This document shows positions 1 to 64,000 of a DNA stretch of 64,000 nt, in pieces. A program made the position numbers and the translations under genes. The notes under the pieces are model-generated. The model was not told the origin of the DNA. It searched no databases and saw only the letters and a list, made by a program, of their open reading frames with translations. Positions within the stretch are counted from its first letter, which is position 1, and every line of letters starts with the position of its first letter. Where the stretch lies: assembly GCA_963697085.1 (NCBI GenBank), contig CAVOMR010000003.1, positions 1,026,745-1,090,744 on the forward strand, written 5' to 3'. Source of the stretch: Candidatus Dormiibacterota bacterium (GTDB taxonomy: Bacteria > Chloroflexota > Dormibacteria > Aeolococcales > Aeolococcaceae).

Positions 1-1
1 G

Positions 2-1352
2 TGGGAGGAGTTCTGGCGGCTCGAGGCGATGGGGCTGACGATGTACGGGCAGATGACCGCGGGATCGTGGATCTACATCGGCACGCAGGGAATCCTTCAG
101 GGGACGTTCGAGACCTTCGAGGCGGTGGCGCGGAAGCGTTTCGGTGGCAGCCTGCGCGGGCGGTTGGTGGTGACCTCCGGCCTCGGCGGCATGGGAGGCG
201 CGCAACCGCTCGCGGTGACGATGAGCGGCGGCGTCGCGCTCTGCATCGACGTCGACCGGTCGCGCATCCAGCGGCGTCTCGACACCGGGTATGTCGACGA
301 GGTGTGCGACACGCTCGAAACCGCCGTGCGGCGCGTCGACGTTGCCCGCGAGGAAGGGCGAGCGCTCTCCGTCGCCGTCTGTGCCAACGCCGCAGAGGCG
401 CTGCCGGCGCTGCTCGAACTCCGCGCTTGCGATCGACGTCGTCACCGACCAGACGAGCGCGCACGACCCGCTGAACGGCTACGTCCCGGCGGGTCTTTCC
501 CTCGAGGATGCGGCAGCCCTGCGCGCGAGCGATCCCGAGGCATACGTGCGCAGGTCGCGCCAGTCGATGGCGCGACACTGCGAGGCGATGGTCGAGTACC
601 AGACACGCGGCGCGGAGGTGTTCGACTACGGCAACTCGCTGCGCGACCAGGCGAGGCTCGGCGGTTTCGCGAACGCGTTCGCGTATCCCGGCTTCGTCCC
701 GGCGTACATCCGCGACCAGTTCTGCGAAGGTCGCGGGCCGTTCCGGTGGGTCGCGCTCAGCGGCGATCCGCAGGACATCGCGCGCACCGATTCGGCGATG
801 CTCGAGCTCTTCCCGGACCACGACGGGCTCCATCGATGGATGTCGCTCGCACGTGAGCGTGTGCACTTCCAGGGGCTGCCGGCGCGGATCTGCTGGCTCG
901 GCGCGGGCGAGCGTCATCTCGCCGGGTTGCGCTTCAACGACATGGTGCGCAGCGGCGAGCTGTCGGCGCCGATCGTCATCGGACGCGACCACCTCGACAG
1001 CGGATCCGTCGCGTCGCCGATGCGCGAGACGGAGTCGATGCGCGACGGCAGCGATGCCATCGCCGACTGGCCGATCCTCAACGCGCTGCTCAACACCGCA
1101 AGCGGCGCCACCTGGGTCGCGGTGCACCACGGTGGCGGCGTCGGCATGGGGCTGTCGATCCACGCCGGTGCGCAGGTGTGCGCCGACGGGTCGGAGCTCT
1201 CCGCAAAGCGGTGCGAGCTCGTCCTCACGAACGATCCCTCCACCGGCGTGATGCGGCACGCCGACGCCGGGTATCCCGAGGCGCGCGACGCCGCACGGGA
1301 GCGCGGCGTGCGCGTGCCGATGCTCGACAGCGTGGGCGCGGCAGACGCGTGA
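2..1352 (+). pseudogene. hutU: urocanate hydratase (HutU). It is 5'-partial at the window edge, and the reading frame is broken near 416-421 as assembled.
   Basis: The frame from 2 gives [35 protein letters not shown]. The frame ending at 1352 gives [17 protein letters not shown]...[18 protein letters not shown]...VHHGGGVG. Both are urocanase signatures. Removing one A of GAACTC (416-421) joins them as [18 protein letters not shown]. Confidence 0.9.
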
Positions 1353-2254
1353 ACGCGCGCGAATGGCTCGACGGCGACGCCGAGTTCCCCGACATCGTGC
1401 TGCTCGGCGCACCGATCTCGAAGGCGTCGATCTCACCGGTGCAGTCGTGGTCGACACCGCCCGCATTCCGCGAGGCGCTCTCGCGATTCCCAACCTGGGA
1501 TGCGGAGCACGGCATCGACATCGCGGAGCTGCGCGTGCGTGACCTCGGCGACGTTATCGGCGACCGGGAGGACACGGACGCGGCGGCTGCGCACGCCCGC
1601 ATCCGCGAAGCGACCGAGCGCGCGCCGGCCGGGGTGCTCGTCGTCGTGGGCGGCGACAACTCGCTGACGCGACCGGCGATGCAGGGCCTCATGACGGCAT
1701 CGCCGGATGCGAGCTGGGGACTGCTCACGCTCGACGCGCATCACGACTGCCGGCCCGCGACCGGTGGGTCCCGGAACGGCACGCCGGTGCGCGAGCTGAT
1801 CGAGTCGGGACTCGACGGGAGACGCGTCGCGCAGATCGGCATTCATCCGTTGGGCAACGCCCGTGAGCATGCAGAGTGGGCGCATGCGCAGGGAATCCAC
1901 GTGTTTCCGCTCGACGCAATCCGAGAGTTCGGCATGGACGGCGTCGTGGGATCGGCGCTGACGGCGCTCACCGACGGAGGGGTCGATCGCGTCTATGTGG
2001 ACTTCGACATCGACGTCGTGGACCGCGCGTTCGCGCCGGGATGTCCGGCGAGCCTTCCCGGCGGACTGCACCCACACGATCTGCTGCACGCAGCCTTCCT
2101 GCTCGGCGCTCATGCCTCGGTGGCCGCGGCCGATCTCGCCGAGGTGGACGCGAACAGCGACGTCAACGGCATGACCGTCCGGCTTGCGGCGGCAACGTTC
2201 CTCACCTTCTGCAGCGGGGTCGCATCGCGAACCCACCAGGACGGCGCGTCGTGA
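1349..2254 (+). CDS. hutG: formimidoylglutamase (arginase/ureohydrolase fold)
   Basis: GTG 1349 overlaps the hutU stop (GTGA). Arginase-family motifs [15 protein letters not shown] and VDFDIDVVD are present. It lies between hutU and hutI. Confidence 0.8.
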
Positions 2255-3471
2255 CCGATCTCGCCGTCCACGGCATCGGTGCACTCTGCACGTGCGATCC
2301 GCGGATGGACGGGTCCCTCGGCATCGTGCGCGACGCGGCACTGATCGCCCGCGACGGGATCATCACCTACGCCGGGCCGGAATCCGGCCTCGACCGATCC
2401 GACATCCCGAAGGGAGCGCTCGAGGTCCATGCGCGCGGCGCAGCGGTCATCCCGGGATTCGTCGATGCGCACACCCACATCGTGTGGCTCGGCGATCGTG
2501 GCGATGAGTACGGGCGCCGGGCGGCGGGCGCGTCCTACGAGGAGATCGCCGCGTCAGGGGGCGGCATCCGCGCCACGGTTCGCGCGACAGCCGCCGGAAC
2601 CGTCGACGAGCTCGCGACCGCGGCGCGCGCGCGAGCCCGGAGCATGCTCGCGCACGGCACGACGACCGTCGAGGTCAAGAGCGGCTACGGGCTCGAGCAC
2701 GAGGCGGAGATGCGTGAGCTGGACGCCGCGGTGCGTCTCGGTAGCTGGAACGACCTCCCCGATGTGGTCCCGACATATCTGCCGCTGCACGCGACTCCCG
2801 ACGGGTCGCGCGAGGAGTACATCGAGGCCGTCTGCACGACGGGTGTCGCCGGCGCCGCGAAACGCGCGCGCTTCGTCGACGCCTTCTGCGAGACGGGCGC
2901 GTACACCGTCGAGGAATGCGAGCGGCTGTTCACCGCCGGCCGCGCCCACGCGCTGCGCCCGAAGATCCATGCGGAGCAGCGGTCTCGCAGAGGCGGAGCG
3001 CTCCTGGCGGCCCGCGCGGGCGCGGTCAGCGCCGACCACCTCGAGCACGCATCCGACGATGACTTCCACGCTCTCGCCGCAGCCGGCGTCGTGGGCGTGA
3101 TCCTCCCGGGCGCCTCGCTCACCCTCGGCGGGCCGCCGCCGCCGGGGAGGCGCCTTCTCGACGCCGGCTGCACCGTGGCGGTCGCGACCGACTGCAACCC
3201 CGGCACCTGCTACAGCGAGTCGATGCCGCTCATGATCTCGCTCGCGGTCGCCATGGGCGGGCTCACCCCCGCCGAGGCGCTCGTCGCGGCAACCGGCGGA
3301 GGCGCCGCCGCGCTCGGGCTCGCCGACCGCGGCGTCCTCCGCGCCGGCCTGCGCTGTGACGCGGTGATCCTCAAGACCTCGAACTGGGTCGAAATCGCGT
3401 ACCACCTCGGCGGTGACGTCGTCGACGGCGTGATCGTCAAGGGCCGGTTGGCGGTACCCTCGGAGATCTGA
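2251..3471 (+). CDS. hutI: imidazolonepropionase
   Basis: GTG 2251 overlaps the hutG stop (GTGA). Amidohydrolase motifs FVDAHTHIVW, KSGYGLE, KIHAEQ and ADHLEH are present. The long upstream extension in the ORF track is Arg-rich and non-coding-like. Confidence 0.9.
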   Translation: MTDLAVHGIGALCTCDPRMDGSLGIVRDAALIARDGIITYAGPESGLDRSDIPKGALEVHARGAAVIPGFVDAHTHIVWLGDRGDEYGRRAAGASYEEIAASGGGIRATVRATAAGTVDELATAARARARSMLAHGTTTVEVKSGYGLEHEAEMRELDAAVRLGSWNDLPDVVPTYLPLHATPDGSREEYIEAVCTTGVAGAAKRARFVDAFCETGAYTVEECERLFTAGRAHALRPKIHAEQRSRRGGALLAARAGAVSADHLEHASDDDFHALAAAGVVGVILPGASLTLGGPPPPGRRLLDAGCTVAVATDCNPGTCYSESMPLMISLAVAMGGLTPAEALVAATGGGAAALGLADRGVLRAGLRCDAVILKTSNWVEIAYHLGGDVVDGVIVKGRLAVPSEI

Positions 3472-4928
3472 TGCTCACCGAATCCTCGCCACGCACCCGG
3501 AAAGGACGCCGCGCGGCGGGAACGGTCCTCCCACGCCTCGTGGGGCAGGACCTCGAGGTGCCGCTCGCCTCGGGAGAGGCTCGCACCTACGTGAACCTCG
3601 ACATGGCCGCGAGCACGCCGGCGATGGAGCCGGTCGCCGACGCGGTCATCGAGTTCCTTCCCTGGTACTCGAGCGTGCATCGCGGCGCGGGGTTCGCGTC
3701 CCAGGTGTCGACACGCGCGTATGAGGCGGCACGCGCGGCGGTCGCGGCGTTCGTCGGCGCGCGCTCCTCTGATACCGTCATCTTTGTCAGGAACACGACC
3801 GAGGCCGTCAACCTCCTCACGCACTGCCTGGTGCTGCGCCCCGGGCACTCGGTGCTGAGCACGATCGTCGAGCACCACGCGAATATGCTCCCCTGGCGCC
3901 GCCTCGCCAACGTCGATCTCCTCGACGCACCGGAGTCGCCGGAGCAGCTGCTCGCCGACCTGCGGCGCGCGCTCGAGGACCGACATCGCCCGATCGGGAT
4001 CGTCGCGATCACTGGTGCGAGCAACGTCACCGGCGAGGTCTTCCCGATCGCGGAGATCGGCCGTATCGCGCACGAGCACGGAGCCCTGCTCAGCGTCGAC
4101 GCCGCACAGCTCGCGCCCCACCGCCCGATCGACATGGTGGCCATGGGCATCGACTTCCTCGCGCTCTCGGGACACAAGATGTACGCGCCCTTCGGTGGCG
4201 GCGCCCTGATCGCACCCTCGGCGGTGATGGCGGACGCCGAGCCGATGCTCGCCGGCGGCGGCGCGGTCACGTACGTCACGACCGACGACGTGCAGTGGGC
4301 CTCCCTGCCGGACCGCCACGAGGCGGGGAGCCCGAACGTGGTCGGGGCGATCGCGCTCGGCGCCGCCTGCACCGTGCTCGGCCGGACCGGCATGGCGCAC
4401 ATCGGAGCGCACGAGAAACGCCTGCTCGCGTATCTCGACGGCCAGATCGACGATCTCCCGAGGCTCCACCGGCTGCGGCTGTGGGATGGACCTGACGTCG
4501 ACCGCCTCGGAGTCAGCACGTTCACCGTCGACGGCATGCACCACGCGCTGGTCGCGTCGGTGCTGAGCGCGGAGTACGCGGTGGGGGTCCGCCACGGATG
4601 CTTCTGCGCACACCCGTACATCACGCACCTCCTCGGCGTGAGCATCGGCGAGGCACACACGATCCGCGAGCGGCTTCGGCGCGGCGAGCACCAGGAGATT
4701 CCGGGCGCCATCCGGGCGTCGTTCGGCATGGGCACGACCGTCGAGCACATCGACCGTCTGGTCGCGGCCCTCCGCGAGATCACGACGCACGGACCCCACC
4801 TCGACTACGTCGAGGACCCGCACACCGGCGACTATCTCCCGGTCGGCGACCGGCGGACGCTGCCGTCGTTCGACTTCCTGCCACCGCTCGAGGAGATGGC
4901 GACGCCGTCGGGCTGCGGTCAGTTCTGA
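3471..4928 (+). CDS. class-V (cysteine desulfurase-like) PLP-dependent aminotransferase
   Basis: ATG 3471 overlaps the hutI stop (TGATG). Motifs are SNVTGEVFPIAEIGRIAHEHGALLSVDAAQ and SGHKMYAPFGGGALI (Schiff-base Lys). Confidence 0.8.
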   Translation: MLTESSPRTRKGRRAAGTVLPRLVGQDLEVPLASGEARTYVNLDMAASTPAMEPVADAVIEFLPWYSSVHRGAGFASQVSTRAYEAARAAVAAFVGARSSDTVIFVRNTTEAVNLLTHCLVLRPGHSVLSTIVEHHANMLPWRRLANVDLLDAPESPEQLLADLRRALEDRHRPIGIVAITGASNVTGEVFPIAEIGRIAHEHGALLSVDAAQLAPHRPIDMVAMGIDFLALSGHKMYAPFGGGALIAPSAVMADAEPMLAGGGAVTYVTTDDVQWASLPDRHEAGSPNVVGAIALGAACTVLGRTGMAHIGAHEKRLLAYLDGQIDDLPRLHRLRLWDGPDVDRLGVSTFTVDGMHHALVASVLSAEYAVGVRHGCFCAHPYITHLLGVSIGEAHTIRERLRRGEHQEIPGAIRASFGMGTTVEHIDRLVAALREITTHGPHLDYVEDPHTGDYLPVGDRRTLPSFDFLPPLEEMATPSGCGQF

Positions 4929-6986
4929 CGCGCGGGCAGAATGCCCAGCTCCCGGGACAGCCCGACCATGTCGGTCACCGGCGCCTTGCACACAAACCCA
5001 TGGCAGACGTACGCGGCCGGCGAGCCCTGCACGAGGGGCTTTCCCTCCAGAAGCGGCACGTCGCCGGGAGCTCCCCACGCGAGCACCGTGCGCGGGTCGA
5101 AGAGGCCTTGCGCCAGGCCCAGGAGCGACCGGGTCACCGGGTCGGCCGGATCGCCGGCGATCGCGATCTCGCGCATCGGACCGACCACGAGCTCCATCGC
5201 GGCACCGAGCCCGGCGACCGCGAGTGGTGCGCGTCCGACCACTGACGCGAGCGGTGCGACGATCTCGGTCGCGTGCTCACGCCACCGGTCCTCGCCGGTG
5301 AACGCGTGCATGCGGCAGAACAGCGTTGCGGCCACTGACTGGCCCGCGCTCACCGGGTTGTCGTCGATCGTGCGCGGGCGGACGATGAGCGGCTCGGCGT
5401 CGGCCGCGGTGTCGTAGTACGCGCCGGCTTCGTCCCGATACTGCTGCACGATCCGTTCGCAGAGTCCGAGTGCTGCACTGAAGTACCTCGACTCACCGGA
5501 CGCGGCGTAGAGCGTGAGCAGGGCGTCTCCGAGGTTGGCAGTGTCGTCGAGGAACCCGATGATGCGCGCGCCACCTTCGTTCCAGATGCGGTGCACGACG
5601 CCGTCGCGAACCAGGTTCTCGAGCAGAAAGTCCGCGCACGTCCGCGCGATCTCGACGTAGTCCTTGCGCCCGAGCATCGAGCCGGCCTCGGCGAACGCGG
5701 TGACGGCGAGCGCGTTCCAGGACGTGACGACCTTCCCGTCGCGAGCCGGTGCGGCGCGGTCCGCCCGAGCCGCGAGCAGACGCGTGCGAATGTCCTCGAT
5801 CCTCGTGCGCAGCGCGGGCTCCTCGAGCTGCATCGAGCGTGCAACCTGCGCGAGCGGGTACGGCATCGAGAGCACGGTGGTGCCGTGCTCGAAGTTGCCG
5901 CTGTCGACCACCCCGAACACCCGGGCGGCGAGGGCACCGTCATCGGGGCCGAGCACGTCGCGAAGCTGCGCCGGCGTCCAGACGAAGAACGCGCCTTCGC
6001 CTCCCGGGCTGTCCGCGTCCTGCGACGCGGCGAAGCCGCCCTCGGGCAACCGCAGCTCGCGAGCCGTGTAGTCGAGGGTGCGCGTGCACACCTCGAGCAT
6101 CCCCTCGTCGAAGCTGAGCCCGTACGCGTGCAGATACACGGGCGCCAGGAGCGCGTTGTCGTACAGCATCTTCTCGAAGTGCGGCACGGCCCATCGCCCG
6201 TCGACGCTGTAGCGATGGAAGCCACCACCGACCTGGTCGTGGATGCCGCCGCGCGCCATCGCGTCGAGCGACATGATCGCGGCGTCGCGCAGCGCGATCC
6301 CCTCCTTGTCGCCCGGGCTGCGTCTGACTCGGCGCAGCGACCCGCGCAGCAACAGGTCGAGCGCCTGCGGGTGCGGAAACTTCGGCGCCGCACCGAAGCC
6401 TCCGTGACTGCGATCAACCTGCCCGAGCAGCGTGGTTGCCGCGGAGTCGAGGAGTGCCTCGGTCGGCTCCACCGCACCGGGAAGCTGACGTGGCGCAACA
6501 GCTTCACGCACCTGCTCGCCCATCGCCGATATCTCCGCGGCCTGCTTGCTGTATGCGTCGGCGGCGGCGCGCAGGACCGTGCCGAACCCGTGCATGCCCT
6601 GGCGATCCGCGGGCGGAAAGTACGTCCCCGCGTAGAACGGAAGGCCGTCCGGGGTGAGGAAGACGGTGAGCGGCCACCCGCCGGCGACGCCCATCGCCTG
6701 GGCGGCGCTCATGTAGATCGTGTCGACGTCGGGCCGCTCCTCGCGGTCGACCTTGATGCTGACGAACAGCTCATTCATGATCGCCGCGATCTCCGGGTTC
6801 TCGAATGAACTCGTGCGCCATCACGTGGCACCAGTGACAGGCGCTGTACCCGACGGAGAGGACGACCGGCCGGCCCTCGGACCGCGCTCGATCGAACGCC
6901 TCGTCACCCCACGGATACCAGTCGACCGGATTCTCCGCATGCTGCAGGAGGTACGGGCTGGACTCGGCGGCGAGACGGTTCGGCAC
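4919..6986 (-). pseudogene. thioredoxin-domain protein of the YyaL/DUF255 family. The frame is broken at 6807-6812 as assembled.
   Basis: The N-terminal piece is [50 protein letters not shown]. The main piece is [19 protein letters not shown]... Deleting one base of GAACTC gives [17 protein letters not shown], the family consensus junction. Confidence 0.85.
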
Positions 6987-7022
6987 CGGCCCACGCTAGC
7001 CGAACACCGCGTGCGCGCGCCG

Positions 7023-7778
7023 TCAGACGAGCAGGCGCACCGCCACGGCCACGCCGAGCACCACGACCAGGATGCGCAGCGGAGTCGGTGGCACGCGGCG
7101 GGCGAGCGCCGCCCCGGCGAAGCCTCCGGCGAAAGCCGCCGGCGCCATGGCCGCGACCACGGGCCACGACACGGGGGCGGCGATGGCGAAGCAGACGGCG
7201 GCGACGCCGTTCACCACCATCGAGATCACGCCCTTCAGAGCGTTCAACCGCTGCAGCGAGTCGCTGAGAAAGAGCCCGAGCACGCCGAGCAGCAGCACGC
7301 CGAGACCGGCGCCGAAGAAGGCTCCGTAGACGCCACCGGCGGCGTCACCCGCGATCAGCAACGGGCTGGTATGCACCGCATGCCGTGCGCCGGTCAGCCA
7401 GCGGCTGACGAGCGGCTGCACCGCGAGCAGGAGGCACGCGAAGAGGATCAGCCACGGCACGACATCGCGAAATGCAGCCGGTGAGGTGCGCGTGAGCAGA
7501 TACGCGCCGATGAGCGCGCCGACGGCTCCCGCAGCGCCGAGCACGAGCACCCTGCGTCGCTGCCCGGCGAGCTCGCGCCGGTATGACAGGCTGCCGCCCG
7601 CATAGCCTGGCAGCAGGCCGAGCGTGTTGCTGACATTCGCGACGAGCGCCGGGTATCCGAGCGCGAGCAGGACGGGGAACGTCAGCAGGGTTCCGCCTCC
7701 GGCGAGCGTGTTGATGGCGGCGCCGATGAGCCCGACCGCGGCCATCTCCGCGATCGACAGTGCATCGAGATGGATCAC
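7023..7778 (-). CDS. TauE/SafE (DUF81) family anion exporter
   Basis: Polytopic, Gly/Ala-rich membrane protein. The N-terminus AVGLIGAAINTLAGGGTLLTFPVLLALGYP is typical of the family. Confidence 0.75.
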   Translation of the reverse strand: MIHLDALSIAEMAAVGLIGAAINTLAGGGTLLTFPVLLALGYPALVANVSNTLGLLPGYAGGSLSYRRELAGQRRRVLVLGAAGAVGALIGAYLLTRTSPAAFRDVVPWLILFACLLLAVQPLVSRWLTGARHAVHTSPLLIAGDAAGGVYGAFFGAGLGVLLLGVLGLFLSDSLQRLNALKGVISMVVNGVAAVCFAIAAPVSWPVVAAMAPAAFAGGFAGAALARRVPPTPLRILVVVLGVAVAVRLLV

Positions 7779-8671
7779 GAGGTGGCTCCGTCGACGCGCC
7801 GAGGCACGAGCCGCACCATGCCGAGCAGCGTGAGCGCGGCGGCGACCAGGGTCACCGCGCCGATGCCGATCCAGCGCCAGACCAGTGCCGCATCCTGGTA
7901 TGCGGGCGGCGCGGGGAGCTCCTGCAGGACGTGCACCCAGAGTCCGTTCGAGGTGCCCGCGTACAGCGAGTGCCGCGCGGGGTCGGCCGACAGCGCGTAC
8001 ACGGAGTTGGGCAGCCCCGGCCCGGCGCGGATCCAGTCGTCGCCGCCGTCGGTGCTGATGAGCACCGCGTACCCGTCAGTGCCGAGGTAGATCGCCTCGC
8101 TGAGCGGTTGCGTGAACGCCGCCACCGACGTGACACGGGGAACGCCCTGCACAAGGCTCTGGGGCAGGAGCAGCAGCGCCTGTTTCCAGTCGCCGTCCTC
8201 GCCACGCCGCCAGACGGTGCCGTCGGTGCTCACGGCGACAACCACGCCGGGAAGCGCAGCCGGGGACGCGAGGAGATCCGCGCCGGCGCCGAGGCTGGGG
8301 CTCCCCGGGTCGAAGGTCGGCGCGCTTCGGAGCGCCGAGTTCGCGGTGTAGGCGACCCGGCCACCGGAGGTGATCGACCACACGGCGGTGCCGATCTGCA
8401 CCGTGCCCGTGGGCGGGAACGCCGGGTTGCCGGCCGCGGGCGCGAATGTCGCACCAGCGTCGGTCGACACCAGCGTCGTGCCGGAGCCGGTGCGAACCAT
8501 GATCGCGTTCCCGATCGCGCTCACCTTCGTGATCGATTGCCCTCGGAGTCCCACCGGGCTCCACCACCCGTCGGCCGCCCGAACCGGCGTGCTCCCCATC
8601 AACAGCACCGGCAGTGCAAGCGCCGCCAAGACAGCCCCGATGACGACCCGGCGCCGGTGATCAGAAGCCAT
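7775..8671 (-). CDS. exported BNR/Asp-box (Ycf48-like) beta-propeller protein with a C-terminal membrane anchor
   Basis: Signal/TM VVIGAVLAALALPVLLMG, Asp-box-like STDAGATF and STDGGDDW, and C-terminal TM WIGIGAVTLVAAALTLLGMV. The start is taken at ATG 8671. Confidence 0.6.
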   Translation of the reverse strand: MASDHRRRVVIGAVLAALALPVLLMGSTPVRAADGWWSPVGLRGQSITKVSAIGNAIMVRTGSGTTLVSTDAGATFAPAAGNPAFPPTGTVQIGTAVWSITSGGRVAYTANSALRSAPTFDPGSPSLGAGADLLASPAALPGVVVAVSTDGTVWRRGEDGDWKQALLLLPQSLVQGVPRVTSVAAFTQPLSEAIYLGTDGYAVLISTDGGDDWIRAGPGLPNSVYALSADPARHSLYAGTSNGLWVHVLQELPAPPAYQDAALVWRWIGIGAVTLVAAALTLLGMVRLVPRRVDGATS

Positions 8672-9548
8672 ACAGCCCCTGGACGATCCCGAACTGCAGC
8701 GCGATGTCCGCAACCGCGTGGATGATCACGGCCGGCCACAGTGAGTTGGTCCGCCGCACGAGCCATCCGAAGGCAAGGCCGACGAGGAACGTGATCGGCA
8801 CGAAGGGCGCCTCGGGGCCGCCGTAGCTGATGGCCAGGTGGGCGAGCCCGAAGACGGCCGCCTGGCAGACGTTCGCCCAGCGGGGGCTCATCGTCCGCTC
8901 GAGCGCGCCGAGCAGCAGGCCACGGAACTGCACCTCCTGCGAGAAGGCCTGGAGCGCGTTCGCGGGTCCGAGAAAGGGGAAGTCGCGCCCGATCGCGACC
9001 GGCTGGAGAGCCACGCGTCCGAGCACGCCGGCCGGCAGAGCGAGACCGAGGCCGATGAGCACAGCGCTCCCGAGCACGCCGGCCGCGAGACCGCCGAGGC
9101 CAAGGTGGCGCATGCGAAGCGACGCGCGCCAGTCCGGCGCCACCCAGCGCCACGCGGCGAACGCGATCAGGAGCGTGCCGGCCGCCTGGGCGACCGACGA
9201 CCAGAAGACCTGCGCGTCGTAGCTGCCGGAATGCGTGCCGAGGAGGTCGAAGAGGATCTGCGGTCCCGCGTAGAGCAGCGTGTACGTCGTTGCCACAGCG
9301 GCGAGCGCGAGGACCACCGGACGAGCCGGCTGCAGTCGCGGCACCACGAGCGACGGGATCGCGATCAGCACGGACGCGATGCTCAGGCGGGCGAGATACG
9401 GGTCCACACCGTTGGGGTCGCTGAACGTGATCGGGACGAGCAGCGCCGCGCCGAGGCCGAGCTCGGCGACGACCAGCGTCGTCGCGGCCGGCCACCAGGC
9501 GGCGCCTCGGTAGCGAGTCAGCCGGGAGCTCAGCGGCTCGGTGGCCAC
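8661..9548 (-). CDS. CPBP (CAAX/Abi) family intramembrane metalloprotease
   Basis: Multi-TM protein with motifs EVQFRGLL, FGLAHL and HAVADI. The start is uncertain; GTG 9548 was chosen just downstream of the HIT gene stop. Confidence 0.7.
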   Translation of the reverse strand: MATEPLSSRLTRYRGAAWWPAATTLVVAELGLGAALLVPITFSDPNGVDPYLARLSIASVLIAIPSLVVPRLQPARPVVLALAAVATTYTLLYAGPQILFDLLGTHSGSYDAQVFWSSVAQAAGTLLIAFAAWRWVAPDWRASLRMRHLGLGGLAAGVLGSAVLIGLGLALPAGVLGRVALQPVAIGRDFPFLGPANALQAFSQEVQFRGLLLGALERTMSPRWANVCQAAVFGLAHLAISYGGPEAPFVPITFLVGLAFGWLVRRTNSLWPAVIIHAVADIALQFGIVQGLYGF

Positions 9549-9552
9549 CGGT

Positions 9553-10038
9553 TCAGCGCGCGCCGGAAGGCGGGAGCCCGGCGGTGATACGCGCGGCCAT
9601 CTCGTCGAGGTCGGCCCGCTCGGGTTCGAGGCCGTAACCGGGCGGAAAGCGGAATCCAAATCGATCCTCCGCACGGCGGGGGATCAGGTGGATGTGGACG
9701 TGGGCGACCTCCTGTCCCGCCGCCTCCCCGTCGGCGACGTACACGCTCACCGCCTCGAGCGGGACGGTGCTGGCCCGGAGTGCCCGGTTCAGCGTCGTCG
9801 CGACCTCCCAGAGCCGCGCGAGGCTTGCGCTGTCGAGCTCGGGGATCAGCTTCGCATGGACTCGCGGGACGACCAGAAGATGGCCTGGCTGCACCGGTCG
9901 AATGTCCATGAACGCCACGACGAGATCGTCCCGATGCAGGACGGTCGCCGGAGCGTCGCCACGGACGATGGCGCAGAAGATGCAGCCGGCCGCTTCCGGC
10001 CCCGACGTTTCCATTGCCGAGCATCGTACCGATGGCAC
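9553..10038 (-). CDS. HIT (histidine triad) family protein
   Basis: Motifs are CIFCAIVRGD...VAFMDIRPVQPGHLLVVP and the histidine triad HVHIHLIPR. An alternative start is ATG 10014. Confidence 0.85.
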   Translation of the reverse strand: MPSVRCSAMETSGPEAAGCIFCAIVRGDAPATVLHRDDLVVAFMDIRPVQPGHLLVVPRVHAKLIPELDSASLARLWEVATTLNRALRASTVPLEAVSVYVADGEAAGQEVAHVHIHLIPRRAEDRFGFRFPPGYGLEPERADLDEMAARITAGLPPSGAR

Positions 10039-10086
10039 GGCAGCGCTCCGGGACGGCGGGCCGCGGACGTCGCGACGCAGCCAGGC

Positions 10087-10272
10087 CTAAGCGGCCTGGT
10101 CGGCCCTCTGGCCCCACCAGCGCAGGAGCGACAGGTCTTCCTCGTGCACCGCGGCGCCGAGCCAGGCTCGCCATTCGCGCTCGAATCCCCCGGGCGTGTG
10201 AAACAGCGCCAGCCACTTCCAGTCGGGAGGCAGTTGCTCGGCAAGGTCGGTGAGCGGGCTCTTGTTTTCCAT
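10087..10272 (-). CDS. small hypothetical protein (61 aa from MENKSPLTDL)
   Basis: It is an ORF with non-shadow composition (W/E/L-rich) and no recognisable family. Confidence 0.35.
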   Translation of the reverse strand: MENKSPLTDLAEQLPPDWKWLALFHTPGGFEREWRAWLGAAVHEEDLSLLRWWGQRADQAA

Positions 10273-10383
10273 GATGTCTCTCGTCCTGCGCCGGCGTGAT
10301 TCCGGCACCGATCAGCTTTTCCCCGCCGGGGCGCGGCTAAACCCCTCACTCGAATTGCCGGGTTCCAGTACGCTTCCGCCGCT

Positions 10384-11670
10384 ATGAGCGTCACGGTCCT
10401 GGTCGGTGGGCAATGGGGCGATGAAGGCAAGGGCAAGGTCATCGACCTCCTGGCCGACACCGTCGACATGGTCATCCGCTCGCAGGGTGGGAACAACGCG
10501 GGTCACACCGTCGTCACCGGCGGCAAGGAGCATCGCTTCCACCTGATCCCGAGCGGCATCCTCTACCCGCAGACGACGTGCGTCATCGGGCATGGCGTCG
10601 TCGTCGACCCGAAGGCCTTCCTCCAGGAGCTCGACGAGCTGCAGGCCGGTGGCGTGCCCGCGGAGAACCTCGTCCTGAGCGAGCGCGCACACATGGTCAT
10701 GCCGTATCACCCCGTCATCGACAAGGCGGGCGAGGAGCTGCGTGGCGACGACCGGCTGGGCACGACGTGGCGCGGGATCGGCCCCGCGTACGAGGACAAG
10801 GTTCGCCGCATCGGGTTCCGCATCGGCGACCTGCAGAAGCCCGCGTTTCTCGAGAAGAAGCTGCGGTTCGTCCTGCGGCTCAAGAACGAGACGCTGACGC
10901 GGCTGTACGACGCCGAGCCGTTCAACGAGCGCGAGATCCTCGACGAGTATCTCGGTTACGCGGAGCGCATCGACCCGTACATTCGCGACATCTACCCGCT
11001 GATCCAGGATGCGCTGGTCGCTGACAAGCGGATCCTGCTCGAGGGCGCCCAGGGCGTGATGCTCGACATCGACCTCGGGACCTACCCGTATGTGACATCT
11101 TCGTCACCAACTGCCGGCGGCGCGTGCACCGGCAGCGGCATTCCGCCGTCGCGGGTCACCAAGACTGTCGGTGTGTTCAAGGCGTACACGACGCGCGTCG
11201 GATACGGGCCGTTTCCAACGGAGTTGACGAACCTGCTCGGCGATCAACTGCGCGAGGTCGGCGCCGAGTACGGCACCACGACGGGTCGCGCGCGGCGGGT
11301 CGGATGGTTCGACGCCGCGGTGTCGCGCTACGCGGTCGCGACCAACGGCATCGACGCGATGGTGCTCACCAAGGTCGACGTGCTCGACGAGTTCGAGACG
11401 CTCCGGATCTGCACCGGCTACATGAGCAAAGGCGAGTACTGGGACCATCCGATGGCCAACATCTCCCACCTCAAGCACGTCGACCCCATCTACGAGGAAT
11501 TCCCGGGGTGGATGTCGCCGACACGCGAATGCCGGCGCTACGAGGATCTTCCGGACGCGTGCCGCGCCTACATCGACCGGGTCGGCGAGCTGTGCGGTGC
11601 GAGCGTCGACGTCGTCTCGGTCGGCCCCGACCGCGAGCACACGCTGGTGCGCCGCTCACTCCTCGACTGA
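10384..11670 (+). CDS. purA: adenylosuccinate synthase
   Basis: N-terminal P-loop MSVTVLVGGQWGDEGKGKVIDLLA. The protein is full-length (428 aa) and conserved throughout. Confidence 0.97.
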   Translation: MSVTVLVGGQWGDEGKGKVIDLLADTVDMVIRSQGGNNAGHTVVTGGKEHRFHLIPSGILYPQTTCVIGHGVVVDPKAFLQELDELQAGGVPAENLVLSERAHMVMPYHPVIDKAGEELRGDDRLGTTWRGIGPAYEDKVRRIGFRIGDLQKPAFLEKKLRFVLRLKNETLTRLYDAEPFNEREILDEYLGYAERIDPYIRDIYPLIQDALVADKRILLEGAQGVMLDIDLGTYPYVTSSSPTAGGACTGSGIPPSRVTKTVGVFKAYTTRVGYGPFPTELTNLLGDQLREVGAEYGTTTGRARRVGWFDAAVSRYAVATNGIDAMVLTKVDVLDEFETLRICTGYMSKGEYWDHPMANISHLKHVDPIYEEFPGWMSPTRECRRYEDLPDACRAYIDRVGELCGASVDVVSVGPDREHTLVRRSLLD

Positions 11671-11700
11671 CCGGGCGCGGGAGAGCGCCGGGAGAGTAGT

Positions 11701-11728
11701 GGCAGGGGGCGGAGGGCCACCCCCTGCC
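11701..11728 (+). terminator. GC-rich hairpin downstream of purA (candidate intrinsic terminator without a U-tract)
   Basis: Perfect 9-bp stem GGCAGGGGG / CCCCCTGCC with a 10-nt loop, 31 nt after the purA stop. Confidence 0.5.
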
Positions 11729-11891
11729 GGTCAGGAAGGGATAGGGAGAGTTTCAAAAAGTCACGCCGACCGTTGCGTCCCACCGCTCGGTCGGTGCACC
11801 AACCACCCGACAGCGATTATATCAAGAGGCGTGATGCCGATGCCACCCGGCGGGGCGTCGGCAGGCGGGCACGCGGGATGATGGACACACC

Positions 11892-13551
11892 ATGACGACG
11901 GCGACCGGGCGTGTCCGCGCTCCCGAGCTGAACGGGTCCGGGGGGTGGATCAACACGGACAAACCACTGTCGCTGCGCGACCTGCGCGGACGTGTGGTCG
12001 TCCTCGATTTCTGGACGTTCTGCTGCATCAACTGCCTGCGCGTCGTCGAGGAGCTGCGCCCTCTCGAGGAGCGCTTCGGCGACCGGCTCGTCGTGATCGG
12101 CGTCCACTCACCGAAGTTCCCGCACGAGTCCGACCACGCGGCGGTCGCGCGGGCGGTCGCGCGCCACCGGATCCGGCATCCGGTGCTCGACGACCCGGAG
12201 ATGGAGACCTGGCAGCAGTACGGCGTGCGAGCGTGGCCAACGCTGGTCGTGATCGACCCGGACGGCTACGTGGTGGCGATGGCCTCGGGCGAGGGCAACG
12301 GGCCCGCGCTCCGCGGCGTGATCGAGCAACTGCTGGACGGCCGCACCGACCTCGCCACCGGCCCCGCGTTCACCCCGGTGCGGATCCCCCCCACAGCCGC
12401 TCTCGCTTTTCCCGGCAAGGTCGCGTCCGACGGCGGCGACCGCATCGCGATCGCCGACACCGGGAATGATCGCGTCCTCGTGTCCGATCTTCGGGGACAC
12501 ATCCGGCATGTGTTCGACGGCTTCGACCAGCCGCAGGGAGTGCGCTTCGGCGGTGAGCGCCTCATCGTCTGCGACTCGGTCGCGGGCGAGGTGGTCTCGA
12601 TCGCGCTCCCGGGCGGCGAGCGCACAGTCCTCGCCTCCGGACTCCGCTCGCCGTGGGACTGCGTGCGGCTCGAGGATGGACGCATCGCCATCGCCGAGGC
12701 AGGCTCGCATCGCATCCTCGCCGTGCCCGATGCAGGCGGTCCGGCCACGGCGATCGCGGGCAGCGGAGCCGAGGGCCTGCGGGACGGCCCGGCCGGCTCG
12801 GCGCACCTCGCGCAGCCGAGCGGGCTGACGCTGCTTCCGGACGGCGCGCTCGCCTTCGCCAACTCCGAGGTCTCGGCGCTGCGTGTCCTCCGCAACGGGA
12901 CTGTGGAGACGCTCGCCGGCAAGGGGCTCTTCGAGTGGGGGACGGCCGACGGCGATCGGAGCAGTGCCCGCCTCCAGCACCCGCTCGGTGTGGGCGCGCT
13001 CCGCGACGGCTCGATCGCGGTCGCCGACACCTTCAACTCCTTGCTGCGAATCTGGGAGAAGGGTTCGCTGCGGACACTCCACCTGAGCGAGCCCGTCGAT
13101 GAGCCCGGAGGGATCGATGTGCTCCCGGACGGCCGCCTGCTCGTCGCCGACACCAATCATCACCGGGTGATCGCCGTCGATCCCGTCACGGGCGCGGTGA
13201 CCCGGATACCGGTCGGGGATGTGGCGCCGTCCACGCCGCCCGCAGGCGACGCGCTCGCCGGCGCGCCCGGCGCGGAGCTGCGGTTGACGGCGACGGTCGA
13301 CCTCGGCGATTCCGATCTCGATCTGGCGCAGGGTCCGCCCGTCCACGTGAACGTGAGCGCCGATCCTCCGACGCTCCTGGGCGCCGGCCCGCGCTCCTGG
13401 GCGCTCGAACTCGCTGCCCGCGTCGATCGAACTCCGTCTCGGTCAGGCGGGGAGCGGCGCGCTCGTCGTGGACGTCATCGCCTCGACGTGCAAGGGCGAC
13501 GTCTGCACGATCGCTCGAGCCACCCGAGAGCACGCGCTGGTCGTCGGCTAG
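11892..13551 (+). pseudogene. thioredoxin-like / NHL-repeat beta-propeller protein. The frame is broken near 13407-13434 as assembled.
   Basis: Thioredoxin-like VVLDFWTFCCINCLRV is followed by NHL-type repeats. As assembled, the ORF runs to 13859 in Arg-rich nonsense that overlaps cbpA. The other frame gives LRLGQAGSGALVVDVIASTCKGDVCTIARATREHALVVG-stop at 13551. Deleting one A in either GAACTC (13407 or 13429) joins the frames. Confidence 0.75.
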
Positions 13552-13572
13552 GGTCGCTCCGGCGAGCTCGGA

Positions 13573-14526
13573 TCAGCCGGCTGGAGCCTGCTGAGCCTTC
13601 GCCCAGTCGACGAGGTCCGCCGGAGGCGGGTGCGGGAGCCGAACGTCCACGGTCGCGAGGATGTCGCCCGCTCCGTCGCCGTGCAGGTGCGGCATGCCGA
13701 GACCGCGCAGCCGCAGCCGGGAGCCGTTCTGCGTCCCCGCGGGGATCGAGAGCTGGGCAGTGGTCCCACGCAGAGTCGGAACCTGGACGGTCCCCCCGGC
13801 GATCGCGGTGGCAAGGGGCGTCGGAACCCGGACCGCGAGATCGTTGCCGGTGCGCGTGAAGACGGGGTGCGGCCGGATGTGCACGCGGATGAAGAGGTCG
13901 CCTCTCGGACCGCCGTTGCGGCCGGCGCTCCCCTGCCCGGACGCGCGCACCCTGGCGCCGTCGTGGATGCCCGCCGGGATCTTCACCTCCACCCGTCGCG
14001 GCCCGTCCGCCGAGCTCATGTCGACGGTCAGGGGTGAGCCGGTGTACGCCTCCTCGAGCCCGATCTCGGCGTCACCCTCGACGTCAGCCCCTCGCCTGGC
14101 CACCCGCCGCCTGCCGCGACCGGCACTCGGCATCTCGGCCTCGCCGCCGAAGAACTGCTGGAAGAAGTCGCTGAAGGGAGCACGGTTCCCGAACATCCCC
14201 TCGAGCTCCTCGGGAGACACGGTCCGGTAGCCGAACTGATCGCCGCCGCTGAACGGGTTCGGCCCCGGCTTGCCGGCGCGTTCCCACTGCTCGTATTCCT
14301 GCCAGCGCGGGCCGAGCTCGTCGTACTTCTTGCGCTTCTCGGGATCGCCGAGGACCTCGTTGGCCTCGTTGATCTCCTTGAACTTGTCCTCGGCCGCCTT
14401 GTCGCCCTGGTTCACATCGGGGTGATGCTGGCGGGCAAGCTTGCGGAAGGCGGTCCGGATCTCCTTGTCGGTGGCTGTGCGCGGAACGCCGAGGATCGCG
14501 TAGTAGTCCTTGAACGTGGTGGCCAT
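13573..14526 (-). CDS. cbpA: J-domain co-chaperone, CbpA type (DnaJ-like without a zinc finger)
   Basis: J-domain DYYAILGVPRTATDKEIRTAFRKLARQHHPD, a G/F-like linker, DnaJ C-terminal domains and no CxxCxGxG repeats. Confidence 0.8.
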   Translation of the reverse strand: MATTFKDYYAILGVPRTATDKEIRTAFRKLARQHHPDVNQGDKAAEDKFKEINEANEVLGDPEKRKKYDELGPRWQEYEQWERAGKPGPNPFSGGDQFGYRTVSPEELEGMFGNRAPFSDFFQQFFGGEAEMPSAGRGRRRVARRGADVEGDAEIGLEEAYTGSPLTVDMSSADGPRRVEVKIPAGIHDGARVRASGQGSAGRNGGPRGDLFIRVHIRPHPVFTRTGNDLAVRVPTPLATAIAGGTVQVPTLRGTTAQLSIPAGTQNGSRLRLRGLGMPHLHGDGAGDILATVDVRLPHPPPADLVDWAKAQQAPAG

Positions 14527-14661
14527 CCTGGATCGCAGATACCTCGTACATGGCGGCCGCTAAACCCGGAACGCGCTGGTATTGTTGAGCCGTCTCCCCC
14601 ACAAGGGGCTTGAGGCCTCCCGGCGCCATATTCCGCATTCGACACACCCAAGCGCCCTGCA

Positions 14662-16020
14662 GTGAGCACATACCACCCCGCCCGCACCTGTCCGCTCGCC
14701 ACGCACCGGACGAGGCGGCGTCCGATCGGCGCCGTGATGCTCGTTCTCGCAGTGTTGGTGGGCTGGGGCACCCTCGCGTCCCGGGGCGCCTCGGCGGAGA
14801 TCGGGTTCGCGGAGGCAGGAGCCCTGCCGGGGCTCGGCTCGGGGAGGATCTGGAGCGTTGCGGTGGATCCCACGCAGCCCACCACGATCCTTGCCGGGAC
14901 GGACACCGGGGTCTATGTGTCGCGCGACACCGGGACGACCTGGACGCAGACGCTGACCGGGGTTCGGGTGTGGACTGTCGGGTTCGACGCGCGCCATGGG
15001 GGCGACGCCTTTGCCGGAACCGACGGCAAGGGTGTCTACGCGAGCCTCGACGGAGGCACCACCTGGACCGCCGCCTCGACCGGCCTGCAGAACCTCGACG
15101 TGCGTTCACTCGCGTTCGGCCTCGACGGGATCGCGGCGGGGACCAACGCGGGCGTGGCGCTCAGCCCCAACGGCATCACCTGGCATGATGGAGGCCTTGA
15201 CGCGTACTCGATCGCGGCGGTGGCGGTGGCGGCCAACTTCCCCCAGTTCACCGTGATCGCCGGAGCGGACAGCGGCAATCTCTCCGAGGGCTATCTCTTC
15301 ATGGCCAGCGGCGGTTCCGCATGGGAGGTGCTCCAGTCGGGGCTCCCCTCGGGCGCGGTCGTCTCGTCGATCACCTCGGGCCAGATCGACCTGGCGGTGC
15401 CCAAGCGTCCGCTGATCGTCGCGACCTCGGAGGGCATCTTCCGCAGCGGCGACGGGGGCGACACCTGGACCGCCGGCACCGGCGCGGCCGCCGGGACCAC
15501 GATCACGGTCGCCACATTCGGGCCGCTCGACCCCACGCTCGCCTATGCGGGAGTCGATGCCGGCGGCAGCACCGGCGGTGACTTCTACCGTTCGACCGAC
15601 GGGGGCATCACCTTCCACAAGGCGGACACCGGGCTGCCGAGTGGCAGCAAGAACATCGATTCGATCGCCGTGGCCACGACCACGCCTCCCGAGGTCGTCG
15701 TGGCGCTCAACCCGCCGACCGGCGGAAGCCACATCTACATCGAGACCGACACCGGCGCACCGACCCCGCCGAAGCTGATCCCCGAATCCCCGGGTGCGGC
15801 GGTCCCGTCCGCGGTCGCAACCCCGGTGCCGACAGCGACGCCGGTACCCGTCGCCACCAAGCCGACGGCCCCCACGCCGCCACCGAGCGGCATTCAGCGT
15901 TTCGCGCAGGCGGCCTTCCACTGGCCGACGCCGCTGGTCTACGAGATCTTCTTCGTCCTGCTCGCGCTCTACGTCTACATTCGCTGGCGTCAGCACTACT
16001 ACGTCGAAGGGCCTCCCTGA
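14662..16020 (+). CDS. exported BNR/Asp-box repeat protein with a Pro/Thr-rich stalk and a C-terminal TM anchor
   Basis: Repeats SRDTGTTW, SLDGGTTW, SGDGGDTW and STDGGITF. The C-terminal TM is LVYEIFFVLLALYVYI. An alternative start is ATG 14737. It is a paralogue-like relative of 7775-8671. Confidence 0.6.
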   Translation: MSTYHPARTCPLATHRTRRRPIGAVMLVLAVLVGWGTLASRGASAEIGFAEAGALPGLGSGRIWSVAVDPTQPTTILAGTDTGVYVSRDTGTTWTQTLTGVRVWTVGFDARHGGDAFAGTDGKGVYASLDGGTTWTAASTGLQNLDVRSLAFGLDGIAAGTNAGVALSPNGITWHDGGLDAYSIAAVAVAANFPQFTVIAGADSGNLSEGYLFMASGGSAWEVLQSGLPSGAVVSSITSGQIDLAVPKRPLIVATSEGIFRSGDGGDTWTAGTGAAAGTTITVATFGPLDPTLAYAGVDAGGSTGGDFYRSTDGGITFHKADTGLPSGSKNIDSIAVATTTPPEVVVALNPPTGGSHIYIETDTGAPTPPKLIPESPGAAVPSAVATPVPTATPVPVATKPTAPTPPPSGIQRFAQAAFHWPTPLVYEIFFVLLALYVYIRWRQHYYVEGPP

Positions 16021-16044
16021 CAGCTCCCGCCCTACCCTTGCGGG

Positions 16045-16794
16045 ATGATCGCCGCCTCCTCGGGACCGTCCATCCCGCTCGCGTTTCTCGCGGGCCTGGT
16101 CTCGTTTCTCTCGCCGTGCGTCTTCCCGCTGATGCCGGCCTACGCCGCGTACCTGAGCGGACGCGCAGGGACGCCGGCGCTTGCCGCGGCGTCGGCCTCC
16201 GGGGGGACGATCGTCACGTCGCGGCGCAGCTCGGTGATGACCACCGGGGTGGCGTTCGTCCTCGGATTCAGCATCATCTTCATCGCCGAGTACTACCTCC
16301 TCGAGGGCGTCCTCGCGATCACCGTGTTCCAGCGCAACCTGGACCTGGTCAACCGCATCGCGGGCGCGATCATCATGGTGCTCGCGCTCCAGACGATGGG
16401 ATTGCTGCGCTTCGGCTGGCTCGCTCGTGAACGGCGCTTTCACCTCCCGGTCTCGAGCGGCGCCGCCGGAGGGCTGCTGCTCGGCCTCACGTTCGCCGCG
16501 GGCTGGCTTCCCTGCCTCGGACCGCAACTCGGCGCGATCCTGACCATCGCCCAGAACCGGGAGTTCGGCGGCCTGCCGTTCATGCTCCTGTACTGCCTCG
16601 GGCTCGCGGTCCCGTTCCTCCTGGTCGCCCTGCTCGCCGACCGGCTGCAGGGCGCGCTCCGCAGCGTGAACCGGCACCTCCGCGTCATCAGCATCGTGGC
16701 CGGTCTGATCCTCTTCGGCTTCGGGCTCCTGATGGCGACCGGGCAGCTGACGGTGCTCAGCTCACTGTCGTTTCAGTCGCCGTTCAACCTGTAG
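16045..16794 (+). CDS. ccdA: cytochrome c biogenesis / thiol-disulfide transporter CcdA (DsbD family)
   Basis: Motif LVSFLSPCVFPLMPAYAAYLSG and six predicted TM segments. Confidence 0.8.
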   Translation: MIAASSGPSIPLAFLAGLVSFLSPCVFPLMPAYAAYLSGRAGTPALAAASASGGTIVTSRRSSVMTTGVAFVLGFSIIFIAEYYLLEGVLAITVFQRNLDLVNRIAGAIIMVLALQTMGLLRFGWLARERRFHLPVSSGAAGGLLLGLTFAAGWLPCLGPQLGAILTIAQNREFGGLPFMLLYCLGLAVPFLLVALLADRLQGALRSVNRHLRVISIVAGLILFGFGLLMATGQLTVLSSLSFQSPFNL

Positions 16795-18289
16795 GAGGCG
16801 CGGGCGGCGGGCTCGGCGCCACCTCCGGGCGGAGCCAGACGGTGACGGTGGTGCCGGCGCCCTCGGTGCTCTGGATGGCGACATCGCCGCCCTGGGCGCG
16901 CGCGAGCGCCTGCACGATGCTGAGGCCGAGCCCGCTGCCACCCTCCTCGCGTGCCCTCGTCTTCTCGCCGCGATAGAAGCGCTCGAAGACGTGGCCGAGG
17001 TCCGCTGCCGGGATGCCAGGGCCGTCGTCGTGCACCTCCAGCTTCACCCAGCCCTGCTCGACGGCGGTGCTCCATCGCTGCGGTGCTCCGTGCGCGTACT
17101 TGCACGCGTTGACGAGCAGGTTGCGAATGATCGTGCTCACCGCACCTCGATCCGCGTGCACCAGCAGCGGTGCGACCGCGTAGGCGCGCTGCACGTGCTC
17201 GGGCATCCCGGGGACACCCTCATCGAGCAGAGCGTCGACGGTGCCGTTCAGGTCGAAGTCCTCAGGGTGCGACTCACGCCGCGCGTCAAGACGCGCCAGC
17301 GTGAGCAGGTCCAGGACGAGCACGCGCATCCGCTCCGACTCGTTGCTCATCGCCTCGAGCGCCGCGTCGAGCGCTCCCGGGTCGCGTCCCGCTCCCCGGC
17401 GCAACACGTCGATGTATCCCTTGAGCGCCGTCACCGGCGTGCGCAACTCGTGCGACGCGTCAGCGATGAAGCGGCGGACCTGCGACTCGGAATCCTGTTG
17501 CGCCGCAAAGGCTTCCTGGATGCGGTCCGCCATGTGGTCGAAGCTGCTCGCAAGCTGGCCGACCTCGTCGGAGCTCGGTGTCAGTCGGCTTCGCGCCGTG
17601 AGGTCGCCGGAGGCGAGCTGCTCCGCCGTCGCGGTGAGCCGGCGCATCGGCCGGAGCGTCCGTCCGGTGAGGAGCACGCCGATGATGAGCGCCAGCACCA
17701 GCATCACGACGCCGCCGAGCGTGATGAGCAGCAGCTCGTCATGGAGGACGCCGTCGATCGGTGACATCGCAACGGACAGCTGTGCAACGCCGCAGGCACC
17801 GGACGCAGCGAGCACCGGGAAGGCGACGACGAGTTGATCGCCGCTCCTCGTCGTGAGCTGCTGCGGCCCCGAACGAACGCCGGTTGTCGCGACGCGCTGC
17901 AACACGCTCTGGTCGAGGAGTGGTGGCGCAGCACCGGCGGGAGCGACCGCGAGTTGCGCGAGCGCGCGGCTGTACACGACGACCTCCACGGTCTGCCCCG
18001 TCACGACGGACACCGCACGCGCCACACCACCCGCGACCAGGTCCGGTCGAGTCGTGCAGAGGCGCTTCCCGGTCGTGGTGGCGCCGAGCGCCGCCTCCTC
18101 GGTGACGAGCAATCGCCGCGCCGACGTGAAGTCGGCCTGCATCTCACCGACCCGGTTGCTGATCAGGCTGGCGCGCAGCGTGAGGTACTGGTAGCCGGCA
18201 AGCAGCACGAGCAGCAGCGCGAGCAGCCCGACAAACGTGAGTGTCAGCCGCCATCGCAGCGAGGCGAAGGCGTGAGCGATGCGACCCAC
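16784..18289 (-). CDS. sensor histidine kinase (HAMP-HisKA-HATPase)
   Basis: Two TM segments, a HAMP domain, H-box ADASHELRTPVTALKG, and the ATPase-region motifs HDDGPGIP and GGSGLGLSIV. Confidence 0.9.
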   Translation of the reverse strand: MGRIAHAFASLRWRLTLTFVGLLALLLVLLAGYQYLTLRASLISNRVGEMQADFTSARRLLVTEEAALGATTTGKRLCTTRPDLVAGGVARAVSVVTGQTVEVVVYSRALAQLAVAPAGAAPPLLDQSVLQRVATTGVRSGPQQLTTRSGDQLVVAFPVLAASGACGVAQLSVAMSPIDGVLHDELLLITLGGVVMLVLALIIGVLLTGRTLRPMRRLTATAEQLASGDLTARSRLTPSSDEVGQLASSFDHMADRIQEAFAAQQDSESQVRRFIADASHELRTPVTALKGYIDVLRRGAGRDPGALDAALEAMSNESERMRVLVLDLLTLARLDARRESHPEDFDLNGTVDALLDEGVPGMPEHVQRAYAVAPLLVHADRGAVSTIIRNLLVNACKYAHGAPQRWSTAVEQGWVKLEVHDDGPGIPAADLGHVFERFYRGEKTRAREEGGSGLGLSIVQALARAQGGDVAIQSTEGAGTTVTVWLRPEVAPSPPPAPPTG

Positions 18290-18292
18290 GAC

Positions 18293-18997
18293 CTACCGCT
18301 CGGCGGCGTTGCTCCCGTCGCCGGTGCTGCGCAGCCGGTAGCCGACACCGCGCACGGTCTGAATGCGCTCGTGCGCCGTGTCTCCGAGCTTCTGGCGCAG
18401 GTACCGGACGTAGACCTCGATGTTGTTCTCGTCGCCGAAGAAGTTGTACCCCCAGACCTCGTCGAGGATGCGCTGGCGCGCGAGCACCTGGTCCGCGTTG
18501 CTCGCGAGGTAGAGCAGGAGGTCGTACTCGCGCACGGACAGCTCCACCGCTCGATCGCCAGTGCGCACCTCGCGGGTCGCCGTGTCGATGGTGAGGTCAC
18601 CTGCGCGCACAACGCGACTGAGATCTGGGTTGCGGCGCCGCAGCACAGCGCGGATCCGCGCCAGCAGCTCGGCGAAATCGAAGGGCTTGACGAGATAGTC
18701 GTCGGCGCCGAGCTCCAGCCCCTGGATGCGATCGCTGGTCTCGTCGCGCGCGCTCAGGATGATGATCCCGCGCGACCGGTCACCGGAAAGCGCCTTGCAC
18801 AGCTCCCATCCGTTGATGCGGGGCATCATCAGGTCGAGGACGACGAGGTGTGGCTTGAACTCGTCGACGACGCGGAGCGCCACGTGCCCATCCGGCGCGG
18901 TGCGGACGTCAAAGCCTTCGTGGCGCAGGCCGAGCGCGATGAAGTCGGTGATGCTCTGCTCGTCATCGACGACGAGGACGCGGGTCGCTGCACTCAT
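18293..18997 (-). CDS. OmpR/PhoB-family response regulator
   Basis: Receiver VLVVDDE...PHLVVLDLMMP and winged helix YVRYLRQKLGD...IQTVRGVGYRL. It lies 3 nt upstream of the kinase gene. Confidence 0.92.
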   Translation of the reverse strand: MSAATRVLVVDDEQSITDFIALGLRHEGFDVRTAPDGHVALRVVDEFKPHLVVLDLMMPRINGWELCKALSGDRSRGIIILSARDETSDRIQGLELGADDYLVKPFDFAELLARIRAVLRRRNPDLSRVVRAGDLTIDTATREVRTGDRAVELSVREYDLLLYLASNADQVLARQRILDEVWGYNFFGDENNIEVYVRYLRQKLGDTAHERIQTVRGVGYRLRSTGDGSNAAER

Positions 18998-19098
18998 CGC
19001 TTCGAGTATATGGTCGGCCGAAGTGTGTCTCCGCGTCGATACGATCTCGTTGAACGCTTCTCAGCGCACTCTCAGCAGCCAACTACACTGGGATCGAG

Positions 19099-19878
19099 AT
19101 GGCTGATGCGAACGCACGCGCACGGAACGGGCTCGGCCTTGCCGAGGTGCACGCTCACACGCTCGCAAGCGACGGCATGGTGGGCGCGGAGGAGTTGGTG
19201 CGCGCCGCGGCGGGGATCGGGCTGCAGGTGCTGTGCATCACCGACCACGACACGATCAGCGACCTCCGGCCGGCAATCGAGCTCGGCGCGTCGCTCGGTG
19301 TCGACGTGGTCCAGGGTGAGGAGATCACGGCCTCGTTTCCCCCTGGGATCCACATCGTCGGCCTCTTCCTCGATCGCCAGATCCGTATGCACATGTCGGT
19401 TGAGGACACGGTCGACGCGATCCACGACGCGGGCGGCCTCGCGGTGATCGCGCATCCGTTCATGCCGACGTGGTTCGCCTCCATGACCCCTGGGCGAGCA
19501 CGCCGGTTGCTGGGATCCCACCACGTGGACGGCATCGAGTTGCGGCACACCGCGCCTGTGCTACCGCGAACCTGGGGGCACCTCGATTCGTTCTACGCGG
19601 AGCACAAGGGCCAACTCGGCGCAGCCCTCGGCGCCGGTGACAGCCATTTCGGCACACACGACCTGGGAAGAGTCCTGACGGTGTTCCCCGGGCGCACGGC
19701 AGCCGATCTCCGCACAGCGATCGAGGCGCGAACGACGTCTCCGCGATCGGGATCGGTGTCCCCGTCCGGGCCGCCCCTCAAGATGCGCCTCGCCCAGCAG
19801 TATCGATCGATGATCTGGCTCGGAGGCGAGCGCCGGGCCGGCCGCGTCGGAACCGGAGTGGGGCCAACGGGACGGTGA
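19099..19878 (+). CDS. PHP-domain metal-dependent phosphoesterase
   Basis: Motif EVHAHTLASDGMVGAEELVRAAAGIGLQVLCITDHDT. Confidence 0.75.
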   Translation: MADANARARNGLGLAEVHAHTLASDGMVGAEELVRAAAGIGLQVLCITDHDTISDLRPAIELGASLGVDVVQGEEITASFPPGIHIVGLFLDRQIRMHMSVEDTVDAIHDAGGLAVIAHPFMPTWFASMTPGRARRLLGSHHVDGIELRHTAPVLPRTWGHLDSFYAEHKGQLGAALGAGDSHFGTHDLGRVLTVFPGRTAADLRTAIEARTTSPRSGSVSPSGPPLKMRLAQQYRSMIWLGGERRAGRVGTGVGPTGR

Positions 19879-19900
19879 CCCCCGGTTAGAATCGGACCGG

Positions 19901-19976
19901 GCCCGTTTAGCTCAGTTGGTAGAGCAGGGAACTTTTAATCCCAAGGTCCAGGGTTCGAGCCCCTGAGCGGGCACCA
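19901..19976 (+). tRNA. tRNA-Lys (anticodon UUU), CCA encoded
   Basis: Cloverleaf: acceptor GCCCGTT/AGCGGGC, D arm GCTC..GAGC, anticodon loop CTTTTAA, T arm CAGGG-TTCGAGC-CCCTG, then ACCA. Confidence 0.93.
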
Positions 19977-19990
19977 AGTTCTTGTGAGAG

Positions 19991-20074
19991 TTCGGCGGAT
20001 GCGCGACAAAACGCATTCGGCTGAGGCTTTACACAGCTTCGGCTGATGCTTGACGCCAGGTTCGGCTGACTCCT
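19991..20074. repeat. four direct repeats (period 22-25 bp, core TTCGGCTGAnGCTT) between tRNA-Lys and the HNH gene
   Basis: Copies start at 19991 (TTCGGCGGATGCG), 20016 (TTCGGCTGAGGCTT), 20038 (TTCGGCTGATGCTT) and 20061 (TTCGGCTGACTCCT). Confidence 0.6.
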
Positions 20075-20087
20075 GACACCGGTTCCG

Positions 20088-21308
20088 TCAGGGTGGCGGT
20101 TCCACAACGGGAACCCCGTTGTCCATGCGGATGCGCCAGCCCTGCTCGTGCACAGCGCGGTGATGCCGCCGGCACAACGAGACCAGGTTGCCGAGCTCGG
20201 TCGGACCACCGTCCGCCCAGTGGATGATGTGATGCCCGTCAGTCCACGCCGGCGGACGATCGCATCCCGGGAAGCGGCAGCCGTTGTCGCGCAGGCAGAG
20301 CGCGGTCCGGATGTGCACCGGGATGGTGCGCGTCGCTCGTCCCACCGAGAGCGGCACCACCGGCGTCGTGACCGCCGAGAGCCAGGCATCGGCACCATCG
20401 GCGGGCGGCGCCACGCTCACCTCGGTCTTCACCGCGTCGCACGCGATCCGGCGCGCGGTTGCCGGGTGGATCGGGCCCACGCCCTGGAGCACCGCTGCCT
20501 CCGCATCGGCGCCGCTGCGCAGCGCCGCCGCACGCACCGTGACGGTGAGATGGGGACGCTGTCCGTGCACCTCGGGATGAGTCCGGCTGCGCAGCTGCGC
20601 GGCCGCAAGATCAACCAAAGCATCGGCACGACGCTGTGACGCCGAGCGCGTGTCTCCAGGACCTGGCATCTCCGTGACCGCATCGAGCAGGGTCTTGAGC
20701 AGGGCGCCGCCTTCGGCATCGAACTGGCCCTGCGCGAACCACTCGCCGCCATAGGTCTGGTCGAGGTTGAACCAGCGACGCTCGTGGGCGCGGTTGTCGG
20801 CGGCGAGCACGCCATCGGGATCGACCCGGAGCCGGGCAGCCTGGATGACGGTGCGCATCGGCGCTGCCTCGAGCGTCTCCGCCGCGCCCACGAGGATGCG
20901 CTCGAGCGGGGCCACGTGTTCCACCCCGACATCCTTGGCGAGGTATGCGATCTGGGTCACGTTGCTCAAGGGCGCGAGACCGGCCCGAGCGCTGTCGAGC
21001 GCCGCCGGCAACTCATGCAACGTCCGCGCCAGATGCACGCGTTCCGCGGCCGCCTTCCCGGTCATGGCGCAATGGCTGCGCACCCAGGAGGTTGTGCTCA
21101 CCCCGCCGTCGGCGAGGGCTCCGTGGGCGCGATCGAAGCGCCCCAAGCGGCGGAGACACTCGGCTTCGAGCCGATCGATCTCGCGCCGGATGTCGACCAC
21201 GTCCGTGCCCAGCGCGTGCGTCGAGAACCCGTCGATGGACTCATCGACGAGTGCATCGACCGCCGCACGCACGGCGTCCTTGGCATCGGGGATTGCGAAC
21301 GCTTCCAT
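20088..21308 (-). CDS. DUF222 / HNH endonuclease-domain protein (13E12-repeat-type)
   Basis: N-terminal DUF222-like IDGFSTHALGTDVVDIRREIDRLEAECLRRLGRFD. The C-terminal HNH is CRFPGCDRPPAWTDGHHIIHWADGGPTELGNLVSLCRRHHRAVHEQGW. Confidence 0.85.
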   Translation of the reverse strand: MEAFAIPDAKDAVRAAVDALVDESIDGFSTHALGTDVVDIRREIDRLEAECLRRLGRFDRAHGALADGGVSTTSWVRSHCAMTGKAAAERVHLARTLHELPAALDSARAGLAPLSNVTQIAYLAKDVGVEHVAPLERILVGAAETLEAAPMRTVIQAARLRVDPDGVLAADNRAHERRWFNLDQTYGGEWFAQGQFDAEGGALLKTLLDAVTEMPGPGDTRSASQRRADALVDLAAAQLRSRTHPEVHGQRPHLTVTVRAAALRSGADAEAAVLQGVGPIHPATARRIACDAVKTEVSVAPPADGADAWLSAVTTPVVPLSVGRATRTIPVHIRTALCLRDNGCRFPGCDRPPAWTDGHHIIHWADGGPTELGNLVSLCRRHHRAVHEQGWRIRMDNGVPVVEPPP

Positions 21309-21486
21309 TCACAAGAGTATACCAAACACCTGTTCGCCGATGCGTGAAATCAACACGGACAAACTAAGGCCGCCACAGGTTTAAGTCATTAGCGGCAATA
21401 ACACATTGACGCGCGCGTGGCGCCGAATCAATGTGGTCGGATCAGCGGGACAACCCACCGCGCACCAGAGCGTCCCGCAGTGGAGA

Positions 21487-22365
21487 TCAGCTCGGACAGT
21501 CCTCAGCGAACTGAAGTTGAAAGGCGAGAGGAAGCGACAGGCTCTCCACTCGCGAGAACCAGCCCACCTGCACCTCCAGATTCAGTTGGTCACTACCCGT
21601 TTCGACGGAGCTCGCCATGTTGCACGGGTCCGTCTTCCACATCACCCTGATGAAGCGGAACTGGCCCGGCAGAATGGTCTGCCGCGCCGTGAAATACAGT
21701 CTCCCCGGGTACCCACCCCCGTAGTCGCCGTATGTGGACACGGCCACTGAAACGTCCGTGACTCCCGCCATCCCGACCAACCCTGTTGGGCTCTCCGTGG
21801 AGGTGGCAAGGCCAACTACGGTCTGAGCGGCGCTGCTCGGGTTCTCCACCTGCACCACGAACCCCTGCCACTGCCCGTCGCGAGCGGGAACAGTGGTGGC
21901 CTGCGCGCCAAGTAAGGATGAGTTGACTGCTCGAGACTGGTCCTGCGGGTACAACCATGCTGACGACCCGCCGAAGGTGAGGCTCGGCGTTGTCAGGTAC
22001 AGGCCAAGCCACGTCGTCAGCACGCAAGCCACCGCCACGCCCACCGCGATCACCCCCCAGCCGCGCCGGCCGAACCGATTTCGGAGCCGCCGCTTGGGCG
22101 ATGTCGGGGCAGCCGCGGCCGGCGCCGACTCATCGAGACCTGCATCGGTCCGCGCTTCAGCGGCCAGCTTCGCAGGGGAACCGAGCCGCCGAAGGACGGC
22201 CGCCACCGTCTCGTCGCTACTGCCTCGCGGCAGAGCCTCGTCGAGGTGCGCGGTGATCTGCTCCATGAGCTCGGTCGCCTGCGGCGCCGGCAAATCCCGC
22301 AGCGCTCTCTCGAGCTCAGCGAGATAGCCCGTGACGCGTTCATCCCGTTCCGCAACGCTGCTCAT
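21487..22365 (-). CDS. PadR-associated membrane protein (DUF1700-like N-terminal helical domain, one TM, extracytoplasmic domain)
   Basis: The start ATG 22365 overlaps the PadR stop (ATGA). The N-terminus is VTGYLAELERALRDLPAPQATELMEQITAHLDEAL and the TM is GWGVIAVGVAVACVLTTWLGLYL. Confidence 0.6.
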   Translation of the reverse strand: MSSVAERDERVTGYLAELERALRDLPAPQATELMEQITAHLDEALPRGSSDETVAAVLRRLGSPAKLAAEARTDAGLDESAPAAAAPTSPKRRLRNRFGRRGWGVIAVGVAVACVLTTWLGLYLTTPSLTFGGSSAWLYPQDQSRAVNSSLLGAQATTVPARDGQWQGFVVQVENPSSAAQTVVGLATSTESPTGLVGMAGVTDVSVAVSTYGDYGGGYPGRLYFTARQTILPGQFRFIRVMWKTDPCNMASSVETGSDQLNLEVQVGWFSRVESLSLPLAFQLQFAEDCPS

Positions 22366-22730
22366 CGGTCGCTCCTCAGAGCAACGAGAGCCGGGCTGCC
22401 GATCACCTCGGAGACCGTCGCTGAAAAGCGCGCCCACTCCTCCCGGAATGCGGCGAGGTGCATTCGGCCTGCCGCCGTGATCGAGTAGTAGCGGCGGGGG
22501 CGCTCCCGCGCCTCGTCGCGCCATTCGCTGGTGACCAACCCGGCGTCGCGCATCCGGTTGAGCAGCGGGTAGACCGTTCCCTCGCTGGTCAGCAGGTCGT
22601 CCGCGGACGACAGGTCACGGACAAGTTCGAGCCCGAAGCGGGTCCGCTCCTCCAGGAGGGCGAGGACGCACGGACCGAGCACCCCCCGACGCAGCTCGGT
22701 GAGGTCGCGGTCCTCGGTCATGCCTGACAT
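22362..22730 (-). CDS. PadR-family transcriptional regulator
   Basis: Winged-helix LGPCVLALLEERTRFGLELVRDL...EGTVYPLLNRMRDAGLVTSEW...RRYYSIT. The start is ATG 22730 or 22721. Confidence 0.85.
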   Translation of the reverse strand: MSGMTEDRDLTELRRGVLGPCVLALLEERTRFGLELVRDLSSADDLLTSEGTVYPLLNRMRDAGLVTSEWRDEARERPRRYYSITAAGRMHLAAFREEWARFSATVSEVIGSPALVALRSDR

Positions 22731-22798
22731 GGTATCTTGCGAGACAAGACTACACAAGGCGAATGCACGATTCGGCTCAGGTAATGCCATCGACGGCG

Positions 22799-24184
22799 TC
22801 AGTTGGTCTGCGCCGCCTGCAACTCCGCGCGCGTCTGCCCGCCCCAGGTCCACTCCGGGAACTGATCGGTCTCGCTCATCAGGCTGTTGTTCCCGGCCGC
22901 CACCTTCGCGGTCGCCGGATCGCTCCGGATGCTCGGGTCGTATGCCGGCGCTGTGAATCGCAACTGCGTGTCCGAATCGATGACGAACTGCGCGGGATAC
23001 GGCCCGACGGCAACCGAGTTCACGACCGACAGGTTCGACCCGGTCACGGTCACGGTCTCACCACCTGCCGTGCTCGAGCTGCCCTGCACGTCATAGCCGG
23101 TCACAACCGGTGCACGGTTGCTATCGCCCGGGGTCTGCGGCTGCTCCGGCGTCGCCGGAGCCGGCCCCTGCAGCTCGGCGCGGGTCTTGCCACCCCACGT
23201 CCACTCGGGAAACTGATCGGTCTCGCTCATCATGCTGTTGTTCCCGGCCGCCACCTTCGCGGTCGCCGGATCGCTCCGGATGCTCGGGTCGTACGCCGGC
23301 GCGGTGAACCGCAACTGCGTGTCCGAGTCGATGACGAACCCCGCGGGATACGGGCCGACCGCCACCGAGTTCGCGATCGACAGGTTCGACCCGGTCACGG
23401 TCACGGTCTCGCCACCTGCCGTGCTCGAGCTGCCCTGCACGTCATAGCCGGTCACGACCGGCGCACGGTTCGTATCGCCCGGGGTCTGCGGCTGCTCCGG
23501 CGTCGCCGGAGCCGGCCCCTGCAGCTCGGCGCGGGTCTGACCGCCCCAGGTCCACTCGGGAAACTGATCGGTCTCGCTCATCATGCTGTTGTTCCCGACC
23601 GACACCTTCGCGGTCGCGGGGTCGCTGCGGATGCTCGGGTCGTATGCCGGCGCGGTGAACCGCAATTGCGTGTCGGAATCGATGACGAACCCCGCGGGGT
23701 ACGGACCAACGGCAACCGAGTTCGCGACCGACAGGTTCGACCCGGTGACCGTCACCACCTCGCCGCCAGCAGTCGATGCGCTGCCCTGCACGTCATAGCC
23801 GGTCACGACCGGTGCACGGTTGGCATCGCCCGGGGTCTGCGGCTGCTCCGGCGTCGCGGGAGCCGGCCCCTGCAGCTCCGCGCGCGTCTTGCCGCCCCAG
23901 GTCCACTCCGGGAACTGGTCGGTCTCGCTCATCATGCTGTTGTTCCCGGCCGAAACCTTCGCGGTCGCCGGATCGCTCCGGATGCTGGGGTCGTACGCCG
24001 GCGCGGTGAAGCGCAGCTGCGTGTCGGAATCGATCACGAACCCGGCCGGGTACGGACCAACCGCCACCGAGTTGACGACCGACAGGTTCGACCCGGTCAC
24101 CGTGACCACCTCGCCGCCCGAAGTCGACGCGCTGCCCTGCACGTCGTAGCTCGTGATGACCGGGGGTTGGTTGGGATCCGCCAC
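22799..24184 (-). CDS. repeat protein: four tandem 117-aa units, each an IPT/TIG-like Ig domain plus a DQFPEWTWGG module. No signal peptide is evident.
   Basis: The unit is APVVTGYDVQGSSSTAGGETVTVTGSNLS..NSVAVGPYPA.FVIDSDTQLRFTAPAYDPSIRSDPATAKV.AGNNSMMSETDQFPEWTWGG.TRAELQGPAPATPEQPQTPGD.NR. It is repeated four times at more than 90% identity. Confidence 0.7.
   Translation of the reverse strand: MADPNQPPVITSYDVQGSASTSGGEVVTVTGSNLSVVNSVAVGPYPAGFVIDSDTQLRFTAPAYDPSIRSDPATAKVSAGNNSMMSETDQFPEWTWGGKTRAELQGPAPATPEQPQTPGDANRAPVVTGYDVQGSASTAGGEVVTVTGSNLSVANSVAVGPYPAGFVIDSDTQLRFTAPAYDPSIRSDPATAKVSVGNNSMMSETDQFPEWTWGGQTRAELQGPAPATPEQPQTPGDTNRAPVVTGYDVQGSSSTAGGETVTVTGSNLSIANSVAVGPYPAGFVIDSDTQLRFTAPAYDPSIRSDPATAKVAAGNNSMMSETDQFPEWTWGGKTRAELQGPAPATPEQPQTPGDSNRAPVVTGYDVQGSSSTAGGETVTVTGSNLSVVNSVAVGPYPAQFVIDSDTQLRFTAPAYDPSIRSDPATAKVAAGNNSLMSETDQFPEWTWGGQTRAELQAAQTN
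22799..24184. repeat. tandem DNA repeat, 351-bp period, about 3.95 copies (coding)
   Basis: The same sequence landmark recurs at 22890, 23241, 23592 and 23943, exactly 351 bp apart. Confidence 0.85.
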
Positions 24185-24399
24185 GTTCTCTCCTCCTGGT
24201 GACCCTGGCCGTCGGTCACCTGCTCTCCTCGGTGCGGAGTCTCGCGCACCGGAGCAGGCACCTGCTTCGTGGCCGGCCCGGCTTAGAATGCCGCTTCAGC
24301 GCGGGGAACTCCGATGCACGTCAGCTCGTGGGAGGTTGAGCATGACCGACATTCCGCACGACGCACGGCGTCATCGCGACGCTGGACACTGACCGAGTC

Positions 24400-25365
24400 G
24401 TGCGCTCCCCCAGTCGCGTCGCCCGCGCAGGTGTGACTCTCGTTGCATGCCTCGCGCTGTTCGCGTGCGGGAGCTCCGCGCCGGCGATCACGCCGGCGAC
24501 GCGGGTGTCGCCGACTCCGGTGCCCACGCCGACACCCGCACCCACCGTTGCGACCACACCGACGCCTGCGAGCGGCGTCCCGATCACGCAGCTGCTCACG
24601 AAGTGCCCGCCGCCGCGCGCGTTCTCATCGCTGCAGCGATTCGCCAGCGTGAGCGGCGCAGGCGATGTCGATGTCGCGTCCGACGGCAGCGTCTGGGTGT
24701 CGACCGGCGCGCGCGGTGTCATCGCGCATCTCTCCGAGTCGGGCGCGGCCATGGCGTCGTACAACGAGCCAACCCCGCAGGGGCTCGTCGTCCTCGCAAG
24801 CGGGGACGTGCTGTTCGCTGACCAGGGTGCGGACAGAATCGACGAGCTCAACCCCTCCACGCTCGCGGTCACGACGTTCCTGCAGCTCACACCCCGCTCG
24901 GGTCAGCCGAACGTCGACGGACTTGGCGTCGATGTCGCGAAGGGATTGCTGCTCGTGCCGGATACCGCGCAGGGTCAGTTGCTCTCCGTCCCTCTGTCCG
25001 GTGGCGGGTCGACCGTCCTCGGGACCGGGGTTCCGTCACCGGTCGACGCCGCGGTGGGGCCGGGTAACGTCATCGAGATCGCGTCGTCATCGATCGCCGC
25101 CCTGCTGTCGATGCCGGCGACCGGTGGTACGGCAAAACCGTACGGCCTCTCACTGCATCTCTCGGCAGTCGTCGTCAGCGGGAATCTCGTGTACTTCACC
25201 GCGCCGCCGTCCAAACGCGTCTACGCGTTCAACCCCGCGACAGGGCACACCGCGGTGCTCGTCACGGCCATCCCCAACCCGGAAGGGCTCGCGCTGCTCA
25301 ACGACGGCCGCCTGGTCGTGTCCGACGAGACGACGGGGATGCTCGCGTCATTTCCCCACTGCTGA
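24400..25365 (+). CDS. lipoprotein with a beta-propeller (NHL/SMP-30-like) domain
   Basis: The signal peptide has lipobox VACLALFAC-GSS, followed by a Pro/Thr linker. Repeated strand-rich blades include DGSVWVS, SGDVLFAD, GLLLVPD and GRLVVSDE. Confidence 0.6.
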   Translation: MRSPSRVARAGVTLVACLALFACGSSAPAITPATRVSPTPVPTPTPAPTVATTPTPASGVPITQLLTKCPPPRAFSSLQRFASVSGAGDVDVASDGSVWVSTGARGVIAHLSESGAAMASYNEPTPQGLVVLASGDVLFADQGADRIDELNPSTLAVTTFLQLTPRSGQPNVDGLGVDVAKGLLLVPDTAQGQLLSVPLSGGGSTVLGTGVPSPVDAAVGPGNVIEIASSSIAALLSMPATGGTAKPYGLSLHLSAVVVSGNLVYFTAPPSKRVYAFNPATGHTAVLVTAIPNPEGLALLNDGRLVVSDETTGMLASFPHC

Positions 25366-25488
25366 CGGTGCGCGTGTGACAACCGCCCGACACCCTATTG
25401 ACCCGGTGATCGGCCGCCTGTCAGCATGGCGTCGCCGCTCCGTGGCAGCGGCTGTTCGCTGCGGGAGTCGGAGAGAGGCATCACGTCG

Positions 25489-26832
25489 TTGAAGACGCAT
25501 GCCACCGGGTGGCACACGCGCCCCGTACGTGTCGCGTGCACGGTGCTGGGCACGATCGCGCTCGCCGGCGCCACCCTGCATCCGGTCAACGCGCAGGCAC
25601 CCAAGCTGCCGGTTGCGGCGTCGTGCCCCGTCGCGACAAGCCCGATGAACTTCGCGTTCACCGGAGGCGAGCAGTGCTTCACCGTGCCACCCGGGGTGCG
25701 CGAGATCGAAGCCGGGCTCGTCGCCGGCTTCGGGGGCACCGGGTACAACCCGGCAGCCGGGTCGCCGCTCGGCGGCAACGGCGCGACCGTCATCGCCAAC
25801 GTCACGGTGACCCCCGGTCAGATCCTCTACGTCGAAGTTGGTGGCTCCGGGTATCCCGGAGGTTCGCCCGGCGCAATCGACTCGGCAGGATTCGGTGGAG
25901 GCAACGGCGGCGGCAACGGCGGCACGTCGCAGCTCGCCAAGGGTCAGCCGCGGGCCGGAGGAGGCGGTGGTGAAACCGACCTGCGCGCCGAGCCCTATGC
26001 GGCGTGCGGTACCAGCGCGGTGGCGGTCGCCTCACTGGCATCCCGGATCCTCGTCGCCGGGGGCGGTGGTGGCGGCGGTGAGACCAACGACAACAGCGAC
26101 GGCGACGGCGGCGGCCGGGGTGGGCAGGCCAACATCACCGCGCAGCCGGGCGCCGACGGAACGTTCGAGAGCGGCATGGACGGCCGGGGCGGCGCCGTCG
26201 CGACCGCGACTGCGGGCGGAGCCGGCGGCGCCGCAGGTTCGGTCGGAGGCACCCCGGGCGCACCCGGCACGCCGGGATGCGGCGGTGCGGGTGGTAACGG
26301 AACCGGCGGCGGCGGCGGTGGCGGCGGCTACCTCGGCGGCGGCGGCGGTGGCGGCGGGGCCGAGGGGTCCGGCGGATCCGGCGCGGGCGGCGGTGGCGCC
26401 GGCGGCACGAACTACGCGAACCCGCTCATGACCTGCGATGCCACCTCCGGAACGCAGCTCCTGGCTTCGGCGCGCACCGAGCCGCACGCGGTGATCCTCT
26501 TCCCTCCCCAGACGCCGTGTCCGACGCTCACGTTCGAGCCTGAGGTCTCGAGCGGTGGTTTCGTGGTCACCGCGGTCGGCACGGGCTGGGCGCCGAAGGT
26601 GCCCATCACCCTGTCCTGGGGTGAGCTCGGGTCGATCCCCACGAACGTGGCCGTGGGAACGATCACGCCGGCGACCGGCTCCTTCACGTTCCCGATCGTT
26701 CTGATGACCCACGATGAGGTCGGGCAGCGAGCGCTCGTCGCCAAGCAGTTCGCCGCGGGTCTCAGCAACGTCGCCTTCATGCTGTTGACGGTCTCGCCCG
26801 AGGAGCCGCCGACCTTCCTGTTCAGGCGCTGA
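25489..26832 (+). CDS. secreted glycine-rich-domain protein (bacterial 'glycine rich protein' family, ALK/LTK GRD-like) with a C-terminal Ig-like domain
   Basis: A TTG start at 25489 follows GGAGAGAGG, and the ORF is open from 25426. The signal peptide is VACTVLGTIALAGATLHPVNAQA. It is followed by FTGGEQCFTVPPGVREIEAGLVAGFGGTGY...GGNGATVIANVTVTPGQILYVEVGGSG and then long poly-Gly tracts. Confidence 0.55.
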   Translation: MKTHATGWHTRPVRVACTVLGTIALAGATLHPVNAQAPKLPVAASCPVATSPMNFAFTGGEQCFTVPPGVREIEAGLVAGFGGTGYNPAAGSPLGGNGATVIANVTVTPGQILYVEVGGSGYPGGSPGAIDSAGFGGGNGGGNGGTSQLAKGQPRAGGGGGETDLRAEPYAACGTSAVAVASLASRILVAGGGGGGGETNDNSDGDGGGRGGQANITAQPGADGTFESGMDGRGGAVATATAGGAGGAAGSVGGTPGAPGTPGCGGAGGNGTGGGGGGGGYLGGGGGGGGAEGSGGSGAGGGGAGGTNYANPLMTCDATSGTQLLASARTEPHAVILFPPQTPCPTLTFEPEVSSGGFVVTAVGTGWAPKVPITLSWGELGSIPTNVAVGTITPATGSFTFPIVLMTHDEVGQRALVAKQFAAGLSNVAFMLLTVSPEEPPTFLFRR

Positions 26833-26844
26833 GGCACCGACGAC

Positions 26845-29595
26845 ATGCCGAGCGTGGTGAGCAGCAAGGTCCAGCCTCCAAGCGCCCCGGCGCTCGCGCG
26901 CGAGCGCATCGCGGCTCAGCTCGCCGAGCTCTGGACACAGCGTCTCGGGCTGATCGTGGCGCCCGCCGGGTACGGGAAGACAACCGCGATGGCGACGCTC
27001 GCCGCATCTGCCGGCGTCCCCGTCGCCTGGTACCGCGTGGAGGGCTGGGACGCGGACGAGGCGTCGCTCCTGCTGCATCTCGAGACGGCGCTCCGCCGCG
27101 CGGCGCCTGGGCTCGCCGGTCCGTGGGGATCGCTCGCCGACGCTGCGGCGGCGGTCGAGAACGGGATCACCACGAGGACGTTGCTGGTCATCGACGACCT
27201 GCACACGATCGAGAGCACTCCCGCCGAGGCACTCCTCGAACGCTTTGTCGAGTACGCACCGGAATCGCTCGCGGTCCTTGTCGCGAGCCGGAGCCAGCCG
27301 CATTTCAACCTGCCGCGCCTGCGCGTGCTCGGCCGCGTCGTCGAGCTCGGGGTGGACGATCTCCGATTCCGCACGTGGGAGGTGGAGCAGCTCTTCCGCG
27401 AGTTCTACGCGCAGCCGCTCGGACCGCACGAGCTGGCCGAGCTGGCGCGGCGCACCGACGGCTGGGCGGCCGGTCTCCACCTCTTCCACCTGGCCACGCG
27501 CAACCGCAGCGGCGATGAGCGACGCAGCGTGCTCGGAGCGCTCAGCTCGCGCTCACGGATGATCCGAGAATTCCTGACCAGCAACGTGCTCGATCAGCTG
27601 CCTGCCGAGCTGCGCGACTTCCTGGTCGCGACGTCGGTGCTCGGCGTCCTCAACGGGCAGCTCTGCGACTGGTACCTCGGCCGCCAGGGCAGCCAGGCAA
27701 TCCTCCTCGAGCTGCATCGCCGCCGCCTCTTCACCCTCGCGCTCGACGGCGAGAGCAGCTTCCGCTACCACGAGGTGCTGCGCGCTCATCTCGAGGGAGT
27801 GCTCGTCGATGAGATCGGCGAGGACGCGGTGCAGGAGGCATGCCGCCGCGCCGGGTCGCTGCTCGAGGAAGCCGGCGCCTTGCCCGAGGCGCTGCGCGCG
27901 TACTCGCGGGCAGGCGACGCCGAAGCGGTCGCGCGCCTGCTCGGCCGCCAGGGTGCGGCGCTCGCGGACCAGCCGGGTCACTGGATCGAGGGCCTGCCGC
28001 CCGCGCTGCTCGAGAACGACCCCTGGTTGCTCCTGGCACTCGCGCGACGCCACGCGGCGGGCGGCCAGATCACGGCGGCGCTCGACGCATACCGGCGAGC
28101 CGAGACGGGCTTCGCGGGGCGGGCGCTCGCCGAGGTCTGCCGCGACGAGCGCCTGACCCTGCAGTCGTGGGCGATGCCCGAGTCGACGCACCCGCGTGAG
28201 GGCCACTGGTTGAGCCCGCTCCGGGCGCTGCTCGAGACCGGGCACGAACCCGCGGACGCGCTGGCAGCGGGGCCGCGAGGAGCGCGCTCGGCACTCATCG
28301 GCTCGATCGCGGACCTGGTGGCAGGCCGCCTCCCGGAGGCGCACGAGCACGGCCTCGAGGTGGGCGGCATCTCCGATGCGAGCCCTGCGGTCGCGGCTGC
28401 GGCGACGGCGGTGGCTGGCATCGCGTCGCTGCTCGCGGGGAACCCGGACGGCCTGTCGGAGCTCCGCCGAGCGGAGGATCGTGCAGAGCACGCGGGCATC
28501 GGGTGGGTCGCGCGCCTGGCCAGAGCAGCCCGCTCCGTCGCGGCGTGCGGAGACCCCGCGAGCGCCGCGGCCGCAGTTCGGAACGACTGCCTCGAGGACG
28601 GCGACCGCTGGGGAGCGGCCCTCGCCGTCCTCTTCGCGGGGTCGGGATTGCTCGATCGCGGCGCGCCCGATGCACAGGGAGCGCTGCGGGAGGCGGCCGA
28701 TCGCTTCCACGAGCTGCGCGCCGGGAGGCTGCAGCGGCTCGCCCGCGAGCTCGCGTCGCCGTCGCGGGCGCTTCGGCGAGGCGAAGGTACCGTTGCGCCC
28801 ATCGAGCCCTTGTTCACGCCGGACGTCACCGCGAGCCCGACCGTCGAGCTGCGTTGCTTCGGCCGTCTCCAGGTCACCGTCGACGGGCGGGATGTCGATC
28901 TCGCGGCGGTCAAACCCCGCGTTCGGTCGCTCCTGCGACTGCTCGGGGCGCAGGCGGGCGAGCCGGTGCATCGCGAGGTCGTGTGCGAAGCACTCTGGCC
29001 CGAGGCGGATCCCGCGACCGGGCTGCGGAACCTGCAGGTCGCGGTCTCATCGCTGCGCCGTCTGCTCGAACCGGGTGTTTCGCGCGGCGGCGGCGCGATC
29101 GTCGTGCGCGACGGCGATGCGTACCGGCTGGCGTTGCCGGGCATGTCGACCTGCGACGTCGTGACGTACCGGCGGATGCTCGCGCACGCGGTGCAGATCG
29201 CGGGGGTCGAGCCGGCCGCCGCGGCTGCCGAGTTCGCGGGCGCAGCCGCGATGCTCCGGACCGGGCTGCTGCCCGAGGAGGGTCCGACCGAATGGGCGGA
29301 GGCGATTCGCGAGCGGTGCCGCATCGAGGGTGCCGCCGCGGGTCTGCAGGTTGCCGAGCGGGCGCGCTCGGCGGGTGACCCATCGTCGGCCGCGCTCGTC
29401 TGCGCGGACACGGTGGTGATCGACCGCTATCTCGACCCCGCCTGGCGGCTGCTCATCGCGGTGCAGGATCAGAGCGGCGACGGCGCGGCGGCCGAGCTCA
29501 CCCGCCGGCGCTACGAGGAAGTCCTCGACGAGCTCGGGGTGGTGCGTCGAGGCGTTGCGACGCTCCCGTCGCAGGCTCCTGTCCCGGTCCGTTGA
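26845..29595 (+). CDS. large STAND-type regulator: N-terminal MalT-like P-loop NTPase, helical/TPR-like middle, C-terminal OmpR-type winged helix plus BTAD (SARP) domain
   Basis: Walker A is VAPAGYGKTTAM and Walker B is LLVIDDLH. The C-terminal part runs VELRCFGRLQVTVDGRDVDL...LLRLLGAQAGEPVHREVVCEALWPE...YRLAL...DPAWRLLIAVQ...YEEVLDELGV. Confidence 0.75.
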   Translation: MPSVVSSKVQPPSAPALARERIAAQLAELWTQRLGLIVAPAGYGKTTAMATLAASAGVPVAWYRVEGWDADEASLLLHLETALRRAAPGLAGPWGSLADAAAAVENGITTRTLLVIDDLHTIESTPAEALLERFVEYAPESLAVLVASRSQPHFNLPRLRVLGRVVELGVDDLRFRTWEVEQLFREFYAQPLGPHELAELARRTDGWAAGLHLFHLATRNRSGDERRSVLGALSSRSRMIREFLTSNVLDQLPAELRDFLVATSVLGVLNGQLCDWYLGRQGSQAILLELHRRRLFTLALDGESSFRYHEVLRAHLEGVLVDEIGEDAVQEACRRAGSLLEEAGALPEALRAYSRAGDAEAVARLLGRQGAALADQPGHWIEGLPPALLENDPWLLLALARRHAAGGQITAALDAYRRAETGFAGRALAEVCRDERLTLQSWAMPESTHPREGHWLSPLRALLETGHEPADALAAGPRGARSALIGSIADLVAGRLPEAHEHGLEVGGISDASPAVAAAATAVAGIASLLAGNPDGLSELRRAEDRAEHAGIGWVARLARAARSVAACGDPASAAAAVRNDCLEDGDRWGAALAVLFAGSGLLDRGAPDAQGALREAADRFHELRAGRLQRLARELASPSRALRRGEGTVAPIEPLFTPDVTASPTVELRCFGRLQVTVDGRDVDLAAVKPRVRSLLRLLGAQAGEPVHREVVCEALWPEADPATGLRNLQVAVSSLRRLLEPGVSRGGGAIVVRDGDAYRLALPGMSTCDVVTYRRMLAHAVQIAGVEPAAAAAEFAGAAAMLRTGLLPEEGPTEWAEAIRERCRIEGAAAGLQVAERARSAGDPSSAALVCADTVVIDRYLDPAWRLLIAVQDQSGDGAAAELTRRRYEEVLDELGVVRRGVATLPSQAPVPVR

Positions 29596-29641
29596 GCGGG
29601 CGTTGAGTGCCCGTCAATGCGTGCCTGTCACCTTGTCGCCC

Positions 29642-30283
29642 ATGGTCGCCGTCGCGAGCGTGCAGCGCATCGCAGTCGCCGTGCGCGCGCAGGATTCGAT
29701 CACCCGCGCCGGGCTCGTCGCGCAGCTTGCGCACCGGCACGAGGTGCAGGTCGTGGACGTCGATGACGCCGTCGCGGGCGGTGTCACGGTCGTCCTCGCC
29801 GACGAGGTCGACGACACCACGATCCGTGCCGTGCGCGCCGCGCGTGTCGGCGACACCAACCGCGTGGTCCTGGTTGTGACGCGTCTCACCGAGGGTGACC
29901 TGCTCAGCGCGGTCGAGGCGGGCGCATCGAGCGTGCTCCGCCGCAGCGAGGCGACGCCGGACCGGGTCGTCGACGCCGTGCGCGTGGCGTCGAGCGGGGC
30001 AGCCGCGATGTCACCGGACCTGCTCGGCCAGCTGCTTGACCACGTCGGCCGCCTGCAACGCGATGTGCTCACGCCGCGTGGCCTGCGTTTCTCGGGGCTC
30101 ACCGAGCGTGAGGTCCGCGTGTTGCGACTCATGGCCGACGGGCTCGACACCGGGGAGATCGGGCAGCGCCTCTTCTACTCCGAGCGAACCGTGAAGAACA
30201 TCGTGCACGACATCACGAGCAGGTTGCACCTGCGCAATCGCACCCACGCGGTCGCGTACGCGCTCCGCCAGGGCTTCATCTGA
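29642..30283 (+). CDS. LuxR/NarL-family regulator with a receiver-like N-terminal domain (orphan, possibly atypical)
   Basis: The C-terminal HTH is LTEREVRVLRLMADGLDTGEIGQRLFYSERTVKNIVHDITSRLHLRNRTHAVAYAL. The receiver-like part has VVLAD and VVLVVT, but Arg sits where the conserved Lys is expected. No kinase gene is adjacent. Confidence 0.75.
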   Translation: MVAVASVQRIAVAVRAQDSITRAGLVAQLAHRHEVQVVDVDDAVAGGVTVVLADEVDDTTIRAVRAARVGDTNRVVLVVTRLTEGDLLSAVEAGASSVLRRSEATPDRVVDAVRVASSGAAAMSPDLLGQLLDHVGRLQRDVLTPRGLRFSGLTEREVRVLRLMADGLDTGEIGQRLFYSERTVKNIVHDITSRLHLRNRTHAVAYALRQGFI

Positions 30284-30338
30284 CGACGATCAAGTGACAG
30301 CGCGGGACATCACCCGCGGTAGGAGTGGAGGAGAGAGC

Positions 30339-30833
30339 GTGACCGATATTCCGCAGGACGCACCCCGATCTGAGGACGGTCAATGGTGGTGGGACGGAGC
30401 CCAGTGGCAACCGGTCACCGACGCGAGCCAGGGCCAGCAGCAGGGCGGTCAGCCAGGTGGCGGCGGTGGCACCCCCGGTGATGCCGGCGCGGCCGAATTC
30501 GGCTTTGACAACAACGGGCTGATCGTCCAGGTCGACCAGAGCGACAACCCCGACAACCACGTCACGCTGCATGTCGATGCCGGCACCGAGGCGGTCTTCA
30601 CCGTCTGCAACATGGGCACGGCCGATGGCACTGCGACGGTGACGATCTACGTCGACGATCAGCAGGTGCAGACCTGGACGTCCGGCACCGTCGCGGCAGG
30701 TCAGTGCGAGGGCGCCAACGTCTCCGGGTGCGGCAGGTACGGCGCCGGGTCACACACATTCCGCGCCATCGTGACCCCCGGGCAATCCGGCAACGACGAC
30801 ACGACAAATACTGTCGATATCGGCGATAACTGA
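30339..30833 (+). CDS. small hypothetical protein: Trp-rich N-terminal motif, Gly/Gln linker, Ig-like (CARDB-like) C-terminal domain
   Basis: GTG 30339 follows GGAGGAGAG. The sequence is VTDIPQDAPRSEDGQWWWDGAQWQPV (DUF2510-like motif), then ...HVTLHVDAGTEAVFTVCNMGTADGTATVTIYVDD. Confidence 0.5.
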   Translation: MTDIPQDAPRSEDGQWWWDGAQWQPVTDASQGQQQGGQPGGGGGTPGDAGAAEFGFDNNGLIVQVDQSDNPDNHVTLHVDAGTEAVFTVCNMGTADGTATVTIYVDDQQVQTWTSGTVAAGQCEGANVSGCGRYGAGSHTFRAIVTPGQSGNDDTTNTVDIGDN

Positions 30834-30840
30834 GGCAGGC

Positions 30841-32592
30841 CTACTGCTTGCCGAAGAACTCCACGTCGCTGAGCGCGACGGCGGTGCCGGTCGTTGACGG
30901 GTACACCGACGTGATCTGAATGGTCATGCTCGTGATGGAGCTCGCGCCGTTGATGGTGAACTGCTGCGAGTTGCCGGTGTCGGCGAGCGTCAGGTTCTGC
31001 GACCCGCCGTTGGAGAACACGATGTGCACCTCTTTCGGCCGCGCCTCGGACAGCTCGTTGGCGGTGTCGCCGGAGATGAAGAGCATCACGCTGATGTTGG
31101 TGTTCGGCGCAAAGCCGACCGTCAGCGTCGGATGCGGGTCCTTGGCGAGCGCCGCCTCCCAGAACGTGTTGCTGAAGGCGTCGACGGCGAGGCTGCCGTC
31201 GTGCCCGCTCACCGCGGAGCTCGCCTTCACCGACGTGGCGTGCACCGGCGTCGGTGGGCTGATCTTGCCCGTGAAGTTCGAGATCACGGCGTTGACCTTG
31301 CTGTTGACCGCGTCCCGGAACTGCGGGAGCGCGCCGTACGCAAGGCCGCCGAGCAGGATCACCGCCAGCACGACGTAGCGACCGACCCGCAGGATCGCGC
31401 CGAAGCTGAACCCACCGCGTTTGGAGCCGGGCCGCTCGCCCGCGGCGAGAACCTTGGCCTTGCGATGCGGGAGTATCCGCCGCCACCACGATGTGGACGC
31501 GATCGTGGCCGTCGCCAGCGACTGGCCGCAACGGCTGCAGAACTTCCTGACCGGCTCGTTGCCCTCACCGCACTGGCCGCAGATGAGGTCGCCGGGCTTG
31601 AGCCGCTTGCTCGGTGGGGCCGCCGCCGCGGGTTTGGGCAGTGGCCGGGCACGGAGCGCCGCAGGCTGCATCGCGGCGGGCTGCACCGCGGTCGGCTGCA
31701 CGCTTGCCGGCTGAGCCGGCGTCGCGGGAGCGGCCATCGGGGCCGCGGCAGTGGGAGCGGTGGCCGCCGGCTCCATCCCGGCGCCGGGCGCGCTCACCGG
31801 CCCGGAGGTTGAGGACGGTGTGACCCGGATGATCACGGGGGCGGGCGTCGGCGCGGGCAGGGTCGGAGGTGGCAGGGTCGGGCGCGGAAGGCTTGGCGCA
31901 ACCGGTGCCGGGGGCGGCGTCGCCGACCCCGTTGCGGCGGCGAGCGGGGAGACCGCACCCGGCGGCGGCCCGACGGGCGGGGCGCTCCTCGGCGGCCCCG
32001 ACGGCGGTGGGCTCGACGGCGGCGGGCTGGATGGCGGCGGGCTGGACGGCGGGCTCGACATCGGCGCCCCGGACGGAGGCGGGCTCGTCGGCGCGGCGGA
32101 CAGCGGCGGCCCGATCGGCGGCGCGCTCCGTGGCGGCCCGGACGGCGGTGGGCTCGACGGCGGTGGCGAGCTCGGGGGCGCGCTGCGTGGCGGACCGGAC
32201 GGAGGAGGCGAGCTCGGCGGCGCGCTCCGCGGCGCTCCGACGGGAGGCATCGAGGGACCGATCGGCCGCGGCGTCGCCGAGGGCGCTCCGAGCGGCGCCG
32301 GGGAACCCGGCATCGCCGGCCGAGCGCCGGGCGCCGGCATGGGCATGCCCGGGATGGTCGCGGGCGGGTCGATCGCCTCCTTCTTCGGAACGCCGATCGC
32401 CGTCACCTGCTGGACGAGCGCCATGAATCCGCCGCGGCGCGCGGGTTCCGACGCCTCCGGGACCGTGGGCGCAGCCTCGGGCGTGGCCGGGGGAGTGACC
32501 TTCTCCCCTGTCCACTCGAGGAATGCACCGCACGAGCCGCAGAACGTGTCGGCGTCAGAGTTGTTGAAGCCGCACTTCTTGCAGACGATCAT
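30841..32592 (-). CDS. bitopic membrane protein: two zinc ribbons, a ~190-aa Pro-rich tract, one TM, and a C-terminal discoidin/F5-8-type-C-like domain. It is the last gene of the CIS operon.
   Basis: Zinc ribbons are MIVCKKCGFNNSDADTFCGSCG and LICGQCGEGNEPVRKFCSRCG. The TM is GRYVVLAVILLGGLAYGAL. The C-terminal part runs SGHDGSLAVDAFSNTFWEA...ALSDVEFFGKQ. The gene starts 10 nt after the gpI-like stop. Confidence 0.65.
   Translation of the reverse strand: MIVCKKCGFNNSDADTFCGSCGAFLEWTGEKVTPPATPEAAPTVPEASEPARRGGFMALVQQVTAIGVPKKEAIDPPATIPGMPMPAPGARPAMPGSPAPLGAPSATPRPIGPSMPPVGAPRSAPPSSPPPSGPPRSAPPSSPPPSSPPPSGPPRSAPPIGPPLSAAPTSPPPSGAPMSSPPSSPPPSSPPPSSPPPSGPPRSAPPVGPPPGAVSPLAAATGSATPPPAPVAPSLPRPTLPPPTLPAPTPAPVIIRVTPSSTSGPVSAPGAGMEPAATAPTAAAPMAAPATPAQPASVQPTAVQPAAMQPAALRARPLPKPAAAAPPSKRLKPGDLICGQCGEGNEPVRKFCSRCGQSLATATIASTSWWRRILPHRKAKVLAAGERPGSKRGGFSFGAILRVGRYVVLAVILLGGLAYGALPQFRDAVNSKVNAVISNFTGKISPPTPVHATSVKASSAVSGHDGSLAVDAFSNTFWEAALAKDPHPTLTVGFAPNTNISVMLFISGDTANELSEARPKEVHIVFSNGGSQNLTLADTGNSQQFTINGASSITSMTIQITSVYPSTTGTAVALSDVEFFGKQ
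31806..32367. repeat. low-complexity Pro/Ser/Ala-coding repeats (SAPPSSPPPSGPPR-type) inside 30841-32592
   Basis: The translated tract is ...PRSAPPSSPPPSGPPRSAPPSSPPPSSPPPSGPPRSAPPIGPP.... The DNA is GGC/GGG-rich on the + strand. Confidence 0.6.
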
Positions 32593-32602
32593 CGATCGTC
32601 GC

Positions 32603-33154
32603 TCAACCTCCCGTCGCGATCTCCAATGCGTGGATCACGTGGGCCGGCTTCGAGGCGCCGACCAGCCGGTCAAGCGCGCGCGTGTCGATACCGGCGACGT
32701 CGTCCACATAGACCCGTATTGTCATACGCGGCTCGGGCTGACCGGGCAGGTCTGCGCCACTTTCGCGAGACCAGGCGACGCCGCCCGACTCGACGATCTC
32801 GACCCGGCCGCCGGTGACGAGCTCGACATGGGCTCGAAGGCCCTCGGCGGTACCCCGGATCCGGTAGATCTCGACGGCGCGGCGCACCAGCGCGCGACGG
32901 CGCTCCTCGGGCCAGTCATCGTCGAGCTCGGTCGCGACCCAGCCGCCCAGCCACGCCAGAAAGTCGTCCGGCGCGACGTCGGGATCGTGGTACGCCGCGA
33001 GATTGTCGAGCGATGCGATCAGCGGGCTCAGCACCTCGTCGAGGCCCGCCGTGAGCGCCTGGGCGAACCGGTCCTCCTGGTACAGCGCCGGGAGGTACGG
33101 TCCGAGCGGATGTGGGGTGGGCAGCCCCGGTACGAGCGCCCGCATCGCGCTCAC
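32603..33154 (-). CDS. CIS baseplate wedge protein, phage P2 gpI-like (Afp12/Pvc12-class N-terminal domain only)
   Basis: Sequence LPALYQEDRFAQALTAGLDEVLSPLIASLDNLAAYHDPDVAPDDFLAWLGGWV...VEIYRIRGTAEGL. GTG 33154 overlaps the gpJ stop (GTGA). ATG 33145 is an alternative start. Confidence 0.75.
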   Translation of the reverse strand: MSAMRALVPGLPTPHPLGPYLPALYQEDRFAQALTAGLDEVLSPLIASLDNLAAYHDPDVAPDDFLAWLGGWVATELDDDWPEERRRALVRRAVEIYRIRGTAEGLRAHVELVTGGRVEIVESGGVAWSRESGADLPGQPEPRMTIRVYVDDVAGIDTRALDRLVGASKPAHVIHALEIATGG

Positions 33155-35100
33155 GCCGACTCGACCCTGACCTGGTGCTCGTACGAGAAGACGAGCGAGT
33201 TCGACGCCACCTCGAGCCGCTGGGTCGCCGACCCGCGCGACCCGGTGGTCGGATCCGCGCCGAAGATGCGCACGTCCTCGACCAGCTCGACGTCGGGCAC
33301 CGACTGGAGGATCGAGAAGATCTCGCCGGACTGCACCGGCCGGCCGAACGGCCATCCCTGGCCGTCCGGGCCCCCGCTGATCGGGTTGAGGTGCCCGAAG
33401 AGGGCGTCGAGCGCGGCCGCCTCAACGCGGGCGACGCTGGCCCGTGGTCGGGACCGCAGCCGGGCGACGACGGTGACGCCCTGGTACAGCGGCGGCTCGA
33501 CGAGCACGCGCGTGCCCACGAGACGGGCGCCCTCGAGACGGGACGCGATCGCCTGCAGCGTCTCCTCACTCGGGATCAGCTGCTCGAACCGCAGACGCCC
33601 GCGGTCCTCGGGGGCGGATGGGACGACCAGGATGCGCACCGATCCCGCCTCGAGGCCCTCACCGGCGGCGAGGCAGCGCACCCGCCCAACCTCCGGCGCC
33701 GCCTCGCGCGAGAGCTGCTCGAAATCCTCCGCGGTCACCGCCCGGGCGCGCGTGCGCAGCTGGATCGGGCCGCGCTGCTTCGCGTTCTCGAGATCCTCGC
33801 CGTCGACGCCACCGCGCGCCGCCTGCCGGTTCTCGACACGGGCGACGTAGGGGATCGACGACTTCAGCACGGAGATCGCGCCGCGGCTCACGTTCCCGCC
33901 GCGACCGCCCCCGGTCGCGTAGGAGCGGAGGCGGAGCTGCTCGCCTTTCGCGGGCACCCGCCCGTAGAGGCGGATCGAGCCGTCGGGCTGGCGGACCGCC
34001 GGACCGAGCTGCACCTCGCCCGCCGCCGCGTCGAGGACGAACACCGCGTCGTCGGGCCCGGCGGCTGCGAAGTTCTGCACCTCCGTCCACGGCGTCCAGC
34101 CGTCGTCCGTGCTGCACTCGAGCACCGGATCGCCCGCGCCCGCGAGGACCGGGGCCCTCCGGACGGGGAACCGCTGACCCGACGTGCCGTCCGAGATCCC
34201 GAGCACCTCCTCGGTGACGATCTCCGCGTTCACGCCGTCGATCGTGCCGCCGATCGTCGCGGCTTCGACCGCCTGGATCTGCGGCGACGCGTTGTACGCG
34301 GGCTGGCCCTCGACGGGTGCGGTGATCCGCGCCCGAATCCATCCGCCGCGCCGGCCGTCGAGGACTGCGGGGACGTGCTCGCGACCGACATGGATGACCA
34401 CGTCACCGTCGCGGTTCAATCCGCCCGTCGCGTCGGCGTCGACGTCGCACTCGTGCCACGTCTCGCCGTCCCAGGCCTCCCAGACGAGCGGCGGATCCTT
34501 GGGATCGACGCCGACACCCTCGATCTGGCACTGCATGCGCAGCCGGACCGCGCAGTGCGGCACCGCGTCGCTGAGGCCGATGACCAGCGCGTCATCCGGC
34601 TTCGGCTTGGCTGCGAATGCCGCGAACCTCGAGCCGCGACGGAGCTCCTCGGTCCTGTCGACGCGCTCATCGGCGCCCGCGGCCTGCGTCGCGATCGACG
34701 CGAGCGAGCAGGGCACGACGTCCAGGTCCTCAACGGTCGAGAAGACGATCGCCCTGTCGGTCTCGGTGCGGACCGTCGCCGCCTTCGTGTTCACGGCGAT
34801 GCGCTGCACGGCCTCGGGAGGCGCGGCGAGCCAGAACGTGAGCGGCGTGCGCGCCGGAGTCGGCGGAAAGAGGCGCACGTCGATGAGCTCGAGAAACTTG
34901 ACATAGAGGCGATCGGGGACGCGGTTCAGCCGGTACACGAGCTGATCCGTCATCCACGCGAAGGTCTCGATCAGGGTCACACCCGGGTCGGAGACGTTGT
35001 GGTCGGTCCACTCCGGGCAGCGTTGCTGCACCATGCGTTTCGCCTCGTCGACGAGGTCCTGGAAGCGGCGGTCGTCGAGGTTGGGGACGGGAAGGGTCAT
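33151..35100 (-). CDS. CIS baseplate protein, gpJ / T4 gp6-like (Baseplate_J)
   Basis: Sequence MTLPVPNLDDRRFQDLVDEAKRMVQQRCPEWTDHNVSDPGVTLIETFAWMTDQLVYRLNRVPD. The start overlaps the gp25 stop (ATGA). Confidence 0.85.
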   Translation of the reverse strand: MTLPVPNLDDRRFQDLVDEAKRMVQQRCPEWTDHNVSDPGVTLIETFAWMTDQLVYRLNRVPDRLYVKFLELIDVRLFPPTPARTPLTFWLAAPPEAVQRIAVNTKAATVRTETDRAIVFSTVEDLDVVPCSLASIATQAAGADERVDRTEELRRGSRFAAFAAKPKPDDALVIGLSDAVPHCAVRLRMQCQIEGVGVDPKDPPLVWEAWDGETWHECDVDADATGGLNRDGDVVIHVGREHVPAVLDGRRGGWIRARITAPVEGQPAYNASPQIQAVEAATIGGTIDGVNAEIVTEEVLGISDGTSGQRFPVRRAPVLAGAGDPVLECSTDDGWTPWTEVQNFAAAGPDDAVFVLDAAAGEVQLGPAVRQPDGSIRLYGRVPAKGEQLRLRSYATGGGRGGNVSRGAISVLKSSIPYVARVENRQAARGGVDGEDLENAKQRGPIQLRTRARAVTAEDFEQLSREAAPEVGRVRCLAAGEGLEAGSVRILVVPSAPEDRGRLRFEQLIPSEETLQAIASRLEGARLVGTRVLVEPPLYQGVTVVARLRSRPRASVARVEAAALDALFGHLNPISGGPDGQGWPFGRPVQSGEIFSILQSVPDVELVEDVRIFGADPTTGSRGSATQRLEVASNSLVFSYEHQVRVESA

Positions 35101-35507
35101 GCCTCACTCTCGCTCGGAATGGTGTAGAAGGGAAACACCAGGTTGCGCGGGTCGTTGGTCGCCTTCGGGCGGTAGTGGACGTTGATGTAGAGCAGCGCCG
35201 GGTCGTCGTCGTCCGGGACCACGTCGACCTCCTCGATGATCACGCGCGGTTCCCAGCGCAGCAGTGACTTGCGCACCTCGACCGCGATCGCGTGCGCCGA
35301 GCTCGCGTCGGTGCCCGCGAACACGTAGTTGTGCACGCCGCACCCGAACTCGGGACGCATCGGGCGCTCGCCCGGCGCGGTGGCGAGGATGAGCCGCATC
35401 GCCTCCTCGAGCTCGCGCTCGCGGGACACGAGCGCGATGCCGCCGGTCGCATCGGTGCGCAGGGGGAATCCCCACCCGGATCCTATGAAATCGTCACTGT
35501 TAGCCAT
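35097..35507 (-). CDS. CIS baseplate wedge protein, GPW/gp25 family
   Basis: Sequence MANSDDFIGSGWGFPLRTDATGGIALVSRERELEEAMRLILATAPGERPMRPEFGCGVH. Confidence 0.88.
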   Translation of the reverse strand: MANSDDFIGSGWGFPLRTDATGGIALVSRERELEEAMRLILATAPGERPMRPEFGCGVHNYVFAGTDASSAHAIAVEVRKSLLRWEPRVIIEEVDVVPDDDDPALLYINVHYRPKATNDPRNLVFPFYTIPSESEA

Positions 35508-35511
35508 AACT

Positions 35512-35898
35512 TCACCCGATGAGCACGTTGGCGACGGTCGGCGTGATCGTCCCGGGGGTCGCGCAGCACGTGCACGTCGAGGACGCGGTGGCGGCGGGCT
35601 GGCCGCCGAGGAGCACGGTGAGGCTGCCGCTGACGATCGTGCCGATCTGCATGACCGGCACCATGTACGGATCGGCCGGAAAGAGGCCAACATGCGGCGG
35701 CGTGTTGTAGCCGGTGCAACCGACCACGGCTGCAGGCTTGCCACCGATCAGGACCGTCGGACAGACGCCGATCGTGATCGGCGCGCTGAACGGCAGCGGC
35801 GGCGAGGGTTGCGGGATCCCCGTGGCCGGGTTGGGAATGATGTGGATCGGGCACATCCCCGTGATCTGATCGCCCAGGACGATGGCAGGCGTGCCCAT
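35512..35898 (-). CDS. PAAR-domain spike-tip protein
   Basis: 128 aa, Gly/Pro/Cys/His-rich: GDQITGMCPIHIIP...VLIGGKPAAVVG...VLLGGQPAA. Confidence 0.75.
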   Translation of the reverse strand: MGTPAIVLGDQITGMCPIHIIPNPATGIPQPSPPLPFSAPITIGVCPTVLIGGKPAAVVGCTGYNTPPHVGLFPADPYMVPVMQIGTIVSGSLTVLLGGQPAATASSTCTCCATPGTITPTVANVLIG

Positions 35899-35899
35899 C

Positions 35900-37636
35900 T
35901 CAGTTCAGCTTGATGAGCGAGCCGCTCATCTCCACGACGCCGCCACCGCCGTCGACCTTCACGCCGGCGGAGCCGGAGACGTTGACGTTGCCCTGCGCCT
36001 GGATCGTGACGTTGGCTCCGCTGTTGAGGGTGATGTCGTCACTGTCGGTCTGCAGCGTCACCTTGCCCTTGCAGTGAATCGTGATCTCGCTCGTGGTCTC
36101 GTTGAGCGACACCTTGAGGTTGCCGTCGCTCGTGATCAGCGCGATGCCCGACTTGGAGTTGTCGTCGAGGAACACGAGCTTGTGCCCCTTGCGCGAGACG
36201 ACCCCACGTCGCTTGACCTTGCCACCGTCGACGAGCCCGTCGCCGAGGTCGGGCGTGTCCTTGCCGTTGTGCAGGGGGCTGAGGACGAACACCCTGCGCA
36301 GGTCACCGAACTCGCAGGCGCACAGCACCTCGTCGCCGACCTCGGGGAGGAACATCACGCCGCTGTTCGGTCCGGCGCCGACGTAGGCGACGCGCGCCCA
36401 GTCGCTCTCGTAGTCGTCCGACAGCCAGGGGAGCTTGAGCTTCAGGCGACCGAGCTTCTGCGGATCGTCGTTGTTGGTGACCACGGCGATGAAGACGCCG
36501 GGGACGGGCGGCGCACCCCCCGCGGCGCGTCCGTTGGTCGCGCCCAGCGACATGAGCCCGAGCGTCGAGCGATCCTGCATGCCGCTGATCTCGAACTCGG
36601 TCCTGTACCCGTCGTCGTCGAACACGTGCCGCGCGCGGGTCAGCGTGTACTTCCCGACGAACGCGTCCGCCACCTGGGCGACGCTCACCGCGGTCCCGGC
36701 CCGGAGCTTCGCGTTCCCGATCGCCACGCCCTCGGCCTCCGCGAACGAGCTGCCCAGGTGCTGCGCAACGGCCTTGGCGGTGTCGTCGACGTCCGTCTGT
36801 GACGTCAGCGGGTGGTTGTGCACGACGTACTCGGGCGAGCCGAAGTTCTGGGCAAGGCTGGCAGGATCATCCGGGAGGTCCGCGTGCGACGACGCGGGAT
36901 CCGCCGAGCCGACGAGCACCGCCTTGCTGCCGGGATCCCAGGCACGGACGCTGATCTGCGACACCTGCGCGGAGGACGTCACGCGCGGCCGGAAGGAGAT
37001 GAGGTCGCGACCGTAGACGAGCTGCGCCGGACCCTGGGAGTCGGCGTCGCCGGGGTCGGGACCGGTCGTCGACTCCACGGGCTTGCGGAAGAAGAACTGC
37101 CCATCGAGGACACCGACCTCGAAGCCCAGCTCTCGCGCGCGCGCCTTGAGGAAATCCCAGTCGGTGACGTTCACCTGGGAGACGAACGGCAGCACCGCGC
37201 CGCTGTCGTCGATCGTGCCCACGTCCAGACCGGCACGGCTCGCAACGGTTTGCGCCACATCTGACACTTTCACGTTCTGGTATGTCTCGGTGCGCCGGCC
37301 ACGATGCAGCCGGTGCGACTTGTCGTATCCGCGCACGATCGTGCGGTCCCACCCGCCGTCGTAGCTGGCCTCGAGCGCCGTGACCTCGCCACCGATGAGC
37401 ACGTCGGGGGTCGTGGAGCCGACCGTCGTGGCCTTGATGGTCACGGCCGAGCCGACCTTGACCGCGGCCTCGGTGATGAGGTTGTGCAGCGGGTCGTCGA
37501 ACACCATCGTGAACATGTCGGGAAGGTGGATGTCGTTGTCGACGACGACACCGGTGAGCCCGACTCGAAGGTTGTCGGCCAGCGGCGTGCCGTCGATCTC
37601 GACCGCGGGCCAGCTGACGACGACGTCCGCAGTCAT
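35900..37636 (-). CDS. CIS spike/hub protein, gpD + gp5/VgrG-like
   Basis: The sequence has a gpD-like N-terminus, PEVGDEVLCACEFGDLRRVFVLSPLHNG (OB-fold/base-V motif) and a C-terminal beta-helix. ATG 37636 overlaps the LysM gene stop (ATGA). Confidence 0.85.
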   Translation of the reverse strand: MTADVVVSWPAVEIDGTPLADNLRVGLTGVVVDNDIHLPDMFTMVFDDPLHNLITEAAVKVGSAVTIKATTVGSTTPDVLIGGEVTALEASYDGGWDRTIVRGYDKSHRLHRGRRTETYQNVKVSDVAQTVASRAGLDVGTIDDSGAVLPFVSQVNVTDWDFLKARARELGFEVGVLDGQFFFRKPVESTTGPDPGDADSQGPAQLVYGRDLISFRPRVTSSAQVSQISVRAWDPGSKAVLVGSADPASSHADLPDDPASLAQNFGSPEYVVHNHPLTSQTDVDDTAKAVAQHLGSSFAEAEGVAIGNAKLRAGTAVSVAQVADAFVGKYTLTRARHVFDDDGYRTEFEISGMQDRSTLGLMSLGATNGRAAGGAPPVPGVFIAVVTNNDDPQKLGRLKLKLPWLSDDYESDWARVAYVGAGPNSGVMFLPEVGDEVLCACEFGDLRRVFVLSPLHNGKDTPDLGDGLVDGGKVKRRGVVSRKGHKLVFLDDNSKSGIALITSDGNLKVSLNETTSEITIHCKGKVTLQTDSDDITLNSGANVTIQAQGNVNVSGSAGVKVDGGGGVVEMSGSLIKLN

Positions 37637-38358
37637 CGCGATCCCGCCGCCTGCGGATCCGGTGGGATGAGCAGCGTCGTCCCGGGAGACACTCGCAACG
37701 GATCGTCGATGCCGTTGGCCTCCGCGAGGACCCGCCACAACCCGGGGCTGCCGTACTCCGTGTAGGAGACGGAGTGGAGCGTGTCACCGGCCGAGACCAC
37801 GTGCACCCGACGGCCCGCGATGCCGCCGGAGGTCGGGTTGGTCCCCGGTACCGTCTCGGGGTTCTCGGTCATCGTGATCGACGCCTCGGCCCTGATCGGC
37901 TGCCCGGCGATGCCGAACTGCTTGTACGTGATCGACAGCGAGGAGATGTGGCCGACGAACTGGAGGCTCCCCCACGTGAAGGTGACTCTCGGCGGGTTCT
38001 GCAGACCGGAGATCACGCGCTCCGTCGGGCAGGTCCAGTTCTGGAGCTGGTTGATGTCGTCGCTGATGTCGCCGTCAGGCTCGAACGACTGATCGAACCA
38101 GACCACCATGGTCAGCGATCCTGGTGTCGATCGCTGGAACTGCTGTGGTCCGTGTCCCGTCGGAACTGCGCCGCCGGACTGGCCACCCGACGCGCTCGAC
38201 GGCTGTTGCGAGTTCGGAGCGCGATTCGGCGGCGCCTGCCACTGCGTCCGCCGGGTGATGTTCAGCGACTTCGGGTTGAGGGCGAGCGAAACCATCTGGC
38301 CCCCGCCCATCAGACGGGCGCGCTCGAGGCCGGCTGCGAGAGCGGACCCTAGTGCCAC
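37633..38358 (-). CDS. CIS LysM-domain protein (Afp7/Pvc7-class tube initiator/hub component)
   Basis: The C-terminal LysM is HVVSAGDTLHSVSYTEYGSPGLWRVLAEANGIDDPLRVSPGTTLLIP. A gp19-like core lies upstream. Confidence 0.75.
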   Translation of the reverse strand: MALGSALAAGLERARLMGGGQMVSLALNPKSLNITRRTQWQAPPNRAPNSQQPSSASGGQSGGAVPTGHGPQQFQRSTPGSLTMVVWFDQSFEPDGDISDDINQLQNWTCPTERVISGLQNPPRVTFTWGSLQFVGHISSLSITYKQFGIAGQPIRAEASITMTENPETVPGTNPTSGGIAGRRVHVVSAGDTLHSVSYTEYGSPGLWRVLAEANGIDDPLRVSPGTTLLIPPDPQAAGSR

Positions 38359-38362
38359 GGCG

Positions 38363-38794
38363 TCAGTTCAGGAATCCCTCGTGCGTGAGCACGAGTGTCT
38401 CGAGCGCCATCTTCTGCGAGCTCCCGTCGAGCTGCGGGCCTATCCACTTCGCCGGATAGACGCCGGTCAGGGTCCAGGTGATGACCTCACCCTGTGCAGC
38501 GTCGTGCAGCGTGATGCTGGCGGTGCCCTTCGTCGGCTGCATCACCATGGTGCCGAGCCACGCCTGCAGTGCGTTCGACTCCTCGGACGTGCACGCACGC
38601 TCGAGGGTGATCTGGCTGTATTTCGCGGCTTTCGGGAGGTAGTGCACGAACTGGTTGTTGCCGAGCTCCTCGTACTCGTCGCGCTGGAAATCGACCTCGA
38701 GCCCCTTGCAGGTGGACCAGGCGCCGAGGTTCTGGCCGTCGATGGTCACCTGAAAGCGGGCCGCGTGACCGCGTGGCGCGCTCGAGCCGGGCAC
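38363..38794 (-). CDS. CIS tube-family paralogue 3 (T4 gp19-like)
   Basis: Sequence ARFQVTIDGQNLGAWSTCKGLEVDFQRDEYEELGNN...ITLERA...WTLTGVYPAKWIGPQLDGSS...LETLVLTHEGF. Confidence 0.8.
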   Translation of the reverse strand: MPGSSAPRGHAARFQVTIDGQNLGAWSTCKGLEVDFQRDEYEELGNNQFVHYLPKAAKYSQITLERACTSEESNALQAWLGTMVMQPTKGTASITLHDAAQGEVITWTLTGVYPAKWIGPQLDGSSQKMALETLVLTHEGFLN

Positions 38795-38825
38795 GATCAG
38801 CGCCTCGTTGCGCGGGCTTCGCGCA

Positions 38826-39266
38826 TCACATGAATCCCTGGTGCGTCAGCTCGAGCTCCTCGGTCGCGACCTGGGCCGCGCTGGCGTCGAACCGCGGACC
38901 CGTGTACTTGGTCGGGAAGACCTCCTGGAACGTCCACTGCTGGACCTGCTTCCCGTTGGTGTCGAGCAGCGTGATCGTCGCGGGCTGCGGTGGCTGCGGC
39001 GAGCTCGCCTGCTGCGAGAGCCACTTGAGCAGCGCGCTCGACGCCTGCTGCGTGACCGCCCGGGTCAGCTTGATCGGCACGTAGTTGGCGCGGCCGGTGG
39101 CGTAGTGCGTGTAGTTCCAGGTCGCTCCGGGGGCGCCGCCCTCCTGGTACTTGGCGACGTCGAAATGCATCTCGATGCCCTCGCATTTCGACCAGGTGCC
39201 GAGGCTCGTGTTCCCGACGTCGACGGTGAAGCGAAGAGCGAGCCCAAAAGACGTGTCGTCAGCCAT
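38826..39266 (-). CDS. CIS tube-family paralogue 2 (T4 gp19-like, Afp5-class)
   Basis: Sequence LRFTVDVGNTSLGTWSKCEGIEMHFDVAKYQEGG...IKLTRA...WTFQEVFPTKYTGPRFDASAAQVATEELELTHQGF. Confidence 0.8.
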   Translation of the reverse strand: MADDTSFGLALRFTVDVGNTSLGTWSKCEGIEMHFDVAKYQEGGAPGATWNYTHYATGRANYVPIKLTRAVTQQASSALLKWLSQQASSPQPPQPATITLLDTNGKQVQQWTFQEVFPTKYTGPRFDASAAQVATEELELTHQGFM

Positions 39267-39275
39267 GGCATATCC

Positions 39276-40919
39276 TCATCGAAAATCTGTCAGCAGTCCC
39301 GCGCGCTCGCGGTCGATCAGCAACTCGGATCGCAGCTGGGTCCGGACCTGCCCGTAGACGCGACGGGCGAGGTCGTCGAGGTCGATCGGCGCTGCAGGTT
39401 CGTGGATCGTCTCCGTCGGTGACGCCGACGCGGCCGGCACTGGGACAGGCTGCCCTGGCGCGTCCGCCGGTGCCGGCTGCACCGATGCGATGGTTGGGTA
39501 GGGCACCGGGACAGCGCTCGCCGGCGGGCTCGAGGGCGACGTCACGTCAGGCGTAGGGAACGAGCCAGCGCCGGGACCTGGGGCGAAGGCAGGGCTCTCG
39601 GGCGCTGCGGGCGCAGACCCATCTGCCGGAGCCGCATCCTCGGGTGCTCGCTGCATCGCGACGGCGGGCTGCACGGCTGCGTGTCGCTGTTGCGGGAGGT
39701 GTGCCCCCGATCCGGGGAAGACGAGGGATCCGTCCGGCATGCGGATCGCGCGCCCCGAGGCAATCAGCTGGTCCTGGATGTCCTGGACCGTGGACGTGGC
39801 AGCTTCGTCGTCGTCGGTTCGGGTGGGCTGCGACGGGACCGGCGCAGGCGCGGGGGTTTCGGACGCGGTGGGCGGCGGCGCCGCCGCTCCGGCATCCCCG
39901 CGGACGTGCCGTTCCGTCATCGCGGCGTCGGATTCGAGCCGGCGCCCGGCCGGCGAGTGCTCGAGCGGCACGGCGTTGCCGAGGCGCCGCTGCTGAATGA
40001 CGTGGGTCAGCTCATGAGCGAGCAGACCGGCGCCCCTGCCGGTGTCGAGACGCCCGGCTGATGCGGGAATGAACACCTCACCACCGCGCGTCACCGCCCG
40101 CGCCTGCGCGGCAGCCGCGAGATCCGCAGCCTCCCGGCCCCGCTCGATGCGAACGTCGCCCACGTCGGTGCGATGGACCCGTCCGACCGCGGCTGCGACC
40201 GCGCGTGCCGGTTTCTCCGGAGCGGTGAGCTGCGCGGGCCCCTCGACCTGATCATGCGCAGTGGTCGGTGTCGCGTTGGCGTTCTCCTGTCCGAGGGGCG
40301 CCTGGAGCCCCAACGGACGCGGACCGCCGGCGCGACGGCGAATGACCGTCCGCTGCAGCCCGTGCTGCGGCGTGGCCGGGATCGACGGTGCGGCGACCTC
40401 CTCCTCGGTGCGCTGCATCGGCTCCTCGAATCGCGGCGCGGGGCGGGGCTCCGGAGGAGCCTGCACGAGCGCTGCCAGCGCGGCGTCCACCTCGGTGAGC
40501 GAACCCGTGTGCCCGCGACGAGCGCGCACGTGCTGCGGCACCTCTGGAGCCGGTCGGGCATCGCCCGGTTCCGAGGACGCGGTCTCACCCCATTCCTCGT
40601 CCCGATCCTGTGATTGACGCTCGGACCGCGCGCGCGTCGCCGGTCGTGCCGACGTCGCCAGTCCGCGCACCGTTCCCGGAGCGGCGGGCTCCGGGAGTCC
40701 CGCTCGATGGACCAGCGGCGGGCGCTCACGTGTCGAGCGCAGACGCCTGCTGAGCGCCTCGGCGAGCTCGGCCGAGCGCGCCGTCAGCGGAGCCCGAGCG
40801 CCGATGCTCGCCTGCAGCGGCGGCACCGCTCGCCACTCGGAATGCTGCGTTGGCTCAGGCGCAGGGGTACTGTCGACCCCCGCGCGCCCGCCACCGCGCC
40901 GCTGCCATGGCATGCGCAT
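39276..40919 (-). CDS. DUF4157 (HExxH) domain protein in the tape-measure position of the CIS operon
   Basis: The N-terminal half is disordered and Pro/Ala/Arg-rich. The DUF4157 core is VFIPASAGRLDTGRGAGLLAHELTHVIQQRR. The conserved C-terminal helix is IDLDDLARRVYGQVRTQLRSELLIDRERAGLLTDFR. Confidence 0.7.
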   Translation of the reverse strand: MRMPWQRRGGGRAGVDSTPAPEPTQHSEWRAVPPLQASIGARAPLTARSAELAEALSRRLRSTRERPPLVHRAGLPEPAAPGTVRGLATSARPATRARSERQSQDRDEEWGETASSEPGDARPAPEVPQHVRARRGHTGSLTEVDAALAALVQAPPEPRPAPRFEEPMQRTEEEVAAPSIPATPQHGLQRTVIRRRAGGPRPLGLQAPLGQENANATPTTAHDQVEGPAQLTAPEKPARAVAAAVGRVHRTDVGDVRIERGREAADLAAAAQARAVTRGGEVFIPASAGRLDTGRGAGLLAHELTHVIQQRRLGNAVPLEHSPAGRRLESDAAMTERHVRGDAGAAAPPPTASETPAPAPVPSQPTRTDDDEAATSTVQDIQDQLIASGRAIRMPDGSLVFPGSGAHLPQQRHAAVQPAVAMQRAPEDAAPADGSAPAAPESPAFAPGPGAGSFPTPDVTSPSSPPASAVPVPYPTIASVQPAPADAPGQPVPVPAASASPTETIHEPAAPIDLDDLARRVYGQVRTQLRSELLIDRERAGLLTDFR

Positions 40920-41083
40920 CAGATGTCACCCGTCTCGCCCATCTGCCGATGGATTCGGCCGATCTCTTCGATGAAGCGAAGCCGGAGCGCGTGTGGGAGA
41001 TCGAGGATGCTGTCGAGCTCCCAGTGGAAGTAGTAGGCGACGTACGCGACCTCCTCGAAGAGCTGGTCGGCCGCGTACGTCAT
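40919..41083 (-). CDS. small CIS-associated ORF (54 aa), absent from the ORF track because it is under 60 aa
   Basis: My translation is MTYAADQLFEEVAYVAYYFHWELDSILDLPHALRLRFIEEIGRIHRQMGETGDI. Its ATG overlaps the upstream stop (ATGA) and its stop overlaps the downstream ATG (TGATG). It resembles the small DUF6760-type proteins of eCIS loci (from memory). Confidence 0.6.
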   Translation of the reverse strand: MTYAADQLFEEVAYVAYYFHWELDSILDLPHALRLRFIEEIGRIHRQMGETGDI

Positions 41084-41490
41084 GCTTCCCCCGGGCGATC
41101 ACCCGCGATGTCGACGGTGAATTCGTTGTGGCATGACGGGCAGGTCACGAACGCCTCGGTGTGACCGTCCTGGTTGATGCGCCGGTACAGGTCCTGCAGG
41201 AACGCCAGGTCGGACGCGAACAGCCCTTCGATGACGTACGAGTCGACCTCGCTCAACGAGCCGAGCCGGGTGACCGTGCGCTCGAGCAGCAACACGGTCA
41301 TGTACGCCGCGTTCTGGCGCACGCGCGGGTCGCTCTGCGGACCGATCTCGTCGCGCGCGGTTGCGAGCCGCATGATCCCCTCGCGGTGCGTGACCCCCTT
41401 GCGGTCGACGTAGCCGCGCGGAAGCACGAACGGGAACTCGGTGGTCAGCTCCGAACGCGTGCCGGTCAACTCCTGTGCGGCCAGGCTCAC
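41080..41490 (-). CDS. CIS assembly-chaperone-position protein (136 aa)
   Basis: GTG 41490 overlaps the tube stop (GTGA). Sequence TEFPFVLPRGYVDRKGVTHREGIMRLATARDEI...FLQDLYRRIN...VTCPSCHNEFTVD. It lies between the tube and tape-measure-position genes, as phage tail chaperones do. Confidence 0.6.
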   Translation of the reverse strand: MSLAAQELTGTRSELTTEFPFVLPRGYVDRKGVTHREGIMRLATARDEIGPQSDPRVRQNAAYMTVLLLERTVTRLGSLSEVDSYVIEGLFASDLAFLQDLYRRINQDGHTEAFVTCPSCHNEFTVDIAGDRPGEA

Positions 41491-41952
41491 GGAGCCACCC
41501 GCTCGAGCAACTCGCAGACGATCGTGACCTCCTCCATCAGCACCTCGCTCGAACCCGCCTTGAGGGGGCTGATCGAGATCTTCGCGGGCCATCCGTCGTG
41601 GAAGTGGTAGCGCGCGACCGGCGTGCCGTCATACCCGTACATGACGATCGAGCCGCTCTTGCGCGCGCCGACGATGTCCCCGTGCATGACCGAACTCGTG
41701 CCACGCCCAGAGCTCCATCGACGTGTTCTTGCCGCGTCGCAACGTGATCGTCGGCGGCTTGCGCTTCCCGGGGAGCTTCTTGAGGATGTTGGCTCCGCTG
41801 GAACCGTTCTCCATGAAATCGATCACCTCGACCTCGGTGGTGATCCCCGTCAGCTCCGAGAACTGCGCGATCTCGTAGCCGTCGACGGTGATCGAGAACC
41901 GCGCCGCCGAGATGGCGTCGTTGGGCATGCTCGGACCAAGACCTGCTGGCAT
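41487..41952 (-). pseudogene. CIS inner tube protein (T4 gp19 / Afp1-class). The frame is broken at 41692-41697 as assembled.
   Basis: The N-terminal piece is ARFSITVDGYEIAQFSELTGITTEVEVIDFMENGSSG...ITLRRGKNTSMELWAWHE. The C-terminal piece is MHGDIVGARKSGSIVMYGYDGTPVARYHFHDGWPAKISISPLKAGSSEVLMEEVTIVCELLERV. Deleting one base of GAACTC joins them as WHESVMHGD. Confidence 0.85.
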
Positions 41953-41962
41953 TTCTAACCCC

Positions 41963-43492
41963 TCACTCGCTGACGGCCGCGCCGCCGGCGAACTGCGCGA
42001 TGCGGAAGACGACGAACTCGGCCGGCTTCACCGGGGCGATGCCCACGTCGATGATCAGCTGACCGATGTCGATCGTGTCCTGCGTGTTGTTCTCGGCGTC
42101 GCACTTGACGAAGAACGCCTCGCCTGCGGTGGTGCCGAAGAGCGCGCCGTCGCGCCAGACACGGCGGAGGAACGCCGAGACGTTGCGCTTGACCGCGTCC
42201 CAGAGGCGCGAGTCGTTGGGCTCGAACACGACCCACTGCGTCCCCTCGAGGATCAACTCCTCGACGAAGTTGAACAGCCGGCGGACGTTGAGGTAGCGCC
42301 ACTCGGGATCGCTCGAGATGGTGCGCGCACCCCAGACGCGGACGCCGCGACCCGGGAACGCGCGGATGCAGTTGATGCCCGAGGGGTTGAGCTGATCGTG
42401 CTCGCCTTTGGTGATCTGCAGCTCGAGCGTGATCGCTCCGCGCACGACCTCGTTTGCCGGCGCCTTGTGCACGCCGCGCGTGTCGTCGCTGCGCGCCCAG
42501 ATGCCCGCCATGTGCCCGCTCGGCGGGATCATGAGCCCCTGGCCCTTGAGGGGATCGAACACCTTGATCCACGGCCAGTACAACGCCGCGTACTTCGAGT
42601 CGTATCCCGCCTTGTCGACGCGCCACTCCTTGACCTGCTGCGCGTTCAGCGCGGGCGGTGCGTCGAGGATCGCCACGCGATCGCCCATCAACTCGCAGTG
42701 CGCGATCATCGCGAGCTGCACGGCCTGCACGGCCTCGAGGTCGATGATCCCGCGCTGGTACGCGGCCATCACGTCGGGAACGCTGAGCATCGTCACCTCG
42801 TCGACCGCTTCCAGGCCCGCGAAGCCGGTGCGGTCGGCGGAGTTGCCGACGTAGTCGTCCGCGGTGACGCGCACGGCGGTCACCGCGGTGCCGCCGGTGA
42901 GCTTCACGCTCGCCTTCTCCGGAACGATCATCGTGCCGCCGCTGCCGATCTCCTCGAGACGGATCAGCTTGGACCGCGCCTTGACGACGGTCGCCGCGTT
43001 GGTCGGACCGCGCTTGGTGCTGACGTTGTCGAACGTCTCCTCGACCTTGCCGCCGCGCGACACGGTGACCTTGAAGGTGTCCTCCCCGGGCTCTCCGGGA
43101 TCGCCGATCTCGACACTGATGTCATCGCCGGCGGGGCCACCCTCCGCCGCGGTCACGCGGTACACGTTGCGGCCCGGCTCGCCCCTGCCCGCAAGCTCCG
43201 CGCCGGCACTCGGGGCCGCCGCGTCGCCGTCGGACCCGATGCGCACCACATATGCGGAGCCGCCGCCGTTGAGGAAGTATCCGTACACCGCATGCGCGAG
43301 GTACGAGCCCTCGACGAAATCGCCGAACACCGAGCTGAACTGCGTCCAGTTGGTGACCAGCGTGGGTGTGTTGGCGGGGCCTTTCTCGGTCAGGCCGACG
43401 AACGCGGCGACCGCGGTGCCGACACCCTCGATGGGTTTCGAGCCCGACGACACCTCCTGAACGTAGACGCCGGGCGACAGATAGCTTGGCAT
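41963..43492 (-). CDS. CIS contractile sheath protein
   Basis: From ATG 43492 (RBS GAGGAG): MPSYLSPGVYVQEVSSGSKPIEGVGTAVAAFVG..., then GHMAGIWARSDDTRGVHKAPAN and INCIRAFPGRGVRVWGART, with AEFVVFRI at the C-terminus. Confidence 0.92.
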   Translation of the reverse strand: MPSYLSPGVYVQEVSSGSKPIEGVGTAVAAFVGLTEKGPANTPTLVTNWTQFSSVFGDFVEGSYLAHAVYGYFLNGGGSAYVVRIGSDGDAAAPSAGAELAGRGEPGRNVYRVTAAEGGPAGDDISVEIGDPGEPGEDTFKVTVSRGGKVEETFDNVSTKRGPTNAATVVKARSKLIRLEEIGSGGTMIVPEKASVKLTGGTAVTAVRVTADDYVGNSADRTGFAGLEAVDEVTMLSVPDVMAAYQRGIIDLEAVQAVQLAMIAHCELMGDRVAILDAPPALNAQQVKEWRVDKAGYDSKYAALYWPWIKVFDPLKGQGLMIPPSGHMAGIWARSDDTRGVHKAPANEVVRGAITLELQITKGEHDQLNPSGINCIRAFPGRGVRVWGARTISSDPEWRYLNVRRLFNFVEELILEGTQWVVFEPNDSRLWDAVKRNVSAFLRRVWRDGALFGTTAGEAFFVKCDAENNTQDTIDIGQLIIDVGIAPVKPAEFVVFRIAQFAGGAAVSE

Positions 43493-43509
43493 GCGCAGTC
43501 TCCTCACCG

Positions 43510-43540
43510 GTGGGACACGTGGATGCGTCGAGAGTCCCAC
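43510..43540 (-). promoter_or_regulatory. stem-loop in the sheath 5' leader / divergent promoter region
   Basis: A 7-bp inverted repeat GTGGGAC (43510-43516) / GTCCCAC (43534-43540) with a 17-nt loop, ending 18 nt upstream of the sheath ATG and directly before its RBS. Confidence 0.3.
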
Positions 43541-43677
43541 AGCGCATGTGCGCTCGCGCGGCACGCACGGGCCACCGTTGGGGCACAGGCGGATGCCCGA
43601 AGGTGCAGTCCGCTTCGCCCTTCCGGCTGCCCGCATCAGCCTTGCGCGCGGTGCGCCACGGCGCGAGCCTCGAGGCG

Positions 43678-44361
43678 ATGATCGCCGACGTCGACGCGTC
43701 GCTGCGCTCGCTGCTGCGCGCGACCGCGCTGCACGGTTCCACCGTGGACGTCGTCTTCGACTCGCCGACGAAAGCGTGGAGCGACCACGTTGCCGGCGGT
43801 GTCGTCGACGCATATCTCTGGGAGATCCGCGAGGACGTGACGAGGCGGCAGAACGACTGGGAGGACGTGCGCAACGACGAGGGCAGGGTCATCGGGCGGC
43901 GGCCGCCGCTGCATCGCTACCGGTTGCGCTATCTGCTCACCGCCTGGGGCGGGACCCCCGCGGACGAGCACCGTCTGCTCTCGTCGGTGCTCGCGTCGCT
44001 CGCCGATCAGCAGGCGATCCCCGCCGACCACATCAGCGGCGACCTGGTCGAGGAGGGGCTACCGGTGTTCCTGACGGTCGCGCTCCCCACCGACGGCGAC
44101 AACCCGCCGACCGACCTGTGGGGCGCGCTCGGCATCGCGCCGCGTCCCGCGCTGGACCTCGTCGTGACGGCTCCGCTTCCGCGTCCGGTGCCCGCCACGG
44201 TCGCCGTGCCGGTTCGCGAGCGCGTCATCACGGTGGCGGACCGGACCAACGGCACCTCGGAGGTGGTTCCGACCAAGGTGGCGGACGAGCGGCGCCGCGA
44301 CGCGCTTGCACCGTCGGGAGCCGCGAGCGCGGCCACGCGCACCGTCCGCCGCCGCGGTTAG
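43678..44361 (+). CDS. DUF4255 (Pvc16/Afp16 N-terminal-like) CIS protein, encoded on the opposite strand to the rest of the operon
   Basis: Sequence MIADVDASLRSLLRATALHGSTVDVVFDSPTKAW...VDAYLWEIREDVTRRQNDWE...HRYRLRYLLTAWGGTPADEHRLLSSVL...LWGALGIAPRPALDLVVTAPL. Confidence 0.78.
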   Translation: MIADVDASLRSLLRATALHGSTVDVVFDSPTKAWSDHVAGGVVDAYLWEIREDVTRRQNDWEDVRNDEGRVIGRRPPLHRYRLRYLLTAWGGTPADEHRLLSSVLASLADQQAIPADHISGDLVEEGLPVFLTVALPTDGDNPPTDLWGALGIAPRPALDLVVTAPLPRPVPATVAVPVRERVITVADRTNGTSEVVPTKVADERRRDALAPSGAASAATRTVRRRG

Positions 44362-44362
44362 G

Positions 44363-45622
44363 TCAGCTGTTCGGCTTCAGCGAACCCGCCCAGACCATCC
44401 CATCCGAGCACTGGGTGCCCGGCGGCGACGGCGCCGGCGGCCCGGGGCTCTGGCACTGGACCTGCAGGATCATGTTCTGACCCGATGTGAACGTGATCGG
44501 GTTGACGAAGTGGAAGTCCAGGTCGCGGAAGTTGCTGAGCTGCTCCTGGAACAGCACGCCGCCGCAGCCGCGGCTCAGCGTCAGGATTCCGGTGTCGCCG
44601 TTCGGGTTCTGGAACACGAGGTCGGTGAGCGAGAACGTGTTGCCCGCCGGCACGGTGAGTTGACCCGCGTTGTTGGCCGGGCATCCGGAGGAGTTCCCGG
44701 TACCGGCTTTCACCGACAGCCTCCCGCTCGCCGGGCCGCCGCCGCTACCGCCCGGCGTCGGCGTGACCGTCGTGCTCGAGGGTGTCGGCGACGAGCCACC
44801 GCCACCACCACCGCCGCCGCCGCCCGGCTTGATCCCGGCAGCCGAGAGCGCGTTGTTGGCGGCGGTCGTCGCGGTCGACTTGATCGCAGGGTTGAGGACC
44901 GTCAGCCAGAGGACCACGGCAACGACGGCGAGGGCGATCACCGCGGCCACCGCCTTGGGCAGCCAGGTCGGCAGGATCGGGGTCTGCACCATCGAGCCGT
45001 CGACGCTCACCGGAGGAGCCTCGCGCGGCTGGATGATCGTCTGGAAGCGATGGGTCTTCGCGCTCCCGGTCAGGAATCGCTTCTTCGGATGCGCTCGAAG
45101 GGTGACGATCGTCGCGGTGCCGGGCTCGGCCACAACGGTCGTCGGGTTGAATGTGAACCGAAGCGCCTCCTCCTGGTCCACGCCACCGAACCCGAGCGTG
45201 AGCGGCGTGTTGCCGCGGTTGTCGCAGGCGAGCTGGTGCTTGCCGGTCCGGCTCCCGTGGGAGATGAGCGGCACCAGCTCGCCGGCGAGCTCGGTGAACG
45301 CCCCGATCTGGAGCGTCCCCTCTTCGACGCTCGTGTCCGACGGGTCGACCTCCGAGGTGACCTTCACGCCGAACGGCGTGGCTCCGGCGCGCGCTGCGGA
45401 CACGCGCGCCGGCCTGAAGGAGATGCTCACCTGGCCTTCCGCGTCGGGGAAGAGCGGCAGCGTGTCCGGCGTGACGGTGGCCCAGCGGGCGGCGTCCCCC
45501 AGCACCTGGATGTGGAAGTGGTCGACCACCGCGCCGGTGTTGCGGATCGTGAGCTGCGCGACGGCCTCGGAGCCCGGCTCGACGCTGAGTGCCGGGGTCG
45601 TCAGAACAGACCGAGCGGTCAT
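44363..45622 (-). CDS. bitopic membrane protein: two cytoplasmic Ig-like (CARDB/NEW3-like) domains, a TM, a poly-Gly linker and a Cys-containing C-terminal domain
   Basis: Sequence PALSVEPGSEAVAQLTIRNTGAVVDHFHIQVLGDAARWATVTP. The TM is AVAAVIALAVVAVVLWLTVL, followed by GGGGGGGGGSSPTPSSTT. The C-terminal domain has 4 Cys. Confidence 0.55.
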   Translation of the reverse strand: MTARSVLTTPALSVEPGSEAVAQLTIRNTGAVVDHFHIQVLGDAARWATVTPDTLPLFPDAEGQVSISFRPARVSAARAGATPFGVKVTSEVDPSDTSVEEGTLQIGAFTELAGELVPLISHGSRTGKHQLACDNRGNTPLTLGFGGVDQEEALRFTFNPTTVVAEPGTATIVTLRAHPKKRFLTGSAKTHRFQTIIQPREAPPVSVDGSMVQTPILPTWLPKAVAAVIALAVVAVVLWLTVLNPAIKSTATTAANNALSAAGIKPGGGGGGGGGGSSPTPSSTTVTPTPGGSGGGPASGRLSVKAGTGNSSGCPANNAGQLTVPAGNTFSLTDLVFQNPNGDTGILTLSRGCGGVLFQEQLSNFRDLDFHFVNPITFTSGQNMILQVQCQSPGPPAPSPPGTQCSDGMVWAGSLKPNS

Positions 45623-45731
45623 CGGGGCTCCGTCCTGATCGCTGTGCCGTCCATGGCCTCTACCTCACCTCACGCAACGATCGACCGTGCGAACCCTAGC
45701 CGAGCGAGGGGACATTTTGTAGGCTCCGGCG

Positions 45732-46391
45732 ATGAGCGAGTGGGTGCGGTGGCACGACGCGTACGCGGAAGGGGGACCGCTCGCGCTTCGACTCGGTGTT
45801 GTCCAGGACCTCATTCGCTCGGCGCTCGACGCCTGCCCACCGGGACCGATACGAGTCATCAGCCTGTGCGCAGGTGACGGCCGCGATCTGCTCGGAGTGC
45901 TCGAGGATCACCCGCGCCGCACGGACGTGCGTGCGCGTCTCGTCGAGCTCGATCCTGAACTGGCGGAGCGCGGGCGCGCGCGCGCCGCGAATATCGGCCC
46001 GCGAGTCGAGGTCGTGAACGGTGACGCCTCGACCACGAGCGCGTACCTCGGTGCGGTGCCGGCGGACATCGTGCTGGTGTGCGGTGTCTTCGGCAACATC
46101 ACCGACGACGATGTGCGGCAGACCATCCGGTGCCTGCCGGAGCTGTGCGCGCCCGACGCGACGGTGATCTGGACGCGCGGCACATTCGCGCCGGATCTGA
46201 CGCCCGCGATCCGCGACTGGTTCACCGCAAGCGGATTCTCCGAGCTCGCGTTCACCGCCATCCCGGACACGACCGCGGCGGTCGGCGCCGACCGGCTCAC
46301 CTCGGAGCCGCAGCCATTCGAGCCCGACGTGTCCCTGTTCACCTTTCTCGCGAGGCATCGACGCCCATCCCAGCGCGGCGTCAGGCTCTGA
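45732..46391 (+). CDS. class I SAM-dependent methyltransferase
   Basis: Motif I-like VISLCAGDGRDLLGVL, ELDPELAE, and post-I/II IVLVCGVFGNITDDD. Confidence 0.7.
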   Translation: MSEWVRWHDAYAEGGPLALRLGVVQDLIRSALDACPPGPIRVISLCAGDGRDLLGVLEDHPRRTDVRARLVELDPELAERGRARAANIGPRVEVVNGDASTTSAYLGAVPADIVLVCGVFGNITDDDVRQTIRCLPELCAPDATVIWTRGTFAPDLTPAIRDWFTASGFSELAFTAIPDTTAAVGADRLTSEPQPFEPDVSLFTFLARHRRPSQRGVRL

Positions 46392-46406
46392 GCAGGCGAC
46401 CTGTCG

Positions 46407-47069
46407 TCAGCTCGGCTTCGTGTGGCTCGCCTCCGCCACGGCCGCGTCCCAGTCGATGATCACCTGTCCCGTCTCCTCCGGCCGCACCTTGGCGGGGAGG
46501 TTGGAGCCGGGGTAGAGCAGCGGCAGGCCGCTCTGGGGCACCGGGTTTCCCATCTGCGTCTGGTAGGGCGCGTGACCGTCGCAGAGGATCGTGACCACGA
46601 ACGCATACATGTCGAGACCCGACGTGGGGCTGCGCATCCCCATCGGCTGGCTCTGGATGATCACGGCGCGTGCCGGAGTACCGGTTGCGAGCAGCTCCGC
46701 CGCACTCCCGCGGTTCGGGCCGCCCGCCGCCATCGTGATCGTCGGCGGTTCGCTGTCGAAGTCCATGGCGACCTCCTGCGGGTTCGCGGGATTCACGCGC
46801 ACCGCGACCACCGTTCCCGGAGTCATGAGCGCCTGCAGCGCCAGGATCGGCACGCCCTGATGACACGTCGCCTGGTACACGGGCGTGTTGTCCATGTACA
46901 CGTTGAGCGCGACGTTGCACACCTGCTTGCCGAGCGCATCGTTGCCGTGACTGACTGTCATGCCGGTCGGCTGCACGCTGACGATCTCCCCGCGCGCGAG
47001 CGTTCCGTTCTTCATCAATTCCGGCGACACGCCACCGCCGATCGAGCGAACCTTGTCCAGGAAACCCAT
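46407..47069 (-). CDS. hypothetical protein with an internal duplication (two ~85-aa beta-rich domains)
   Basis: The first half is ARGEIVSVQPTGMTV...PVYQATC...PGTVVAVRVNPANPQEVAMDFD. The second half is ARAVIIQSQPMGMRS...APYQTQM...PGSNLPAKVRPEETGQVIIDWD. Confidence 0.5.
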   Translation of the reverse strand: MGFLDKVRSIGGGVSPELMKNGTLARGEIVSVQPTGMTVSHGNDALGKQVCNVALNVYMDNTPVYQATCHQGVPILALQALMTPGTVVAVRVNPANPQEVAMDFDSEPPTITMAAGGPNRGSAAELLATGTPARAVIIQSQPMGMRSPTSGLDMYAFVVTILCDGHAPYQTQMGNPVPQSGLPLLYPGSNLPAKVRPEETGQVIIDWDAAVAEASHTKPS

Positions 47070-47209
47070 GTCTCTTCACCATGGGCGATGGCCGCGCCGG
47101 AGTGGCACAACGGTCGCGCCCGCCCCAGCCGGATTGTACGGACGGCGCAGGCGGTGTTGACGCCGTCGGTGCCGTGCGCGCGATCGTCAACGCGTAAGCT
47201 CGCCGTCTG

Positions 47210-48889
47210 ATGCCCGATCCGGAGACAACGCGCCCCGACCTGGATGAGGCGATGCGCCGCCGCCGTCTCACCCGCGACGCGAGCCGCGAGGATGTCGTCG
47301 CCGCGCGTCATGCGGCTGGACGCAGGACCGCGCGTGAGAATCTCGACGACCTGGTCGACGAAGGCTCCTTCATCGAGTACGGCGGTCTCGCCATCGCAGC
47401 GCAACGAGGACGGCGCACCGTCGACGATCTCATCCGGCGCACACCGGCCGACGGACTCGTCGGCGGCACCGCGCGGATCAACGGCGAGACCGTCGGCGCG
47501 GATCGAGCCGACTGCGCGGTCCTCTCGTACGACTACACCGTGCTGGCGGGCACGCAGGGCGTCATGGGTCACCGCAAGAAGGACCGCCTGTTCGATGTCA
47601 TCGAGCGCCGGCGACTGCCGGTCGTGCTCTTCGCGGAGGGTGGCGGCGGCCGTCCCGGTGACACCGATCACGCGATGGTCGCCGGTCTTGATGTCATGGC
47701 CTTCGCGCTCTGGGCAGGGCTCTCCGGGCTCGTGCCGCGCATCGGCATCGCGTCCGGGCGATGCTTCGCCGGCAACGCGCTGCTGCTCGGGTGCTGCGAC
47801 CTCATCATCGCGACACCGGACGCGAGCATCGGCATGGGTGGTCCCGCGATGATCGAGGGAGGCGGCCTCGGCGTCGTCGCCGCCGAGGACGTCGGCCCGT
47901 TCGACGTGCAGGTTCGCAACGGCGTGATCGACATCGCCGCCGACGACGAGGCCGATGCCGTTCGTCTCGCCCGCCAGGCGCTGTCGTTCTTCCAGGGACC
48001 GATCGCATCGTGGGAGGCGCCCGACCAGCTCCGGCTCCGCGATGTCGTTCCCGAGAATCGGCGTCGCGCCTACGACGTCCGCCGCGCGATCGAGGTGCTT
48101 GCCGACTCCGATTCGACGCTCGAGCTCAGGCCCGGATTCGGACGCGGCATGGTCACCGCGCTCGCGCGCATCGAGGGAAGGCCGATCGGGATCGTCGCCA
48201 ACAATCCGATGCACCTCGCGGGCGCGATCACGAGCGACTGCGCCGACAAGGCGGCGCGGTTCCTGCAACTCTGCGAAGCGTTCCGGCTGCCGGTGCTCTT
48301 CCTCTGCGACACCCCCGGCATCATGGTCGGACCCGACGCCGAGGCAACCGCACTCGTTCGCCATGCAAGCCGCCTGTTCCTCGCCGGCGCGGCGCTCACC
48401 GTGCCGTTCGTCACCGTCGTGCTGCGCAAGGGGTACGGGCTCGGGGCGCAGGCGATGGCCGGTGGGAGCTTCCGCTCACCGCTCATGACGGTTGCGTGGC
48501 CGACCGGAGAGTTCGGCGGCATGGGCCTCGAGGGCGCCGTGAAGCTCGCCTACCGCAAGGAGCTGGACGCCATCACCGACCCCGACGCACGTCAGGCGAC
48601 GTACGACGCGATGGTGGCGGAGGCATATGCGAGAGGGGCGGCGCTCAACACCGCCATGTACTTCGAGATCGATGACGTGATCGACCCGGCGGAGACGCGC
48701 GCGCTGGTTGCGGCAGTGGCACTCCGACCAGCTGTCGAAGGGCGCGGCATGCCGGCGCACCCGCCATCAGCGCGACGATTCGTGGAACTCATGGTGAGCG
48801 TGCGACGGCGGAGGATCAGGGCGGCAGCGGACAGCAGCATACCGACGATCGCGAGCGCCGAACCGAACAGGGTCGGCACCGTGGAATGA
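47210..48889 (+). CDS. acyl-CoA carboxylase carboxyltransferase (beta) subunit. The 3' end is probably artefactually extended, with the true stop likely at 48797.
   Basis: Carboxyl-transferase domains: CAVLSYDYTVLAGTQGVMGHRKKDRLF, LFAEGGGGRPGD, IVANNPMHLAGAI and FLCDTPGIMVGP. Deleting one A of GAACTC (48785-48790) gives the family-typical end RRFVDSW-stop. Confidence 0.88.
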   Translation: MPDPETTRPDLDEAMRRRRLTRDASREDVVAARHAAGRRTARENLDDLVDEGSFIEYGGLAIAAQRGRRTVDDLIRRTPADGLVGGTARINGETVGADRADCAVLSYDYTVLAGTQGVMGHRKKDRLFDVIERRRLPVVLFAEGGGGRPGDTDHAMVAGLDVMAFALWAGLSGLVPRIGIASGRCFAGNALLLGCCDLIIATPDASIGMGGPAMIEGGGLGVVAAEDVGPFDVQVRNGVIDIAADDEADAVRLARQALSFFQGPIASWEAPDQLRLRDVVPENRRRAYDVRRAIEVLADSDSTLELRPGFGRGMVTALARIEGRPIGIVANNPMHLAGAITSDCADKAARFLQLCEAFRLPVLFLCDTPGIMVGPDAEATALVRHASRLFLAGAALTVPFVTVVLRKGYGLGAQAMAGGSFRSPLMTVAWPTGEFGGMGLEGAVKLAYRKELDAITDPDARQATYDAMVAEAYARGAALNTAMYFEIDDVIDPAETRALVAAVALRPAVEGRGMPAHPPSARRFVELMVSVRRRRIRAAADSSIPTIASAEPNRVGTVE

Positions 48890-50979
48890 GGCGCAGCGCC
48901 GGTCTCCGGCGTGCCGGGTGGCGTCGGCGGTGGCACCGCGGACACGACGATGCTCGCGGAGCCCGTGTTGTTGCCCGGGACCGGATCGGTCTGCGTCTCG
49001 CCGGACTTCGTTGCCGTGTTGACGATGAGCCCGAGCGCCTCGAGGCGCACGGTGATGTGAAGCCTCGCTGTTCCCCCGACCGCGAGAGCGCCGATGGTCC
49101 AGAGCCCGCTCGCAACGTCGTACGAGCCTGCGGTCGCGGTGGAGCTCACGTACACGACTCCGTTCGGGAGCACGTCCGTCACCGTGACGCCGGTGGCGGC
49201 CACGGGGCCGTTGTTGTGCGTGGTGATGGTGTACACGTCGTCCTGACCGATCGTCGCCCTGGCGACGCTGACGACCTTGGTGACGGCGATGTCGGCGTAC
49301 GATCCCGGCGGCACGATGTTGAGCGACCTCGTGAGCTGCTCACTCGGGTAGTACGTCCAGAGGTCGAGACCCTTGGCGTCACCGAAGCTACCCGTGCAGG
49401 GAACGTTGGTGTTGCCACCCGATGCGGTGCCGAACGCGCGCTGCGTTGAGGACGTGTCGAAGCCGGTGATGGGATTGCTGAACGCAGTCGCCGGCGCCGC
49501 GTTGCCGCAGAGCGCCGTGCCGGGTGTGCCGACGGGGACGCCGGTGGTGGTGACATACCCGCGGTCGTCGTAGAAGCCGCCGCTGCAGCCGCCGGTGAAG
49601 GGCGGGCATGTGCCGCCGGGCGGGTTGAGCATCGTGATCGTGGGTCCACCCTGCGTGTCGTTCTCATCGTCGATGAACGGGAAGTGGTACTCGCCCGCGT
49701 GGACCTCGATCTTGTACGGGTATGACGCACCCGCCGGGAAGTACACGCCGGAGTTGTCCTTGCCATCCCAGGACACCGTCTGTGTGCCCGCGCCCTTGAG
49801 CCCGCTGAGCACGCGGTTGTTGGGATTGGTCGGATCGAAGTTGACACCGTCGCGGCTGATCACGATCTGATAGACGCCGGCGACGTTCGACGTGTACGTG
49901 AAGGTCCCACCCGTCTGAAAAAGGCTCGTGCTCCCGACGACGGTTCCGGCGAATCCGATGTTGCTGACCACCGACGCGATCGGAAGGAGCGGGATGCCGA
50001 GCGCGGTCAACGTCACGTTGGCGGGCGGTGTGAAGAAGATGGGAAACGCTGGAGGCGCGAAGATCACGCCGCCGTCGACCGTCGTCAGCTGCCCGGGGCT
50101 GCCGCTGTTCTCGGCGAGCGCGTCGTGGTACAGCGGAGTCACACCGTCGGGCTCGAGGAAGCCGAGCTGGCTGCCGTACTCCAGCCAGCCGTTGGGGTCC
50201 ATACCTCGCTGATCGATGCGGTACCGGAACCCGTCGGTCGTCACCGCGTACATCGTCGAGTCGACGGGCAATCCGTTGTTGCCCGTGAACAGCGCGAGCA
50301 CATACGAGAACACACGCCCGCTGCGCGTTGACGAGGGGTCGGTGGGATCGTTCCGTACGGTCACGTCCCATCCGGCAATCGAGGATCCCTGCGCCATGCT
50401 GAAGTCGCTCGCAGCCGTGAGCCCGACGTCCGCGCCGACAGTGCCGTCCGTGTTGGACGCCAGCCCGTCAGGTCCGATCATCGCGATGCTGTAGATACCG
50501 GTGATCGGCGCCTGGTACACACACGGCGTGTACCCGTTGGTCACGCCACCGCCGGGAACGGTGTCGGGACCGGCCAGCTCCTCGGCGCGGCTGGTGATCC
50601 GTCCCTGCGCGGCGATGCCGGATGACAAGCGCTGCGCCGCGCATGAGAACGACGTGGCCCCCGGGATCGTCTCGTTGCCGGGCGGCCCGGTGACGAGCCC
50701 CGGATTCCAGATGAGAATGTCCGCAGACCCAAATCCCATCCCGGTCGACCCGACGAGCAGTGATTCACCGGCCTCGACAAACGCGTGCAGGAGCGTGCGC
50801 CGGACGACCACGCCGTTGCCGTCTGTGCCTGTGCGCCACTCGGTGTTCGCGCGCGATCCGGACGCGCTGCTCGGGTAGAGATTCTGGGATCCGTCTGCGA
50901 GGACGTTGACCGCGGATGCGATCAGCACGCCGATGCTCAACAGTGCGGCAGCGAATCCCTTTCGTTGCACGCGCCGCAT
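48592..50979 (-). CDS. large secreted surface protein with a DUF11 repeat and an LPXTG-like (TPETG) anchor signal followed by an unexpected tail
   Basis: The start is at MRRVQRKGFAAALLSIGVLIASAVNVLADG. DUF11 is DIAVTKVVS...YTITTHNNGPVAATGVTVTDVLPNGVVYVSSTATAGSYD...GLWTIGALAVGGTARLHITV. Next comes PETGAAPHSTVPTLFGSALAIVGMLLSAAALILRRRT, then ~70 further aa that overlap the convergent gene. Confidence 0.65.
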   Translation of the reverse strand: MRRVQRKGFAAALLSIGVLIASAVNVLADGSQNLYPSSASGSRANTEWRTGTDGNGVVVRRTLLHAFVEAGESLLVGSTGMGFGSADILIWNPGLVTGPPGNETIPGATSFSCAAQRLSSGIAAQGRITSRAEELAGPDTVPGGGVTNGYTPCVYQAPITGIYSIAMIGPDGLASNTDGTVGADVGLTAASDFSMAQGSSIAGWDVTVRNDPTDPSSTRSGRVFSYVLALFTGNNGLPVDSTMYAVTTDGFRYRIDQRGMDPNGWLEYGSQLGFLEPDGVTPLYHDALAENSGSPGQLTTVDGGVIFAPPAFPIFFTPPANVTLTALGIPLLPIASVVSNIGFAGTVVGSTSLFQTGGTFTYTSNVAGVYQIVISRDGVNFDPTNPNNRVLSGLKGAGTQTVSWDGKDNSGVYFPAGASYPYKIEVHAGEYHFPFIDDENDTQGGPTITMLNPPGGTCPPFTGGCSGGFYDDRGYVTTTGVPVGTPGTALCGNAAPATAFSNPITGFDTSSTQRAFGTASGGNTNVPCTGSFGDAKGLDLWTYYPSEQLTRSLNIVPPGSYADIAVTKVVSVARATIGQDDVYTITTHNNGPVAATGVTVTDVLPNGVVYVSSTATAGSYDVASGLWTIGALAVGGTARLHITVRLEALGLIVNTATKSGETQTDPVPGNNTGSASIVVSAVPPPTPPGTPETGAAPHSTVPTLFGSALAIVGMLLSAAALILRRRTLTMSSTNRRADGGCAGMPRPSTAGRSATAATSARVSAGSITSSISKYMAVLSAAPLAYASATIASYVA

Positions 50980-50995
50980 GATGAAGGATTCGCCG

Positions 50996-51487
50996 TCAGA
51001 TATGGCGGATCTCCTTGAAGAGCTCCTTGAAGAACGGGCGTCCCCAGAGTCCGATCGAGAGAACGCCGCCGAACAGGACGACCGCATCGATGCTCGCGCG
51101 CCCCTGCTTCGTCCAGTACACGTCCTTCAGGTCGAGCCAGAGCGCGAATTCGTCGAGCGTCAGCGCGGAGGCTCCGCCGTACAGCACCGAATTGAACTTC
51201 GCAAGCGCGTCATCGCTCTGACCGGCGCGGTCCTCTTCGACGTGGATCAACCACAGGTAGCCGCTGCCGAGCAATCCCGCGATGCCGAAGACCAGGTGAT
51301 GGAGATGACGGCCACCTTCGGAGAGATTGTGAAAGGGGCCGACGCCATCACGAATCGCGTGGGTGATCGTGCGGGTCGCCGCGAAGGTCGCGAAAAATGA
51401 CACCGACGACAGAAACAGCCGCTCGCGTCGCGTGTCATGGAACGCGTGGCGATACAGCTCCAACGCACGCCGGGGGGTGATCGGCAC
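50996..51487 (-). CDS. hypothetical integral membrane protein
   Basis: Four hydrophobic segments (FLSSVSFFATFAA, HHLVFGIAGLLGSGYLW, VLYGGASALTL, AVVLFGGVLSIGLW) and no family recognised. Confidence 0.45.
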   Translation of the reverse strand: MPITPRRALELYRHAFHDTRRERLFLSSVSFFATFAATRTITHAIRDGVGPFHNLSEGGRHLHHLVFGIAGLLGSGYLWLIHVEEDRAGQSDDALAKFNSVLYGGASALTLDEFALWLDLKDVYWTKQGRASIDAVVLFGGVLSIGLWGRPFFKELFKEIRHI

Positions 51488-51559
51488 CCGACTACCCTAC
51501 TCGATGCGAGGAAGCCGCGCGCCGCTCGGTGCGGCGCGCGGCTCTCGCATTCGTCAGCG

Positions 51560-54500
51560 CTAGGAAATCGTGTACCTGTAGGGGATCCGGACCAGCTGAT
51601 CGGAGCTGTCCGTGTTGAAGTTGAACGTCTCGACGGCGATGAATCCGGACACCATCTGTCCGTGCGAGCCGCTCGGCGTGAAGGTCACCGCGATGGAGCC
51701 CGTCTGACCCGGGTCGAGGATGGTCGGGGTGTAGCCTCCGGTGAGCCCTTCGAGTGCGGACCAGATGTCACCGCTTGCCGTGCCGACGGTCAGATCGAAG
51801 GTCTTGGTCGCCGCGGCGCCGCCCGCCGACCACGGCACGGTCGGCGCGGTTCCGGCAAACGGACCGATCTCGGTCGGTCCGAACCCCCAGACGGAAGCCG
51901 GGATGTCCGGCGCGGTGAGGAGTTCCACCGCGTCGTCCCCCGAGGAGAACGAGATGTTGTCCGGGAAGCCGAACGCCGGGCTGGCGTCGAAGTTGATCGG
52001 GACCGTCAACTCCGCCGCGAAGGCGAGCTGCGACGTGAACGGCGGCACGACGAACTGCGGCACCAGCGAGAAGTCGGAGATCGGGAGCGTCCCGGTCGTG
52101 TCCGTCAGGCTCGCCAGCGACAGCTGGCTGCTGCTGTTGCTCCGCGGGTCGAGCGAGTAGTCCTCTTCGGAGTTCCCGGTGTTCTTGATGGAGATGGTCG
52201 CGGTGACCGGCACTCCGCTTGCGAGGTGCGTCGCGAAGCTGTCGGGCACCCCCGAGGAATGAACGCGCACCGTGTTGAAGCGGATCTTCCCGCTGATCGT
52301 CGCGCTCGTCAGCAGCGACGACACACCGTTGACCTGCGCGAGGTCGAGGCTCCAGCGGCCCGGAGCCGGGTTCGCCCAGGAGAAATGCATGGTGGTCGTC
52401 AGCGCCAACTCACTCTGCGTCTCGGTGCTCTCGACGTCCACCGGCATGACCCGGGGATCGACGAGGAACCCGAGCACCTGGTAGCCCGGCGCGCTCACCG
52501 TCACGTCGACGTCGACGTCACGCTCGCCCGCGGGCACGTTGAACTGATAGACGAGCTCCTGACCGTAGAACGCCGCGCGCTCGTTGCCGCCGGTGATGGT
52601 TCCGTGGAACGTGCCGACGTTGGCGTGGAAGGGCACGAGCGCGCGAAGCGCGACCGGGATGGTCGACTGCGGATCTGCGATTGCCGCGGAGTCACCGAAC
52701 ACGACCAACTCGTTGAGGTCGCCGGCCGCGGACGGCGTCCGGACGGTGACGCGGAACGTCCCCGTGTGGTCGGGCGCGATCGTGCGTGCAGCCGGGAACA
52801 CCGCGCCACTCACGGTGTGGAACGACTGCCTGGTGATCGTGTACGTCACCGCGCCGTTGTACGGTGTGCCCGTCGAGAAGACCAGCATCGTCCAGGTGCC
52901 GGGCACTGCGTCGTGCACCTCGACCTGCCCGAAGCCACCGGCCGCTCCCTGCGGGCGGGACTGCGAGGTCATCTGGCCGGTCGGGCTGAAGAGCGACAGC
53001 CGCAGGGTCGATGACGGCTGCGATGCCGTGTCCCACGCGAAGCTCGCGACCATGCGGTCGGCGCCCGCGGGAACGGTGAACGGCACCAGGTGCACATCCG
53101 GCACCACCGCACCCGTCTGATAGATGAACGTCGGGTCGGTGGTCGCATTGAGCGTCAGCGATCCCGAGGCGATCGTCGACATCGCGCCGAGTGCGCGAAG
53201 CTTCGGAGCGATCGTCGCCGTGGCGGCGCCGGTGTTGGTCACGCTGACACGGACCGTCTGGCTCGACCCCGCGACAGCGGTCGCGGAGATCGAGTTCGGA
53301 GCGATGAGCAGACCGTCACCCTGCGGCGCGGGCGTGCCGTGCGCATCGTGGATCAACTCCGCCGTCTGCACCGCGCGGAGCGCGTCGACGAAGCCGGCGC
53401 CCTGGTTCTGGCCAGGAGCGTCCAGATCCTGCGCGCTGCTCATGAGGATCTGCTTCACGAGCTCCGGAGTGGGGCTCGCACCGCCGTGCGTGTCTCGGTA
53501 GGCCTCGATCACGAGCGCGGCGGTGCCCGCGGTGAGGGGGCAGGACTCGCTCGTGCCGCCGAAGGCGACGATCGGCTGCGGGGATGAGCCGTTGTACTGG
53601 TCCGCACACTCGGTGAACACCGCGGTGTTGGTCGAGCAGTCGGCCCATCCGGACTCGCCCGGGGCGACGACGTCGATCGTGTCGGGCCCGTACTCGGTGT
53701 CGCCACTGCTGCTGAACGACGAGACCTCGTTGCTGAGCCAGCCGTTGCCACCGAACTGGTAGCCGTAGGACGTGGTCTGCGCGTAGAGCTGGTAGCTCGT
53801 CGTGGCGCCGGCGGAGATGACGCCGGGGTTGGTCGCGGGCGTGCCGATCGTGTTCGTGATGCCCGCGTCTCCGGAGCTTGCGACCACCGTGATGCCCGCG
53901 GCGACTGCTTCGGCGTCAATGAGCGCATCGGCGTCGGTGCCCGGATTCGGGATCGGGTTGCCGCCGAACGACTGGCTGAGGATGTCGACATGGTCGACCT
54001 CGACCGCGTATTCGATGGCCTGGAGAATGAGGCTGTTGAACGCGAGGTTCGCGTCACCGAACACCTTCATGACCGCGACCGACGCACCGGGCGCGACGCC
54101 CTCGATCCTGATGTTGCATCCGGGCGGCAGCGGGTGAGCGGGGTTGACCTCGCCGCTGAGGTCGAAGACCTCGTTCCCCTGCGAGATGATCGAGCTCGCG
54201 TCGCCGAACGCCTCCTCGCCGCCGGTGACACCGCCCGTACCCTCACCGGTGAAGTCCTCGTAGTCGAAGATCGCGGACGTGCCACCACGCATGAAGTCGG
54301 GGATGGTCGGATCGAGCCCGTCCGGGAAGACCGCGACCTTGACGCCGGCGCCGTCGGCCAGCGACCGGGCATCGGGCGCCGTCGAACCGGGCTCGTCGAC
54401 CACGTGCATGAGCGAGAGTGCCTCGGGCTCGATGAGGGGATCCGCGGGGTTGGTCGGACAGATCTGCGTGCCGCCCGCGGACGGAACCGCCGTCCTCACG

Positions 54501-55015
54501 TTCGCCCCTGCCACGACATTGCCGCCGACGGCCGCAGCGTCGCTCGTGACACTCGTCGCCAGGCTCGGACCGGTGATCTCGGTGTCCGGGATGACCGCGC
54601 CCACGAGAGGATTCGCGGCGAGCCGAGATGCCTCCGCTGCCGAGACGGTCGCCGAGACGGCGTTGATCAGCGAGTAGCCGTGAGCCTTCGGCGCCTTGAG
54701 GAGGTGCAGCTCGCTGAGGATCGACCTCTGGTCGGCGGCAAGCCGTGCGGCTCGAACCTTCAGGGTCCCGTCACTCCCGGTGACTCCGTTCTCCTGGTTC
54801 TTCAGGATGACGATGACGCGCTGATCCGGCTTTGCAGCCAGGTACGCGATCTGGGTCGGGCTCAGCGAGCTCGGATCGACGCGCGGGACAGACGTCGTTC
54901 GCGCGTTCACAGCCAGCGGTACTGTCGCAAGCGCGGCGCACGCCCCGGCCGTCAGCAGCTTGATCACCTTGGAGCCGGCGGCTGCATGCCCGCTCCGGAT
55001 GCGATCTCGATTCAT
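51560..55015 (-). CDS. very large secreted S8/S53-family serine peptidase with an N-terminal propeptide and a ~600-aa C-terminal extension of Ig-like domains
   Basis: The signal peptide is KLLTAGACAALATVPLAVNA, followed by an I9-like propeptide. Motifs are VKVAVFPDGLDP and the Ser motif FGGTSESCPLTAGTAALV. The start is taken at ATG 55015. Confidence 0.75.
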   Translation of the reverse strand: MNRDRIRSGHAAAGSKVIKLLTAGACAALATVPLAVNARTTSVPRVDPSSLSPTQIAYLAAKPDQRVIVILKNQENGVTGSDGTLKVRAARLAADQRSILSELHLLKAPKAHGYSLINAVSATVSAAEASRLAANPLVGAVIPDTEITGPSLATSVTSDAAAVGGNVVAGANVRTAVPSAGGTQICPTNPADPLIEPEALSLMHVVDEPGSTAPDARSLADGAGVKVAVFPDGLDPTIPDFMRGGTSAIFDYEDFTGEGTGGVTGGEEAFGDASSIISQGNEVFDLSGEVNPAHPLPPGCNIRIEGVAPGASVAVMKVFGDANLAFNSLILQAIEYAVEVDHVDILSQSFGGNPIPNPGTDADALIDAEAVAAGITVVASSGDAGITNTIGTPATNPGVISAGATTSYQLYAQTTSYGYQFGGNGWLSNEVSSFSSSGDTEYGPDTIDVVAPGESGWADCSTNTAVFTECADQYNGSSPQPIVAFGGTSESCPLTAGTAALVIEAYRDTHGGASPTPELVKQILMSSAQDLDAPGQNQGAGFVDALRAVQTAELIHDAHGTPAPQGDGLLIAPNSISATAVAGSSQTVRVSVTNTGAATATIAPKLRALGAMSTIASGSLTLNATTDPTFIYQTGAVVPDVHLVPFTVPAGADRMVASFAWDTASQPSSTLRLSLFSPTGQMTSQSRPQGAAGGFGQVEVHDAVPGTWTMLVFSTGTPYNGAVTYTITRQSFHTVSGAVFPAARTIAPDHTGTFRVTVRTPSAAGDLNELVVFGDSAAIADPQSTIPVALRALVPFHANVGTFHGTITGGNERAAFYGQELVYQFNVPAGERDVDVDVTVSAPGYQVLGFLVDPRVMPVDVESTETQSELALTTTMHFSWANPAPGRWSLDLAQVNGVSSLLTSATISGKIRFNTVRVHSSGVPDSFATHLASGVPVTATISIKNTGNSEEDYSLDPRSNSSSQLSLASLTDTTGTLPISDFSLVPQFVVPPFTSQLAFAAELTVPINFDASPAFGFPDNISFSSGDDAVELLTAPDIPASVWGFGPTEIGPFAGTAPTVPWSAGGAAATKTFDLTVGTASGDIWSALEGLTGGYTPTILDPGQTGSIAVTFTPSGSHGQMVSGFIAVETFNFNTDSSDQLVRIPYRYTIS

Positions 55016-55161
55016 GAGCCCACTCCTCCTACCGCTGCTGGATCGATCGGGATGGTAACGCACGATTGACGCTTTTGCGCCAAACTGTGCATTCGGTCAT
55101 TCTGCTCCGCCTTTCGGGCGCAACAAGACGATCCCGTATCAACCTCGAGGACGAGCGGGGG

Positions 55162-55374
55162 TCAGGCCCGGGCGGCTTTCGGCCTCGCGAAGTTGGCCGC
55201 GACGAGCGACAGCACGGCCAGCACCGTGAAGACGAGCGCGTGCTTCCAGTGGAGCTCCGGCTTGGCGCCGCCCGCCAGGAAGGTCGTCTTCACGGTGAAG
55301 AAGAAGACCGCCGCGACGGCGAAGATCACCGCCAGGACGACGAGCGCGAGTGCGAGTGGACGGCTTCCTCTCAT
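55162..55374 (-). CDS. small two-TM membrane protein (70 aa)
   Basis: Sequence LALALVVLAVIFAVAAVFFFTV and ALVFTVLAVLSLVAANF. Confidence 0.4.
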   Translation of the reverse strand: MRGSRPLALALVVLAVIFAVAAVFFFTVKTTFLAGGAKPELHWKHALVFTVLAVLSLVAANFARPKAARA

Positions 55375-55428
55375 GACAATCCCCCGATGAACGATGTGCG
55401 TGCGCTCAACTGCACGAGCGCCACGTGC

Positions 55429-56304
55429 TCAGTGAATGAAGACGAGGCCCGCCGCCCCGAGAGCCGCACAGTAATACGCGAAGGGGTCCAGACGTCCGAT
55501 GCGCAGGTAGCGAAGCAGGAACCGGGCGCTGGCGTAGGCGACCACGCCGGCGACGATCGCCGCGGCCACCGCGACGGCGGCGGTCGGCGCATCGGTGCCG
55601 AGCGCGGGGAGCTCGAGCAGACCGGCTGCGAGGATGATCGGCGTCGCGAGCAGGAAGGAGAAGCGAGCGGCCTCCTCGTGGCGCAGTCCCGCAACGAGCC
55701 CCGCCGCCATCGTGATGCCCGAGCGTGAGATCCCGGGCAGGAGCGCGCCGGCCTGGAAGATCCCGACGAAGACCGTGGTGCGCAGGCTGAGGCCCTCGAT
55801 CTGCGCGTACTCAGGGTCGCCGTCCTCGTGCGCCATGATCGCGGCGCCTGCGGCCTTGCGGCGGCGCTCGTCGCGCCGGCGGAACAGCTCCGCGGCGAAG
55901 AGGATGCCGCCGTTCAGGATGAGCAGCGCCGACGCGAGGCGCGGGTTGCCGAAGAGCGACTTCAGCGGATCCTGCAGGAGCAGGCCGATCACGCCGGCGG
56001 GAACGGTCCCGACCACGAGCATCATCGCCAGACGCTGGTCCGGGTCGTCGATGCGACCCCGCACGGCCGCCCGGAAGAACCCGGAGATGATGCGCGCCCA
56101 GTCGCGCCGGTAGAGGAGCAGCAGCGCCGCTGCCGTGCCGAGATGGAGGACGGTGAGCACGGGGACGAACGCCGGGTCGGTTTCGCGGAAGTTGAGCCCG
56201 ATGAGCGGCGGGACGACGACGGCGTGGCCCAGCGATGACACCGGAAAGAGCTCGGTGACGCCCTGCAGCGCCGCGAGGAAGAGGATGACTCCCGCACTCA
56301 GCAT
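55429..56304 (-). CDS. uppP: undecaprenyl-diphosphate phosphatase
   Basis: Sequence MLSAGVILFLAALQGVTELFPVSSLGHAVVVP and PGISRSGITMAAGL (BacA/UppP motifs). Confidence 0.9.
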   Translation of the reverse strand: MLSAGVILFLAALQGVTELFPVSSLGHAVVVPPLIGLNFRETDPAFVPVLTVLHLGTAAALLLLYRRDWARIISGFFRAAVRGRIDDPDQRLAMMLVVGTVPAGVIGLLLQDPLKSLFGNPRLASALLILNGGILFAAELFRRRDERRRKAAGAAIMAHEDGDPEYAQIEGLSLRTTVFVGIFQAGALLPGISRSGITMAAGLVAGLRHEEAARFSFLLATPIILAAGLLELPALGTDAPTAAVAVAAAIVAGVVAYASARFLLRYLRIGRLDPFAYYCAALGAAGLVFIH

Positions 56305-56340
56305 CGCCAGAGCCTACCAGCCGTCTGCTCGTGCTCTGAT

Positions 56341-57372
56341 ATGCGCATGTCCGAGAACCCGACGATGAACCGCCAATGGCGCCTCGCGGCGCGCCCCCAC
56401 GGATTGCCGGTCGCCGCTGACTGGGAGTTCCGCAGCGAGCCGGTGCCGGCGCCGGGCGACGGCGAATTCCTGGTGCGGGTCATCCTCATCTCGCTCGACC
56501 CGGCAATGCGTGGCTGGATGAACGCCGGCCGCTCCTATGTGCCCCCGGTGGGCATCGGGGAGGTGATGCGCGCGCTCTGCGCCGGCGAGGTCGTCGCCTC
56601 CAACCACCCGGACTTCAGCGCCGGTGAAATGGTCACCGGGAACTTCGGCGTTCAGGGGTACGCGATCAGCGACGGCGCAGGCGTGAGCAAGGTCGCGGCC
56701 GACGTGGCGCCGCTCACGATGTACCTGAGCGTTCTCGGCATGCCCGGCATGACCGCGTACTTCGGACTGCTCGACATCGGCAAGCCCGTGGCCGGCGAGA
56801 CGGTCGTCGTGTCGGCCGCTGCGGGCGCCGTCGGGATGGTGGTGGGCCAGATCGCGAAGATCAAGGGCTGTCGCGTCGTCGGCATCGCGGGCGGCGCCGA
56901 GAAATGCAGGTTCCTCACCGAGGATCTCGGTTTCGACGCCGCGATCGACTACAAGAGCGAGGACGTCCGCGCCGCGCTCAAGGAGCAGTGCCCGGACCGG
57001 ATCAACGTGTACTTCGACAACGTCGGCGGGGAGATCCTCGACGCGGTGCTCACCCGTCTCGCTCGCCACGCGCGCATCGTGATCTGCGGCTCGATCTCGC
57101 AGTACAACAACGAGGGTCCGGCGCGCGGACCCGCGAACTACATGGCGCTCCTGGTCGACCGGGCCCGCATGGAGGGGTTCCTGGTCTTCGACTTCCGCGC
57201 GCGCTATCCGGAAGCGGAGGCGGAGATGGCCACCTGGATCGCCGAAGGGCGGCTCCGATCGGTCGAGGACGTCGTCACCGGGATCGAGAACTTCCCGGAC
57301 ACGCTCCTCAAGCTCTATCGCGGCGAGAACTTCGGAAAGCTGATCCTGAGCACCGGGGATCTCCCCGGGTAG
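56341..57372 (+). CDS. NADP-dependent medium-chain oxidoreductase (YncB/CurA/PTGR-like)
   Basis: Sequence NRQWRLAARPHGLP...FLVRVILISLDPAMRGWM and the Rossmann motif VVVSAAAGAVGMVVGQIAKIKGCRVVGIAG. Confidence 0.8.
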   Translation: MRMSENPTMNRQWRLAARPHGLPVAADWEFRSEPVPAPGDGEFLVRVILISLDPAMRGWMNAGRSYVPPVGIGEVMRALCAGEVVASNHPDFSAGEMVTGNFGVQGYAISDGAGVSKVAADVAPLTMYLSVLGMPGMTAYFGLLDIGKPVAGETVVVSAAAGAVGMVVGQIAKIKGCRVVGIAGGAEKCRFLTEDLGFDAAIDYKSEDVRAALKEQCPDRINVYFDNVGGEILDAVLTRLARHARIVICGSISQYNNEGPARGPANYMALLVDRARMEGFLVFDFRARYPEAEAEMATWIAEGRLRSVEDVVTGIENFPDTLLKLYRGENFGKLILSTGDLPG

Positions 57373-57375
57373 CGG

Positions 57376-58518
57376 TCAGGCGGCGGCGCGCGCTCCGGCG
57401 CGGCCCGGGCCCGACTGGAGCAGGCGCGCGATGTCGCTCGGCGACACGATGCCGACGAGGCGGTCGGAGTCGTAGACCAGCGCGCGACCGTCCGAGGCGT
57501 TGCCCATCCGCTTCAGCAGGGCGGTGATCGGCTCGTCCGGGCGGGCGACCGGCACCCGGTCGACGGGGATCGCGATGTCGATCGCACGGCGGTCGCCGCG
57601 CTGCTGCGGCCGGAGCTGCTTGATGCCCCGCATCGTCACGAGGCCGTCGATGCGCCCGTCGATGCTGTGCGTCGGGAACGACGTGAACTGATGGCCCATG
57701 ACGTACTGCTCGACGAGCAGCTCGACGGTGATCCAGGACGGAACGATCACCGGATCCTTCGACATCACGTCGCCGACCAGCATTCCCTCGAGCGCGTGGC
57801 GCGCCAGCTCCCCCTGCGCCTCGCCGCGCGCGGCGCTGTCGAGAAACCACCCGATGAGCATGAGCCAGAGGCCGCCGACCGGATCGAAGAAGAAGAGGTC
57901 GAGCACGCCGACGCCGACGAGCACGACGGCGAAGATCCGTCCCGCGCGCGCCGCGCCGATGGTGGCCGCCGTCCGGTTCTTCGTGCGCATCCAGATGAAC
58001 CCGCGAAGGATCCTTCCGCCGTCGAGTGGAAAGGCCGGGATGAGGTTGAAGATCAGCACGAGGACGTTGATCGCGGCGACCCATTCGGCGACCACCACGA
58101 CGAGTGGCGGCGCCCCGACGAGGATGAGAAGCCATGTCGCAACCACGGCCAGCGCGGAGATCGCGAGCGTGACCAACGGGCCGATCGCCGCGACGAGCAC
58201 CTCGGTCCTGCCCGTCATCCAGTCGCCGTTCATCTGGGCAACCCCGCCGAAGAGCCAGAGCCTGATGGTGTCGATCGTCATGCCCCGCCGTCGCGCGACG
58301 ATGGCATGGCCGAGCTCGTGCGCCACGAGCGAGGCGATCATCAGCACCGCGACCGAGACGCCGACGACCCAGGCGAGCCAGGACGGGGTGCCGTGCGCGT
58401 CACCGGGAACCGCGGCCCCGGCAACTCCCCACGCCACCAGTGCCGCGATGACCAGAACGCTCCAGTCCGCGGTGACCCTGATCCCGGCTATCCGGCCGAG
58501 TGGCAGGCCTCTGTTCAT
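57376..58518 (-). CDS. M50 (site-2 protease) family metalloprotease with tandem CBS domains
   Basis: HExxH in LVAHELGHAIVARRRG, NLIPAFPLDGGR, and C-terminal CBS pairs (VGDVMSKDPV..., ALVYDSDRLVGIVSPSDI). Confidence 0.85.
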   Translation of the reverse strand: MNRGLPLGRIAGIRVTADWSVLVIAALVAWGVAGAAVPGDAHGTPSWLAWVVGVSVAVLMIASLVAHELGHAIVARRRGMTIDTIRLWLFGGVAQMNGDWMTGRTEVLVAAIGPLVTLAISALAVVATWLLILVGAPPLVVVVAEWVAAINVLVLIFNLIPAFPLDGGRILRGFIWMRTKNRTAATIGAARAGRIFAVVLVGVGVLDLFFFDPVGGLWLMLIGWFLDSAARGEAQGELARHALEGMLVGDVMSKDPVIVPSWITVELLVEQYVMGHQFTSFPTHSIDGRIDGLVTMRGIKQLRPQQRGDRRAIDIAIPVDRVPVARPDEPITALLKRMGNASDGRALVYDSDRLVGIVSPSDIARLLQSGPGRAGARAAA

Positions 58519-58611
58519 GATGCCGCTCTCATAGTGCTCGCGACGCCTTTCATCAGTGTGAACGTACCCATGACAACGTCACATCAACAGGGGTCGGGCA
58601 CGAAGGCGATC

Positions 58612-59877
58612 CTACGCCAGGGCCGAGCGTGGTTCTCGCTGCCGCTGCGTGACCCCGACCCGCGCGGCGCTCGCCGTCAGCGCGCACCATGTGGCCGCGA
58701 CGAGCAGCAGTGCCCAGGGGGTCGCGCGACCGGGCAGGCCGACCGTGTTCTGGCCGAGGTCCTCGAGTGCCGCCAGCGAGAGGAGCGCCCAGCCGCCGAT
58801 GACGACGAGGGTGGCGGGCCCGGGCCAGCGCCCTTCGGCTGGACGGGCGGCCAACCAGGCGAGCCCGGCGATCATCACCGGGGCCAGGAGCGTGAGGTCG
58901 TGCCCCAGCAGATGCGGTGACGCGAAGAGCGAGAGGGCGACGGCGCCGCAGAGCGTCGGCTCCAGCAGATCCGACCGGCGGTGCGCGATCGTTCCGAGCC
59001 ACCCCGCAACCACCGCGGCAGCGAGCCCCGCGGCGATCGACGCGAAGTACACCCCGGGCGCCTGTCCGAGCAACGACCCGAACAGGCCGCTGCTTCCCTC
59101 CATCTCCGCCGTCGGCGAGTCGTGGGGGGTGGCCACCGCGGAGACGAACGACGTGAGCCCGTGCGGTCCCACGGCGACGAGCGCGATCGCGAGGGTGACC
59201 GCCGCCCCCGCCAGCGCGCCGGCGATGCCACGCCAGTCGCGTCGGCCGACCATGTAGGCAGCGATCCCGATCACCAGCTGCGGCTTCGCGATGGCGGCCG
59301 TGAACCCCAGCGCGAACCCGGCGACTCCGGGCCTGCCGCCCCTCCACGCAACGTAGGCGAGCGCAAGCCCGAGAACCGAGACGCCGTCCCACTGGCCCTC
59401 GAGGATGAGCAGTCCCGTGCCGAAGCCGGCGAGCGCGAGCATGACGATCGCCAGCCTCGGCAGGCGCGCCAGCGCGGCGGGCCACGGCGCCGCACGGGCC
59501 ACGAGCCAGAGCGAGAACACCATCAGGACAAGTTGCAGGACGGACCAGGCTCGCCAGGCGGTGCCGGCGCTCAGGAGGCTGAAGGGGATCGCCACGACCG
59601 CGGCCGCGGGTGGATTCTCGAAGGGGATGTCGTCGTGGCCGGCCGGGGCGCCGCTCGCGGCCAGCGTTGCCTGCTGCGCCGCCGGATCGTAGATCTGCTC
59701 CGCATGGCCGGTCCTGATCAGCGTCGCGGCGACGTAGGTCCCGGCGAAGTCGCTGGTGGGCGCCAGCGACGAGGGCACGACGGCCCAGACCTGCGCGTAG
59801 TGCGCGAGGACGATCGAAGCAACGGTGATGAGGGCGGCGGCGAACCACCGCGGGCGCGCTGGCACTGGCCTGCCCAC
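58612..59877 (-). CDS. polytopic membrane glycosyltransferase-like protein (GT87/DUF2029-like)
   Basis: About 10 TM segments. The N-terminal loop is DFAGTYVAATLIRTGHAEQIYD...FENPPAAAVVAIPFSLL. The assignment is by overall resemblance only. Confidence 0.5.
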   Translation of the reverse strand: MGRPVPARPRWFAAALITVASIVLAHYAQVWAVVPSSLAPTSDFAGTYVAATLIRTGHAEQIYDPAAQQATLAASGAPAGHDDIPFENPPAAAVVAIPFSLLSAGTAWRAWSVLQLVLMVFSLWLVARAAPWPAALARLPRLAIVMLALAGFGTGLLILEGQWDGVSVLGLALAYVAWRGGRPGVAGFALGFTAAIAKPQLVIGIAAYMVGRRDWRGIAGALAGAAVTLAIALVAVGPHGLTSFVSAVATPHDSPTAEMEGSSGLFGSLLGQAPGVYFASIAAGLAAAVVAGWLGTIAHRRSDLLEPTLCGAVALSLFASPHLLGHDLTLLAPVMIAGLAWLAARPAEGRWPGPATLVVIGGWALLSLAALEDLGQNTVGLPGRATPWALLLVAATWCALTASAARVGVTQRQREPRSALA

Positions 59878-59915
59878 TCTATGGCCATGTCGCTCACGCC
59901 ACCGTCAAGGTGGCG

Positions 59916-60431
59916 TCACAGGCTCCTCGCGAAGACCTCGAGATCGGAGTCGGAGAAAAGAGCGAATGTGATCTCCCGCAGCGACGTCGCGTCCGCGGCG
60001 AGGGCCAGGTCCGCCTCGTCGATCGCGATCGGTGCGGCGATGTCGATCGGGAAGCCATAGATGCCGGTGCTGATCGCCGGCGCGGCAACCGTCGCCGAGC
60101 CGTGCTCCGCGGCGAGGGCGAACGCTGCCCGGTAGGCGGACGCGAGCAGGCCTGCCTCCCCGTGGTTCCCGTCGCGCCAGCGCGGTCCGACGGCGTGGAT
60201 CACGTACCTCGCCGGGAGACGGCCCGCGCCGGTGATCACGGCCGACCCCGTCGGCGTCCCCCGGTAGCGCTGCTGCAGCTCGCGCATGAGGTCCGGGCCG
60301 GCCGCCCTGTGGATCGCGCCGTCGACACCGCCGCCACCGGCGAGCGAGCTGTTCGCCGCGTTGACGATGGCGTCGACGACGAGCGTGGTGATATCGGCTC
60401 GGAGCAACAGGATGCGCCCCGCGCCGACCAC
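59916..60431 (-). CDS. macro-domain protein (O-acetyl-ADP-ribose deacetylase-like)
   Basis: Sequence LLRADITTLVVDAIVNAANSSLAGGGGVDGAIHRAAGP...VIHAVGP...ISTGIYGFP. The start GTG 60431 is tentative. Confidence 0.85.
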   Translation of the reverse strand: MVGAGRILLLRADITTLVVDAIVNAANSSLAGGGGVDGAIHRAAGPDLMRELQQRYRGTPTGSAVITGAGRLPARYVIHAVGPRWRDGNHGEAGLLASAYRAAFALAAEHGSATVAAPAISTGIYGFPIDIAAPIAIDEADLALAADATSLREITFALFSDSDLEVFARSL

Positions 60432-60436
60432 CCGGA

Positions 60437-61703
60437 TCAGCCCGTCAGAACTCCATCCGCGCGGGCCAGCGCGAGGCACACGTTGTGACCGCCAAAGCCG
60501 TACGACGTGCTCAGGGCGAAATCGATGCGCGCATCGCGTCCGTGATTGGGGACGTAGTCGAGGTCGCACTCCGGGTCCGGCTCGTCGAGGTTGATCGTCG
60601 GCGGCACGAATTGGTCACGAATGGCAAGAACAGTGATGACCGCCTCGACGGCGCCGGCGGCGCCGAGGAGGTGCCCGTGCATCGACTTCGTCGACGACAT
60701 GGGGATTGTGCCCGCAACCTCGCCGAGCGCCGCCTTCACGGCCTTGGTCTCCGCAGCGTCATTCATCTGCGTCGACGTGCCATGCGCGTTGATGTAATCG
60801 ACCTCGTCGGGCTCGCGTCCCGCTCGCTTCAGCGAACGGAGGATGCAGCGCCGTGCGCCATCGCCCTGCTCGTCGGGTTGCGTGATGTGGAACGCGTCGG
60901 CTGTCGCACCGTACCCCGCAACCTCACCGTAGATGCGCGCGCCGCGCGCGACCGCGTGTCCCCAGTCCTCGAGCACGAACATGCCGGCGCCCTCGCCCAT
61001 CACGAAGCCGTCGCGGTCCTTGTCGAACGGGCGCGAGGCGCGCTCGGGCTCGTCGTTGCGAGTCGAGAGTGCCTGCATGGCGTCGAACGCCGCGACGCTG
61101 ATGTTCGTGATCGACGCCTCGGTACCGCCGGTGATGATCGCCGTCGCCTCGCCGCGCCGGATCCACTCCGCCGCCTCGCCGATCGCGTGACCGGACGACG
61201 CGCAGGCGCTGACGATCGCGTAGTTCACACCCTTGGCGCCGCACTCGATGGCGATGGCGCCCGCGGGCATGTCGATGATCATCGACGGGACCGTGAACGG
61301 CGAGACGCGGCGAGGACCCTGGTTGTACAGCGCGAGGACGTTGCGCTCGATCACCTCGATGCCACCGACGCCCGACGCCACGAGGACACCGACGTCCTCG
61401 GCGATCGGCCGGATGTCGAGGCCCGAGTCCTCGATCGCCTGACGCGCGGCGAACAGTGCGAGCTGGGTGCACCGGCTGGTGCGCCGCGCCTCCTTCTTGC
61501 CGAGCACCGCCTCGGGGTCGAATCCCTTGACCTGCCCTGCGATCTGCGTCGTCAGATGCGAGGCGTCGAAGGCGGTGATCGGTCCGATGCCGCCGTGACC
61601 GCGGCGGCAGGATTGCCAGGTCGAACTCGGCGTCGAGCCCGAGCGGGGTCACGGCGCCGATGCCGGTGATCGCCACGCGCGGCGTGCCGTTGGTTGCGCT
61701 CAC
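60437..61703 (-). pseudogene. fabF: beta-ketoacyl-ACP synthase II (KAS II). The frame is broken at 61623-61628 as assembled.
   Basis: The N-terminal piece is VSATNGTPRVAITGIGAVTPLGLDAE. The main piece has ...IVSACASSGHAIG..., INAHGTSTQMND and SMHGHLLGAAG. Deleting one base of GAACTC gives DAESTWQSCRRGHGGIGPITAFDASHLTTQIAGQVKGFDPEAVLGKKEARR. GTG 61703 overlaps the fabI stop. Confidence 0.9.
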
Positions 61704-62527
61704 GTGGTCACCTCGACTGTCGGGATCAGCGGCGCGCCCTGGGAGTGATAGCCGCCGTCGACGTGGATCATCTCGCCGGTGATCGCGCGGGAGAGATCGC
61801 TCAACAGGAAGGCGGCGGTGTCGGCGACCGGTCCGCTGTCCGCGCTGTCCCAGCCGAGCGGCGCCTGTTTCCCCCACGACGCTTTCAGCACCTCGAATCC
61901 GGGGATCGACTTCGCGGCGATGGTCTCGAGCGGGCCCGCCGAGATGGTGTTGACGCGGACGCTGCGGGGTCCGAGCTCGCGCGCCAGGTAGCGCGCGATC
62001 GCCTCAAGCGCGGCCTTGGCCGGTCCCATCCAGTCGTAGAGCGGCCAGGCGATGCGCGCGTCGAACGTGAGGGCGACGATCGACCCTCCCGTCTCGGGCA
62101 TCACTGGCACGAAGGCGGCGGCGAGCGTCTGCAGCGAGTAGCTGCTCACCTGGAACGCGGTGGCCACCGAGCTCCAGGGGGCGTCGAGGAAGCCACCGCC
62201 GAGGCAGTCCTCAGGTGCGAAGCCGATCGCGTGCACAACTCCATCCAGGCCGCCGAGCGCGCTCGTGACGTGCTCCGCGACGGCCCTCGCCTGCTCCGGA
62301 TCGGTGGCGTCGAGCTCGAGCACCTCGGGCGCGGGATGCATGCGCTGCGCGCTGCGCCGCGTCAGGCTCATGGCGCGGCCGAACGAGGTGAGCACCACGT
62401 CCGCCCCCGCCTGCTGGCAGGAGGACGCGATCGCGAAGGCGATGCTCTTCGGGGTCAGCACCCCGGTGACGAGGATGCGCTTCCCGCGAAGGAGGTCGGT
62501 GGTCGGACTGGTTCCAGGGGTGCTCAC
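61700..62527 (-). CDS. fabI: enoyl-ACP reductase (NADH), InhA/FabI type
   Basis: Sequence LLRGKRILVTGVLTPKSIAFAIA...VVHAIGFAP...YDWMGPAKAALEAIARYLARELGPRSVRVNTISAGP. Confidence 0.9.
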   Translation of the reverse strand: MSTPGTSPTTDLLRGKRILVTGVLTPKSIAFAIASSCQQAGADVVLTSFGRAMSLTRRSAQRMHPAPEVLELDATDPEQARAVAEHVTSALGGLDGVVHAIGFAPEDCLGGGFLDAPWSSVATAFQVSSYSLQTLAAAFVPVMPETGGSIVALTFDARIAWPLYDWMGPAKAALEAIARYLARELGPRSVRVNTISAGPLETIAAKSIPGFEVLKASWGKQAPLGWDSADSGPVADTAAFLLSDLSRAITGEMIHVDGGYHSQGAPLIPTVEVTT

Positions 62528-62567
62528 AGGCGAACGTACCTTATAAGGCTCGCACGGGGCTGCGCAG

Positions 62568-63347
62568 TTACGCGGCGACGATCTCGAGCATCGCCTCGTG
62601 CCATGCCGGAGTGCCGGCGAGGATGTTGCCGCTGACGAACACGGCGTCCGCGTCGCCGTCCCAGTCGGTCACGACACCCCCGGCCTCGGTCACGAGCAGG
62701 GCGCCCGCGGCAATGTCCCAGATCCCCAGTCCGAGCTCGAAGAACCCGTCGAAGACGCCCGCGCCGACGTAGGCGAGGTCGAGGCTTGCGGCTCCAGCGC
62801 GCCGGAGGTCCTCGAATCGGGCCAGCGCCCGTTCCATGACCGGGAGATACCGGGGCAGGCGCTCCTTGCGCCGGAAGGGAAAGCCGGTCGCGACGATCCC
62901 CGCCCCCGGATGCGTCGAGACCGCGAGCCTTCGGCCACGCTGATCGGTGGCGCCCTGGCCCTTGGCGGCGCTCCACGACGCCCCCATCAGCGGCGCCGTC
63001 ACCGCCCCGACGACCGGCCGGCCTGCCTCCACCAGGGCGACGCTCACGCCCACGACCGGGAAGCCGCGAAGGAAGTTGGTGGTGCCGTCGATCGGATCGA
63101 CGACCCACATCCGCTCCGATCTCGATCCGCCGGCCTCCTCGGCCAGGATCGGGATCTCGGGGGCGCCGGCGTTGAGGACCTCGATCGCGGCGCGCTCGGC
63201 GGCACGGTCGATCTCGGTGACGTAGTCGCCGGGGCTCTTCACCTCCCCGATCAGTGTCGCCGTGCCCTCGTGGGCTCGGACGACCAGCTCGGATGCCGCC
63301 GCTGCCGCGGCGACGGCGAGCTCACGCAGGTTTTGGCGCTGCTCCAC
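62568..63347 (-). CDS. suhB: inositol monophosphatase family protein
   Basis: Sequence DYVTEIDRAAE, ILAEEAG, WVVDPIDGTTNF and AGAASLDLAYVGAGVFDGFFE. The start is taken at GTG 63347. The longer ORF-track extension overlaps the EAL gene frame. Confidence 0.85.
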   Translation of the reverse strand: MEQRQNLRELAVAAAAAASELVVRAHEGTATLIGEVKSPGDYVTEIDRAAERAAIEVLNAGAPEIPILAEEAGGSRSERMWVVDPIDGTTNFLRGFPVVGVSVALVEAGRPVVGAVTAPLMGASWSAAKGQGATDQRGRRLAVSTHPGAGIVATGFPFRRKERLPRYLPVMERALARFEDLRRAGAASLDLAYVGAGVFDGFFELGLGIWDIAAGALLVTEAGGVVTDWDGDADAVFVSGNILAGTPAWHEAMLEIVAA

Positions 63348-64000
63348 CCGCAGAGGGTACGCGGCGCGGGCGCGACGCCTTCCTGCGAGCAGCCGGGCGT
63401 GGCACCGGGGTGACGCGCATGAATTGCGCGGGATCGAGGCCGCCCTTGCTGAGCAGCGCCTCCATGGCCTCGACGTCGCACGGGCCGGCGAGGTGGAACC
63501 CCTGGGCCATCGAGCAGCCGAGCTCGTTGAGGCGCTCGACCTGCAGCGGCGTCTCCACCCCCTCGGCGACCAGGGCCAGCCGGAGTGCCTCGCCGTGGCG
63601 GACGACGGTCCGCGCGAGCTCGCCGCTCGAGTTGGGATCGCCGAGCTCCGCCACGAGCGGACGCGCGATCTTGAGGATGTCGATCGGCAGGCGGCGCAGG
63701 TAGGCGAGCGACGTGTAGCCGGTGCCGACGTCGTCGATGGCAACGTGCACGCCCGCGCGCTGGAGTGCGTCAAAGGCGGTGATGGTGCCGTGGAGGTCCT
63801 GGAGCACAACGTTCTCAGTGATCTCGAGGATCAGGCACGACGGATCGACCTGCACCTCGTCGAGGAGGCGGGTCACCCGCTCCACGAGCTCCCGCTTGGC
63901 CAGGGCGCCCGCCGAGACGTTCACGGAGATCGCGAGCTCGGGGGTCGCGGGATAGGCGTTCTGCCAGCGGCGGAGCTGCTGGCAGGCGCGGCGGAGGACG
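63322..64000 (-). CDS. EAL-domain (c-di-GMP phosphodiesterase-type) protein, 5'-partial because it continues past the window end
   Basis: Sequence LILEITENVVL, VAIDDVGTGYTSLAYLRRLPIDILKI, LVAEGVET and GCSMAQGF. The reading frame stays open to position 64000. Confidence 0.85.
   Translation of the reverse strand, partial: VLRRACQQLRRWQNAYPATPELAISVNVSAGALAKRELVERVTRLLDEVQVDPSCLILEITENVVLQDLHGTITAFDALQRAGVHVAIDDVGTGYTSLAYLRRLPIDILKIARPLVAELGDPNSSGELARTVVRHGEALRLALVAEGVETPLQVERLNELGCSMAQGFHLAGPCDVEAMEALLSKGGLDPAQFMRVTPVPRPAARRKASRPRRVPSAGGAAPKPA

Follow-up and report, generated by a model that had tools for sequence, protein, structure and literature searches.

The window analysed here, a 64-kb stretch of a soil-bacterium contig from Candidatus Dormibacterota with a G+C content of about 70%, carries a surplus A residue at seven GAACTC hexamers on the + strand, and these seven bases are very probably consensus errors of a long-read metagenome assembly, and not part of the organism's DNA. 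The genes affected by them are almost certainly intact in the organism. The initial annotation had preferred a systematic basecalling or polishing artefact over real pseudogenes, and this preference is borne out by the absence of the extra base from every relative at all seven sites, the single kind of lesion, the purifying selection still acting on the affected genes, the origin of the sequence in a public 1.85-Mb contig and the recurrence of the error in three other long-read assemblies.

A codon-model Viterbi scan of the window returned only five internal same-strand frame switches for which a nearby stop codon was no explanation, at positions 416, 6806, 13407, 41691 and 61607, all five of which fall at a + strand GAACTC, the last one corresponding to the 61623 site. 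Seven + strand GAACTC hexamers (416, 6807, 13407, 41692, 48785, 60448 and 61623) have one surplus base compared with every fetched relative (Table 1). All six frame changes listed in the initial annotation are real, and the extra base lies in a + strand GAACTC whatever the orientation of the gene, the motif being fixed on the + strand of the DNA. A further candidate switch at 63402 proved to be the ordinary overlap of an EAL gene and an inositol-monophosphatase gene. No additional frameshifts were found in the window, either by the codon-model scan or by DNA and protein comparison with relatives over about 49 kb.

Table 1. Affected GAACTC sites and other motif positions discussed in the text (window coordinates; surplus base in brackets).
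Feature	Position	Strand	Remarks
GA[A]CTC in hutU (urocanase)	416..421	+	partial gene 2-1352, + strand; frame switch
GA[A]CTC in YyaL-like DUF255 gene	6807..6812	+	gene on - strand, 4919-6986; coding strand GAG T[T]C; frame switch
GA[A]CTC near 3' end of thioredoxin/NHL gene	13407..13412	+	gene on + strand, 11892-13551 once corrected
Genuine GAACTC in thioredoxin/NHL gene	13429..13434	+	GAA CTC, Glu-Leu
Intergenic GAACTC between divergent genes	24306..24311	+	beyond coverage of fetched relatives
GA[A]CTC in contractile-injection-system tube gene	41692..41697	+	gene on - strand, 41487-41952
Candidate substitution in sheath protein, Ser to Leu	42255..42259	+	AACTC vs GACTC in 11/11 relatives; lead only
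GA[A]CTC three codons before carboxyltransferase stop	48785..48790	+	gene on + strand, 47210-48797 once corrected
GA[A]CTC in 11-base overlap of fabF 3' end and Macro-domain gene 5' end	60448..60453	+	Macro-domain gene on - strand, 59916-60456
GA[A]CTC near fabF 5' end	61623..61628	+	fabF on - strand, 60445-61703 once corrected; frame switch

The window contains 16 GAACTC hexamers on the + strand, matching the earlier estimate by eye of about 16, and 21 on the - strand. Affected hexamers are confined to the + strand (7/16 versus 0/21, Fisher p = 0.001), all 21 - strand copies leaving the frame intact. With every GACTC-type site taken as a site at risk, the figures are 7/42 and 0/43 (p about 0.006-0.012), that is, about one + strand GACTC site in six (~17%) is affected. 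Together, the A positions of the 16 hexamers, two in each, cover a fraction of 0.0005 of the window, and the chance that 7/7 insertions fall at these positions is about 1e-23. No extended motif separating the seven affected from the 35 unaffected + strand GACTC sites was apparent in the flanking bases. Genuine GAACTC within intact frames also exists, as had been claimed: eight + strand copies are all in frame, and the five of these that were compared with relatives have the same length there.

Removal of one A, leaving GACTC, restored the reading frames at each of the seven sites. For hutU, the YyaL-like gene, the tube gene and fabF, the deletion had been proposed to rejoin the family sequence, and it indeed yields single continuous Pfam matches over the junction (urocanase, DUF255/YyaL, gp19 tube and ketoacyl synthase, respectively). 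The Urocanase Rossmann domain is continuous in the corrected hutU product (1-209/209), and a relative with 94% amino-acid identity (L137) reads CTGCTCGA-CTCCGCGCT at this position, that is GACTC, with identical flanks. The corrected YyaL-like protein has 688 residues as in relatives, with a continuous Thioredox_DsbH domain (2-161/163) and a regained ESFE motif; L081, L082 and L137 have one base fewer at this site (GGACTC or CGACTC), and a protein scan of the genome collection with YyaL gave matches of at most 49% identity. At the tube site, one base fewer was present in 13/13 related contigs, with GACTC in 10 of those, and the corrected tube protein, in which Phage_T4_gp19 is continuous, shows 95-99% full-length identity to eight short-named metagenome contigs. 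Corrected FabF is 97% identical to P0121 with a continuous ketoacyl-synt domain, and L133, L134 and L136 read GT-GGACTCGGCG at the 61623 site.

For the thioredoxin/NHL gene, the fault had been placed at either 13407 or 13429. Deletion of one A mends the gene as predicted, giving 552 residues, the usual length for the family, but only the correction at 13407 matches homologues (WALDSLPASIELRLG compared with WALDSLPVSIEVRLG in the homologues), and L081 (GGACTC) and L082 (CGACGC) are each one base shorter there. Correction at 13429 gives WALELAARVDRLRLG, which matches no homologue. The proposed carboxyltransferase ending, VDSW followed by a stop, is confirmed by two relatives with GTG GAC TCG TGG TGA, L088 (GTGG-ACTCGTGGTGA) and L132 (GTCGA-CTCGTGGTGA), both of which end in VDSW-stop, and the corrected length is 528 residues compared with 527 in relatives. 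Site 60448, which had been left ambiguous, is a seventh true site, with one base fewer in L132, L133, L134 and L136. Here the insertion alters the FabF C-terminus (ARADGV-stop once corrected, ARADGA-stop in relatives) and shifts the overlapping Macro-domain gene out of frame at its third codon, where the uncorrected ATG GAG TTC TGA encodes MEF-stop; the corrected product starts with MESDGLIR and has 179 residues as in relatives. This Macro-domain gene overlapping the end of fabF is an affected gene that was overlooked in the earlier reading.

The relatives closest to the window come from other strains or species and share roughly 77-89% nucleotide identity with it over the long alignments. Downstream of the shifts, in the corrected frame, synonymous differences from relatives outnumber amino-acid changes in fabF (121 versus 7), hutU (90 versus 21), the YyaL-like gene (155 versus 71) and the tube gene (23 versus 2). 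As these differences are mostly synonymous, the coding sequence 3' of each shift is still under purifying selection, with no decay.

The broken products themselves have exact matches in the public protein collection, among them a 107-residue tube fragment with an out-of-frame tail, a 619-residue YyaL fragment and a 356-residue FabF fragment ending in ARADGVLTG, and all of them come from one 1,846,868-base NCBI/ENA contig. None of the corrected proteins was found in this collection. The window derives from a contig of an uncultured soil phylum, and its sister assemblies have Flye-style contig names and many indels. Three other long-read-style Dormibacterota contigs from ENA (L132, L138 and L139) each have one surplus base at a GAACTC that is absent from all comparators and that lies, after conversion to contig orientation, on the contig + strand in 3/3 cases. 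The overall error profiles of L132 and L138 do not simply repeat the pattern of the window; their indels occur mostly in varied contexts, with one GAACTC case each. L140, an independent assembly that is 99.3% identical to L139, reads GAG-TC where L139 has GAGTTC, and the thioredoxin/NHL gene is broken in L139 only. The two assemblies differ by 126 substitutions over 21.7 kb, and these differences show real strain variation within the group.

Could the insertions nevertheless be real? A site- and strand-specific mutational process that inserts an A into GACTC on a single replication strand, for example where a modified base is damaged or wrongly repaired, would fit the motif and strand specificity equally well, given that the 64 kb probably lie in one replichore, and the public record does hold the same sequence. 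This would mean that four or five genes besides hutU, fabF and the tube gene had just been inactivated together with these three, conceivably because a modified adenine is repaired or replicated with errors, and we consider both the process and this consequence very unlikely. Seven independent inactivating events would be needed in 64 kb, unaccompanied by any other kind of lesion and with no relaxed selection downstream of any shift, and the losses would extend to fabF and to one structural gene from an injection-system cluster that is intact in other respects. Moreover, all relatives are intact, insertions of this same kind appear sporadically at other sites in other long-read assemblies and are absent from the 99.3%-identical independent assembly, and by extrapolation the 1.85-Mb contig would have to contain about 200 such frameshifts.

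Strain mixtures are common in metagenome-derived contigs, and the insertions might be carried by some members of the population, with the alleles picked by the assembler. The metagenomic source and the strain variation seen between L139 and L140 are in line with this, but strain variation would not be expected to repeat a single one-base insertion at one hexamer and on one strand only, selection would act against alleles with frameshifts in seven conserved genes, and every objection to real pseudogenes applies equally. Such a mixture is very unlikely as well. It is still harder to believe that the insertions were planted or made by file processing after download: changes that are restricted to the + strand and touch only some of the matches to a simple pattern do look script-like, but the exact broken products were already in the public protein collection, from an NCBI/ENA contig, and the same type of error is present in other public assemblies. 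Programmed recoding, with ribosomes shifting frame or transcription slipping at a conserved signal, would account for the recurring hexamer at every frame change, but it is refuted as the hexamer keeps to the + strand of the DNA in genes of both orientations, giving GAACUC in the mRNA of three genes and GAGUUC in that of others and no single mRNA signal, and further as no relative shows a frameshift, neither AA nor UU is a slippery run like those of prfB- and dnaX-type sites, and one site lies three codons before a stop and another at codon 3.

If the extra bases are consensus errors, the true sequence at each site would be GACTC, and reads of one strand would be prone to an extra A call at this pentamer. 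The assembler or polisher would then keep the insertion at roughly one site in six, and only the motif orientation on the contig + strand would be affected. The motif is not palindromic and a read-level error should hit both orientations, so the strand limit needs an extra assumption concerning either the software or the draft backbone: the consensus software might treat the two strands differently, or the draft might derive from reads of a single orientation, with polishing afterwards failing to overturn it. The latter option, in which the strand follows from how the draft read was oriented, is slightly disfavoured by the 3/3 additional cases on the + strand of other contigs, which would have a 1 in 8 chance under it. 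The platform used for sequencing, the behaviour of the reads and a possible part played by base modification are inferred here.

Methylation at GANTC/GAGTC is a plausible cause of the extra A, a candidate that is neither demonstrated nor refuted here. A modification error would be expected to affect both orientations of the motif equally, but the sites at risk were hit on the + strand only, and methylation errors in the reads do not by themselves account for hits on a single contig strand. The DNA methyltransferase gene that the initial annotation suggested looking for was not found within the 64-kb window. The only gene of a related kind there is a small class-I SAM methyltransferase-like gene at 45732-46388. 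The motif is not avoided in the window, with 78 sites observed and 88 +/- 7.5 expected from synonymous-codon shuffling; a 3-fold deficit of GACTC relative to dinucleotide shuffles, which might have been read as restriction avoidance, arises from codon structure and vanished under the synonymous-codon null. Substitutions at the motif in the window amount to two candidates, no more than for control k-mers, and are not significant.

These observations carry little biological weight, and their practical weight concerns the public 1.85-Mb contig of a poorly known soil phylum. At a single motif, this contig seems to contain a false frameshift about every 9 kb, or roughly 200 contig-wide by extrapolation. 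Truncated or chimeric proteins emitted by gene callers from such sequence have already entered public protein collections. Annotation pipelines would report pseudogenes, and fatty-acid synthesis or histidine degradation could be wrongly missing from metabolic reconstructions. Given its simplicity, the pattern lends itself to automatic correction. It could also point to a methylated motif in the lineage or to a widely used polisher that treats the two strands differently, and either would be useful for long-read metagenome catalogues.

Several known systems resemble the pattern in part. In decaying genomes, mixed lesions accumulate under relaxed selection, and as in these genomes several conserved genes are interrupted, but the window has one lesion type and no decay. 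Gene fragmentation driven by indels in long-read metagenome assemblies is reportedly described in the proovframe preprint. Single-base indels split conserved genes in both situations, and the generic form is seen in L132 and L138, whereas all seven errors in the window fall at one hexamer and not in varied contexts. Systematic motif errors persist in nanopore consensus sequences, and those at Dcm CCWGG-type motifs make up most residual consensus errors, survive polishing whatever the read depth and make assemblies differ spuriously from the real genome (Wick et al., 2019, PMC6591954). As in the Dcm case, a short motif lies behind the consensus errors, but the window differs in its motif (GACTC), in the inserted A, in the fraction of sites hit (about one in six) and in the restriction to one contig strand. 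Modification-induced nanopore errors are tied to motifs and occur in reads of one strand only, and the methylation-linked errors reported are mainly substitutions and not insertions (Liu et al., 2024, PMC11610603); in native DNA, insertion rates are raised as well as substitution rates (bioRxiv 10.64898/2026.01.14.699587). Possible changes of the initial G of GACTC to A, in L139 and in the window, would resemble the G2A class of Liu et al. (2024), whereas, unlike those read-level substitutions, the main effect in the window is an insertion that has become fixed in the consensus.

Compared with the collinear contigs of relatives, of which L081, L082 and L137 span 1-20 kb, L083-L095 span 31-51 kb and L132-L136 span 46-64 kb of the window, the window is longer by exactly one base than every relative at six + strand GAACTC hexamers (the GA[A]CTC sites of the table other than 60448), and the majority of the relatives have GACTC there. 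At site 416, L137 has identical flanks and the sequence CTCGACTCCGCG. The frame changes that the initial annotation had reported at these six sites are thus borne out in 6/6 cases. The window is again one base longer than every relative at 60448, a site that had been considered ambiguous. Deletion of one A at this position, hereafter called correction, results in a FabF C-terminus of ARADGV-stop, as compared with ARADGA-stop in the relatives. The overlapping Macro-domain gene, which begins ATG GAG TTC TGA when uncorrected, then starts with MESDGLIR and codes for 179 residues as in the relatives. Site 60448 is therefore a true insertion site, so that the insertions number seven and the genes they affect eight. 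The proposal that deleting one A repairs the genes also holds, as the corrected proteins show a single unbroken Pfam match over the junction (urocanase Rossmann domain, DUF255/YyaL, gp19-type tube and ketoacyl synthase N-domain) and the corrected thioredoxin/NHL protein has 552 residues, like most homologues. For this last gene, 13407 and 13429 had been put forward as alternative sites; the C-terminal alignment, in which correction at 13407 gives WALDSLPASIELRLG and the homologues have WALDSLPVSIEVRLG, points to 13407, and 13429 was rejected. Two homology scans, one of all non-multiple-of-three indels against L082, L081 and L137 and one by tblastn with the open reading frames of relatives, found no further uncompensated frameshifts in coding sequence.

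Insertion sites and other features of the window (GA[A]CTC, GACTC with one extra A)
Position	Strand	Feature	Broken product in the public protein collection
416	+	GA[A]CTC, hutU	
6807	+	GA[A]CTC, YyaL-like gene	YyaL fragment, 619 residues
13407	+	GA[A]CTC, thioredoxin/NHL gene	
41692	+	GA[A]CTC, injection-system tube gene	tube fragment, 107 residues, out-of-frame tail included
48785	+	GA[A]CTC, carboxyltransferase gene	
60448, 61623	+	GA[A]CTC, fabF (at 60448 also the Macro-domain gene)	FabF, 356 residues, end ARADGVLTG
24306	+	GAACTC, intergenic; outside the span of all relatives' contigs	
20088-21305	-	DUF222 + HNH endonuclease gene	
22799-24184	-	IPT/TIG tandem-repeat protein	
30841-32592	-	long proline-rich open reading frame	
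31751-33850	+	antisense open frame, 699 codons	
32332-44358		extracellular contractile injection system cluster	
48592-55063		DUF11 repeat protein and S8 subtilase genes	

Frameshifts were also searched for blind to the motif, using a Viterbi model of codon usage in which frameshift transitions are explicit and, as a second filter, asking whether each same-strand frame change coincides with a stop codon. This yielded five internal frame changes without a nearby stop in the window, at 416, 6806, 13407, 41691 and 61607, all of which fall on + strand GAACTC (61607 corresponds to site 61623). A candidate at 63402 was rejected, as an EAL-domain gene overlaps there in the normal way with one for inositol monophosphatase. 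The window has a G+C content of ~70%, and its proteins find their nearest matches in Candidatus Dormibacterota metagenome genomes. GAACTC has 16 copies on the + strand, in agreement with the earlier count of about 16, and 21 on the - strand. All of the latter are in frame or intergenic: inside + strand genes they read GAG TTC, inside - strand genes xxG AAC TCx with one exception (GAA CTC), and at the sole intergenic copy, 19988, the relative L082 likewise has GAGTT. The even spacing of the - strand copies at 23016, 23367 and 23718 is due to the 351-base period of the IPT/TIG repeat. Genuine GAACTC exists on the + strand as well, as had been noted, with eight copies that are all in frame; the five of these that were checked against relatives are of equal length there. 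The probability that 7/7 insertions would by chance hit an A of the 16 hexamers (two A positions each) is near 1e-23. The strand bias is 7/16 (+) versus 0/21 (-) among GAACTC copies (p = 0.001) and 7/42 (+) versus 0/43 (-) per GACTC-type site at risk (p about 0.006-0.012).

The same type of insertion was found elsewhere. Among other ENA assemblies of the phylum, contigs L132, L138, L139 and L081 have Flye-style names, and varied gene-breaking indels are present in L132, L138 and L081. One extra base at a GAACTC, missing in every comparator, is found in each of L132, L138 and L139, in all three cases on the contig + strand after orientation conversion. L140, an independent assembly from another sample that is 99.3% identical to L139, reads CACGAG-TCGGAC where L139 has CACGAGTTCGGAC, and the thioredoxin/NHL gene is broken in L139 only. 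As judged from the assembled sequences, this pair, the nearest available stand-in for re-sequencing, shows GAACTC-type insertions to be specific to an assembly. Relative to short-read-style assemblies of relatives, the genes of L132 (ERZ25039467 contig_49899), L138 (ERZ25039470 contig_47833) and L081 (ERZ25039557 contig_3726) have been broken up by insertions and deletions whose contexts vary: L132 codes for a FabF of 331 residues, not 421, and a carboxyltransferase of 288, not 527; purA of L138 is shortened to 64 residues; and L081, which is milder, has a YyaL shortened to 458 residues and one fusion of two genes.

Taken together, the extra A residues are very probably an artefact and not a real biological feature. 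This reading, which the initial annotation preferred, is supported by the lesion type, selection, the affected genes on both strands, the public record and the recurrence elsewhere. It is highly improbable that a real strand-specific mutagenesis made the insertions, as the 64 kb contain lesions of a single type and nothing else, and the corrected frame 3' of each shift remains under purifying selection when compared with relatives (synonymous versus amino-acid differences of 121 versus 7 in fabF, 90 versus 21 in hutU, 155 versus 71 in YyaL and 23 versus 2 in the tube gene), so that all seven shifts would need to be extremely recent. A mixture of strains as their source is rated a still poorer candidate. 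Recoding or editing of the sequence can practically be dismissed: the hexamer is constantly on the + strand and the genes on both, so that the mRNA sequences differ and any translational signal is excluded, and planting is ruled out by the exact broken products in a public protein collection, all encoded by one and the same NCBI/ENA contig (1,846,868 bases). The corrected tube and thioredoxin/NHL proteins were not found in the same collection. A contig of this size from an uncultured soil phylum suggests a long-read assembly. The value of the artefact finding lies in a warning on a public assembly and a simple fix for it.

Substitutions were also seen at the motif. In two places (3572 and 16229), the first base of GACTC shows a G-to-A change in L139 relative to L140, and one of these changes replaces the conserved serine of the ESFE motif in YyaL by Leu. 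A further difference between the two assemblies lies at 17157 (GAGTC against GGGTC); differences at this pentamer amount to 4/144, with an estimated chance expectation of about one. The window has AACTC at 42255-42259, where 11/11 relatives have GACTC (Ser to Leu in the sheath), and GAGTT at 36156-36160, where 3/4 have GAGTC (Asp to Asn in a VgrG-like protein). Both may be natural differences or else erroneous substitutions at this motif, and as control k-mers yield similar counts, the window substitutions are only a lead.

The injection-system cluster, from a Dormibacterota genome, codes for Baseplate_J, a VgrG-like spike (Phage_base_V/GPD), eCIS_core, a gp19-type tube and a sheath, together with a divergently transcribed Pvc16_N gene; it looks intact save for the tube frameshift and is conserved in related metagenome contigs. 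The proline-rich open reading frame, which carries a zinc ribbon at its N-terminus and an F5/8 type C-like domain at its C-terminus, is overlapped by the antisense frame, and only parts of it are called coding by the codon model. The IPT/TIG protein consists of four near-identical tandem units of ~117 residues, each with one such domain. The DUF222 + HNH endonuclease gene, of a type common in Actinomycetota, adjoins a PadR regulator and a HAAS-domain gene. The two large secreted-protein genes (DUF11, 831 residues; subtilase, 1167 residues) lie between the carboxyltransferase and BacA-side genes and are missing there in L133-L136, in which the carboxyltransferase adjoins PHP and two-component genes that are located at 16.8-19.9 kb in the window. 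Over the whole window, GATC (598 observed, 449 expected, z = 10.8), TCGAC and CTCGAG are strongly over-represented and several C-rich pentamers, e.g. GGCCC and CCCCC, strongly under-represented relative to synonymous-codon shuffles.

With regard to the mechanism, we propose that reads from the GACTC-bearing strand could be prone to gain an A, leading to near-balanced evidence in the pile-up, and that the consensus step would retain the insertion at ~1/6 of sites. The limitation to one strand might stem from a consensus model that handles forward and reverse reads unequally, or from a draft built from reads of one orientation and not overturned in polishing. The former is mildly favoured, since the three additional cases all lie on the contig + strand (1 in 8 by chance). 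A modified base may underlie the error. No DNA methyltransferase gene was found in the window and no motif depletion was seen against a codon-aware null (78 observed versus 88 +/- 7.5); a 3-fold deficit against dinucleotide shuffles was discarded, since codon structure accounts for it. Flye assembly of nanopore-only data, followed by one Medaka round, has been the basis of large soil catalogues (PMC12313526), which we do not claim as the origin of this contig. Systematic basecalling errors linked to a motif are known to be capable of persisting into a nanopore consensus; with default models, ~70% of consensus errors were located in Dcm motifs (PMC6591954). Errors induced by modification are confined to the reads of one strand (PMC11610603). 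Reported methylation errors are mostly substitutions. Native DNA raises both insertion and substitution rates (bioRxiv 10.64898/2026.01.14.699587).

Follow-up and report, generated by a model that had tools for sequence, protein, structure and literature searches.

Read from its genes alone, the locus described here is shown to be a complete type IId, Streptomyces-like ("cytoplasmic" type) contractile injection system (CIS). The genes point to a functional system of the kind found in S. coelicolor (CIS-Sc), located in the chromosome of an uncultured member of Candidatus Dormibacterota. It is distinctive in belonging to a sub-lineage that has no AAA+ ATPase and in which DUF4157, the cargo-marker domain, occurs once, embedded in the protein that fills the tape-measure slot. 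The best explanation, taken whole, is a type IId CIS with a cytoplasmic mode of action, from an ATPase-less sub-lineage, with a slot protein that serves as both ruler and cargo, and this combination is considered reasonably probable.

Operon layout and structural parts

In the window (the whole 64 kb stretch of DNA that was analysed), fourteen minus-strand genes occupy positions 30841–43492 with spacings of −4 to +34 nt, many being joined by GTGA, ATGA or TGATG overlaps. They are listed below in the order of transcription, followed by the divergent cap gene.

41963..43492, − strand: contractile sheath (Cis2/Afp2-4 homologue), 509 aa; Pfam Phage_sheath_1 and Phage_sheath_1C; full-length match to the S. 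coelicolor CIS sheath 8bky/9gtp, E 9.9e-201
41487..41952, − strand: main inner tube (Cis1a-like, gp19 family), frameshifted; Phage_T4_gp19, E 2.9e-28 after joining two frames
41080..41490, − strand: tail-assembly-chaperone-like protein, 136 aa, C-terminal CxxC, in the sco4251 position; PHROG 508 tail assembly chaperone, E 5e-5
40919..41083, − strand: DUF6760 small protein, 54 aa, the second chaperone-position ORF; Pfam DUF6760, E 3.6e-12
39276..40919, − strand: tape-measure-slot protein, 547 aa, with embedded DUF4157/eCIS_core and HELTH motif; Pfam eCIS_core, E 1e-16, residues 241-312
38826..39266, − strand: tube paralogue B (Cis1b-like tube initiator); Pfam Phage_T4_gp19; best PDB match 9gtp_a, E 6.9e-19
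38363..38794, − strand: tube paralogue C (second Cis1b-like copy); Pfam Phage_T4_gp19; best PDB match 9gtp_a, E 1.2e-19
37633..38358, − strand: LysM hub/tube adaptor (Cis7/Afp7); Pfam CIS_tube, E 5e-18, and LysM
35900..37636, − strand: VgrG-like spike (Cis8/Afp8), one contiguous ORF; Pfam Phage_base_V, Phage_GPD and DUF2345
35512..35898, − strand: PAAR spike tip (Cis10); Pfam PAAR_motif, E 3.5e-12
35097..35507, − strand: gp25-like baseplate wedge (Cis9); Pfam GPW_gp25, E 8.7e-24; dN/dS 0.02
33151..35100, − strand: Baseplate_J wedge (Cis11); Pfam Baseplate_J; full-length match to 9gtp_1K, E 1.4e-230
32603..33145, − strand: short P2-gpI-type wedge (Cis12), 180 aa; Pfam Tail_P2_I; match to 9gtp_E (190 aa), E 4.5e-36
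30841..32592, − strand: predicted CisA-like bitopic membrane adaptor; Pfam Zn_Ribbon_1 and DZR
43678..44361, + strand: tube/sheath cap or terminator (Cis16/Afp16), divergent from the sheath operon; Pfam Pvc16_N, E 5.8e-33

Pfam profile searches of the window ORFs thus recovered the parts that the initial annotation had named by inspection (sheath, three tube proteins, hub, spike, PAAR, gp25, Baseplate_J, Tail_P2_I, DUF4157 and Pvc16_N). It had also placed a DUF4255 gene beside the sheath; the adjacency holds, but the gene is on the + strand and divergent, so that 44363-45622 lies outside the sheath operon. The tail-assembly-chaperone-like protein gave no match in Pfam and NCBIfam scans; it is 62–90% identical across phyla with a dN/dS of 0.06–0.12. 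The start of the DUF6760 ORF overlaps the gene upstream by ATGA. Cis12 would have 183 aa if GTG at 33154 were its start codon, and NCBIfam CIS12_fam matches it only in part.

For the sheath, Cis11, Cis12 and Cis1b the top PDB sequence matches were full-length and to CIS-Sc proteins (rounded E-values of 1e-200 for the sheath and 1e-230 for Cis11). The operon has the gene order reported for sco4253..sco4242 (PMC10066040, PMC10020575), and the closeness to the Streptomyces cytoplasmic CIS proposed earlier is thereby upheld. The next-closest sheath relatives are Chloroflexota loci (~74%). The host phylum is Candidatus Dormibacterota, not an actinomycete as the expectation of a high-GC Gram-positive-type genome would have had it. 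Housekeeping flanks are present on syntenic MAG contigs, and the chromosomal context of the locus recurs on contigs of 1.3–3.2 Mb, a sign of its stability.

Sheath, tube and baseplate families are also common to prophage tail modules, R-type tailocins and type VI secretion systems (T6SS). Against such an identity, capsid, portal, terminase, integrase and lysis families were all absent from the window genes scanned with Pfam and other profiles, in line with the initial annotation, which had set a prophage aside. Pvc16_N cap, DUF4157, DUF6760 and CisA-like genes are present, and the best structural relatives are those of CIS-Sc. For a T6SS, the proteins scanned gave no sheath, membrane-complex or ClpV match, the sole T6SS-family match being a sub-threshold TssF on Baseplate_J. 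An origin of this kind is therefore extremely improbable.

No fibre gene was found in the window, in agreement with the initial annotation, which saw in this a stripped-down parts list. That description does not stand: class IId loci normally have no fibres, no classic tape measure and a short Cis12 (Chen 2019; Casu 2023), and none of these is a special reduction of this locus.

Selection and the tube-gene frameshift

The main tube gene has one extra base (T) at ~41693-41694 relative to the related loci L001 and L002, which lack it; this frameshift was absent from the initial annotation. Together with the absent ATPase (see below), it could mean that the locus is a decaying remnant that is no longer functional. 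However, all structural genes are under strong purifying selection (dN/dS 0.02–0.15 at dS 0.3–0.9; 0.05 for the sheath against its relatives), like their housekeeping neighbours. L001 and L002 have an intact tube gene, as do L084-L086, where it encodes 154 aa. In the window fabF and a yyaL-like gene are frameshifted as well, which points to indel sequencing errors, and long-read assemblies differ in which genes are broken. The tube frameshift is thus probably a sequencing error, and decay of the locus is very unlikely.

The missing AAA+ ATPase

The AAA+ ATPase has been reported as invariable in Streptomyces-type cytoplasmic systems. An Afp15-type ATPase gave no match in the 64 kb, either by tblastn or when all six frames were scanned with a profile HMM, so the absence noted initially is real at the level of the locus. 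It is not a peculiarity of this locus, however: six-frame profile HMM searches found none in 24 related loci either, while 46 related loci have an AAA+ ATPase beside the cap gene. In the latter the ATPase gene comes after the cap gene, and it is this gene that is missing here. Related loci were viewed over 10 kb on each side of an anchor gene (sheath, CisA-like or 44363..45622 homologue), and the window genome over 64 kb.

In a simple neighbour-joining (NJ) tree of the sheath, the 18 loci that have a cap gene but no ATPase all fell on one side (bootstrap 78/100, so that inclusion of the Dormibacterota group is moderately supported); the actinobacterial ATPase-less loci by themselves had a bootstrap of 100/100. 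The tree indicates that loss of the ATPase marks a sub-lineage, which includes cultured Pseudonocardiales.

As the ATPase is required for biological activity in S. coelicolor and split eCIS loci exist (Chen 2019, where Afp15 was found in >85% of loci), it is plausible that this is an ordinary type IId CIS served in trans by an ATPase, and perhaps by more cargo genes, encoded elsewhere in the genome. The Arg/Pro/Ala-rich, low-complexity N-terminus of the slot protein also resembles the disordered loading sequences of ATPase-dependent AlgoCIS cargo. On the other hand, none of the best 120 of 2411 ATPase homologues, which share 59% identity or more with a Dormibacterota ATPase, lies on a contig equal in length to one of the 0.3–3.2 Mb contigs that have this type of locus; this counts only weakly, as it is drawn from the best 120 of 2411 matches. 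The ATPase-less architecture is, moreover, found in both Dormibacterota and Actinomycetota, as would be expected if a self-sufficient module had been transferred. An ATPase acting in trans is accordingly a possibility to be taken seriously, albeit the less probable one.

The tape-measure-slot protein

One long ORF (484–1042 aa) fills the slot in 60/60 related loci. In the window its product has a long N-terminal region, whose low-complexity composition was read from the sequence, and a C-terminal ~35 aa that is conserved in L004, L012 and L026. It has no predicted TM helices and no nuclease domain, unlike the Tme effector of S. davawensis, and other ORFs of the cluster are larger. In the loci for which 9 kb or more of upstream sequence was available, DUF4157 was separate in 26 and in the slot in 6 of those with the ATPase, and in the slot in 13 and separate in 0 of those without it (the class of L058 was corrected by the six-frame ATPase profile search). 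DUF4157 was therefore in the slot in 13/13 assessable ATPase-less loci with a cap gene. By analogy with Tme and with Cgo1/2, AlgoCIS cargo of the DUF4157 layout, the slot protein is a candidate built-in cargo or length determinant. The earlier remark that there is no obvious payload is doubtful in view of this protein, in the Tme slot with an AlgoCIS cargo layout, and of the CisA-like adaptor and the Sco4256-family protein described next.

Membrane proteins and regulators

Three further genes flank the operon.

44363..45622, − strand: Sco4256-family membrane protein, candidate effector or partner; Pfam Cep192_D3
29555..30283, + strand: LuxR/GerE-family regulator, cf. SCO4263; Pfam GerE
26845..29595, + strand: large MalT/AfsR-like ATP-binding regulator, not an Afp15-type ATPase; Pfam AAA_22 and Trans_reg_C

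The protein at the end of the operon consists of an N-terminal Zn ribbon, a Pro-rich linker (a degenerate tandem repeat), a second Zn ribbon, a TM segment (395-413) and an NADase-type discoidin C-terminal domain (NCBIfam NADase_discoid, 55.7 bits; cut-off 38). This confirms the layout given initially and agrees with that published for Sco4242 (CisA). A Streptomyces protein of equal layout (Zn-ribbon/TM/CTD) is 39% identical (E 3e-64), and in Lentzea the same gene comes after Tail_P2_I (Cis12). Linked in this way through proteins from Streptomyces and Lentzea that agree with it in layout and gene context, it is now read as a CisA-like adaptor, the known substitute for a fibre.

The product of 44363..45622 comprises two N-terminal PapD/Ig-like domains, one TM helix, a Gly/Pro linker and a C-terminal beta-sandwich. 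Its structure was predicted (AF2, pLDDT 84), as had been suggested in the initial annotation, and Foldseek matched the model with ASH/PapD-like domains and FimC. Over its N-terminal 249 aa the protein shares 47% identity with the Streptomyces 'Hydrolytic protein' P0314, encoded beside a CisA-like gene, SCO4256 itself being annotated as a 'possible hydrolytic protein'. Many related loci contain homologues. By its layout, and via Streptomyces proteins that resemble it in layout and gene context, the product is a putative member of the Sco4256-4258 effector family.

Homologues of the GerE regulator (43–59% identical) occur in over 30 of the related CIS loci, and the LuxR protein SCO4263 controls sco4251-4253; 29555..30283 probably encodes the cluster regulator. 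The neighbouring 26845..29595 does not encode an Afp15-type ATPase, its Pfam domains being those of an AAA_22 and Trans_reg_C regulator. The same 916-aa gene adjoins GerE in the syntenic L082, and L026 has a fragment.

Proposed mode of action

By analogy with the Streptomyces work, the particles would assemble free in the cytoplasm. The CisA-like protein would be oriented with the Zn ribbons facing the cytoplasm and the glycan-binding discoidin domain exposed on the outside; on envelope stress it would dock the baseplate to the membrane of the producing cell and trigger firing, leading to regulated death or lysis of the producer. The slot protein would most likely be built into the tube lumen during assembly, its conserved C-terminus anchoring it to the initiator/spike, and most likely double as ruler and cargo, so that ATPase-driven loading of a separate cargo would be dispensable.

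Particles released by lysis could instead attack other cells, with the Zn-ribbon/discoidin protein as a fibre-like receptor binder, a role first proposed for Sco4242 by Vladimirov et al. The gene is in the fibre position, its C-terminal domain is of a glycan-binding type, and purified particles contained Sco4242. However, the adaptor has a TM segment and CisA has been shown to be bitopic in the membrane with its C-terminus outside, particles of CIS-Sc and of related Chloroflexota/Deinococcota systems have been seen only intracellularly, and the window has no lysis cassette. Extracellular action is thus unlikely, and the cytoplasmic mode is preferred.

Comparison with known systems

CIS-Sc (type IId, sco4242-sco4263, PDB 8bky and 9gtp) has the same structural gene order: sheath, tube, two small ORFs, slot protein, tube initiator, LysM hub, VgrG, gp25, Cis11, short Cis12 and CisA. 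In both loci the cap gene is divergent, and a LuxR regulator and at least one membrane protein of the Sco4256 family are encoded; neither has a fibre or a classic tape measure. They differ in host (Dormibacterota and Streptomyces) and in that the window locus lacks the equivalent of the AAA+ ATPase sco4259, has DUF4157 fused into the slot protein where the CIS-Sc type has a separate small Sle2-like protein, duplicates the Cis1b-like gene, and contains one Sco4256-like gene, with no ricin domain, rather than three. A PAAR gene is present in the window and in S. venezuelae but not in S. coelicolor.

In S. davawensis, Tme (Nagakubo 2024) is likewise a low-complexity DUF4157 protein directly upstream of the tube-initiator/baseplate genes, in the tape-measure position. 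Tme, however, exceeds 2200 aa and has TM helices and a C-terminal EndA-like nuclease, which the 547 aa slot protein lacks, and the S. davawensis sheath clade is reported to be distant from CIS-Sc, whereas the window sheath is close to it. The Roseiflexus and other Chloroflexota-Deinococcota systems (Gaisin 2026) are, like the window locus, type IId outside Actinomycetota; their particles are intracellular and free-floating, as is predicted for those of the window system. Roseiflexus has the ATPase gene but no close cisA homologue, the reverse of the window. Afp, PVC and AlgoCIS have the core of sheath, tube, hub, spike, gp25, Baseplate_J and cap in common with the window, and AlgoCIS cargo also has the DUF4157 layout; unlike the window, these systems have tail fibres, a long Afp12/Afp11 cage, a dedicated tape measure (Afp14), a required cargo-loading ATPase and toxin genes at the end of the operon.

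Gene content and class of the locus

As the GC content of the window is ~70%, genes were called by GC3 and frame, and start codons were then corrected by hand. This gave a minus-strand operon of 14 genes running from 43492 down to 30841, with intergenic spacings of -4 to +34 nt and with GTGA, ATGA or TGATG overlaps at 6 junctions. Pfam matches exceeded the gathering scores (exceptions: LysM and DUF2345) and bore out the parts list of a sheath, tube and baseplate operon in the initial annotation. Of the eCIS core set, which is Afp1/5, 2-4, 7, 8, 9, 11, 15 and 16 (Chen 2019), the tube, sheath, LysM hub, VgrG, gp25 and Baseplate_J were all found by Pfam. The DUF4255 gene reported beside the sheath is also there, as Pvc16_N, although it lies on the plus strand, 185 bp from the sheath gene and divergent from it. 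A scan for promoters and terminators gave nothing above chance.

Genes of the contractile injection system (CIS) locus; genes 1, 2 and 4 to 13 and the cap gene were assigned by Pfam
Gene 1, -, sheath (Phage_sheath_1 and 1C)
Gene 2, -, gp19 tube
Gene 3, -, 136-aa ORF without a Pfam match
Gene 4, -, DUF6760 protein, 54 aa
Gene 5, 39276-40919, -, eCIS_core/DUF4157 protein in the tape-measure slot (slot protein), 547 aa, with a HELTH motif
Genes 6 and 7, -, two further gp19 tubes
Gene 8, -, CIS_tube plus LysM protein
Gene 9, -, VgrG (Phage_GPD and Phage_base_V)
Gene 10, -, PAAR protein
Gene 11, -, gp25
Gene 12, -, Baseplate_J
Gene 13, -, Tail_P2_I protein, 180 aa
Gene 14, 30841-32592, -, 583-aa protein with two zinc ribbons, a Pro-rich repeat linker, one TM helix and a discoidin-like C-terminal domain
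Cap gene, 43678-44361, +, Pvc16_N (DUF4255), E 5.8e-33
Beyond the cap gene, 44363-45622, -, single-TM protein, 419 aa

The best PDB sequence match of the sheath was that of S. coelicolor (8bky/9gtp, full-length, E 9.9e-201). The top full-length match of Cis11 was 9gtp_1K (E 1.4e-230), Cis12 gave 9gtp_E (190 aa, E 4.5e-36) and both extra tube paralogues gave Cis1b, 9gtp_a. The operon order is that of sco4253..sco4242 in CIS-Sc, the S. coelicolor system. With these top matches and the same gene order, the suggested closeness to the cytoplasmic CIS of Streptomyces is upheld.

CIS-Sc belongs to eCIS subtype IId, which has no conventional fibre (Afp13), typical tape measure (Afp14) or ClpV; most loci of IIc and IId have no afp12 or afp13, and no lineage II locus has afp14 (Chen 2019). 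The gene map of the window has the IId traits of a VgrG in one contiguous ORF, a single afp11, no afp13 fibre and no afp14. Since IId loci are generally so, the lack of a fibre and of a tape measure and the shortness of the wedge protein count as class features. The description of the CIS as stripped-down was therefore right as to the missing fibre and tape measure, but this is the IId norm and not a peculiarity of the locus.

No capsid, portal, terminase, integrase, lysis cassette or fibre was found among the window genes scanned, in agreement with the earlier view that this is not a prophage; an R-type tailocin was rejected on the same grounds. A type VI secretion system (T6SS) was rejected: nothing matched a TssB/C, membrane-complex or ClpV family, and Baseplate_J and Pvc16_N, which T6SSs are without, are both present. 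The sole T6SS-family Pfam match was a sub-threshold TssF on Baseplate_J.

Selection, integrity and host

Selection was estimated against four related CIS loci from other genomes (L001, L002, L082 and L084).

dN/dS of window genes against the four loci (dS 0.3-0.9)
gp25, 0.02-0.09
Sheath, 0.05-0.06
PAAR, 0.06-0.20
Cis12, 0.08
Cis11, about 0.09
Tubes, 0.09-0.19
VgrG, 0.12
BacA (housekeeping), 0.08-0.10
Carboxyl transferase (housekeeping), about 0.10

The slot protein, at 0.29, was the most relaxed. Compared with L001 and L002, the main tube gene carries a single additional base at ~41693-41694; in L084-86 the gene is intact. Two other genes in the window are split by frameshifts: a yyaL/Thioredox_DsbH-like gene at ~6771-6790 (6771-6986 plus 4919-6778) and fabF at ~61600-61630, whose N-terminal ~80 aa are in another frame upstream of 61507. 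As these are also broken, and as different genes are broken in each of the related long-read assemblies, the tube frameshift is read as an indel error of the kind typical of such assemblies. At the level of its genes, the locus is a complete machine of the CIS-Sc type and is under selection.

By sheath gene, the nearest loci are in Candidatus Dormibacterota MAGs (L001, 98%; L002, 93%). The operon and its housekeeping flanks (GT87, M50 protease, ADH, BacA, DUF11, carboxyl transferase and methyltransferase) are common to the window, L001 and L084-L086 (ENA contigs of 1.3-3.2 Mb), and therefore the window is Dormibacterota chromosomal DNA and not that of an actinomycete. Dormibacterota are placed in the kingdom Bacillati by NCBI. 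This is a known class of CIS in a phylum for which no mention of any CIS was found in the literature searched.

Membrane partners and neighbouring genes

Published work describes Sco4242 (CisA) as having an unstructured N-terminus, a Cys-rich Zn-binding segment directly before the TM helix and an outward-facing, sugar-related C-terminal domain of ~150 aa; firing requires it. [quoted passage not shown] A Streptomyces protein that shares this layout, and whose N-terminal region is acidic, is 39% identical (E 3e-64) to residues 317-583, which cover zinc ribbon, TM helix and C-terminal domain; Lentzea sp. E54 has a homologue of 314 aa in the position just after Tail_P2_I. A sequence search of the PDB gave no meaningful match. 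Layout and these relatives place a CisA-type bitopic protein downstream of cis12, and the terminal gene, likened to Sco4242 by its published description, is a putative CisA-like adaptor. The zinc-ribbon/Pro-rich/TM/discoidin layout of the initial annotation thus stands, with a predicted role added.

A confident AF2 model (pLDDT 84) of the protein at 44363-45622 starts with two Ig/PapD-like sandwiches, which a TM helix and a disordered Gly/Pro linker connect to a beta-sandwich at the C-terminus. The Foldseek matches were ASH/PapD-like domains (HYDIN, CEP192), and the pilus chaperone FimC ranked 44th; with the whole model, the Ig/PapD-like domains dominated the matches and the C-terminal fold was not identified. 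Over its N-terminal 249 residues the window protein shares 47% identity (E 6e-76) with a Streptomyces 'Hydrolytic protein', P0314, whose gene immediately follows the CisA-like gene there, and SCO4256 is annotated as a 'possible hydrolytic protein'. Homologues (35-45% identity) lie beside a LuxR gene in many related loci. Sco4256 homologues have a first domain like periplasmic pilus chaperones, a TM second domain and a variable C-terminal domain (Vladimirov et al.); Sco4256-4258 are single-TM proteins with a common N-terminus, and are needed for a filled tube lumen and cell death (Casu et al.). The window protein, with one TM helix and a PapD-like N-terminal domain, is set beside Sco4256 through its Streptomyces relative and this description, and is predicted to be Sco4256-like.

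Several neighbouring genes were noted. Lentzea sp. E54 encodes a PD40/VWA (integrin-beta-like) protein of 986 aa (L081:10942-13902) between the CisA-like and Sco4256-like genes, possibly an additional accessory or cargo of the clade without an ATPase discussed below. A small protein with a weak CARDB-like match (30294-30833, +) is encoded between LuxR and the CisA-like gene; the L002 cap gene has a short similar stretch beside it, and L082 has a 224-aa gene at the same position. Two genes adjoin the regulators: 24400-25365 (+), an uncharacterised protein whose N-terminal hydrophobic segment precedes a Cys, and 25426-26832 (+), a Gly-rich protein with an N-terminal hydrophobic segment. L082 has genes of comparable size at these positions, one of them with a faint NHL Pfam match. 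The protein encoded at 22799-24184 (-) consists of four IPT/TIG repeats that are nearly identical; the tandem repeat is 351 bp long and present in 3.8 copies (90% match), and a TIG protein is similarly placed in the syntenic L082. A DUF222 plus HNH endonuclease gene lies at 20088-21308 (-), and a fragment of this family (L026:5535-6095) occurs inside the CIS divergent arm of another Dormibacterota MAG.

On the other side of the locus, a DUF11/CLIPPER surface protein (48592-51087, -) has the sortase-like signal TPETG followed by a hydrophobic helix and RRR, which hints at a monoderm envelope, though the ORF continues for a further ~80 aa. It adjoins a 1167-aa S8 subtilase (51560-55063, -) that is absent from the syntenic L084-86 and L001. 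A minus-strand ORF at 47015-48364 was dismissed as a high-GC antisense artefact, the real gene being the carboxyl transferase at 47210-48889 (+).

The tape-measure slot

The 136-aa ORF matched PHROG 508, a tail assembly chaperone (E 5e-5), and is as conserved as the sheath; single-sequence AF2 gave no usable model (pLDDT 55). Phages have the same order of tube, chaperones, tape measure and hub as the window. The related loci that cover the region number 60, and in every one of them the space from DUF6760 to the tube initiator is taken up by one long ORF (484-1042 aa). The last ~35 residues of the window protein are kept in distant loci.

In S. davawensis the same slot holds Tme. This DUF4157 protein is a tape-measure-related effector and is recovered together with the spike and tube initiator on purification; the window protein is likewise immediately upstream of the baseplate genes. 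AlgoCIS cargo has a disordered N-terminus, DUF4157 and a C-terminal domain, a layout matched by the slot protein, which reads from sequence as an Arg/Pro/Ala-rich low-complexity N-terminal region, DUF4157 and a C-terminal region. Unlike Tme, which has TM helices, a C-terminal nuclease and the status of largest ORF, the slot protein is shorter than Cis11 (547 and 649 aa) and showed no hydrophobic segment or TM helices; eCIS_core was its only Pfam match, with no recognisable enzymatic C-terminal domain. Because of its Tme position and AlgoCIS cargo layout, the earlier statement that the locus has no obvious payload was too strong.

DUF4157 occurs exactly once per locus. Some loci have it within the slot protein; in the others it is encoded by a small gene of its own on the divergent arm, and this separate form corresponds to Sle2 of S. 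lividans. Stand-alone DUF4157 proteins of 228-345 aa, candidate cargo or adaptors, occur on the divergent arms of L003, L024 and L026, all with an ATPase; that of L003 also encodes an annexin-repeat protein, a further candidate cargo or adaptor.

A sub-lineage without the ATPase at the locus

In 46 related loci, including the Dormibacterota MAG L026 and most Chloroflexota, the gene after the cap gene encodes an Afp15-type ATPase (winged helix PF22977 plus AAA PF00004). Neither tblastn nor a profile HMM on six-frame ORFs found one in the 64 kb, as the initial annotation had claimed. An AAA_22 protein at 26845-29595 was rejected as a substitute, being a MalT/AfsR-like regulator. The same HMM found no such ATPase in L001, L002, L082, L084-86 and several Ilumatobacteraceae/Mycobacteriales MAGs, nor in the loci of the cultured Lentzea aerocolonigenes, Actinokineospora spp. 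and Solihabitans fulvus.

ATPase and DUF4157 arrangement in loci with at least 9 kb upstream (L058 corrected by profile HMM)
ATPase present, DUF4157 separate, 26 loci
ATPase present, DUF4157 in slot, 6 loci
ATPase absent, DUF4157 separate, 0 loci
ATPase absent, DUF4157 in slot, 13 loci

A sheath NJ tree separated the 46 loci that have the ATPase from 18/18 ATPase-less loci with a cap gene, at a bootstrap of 78/100 (100/100 for the actinobacterial ATPase-less loci alone). Two loci, L078 and L079, had no cap gene in 10 kb upstream and were scored 'unknown'; the split holds with this scoring and fails if both are counted as ATPase-less. As the ATPase-less loci lie on one side of the tree, the events are few and not independent. 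The hosts are Dormibacterota, Ilumatobacteraceae and cultured Pseudonocardiales (Lentzea, Actinokineospora and Solihabitans). As far as could be found in the literature searched, this sub-lineage with DUF4157 in the slot is undescribed.

The main alternative is that the ATPase is encoded elsewhere in the genome. Split eCIS loci exist (Chen 2019) and the S. coelicolor CIS needs its ATPase for biological activity; arguing weakly the other way, no ATPase was found on contigs carrying the window type of locus among the best 120 of 2411 homologues. The reading put forward here, tentatively and at somewhat less than an even chance, is that a sub-lineage of Streptomyces-type CIS does without the ATPase, the proposed reason being that DUF4157, its sole cargo module of this kind, forms part of the slot protein and is loaded by co-assembly.

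Comparison with known systems

The window CIS has CisA-like and Sco4256-like partners and LuxR/MalT-type regulators, and no ATPase at the locus. By analogy with Streptomyces, particles would assemble in the cytoplasm, the CisA-like protein would dock them to the producer's own membrane and stress would lead to firing. The comparative pattern suggests that co-assembly may load the slot protein, which would make an ATPase dispensable. If so, particle assembly would here be naturally separated from ATPase-driven cargo loading. A clade with DUF4157 always in the slot offers a testable hypothesis on the roles of the ATPase and DUF4157, and its cultured strains allow the test. The Streptomyces-type CIS, with both membrane partners, is also extended to an uncultured phylum.

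In known systems, eCIS regions are said to encode an AAA+ ATPase invariably (Vladimirov 2023), it is counted among the core components (Chen 2019), and cargo loading in PVC and AlgoCIS needs it. The ATPase-less sub-lineage runs against the first of these statements, and a selected clade of this kind is informative precisely because the ATPase is called invariable or core, and is needed for cargo loading or activity, elsewhere.
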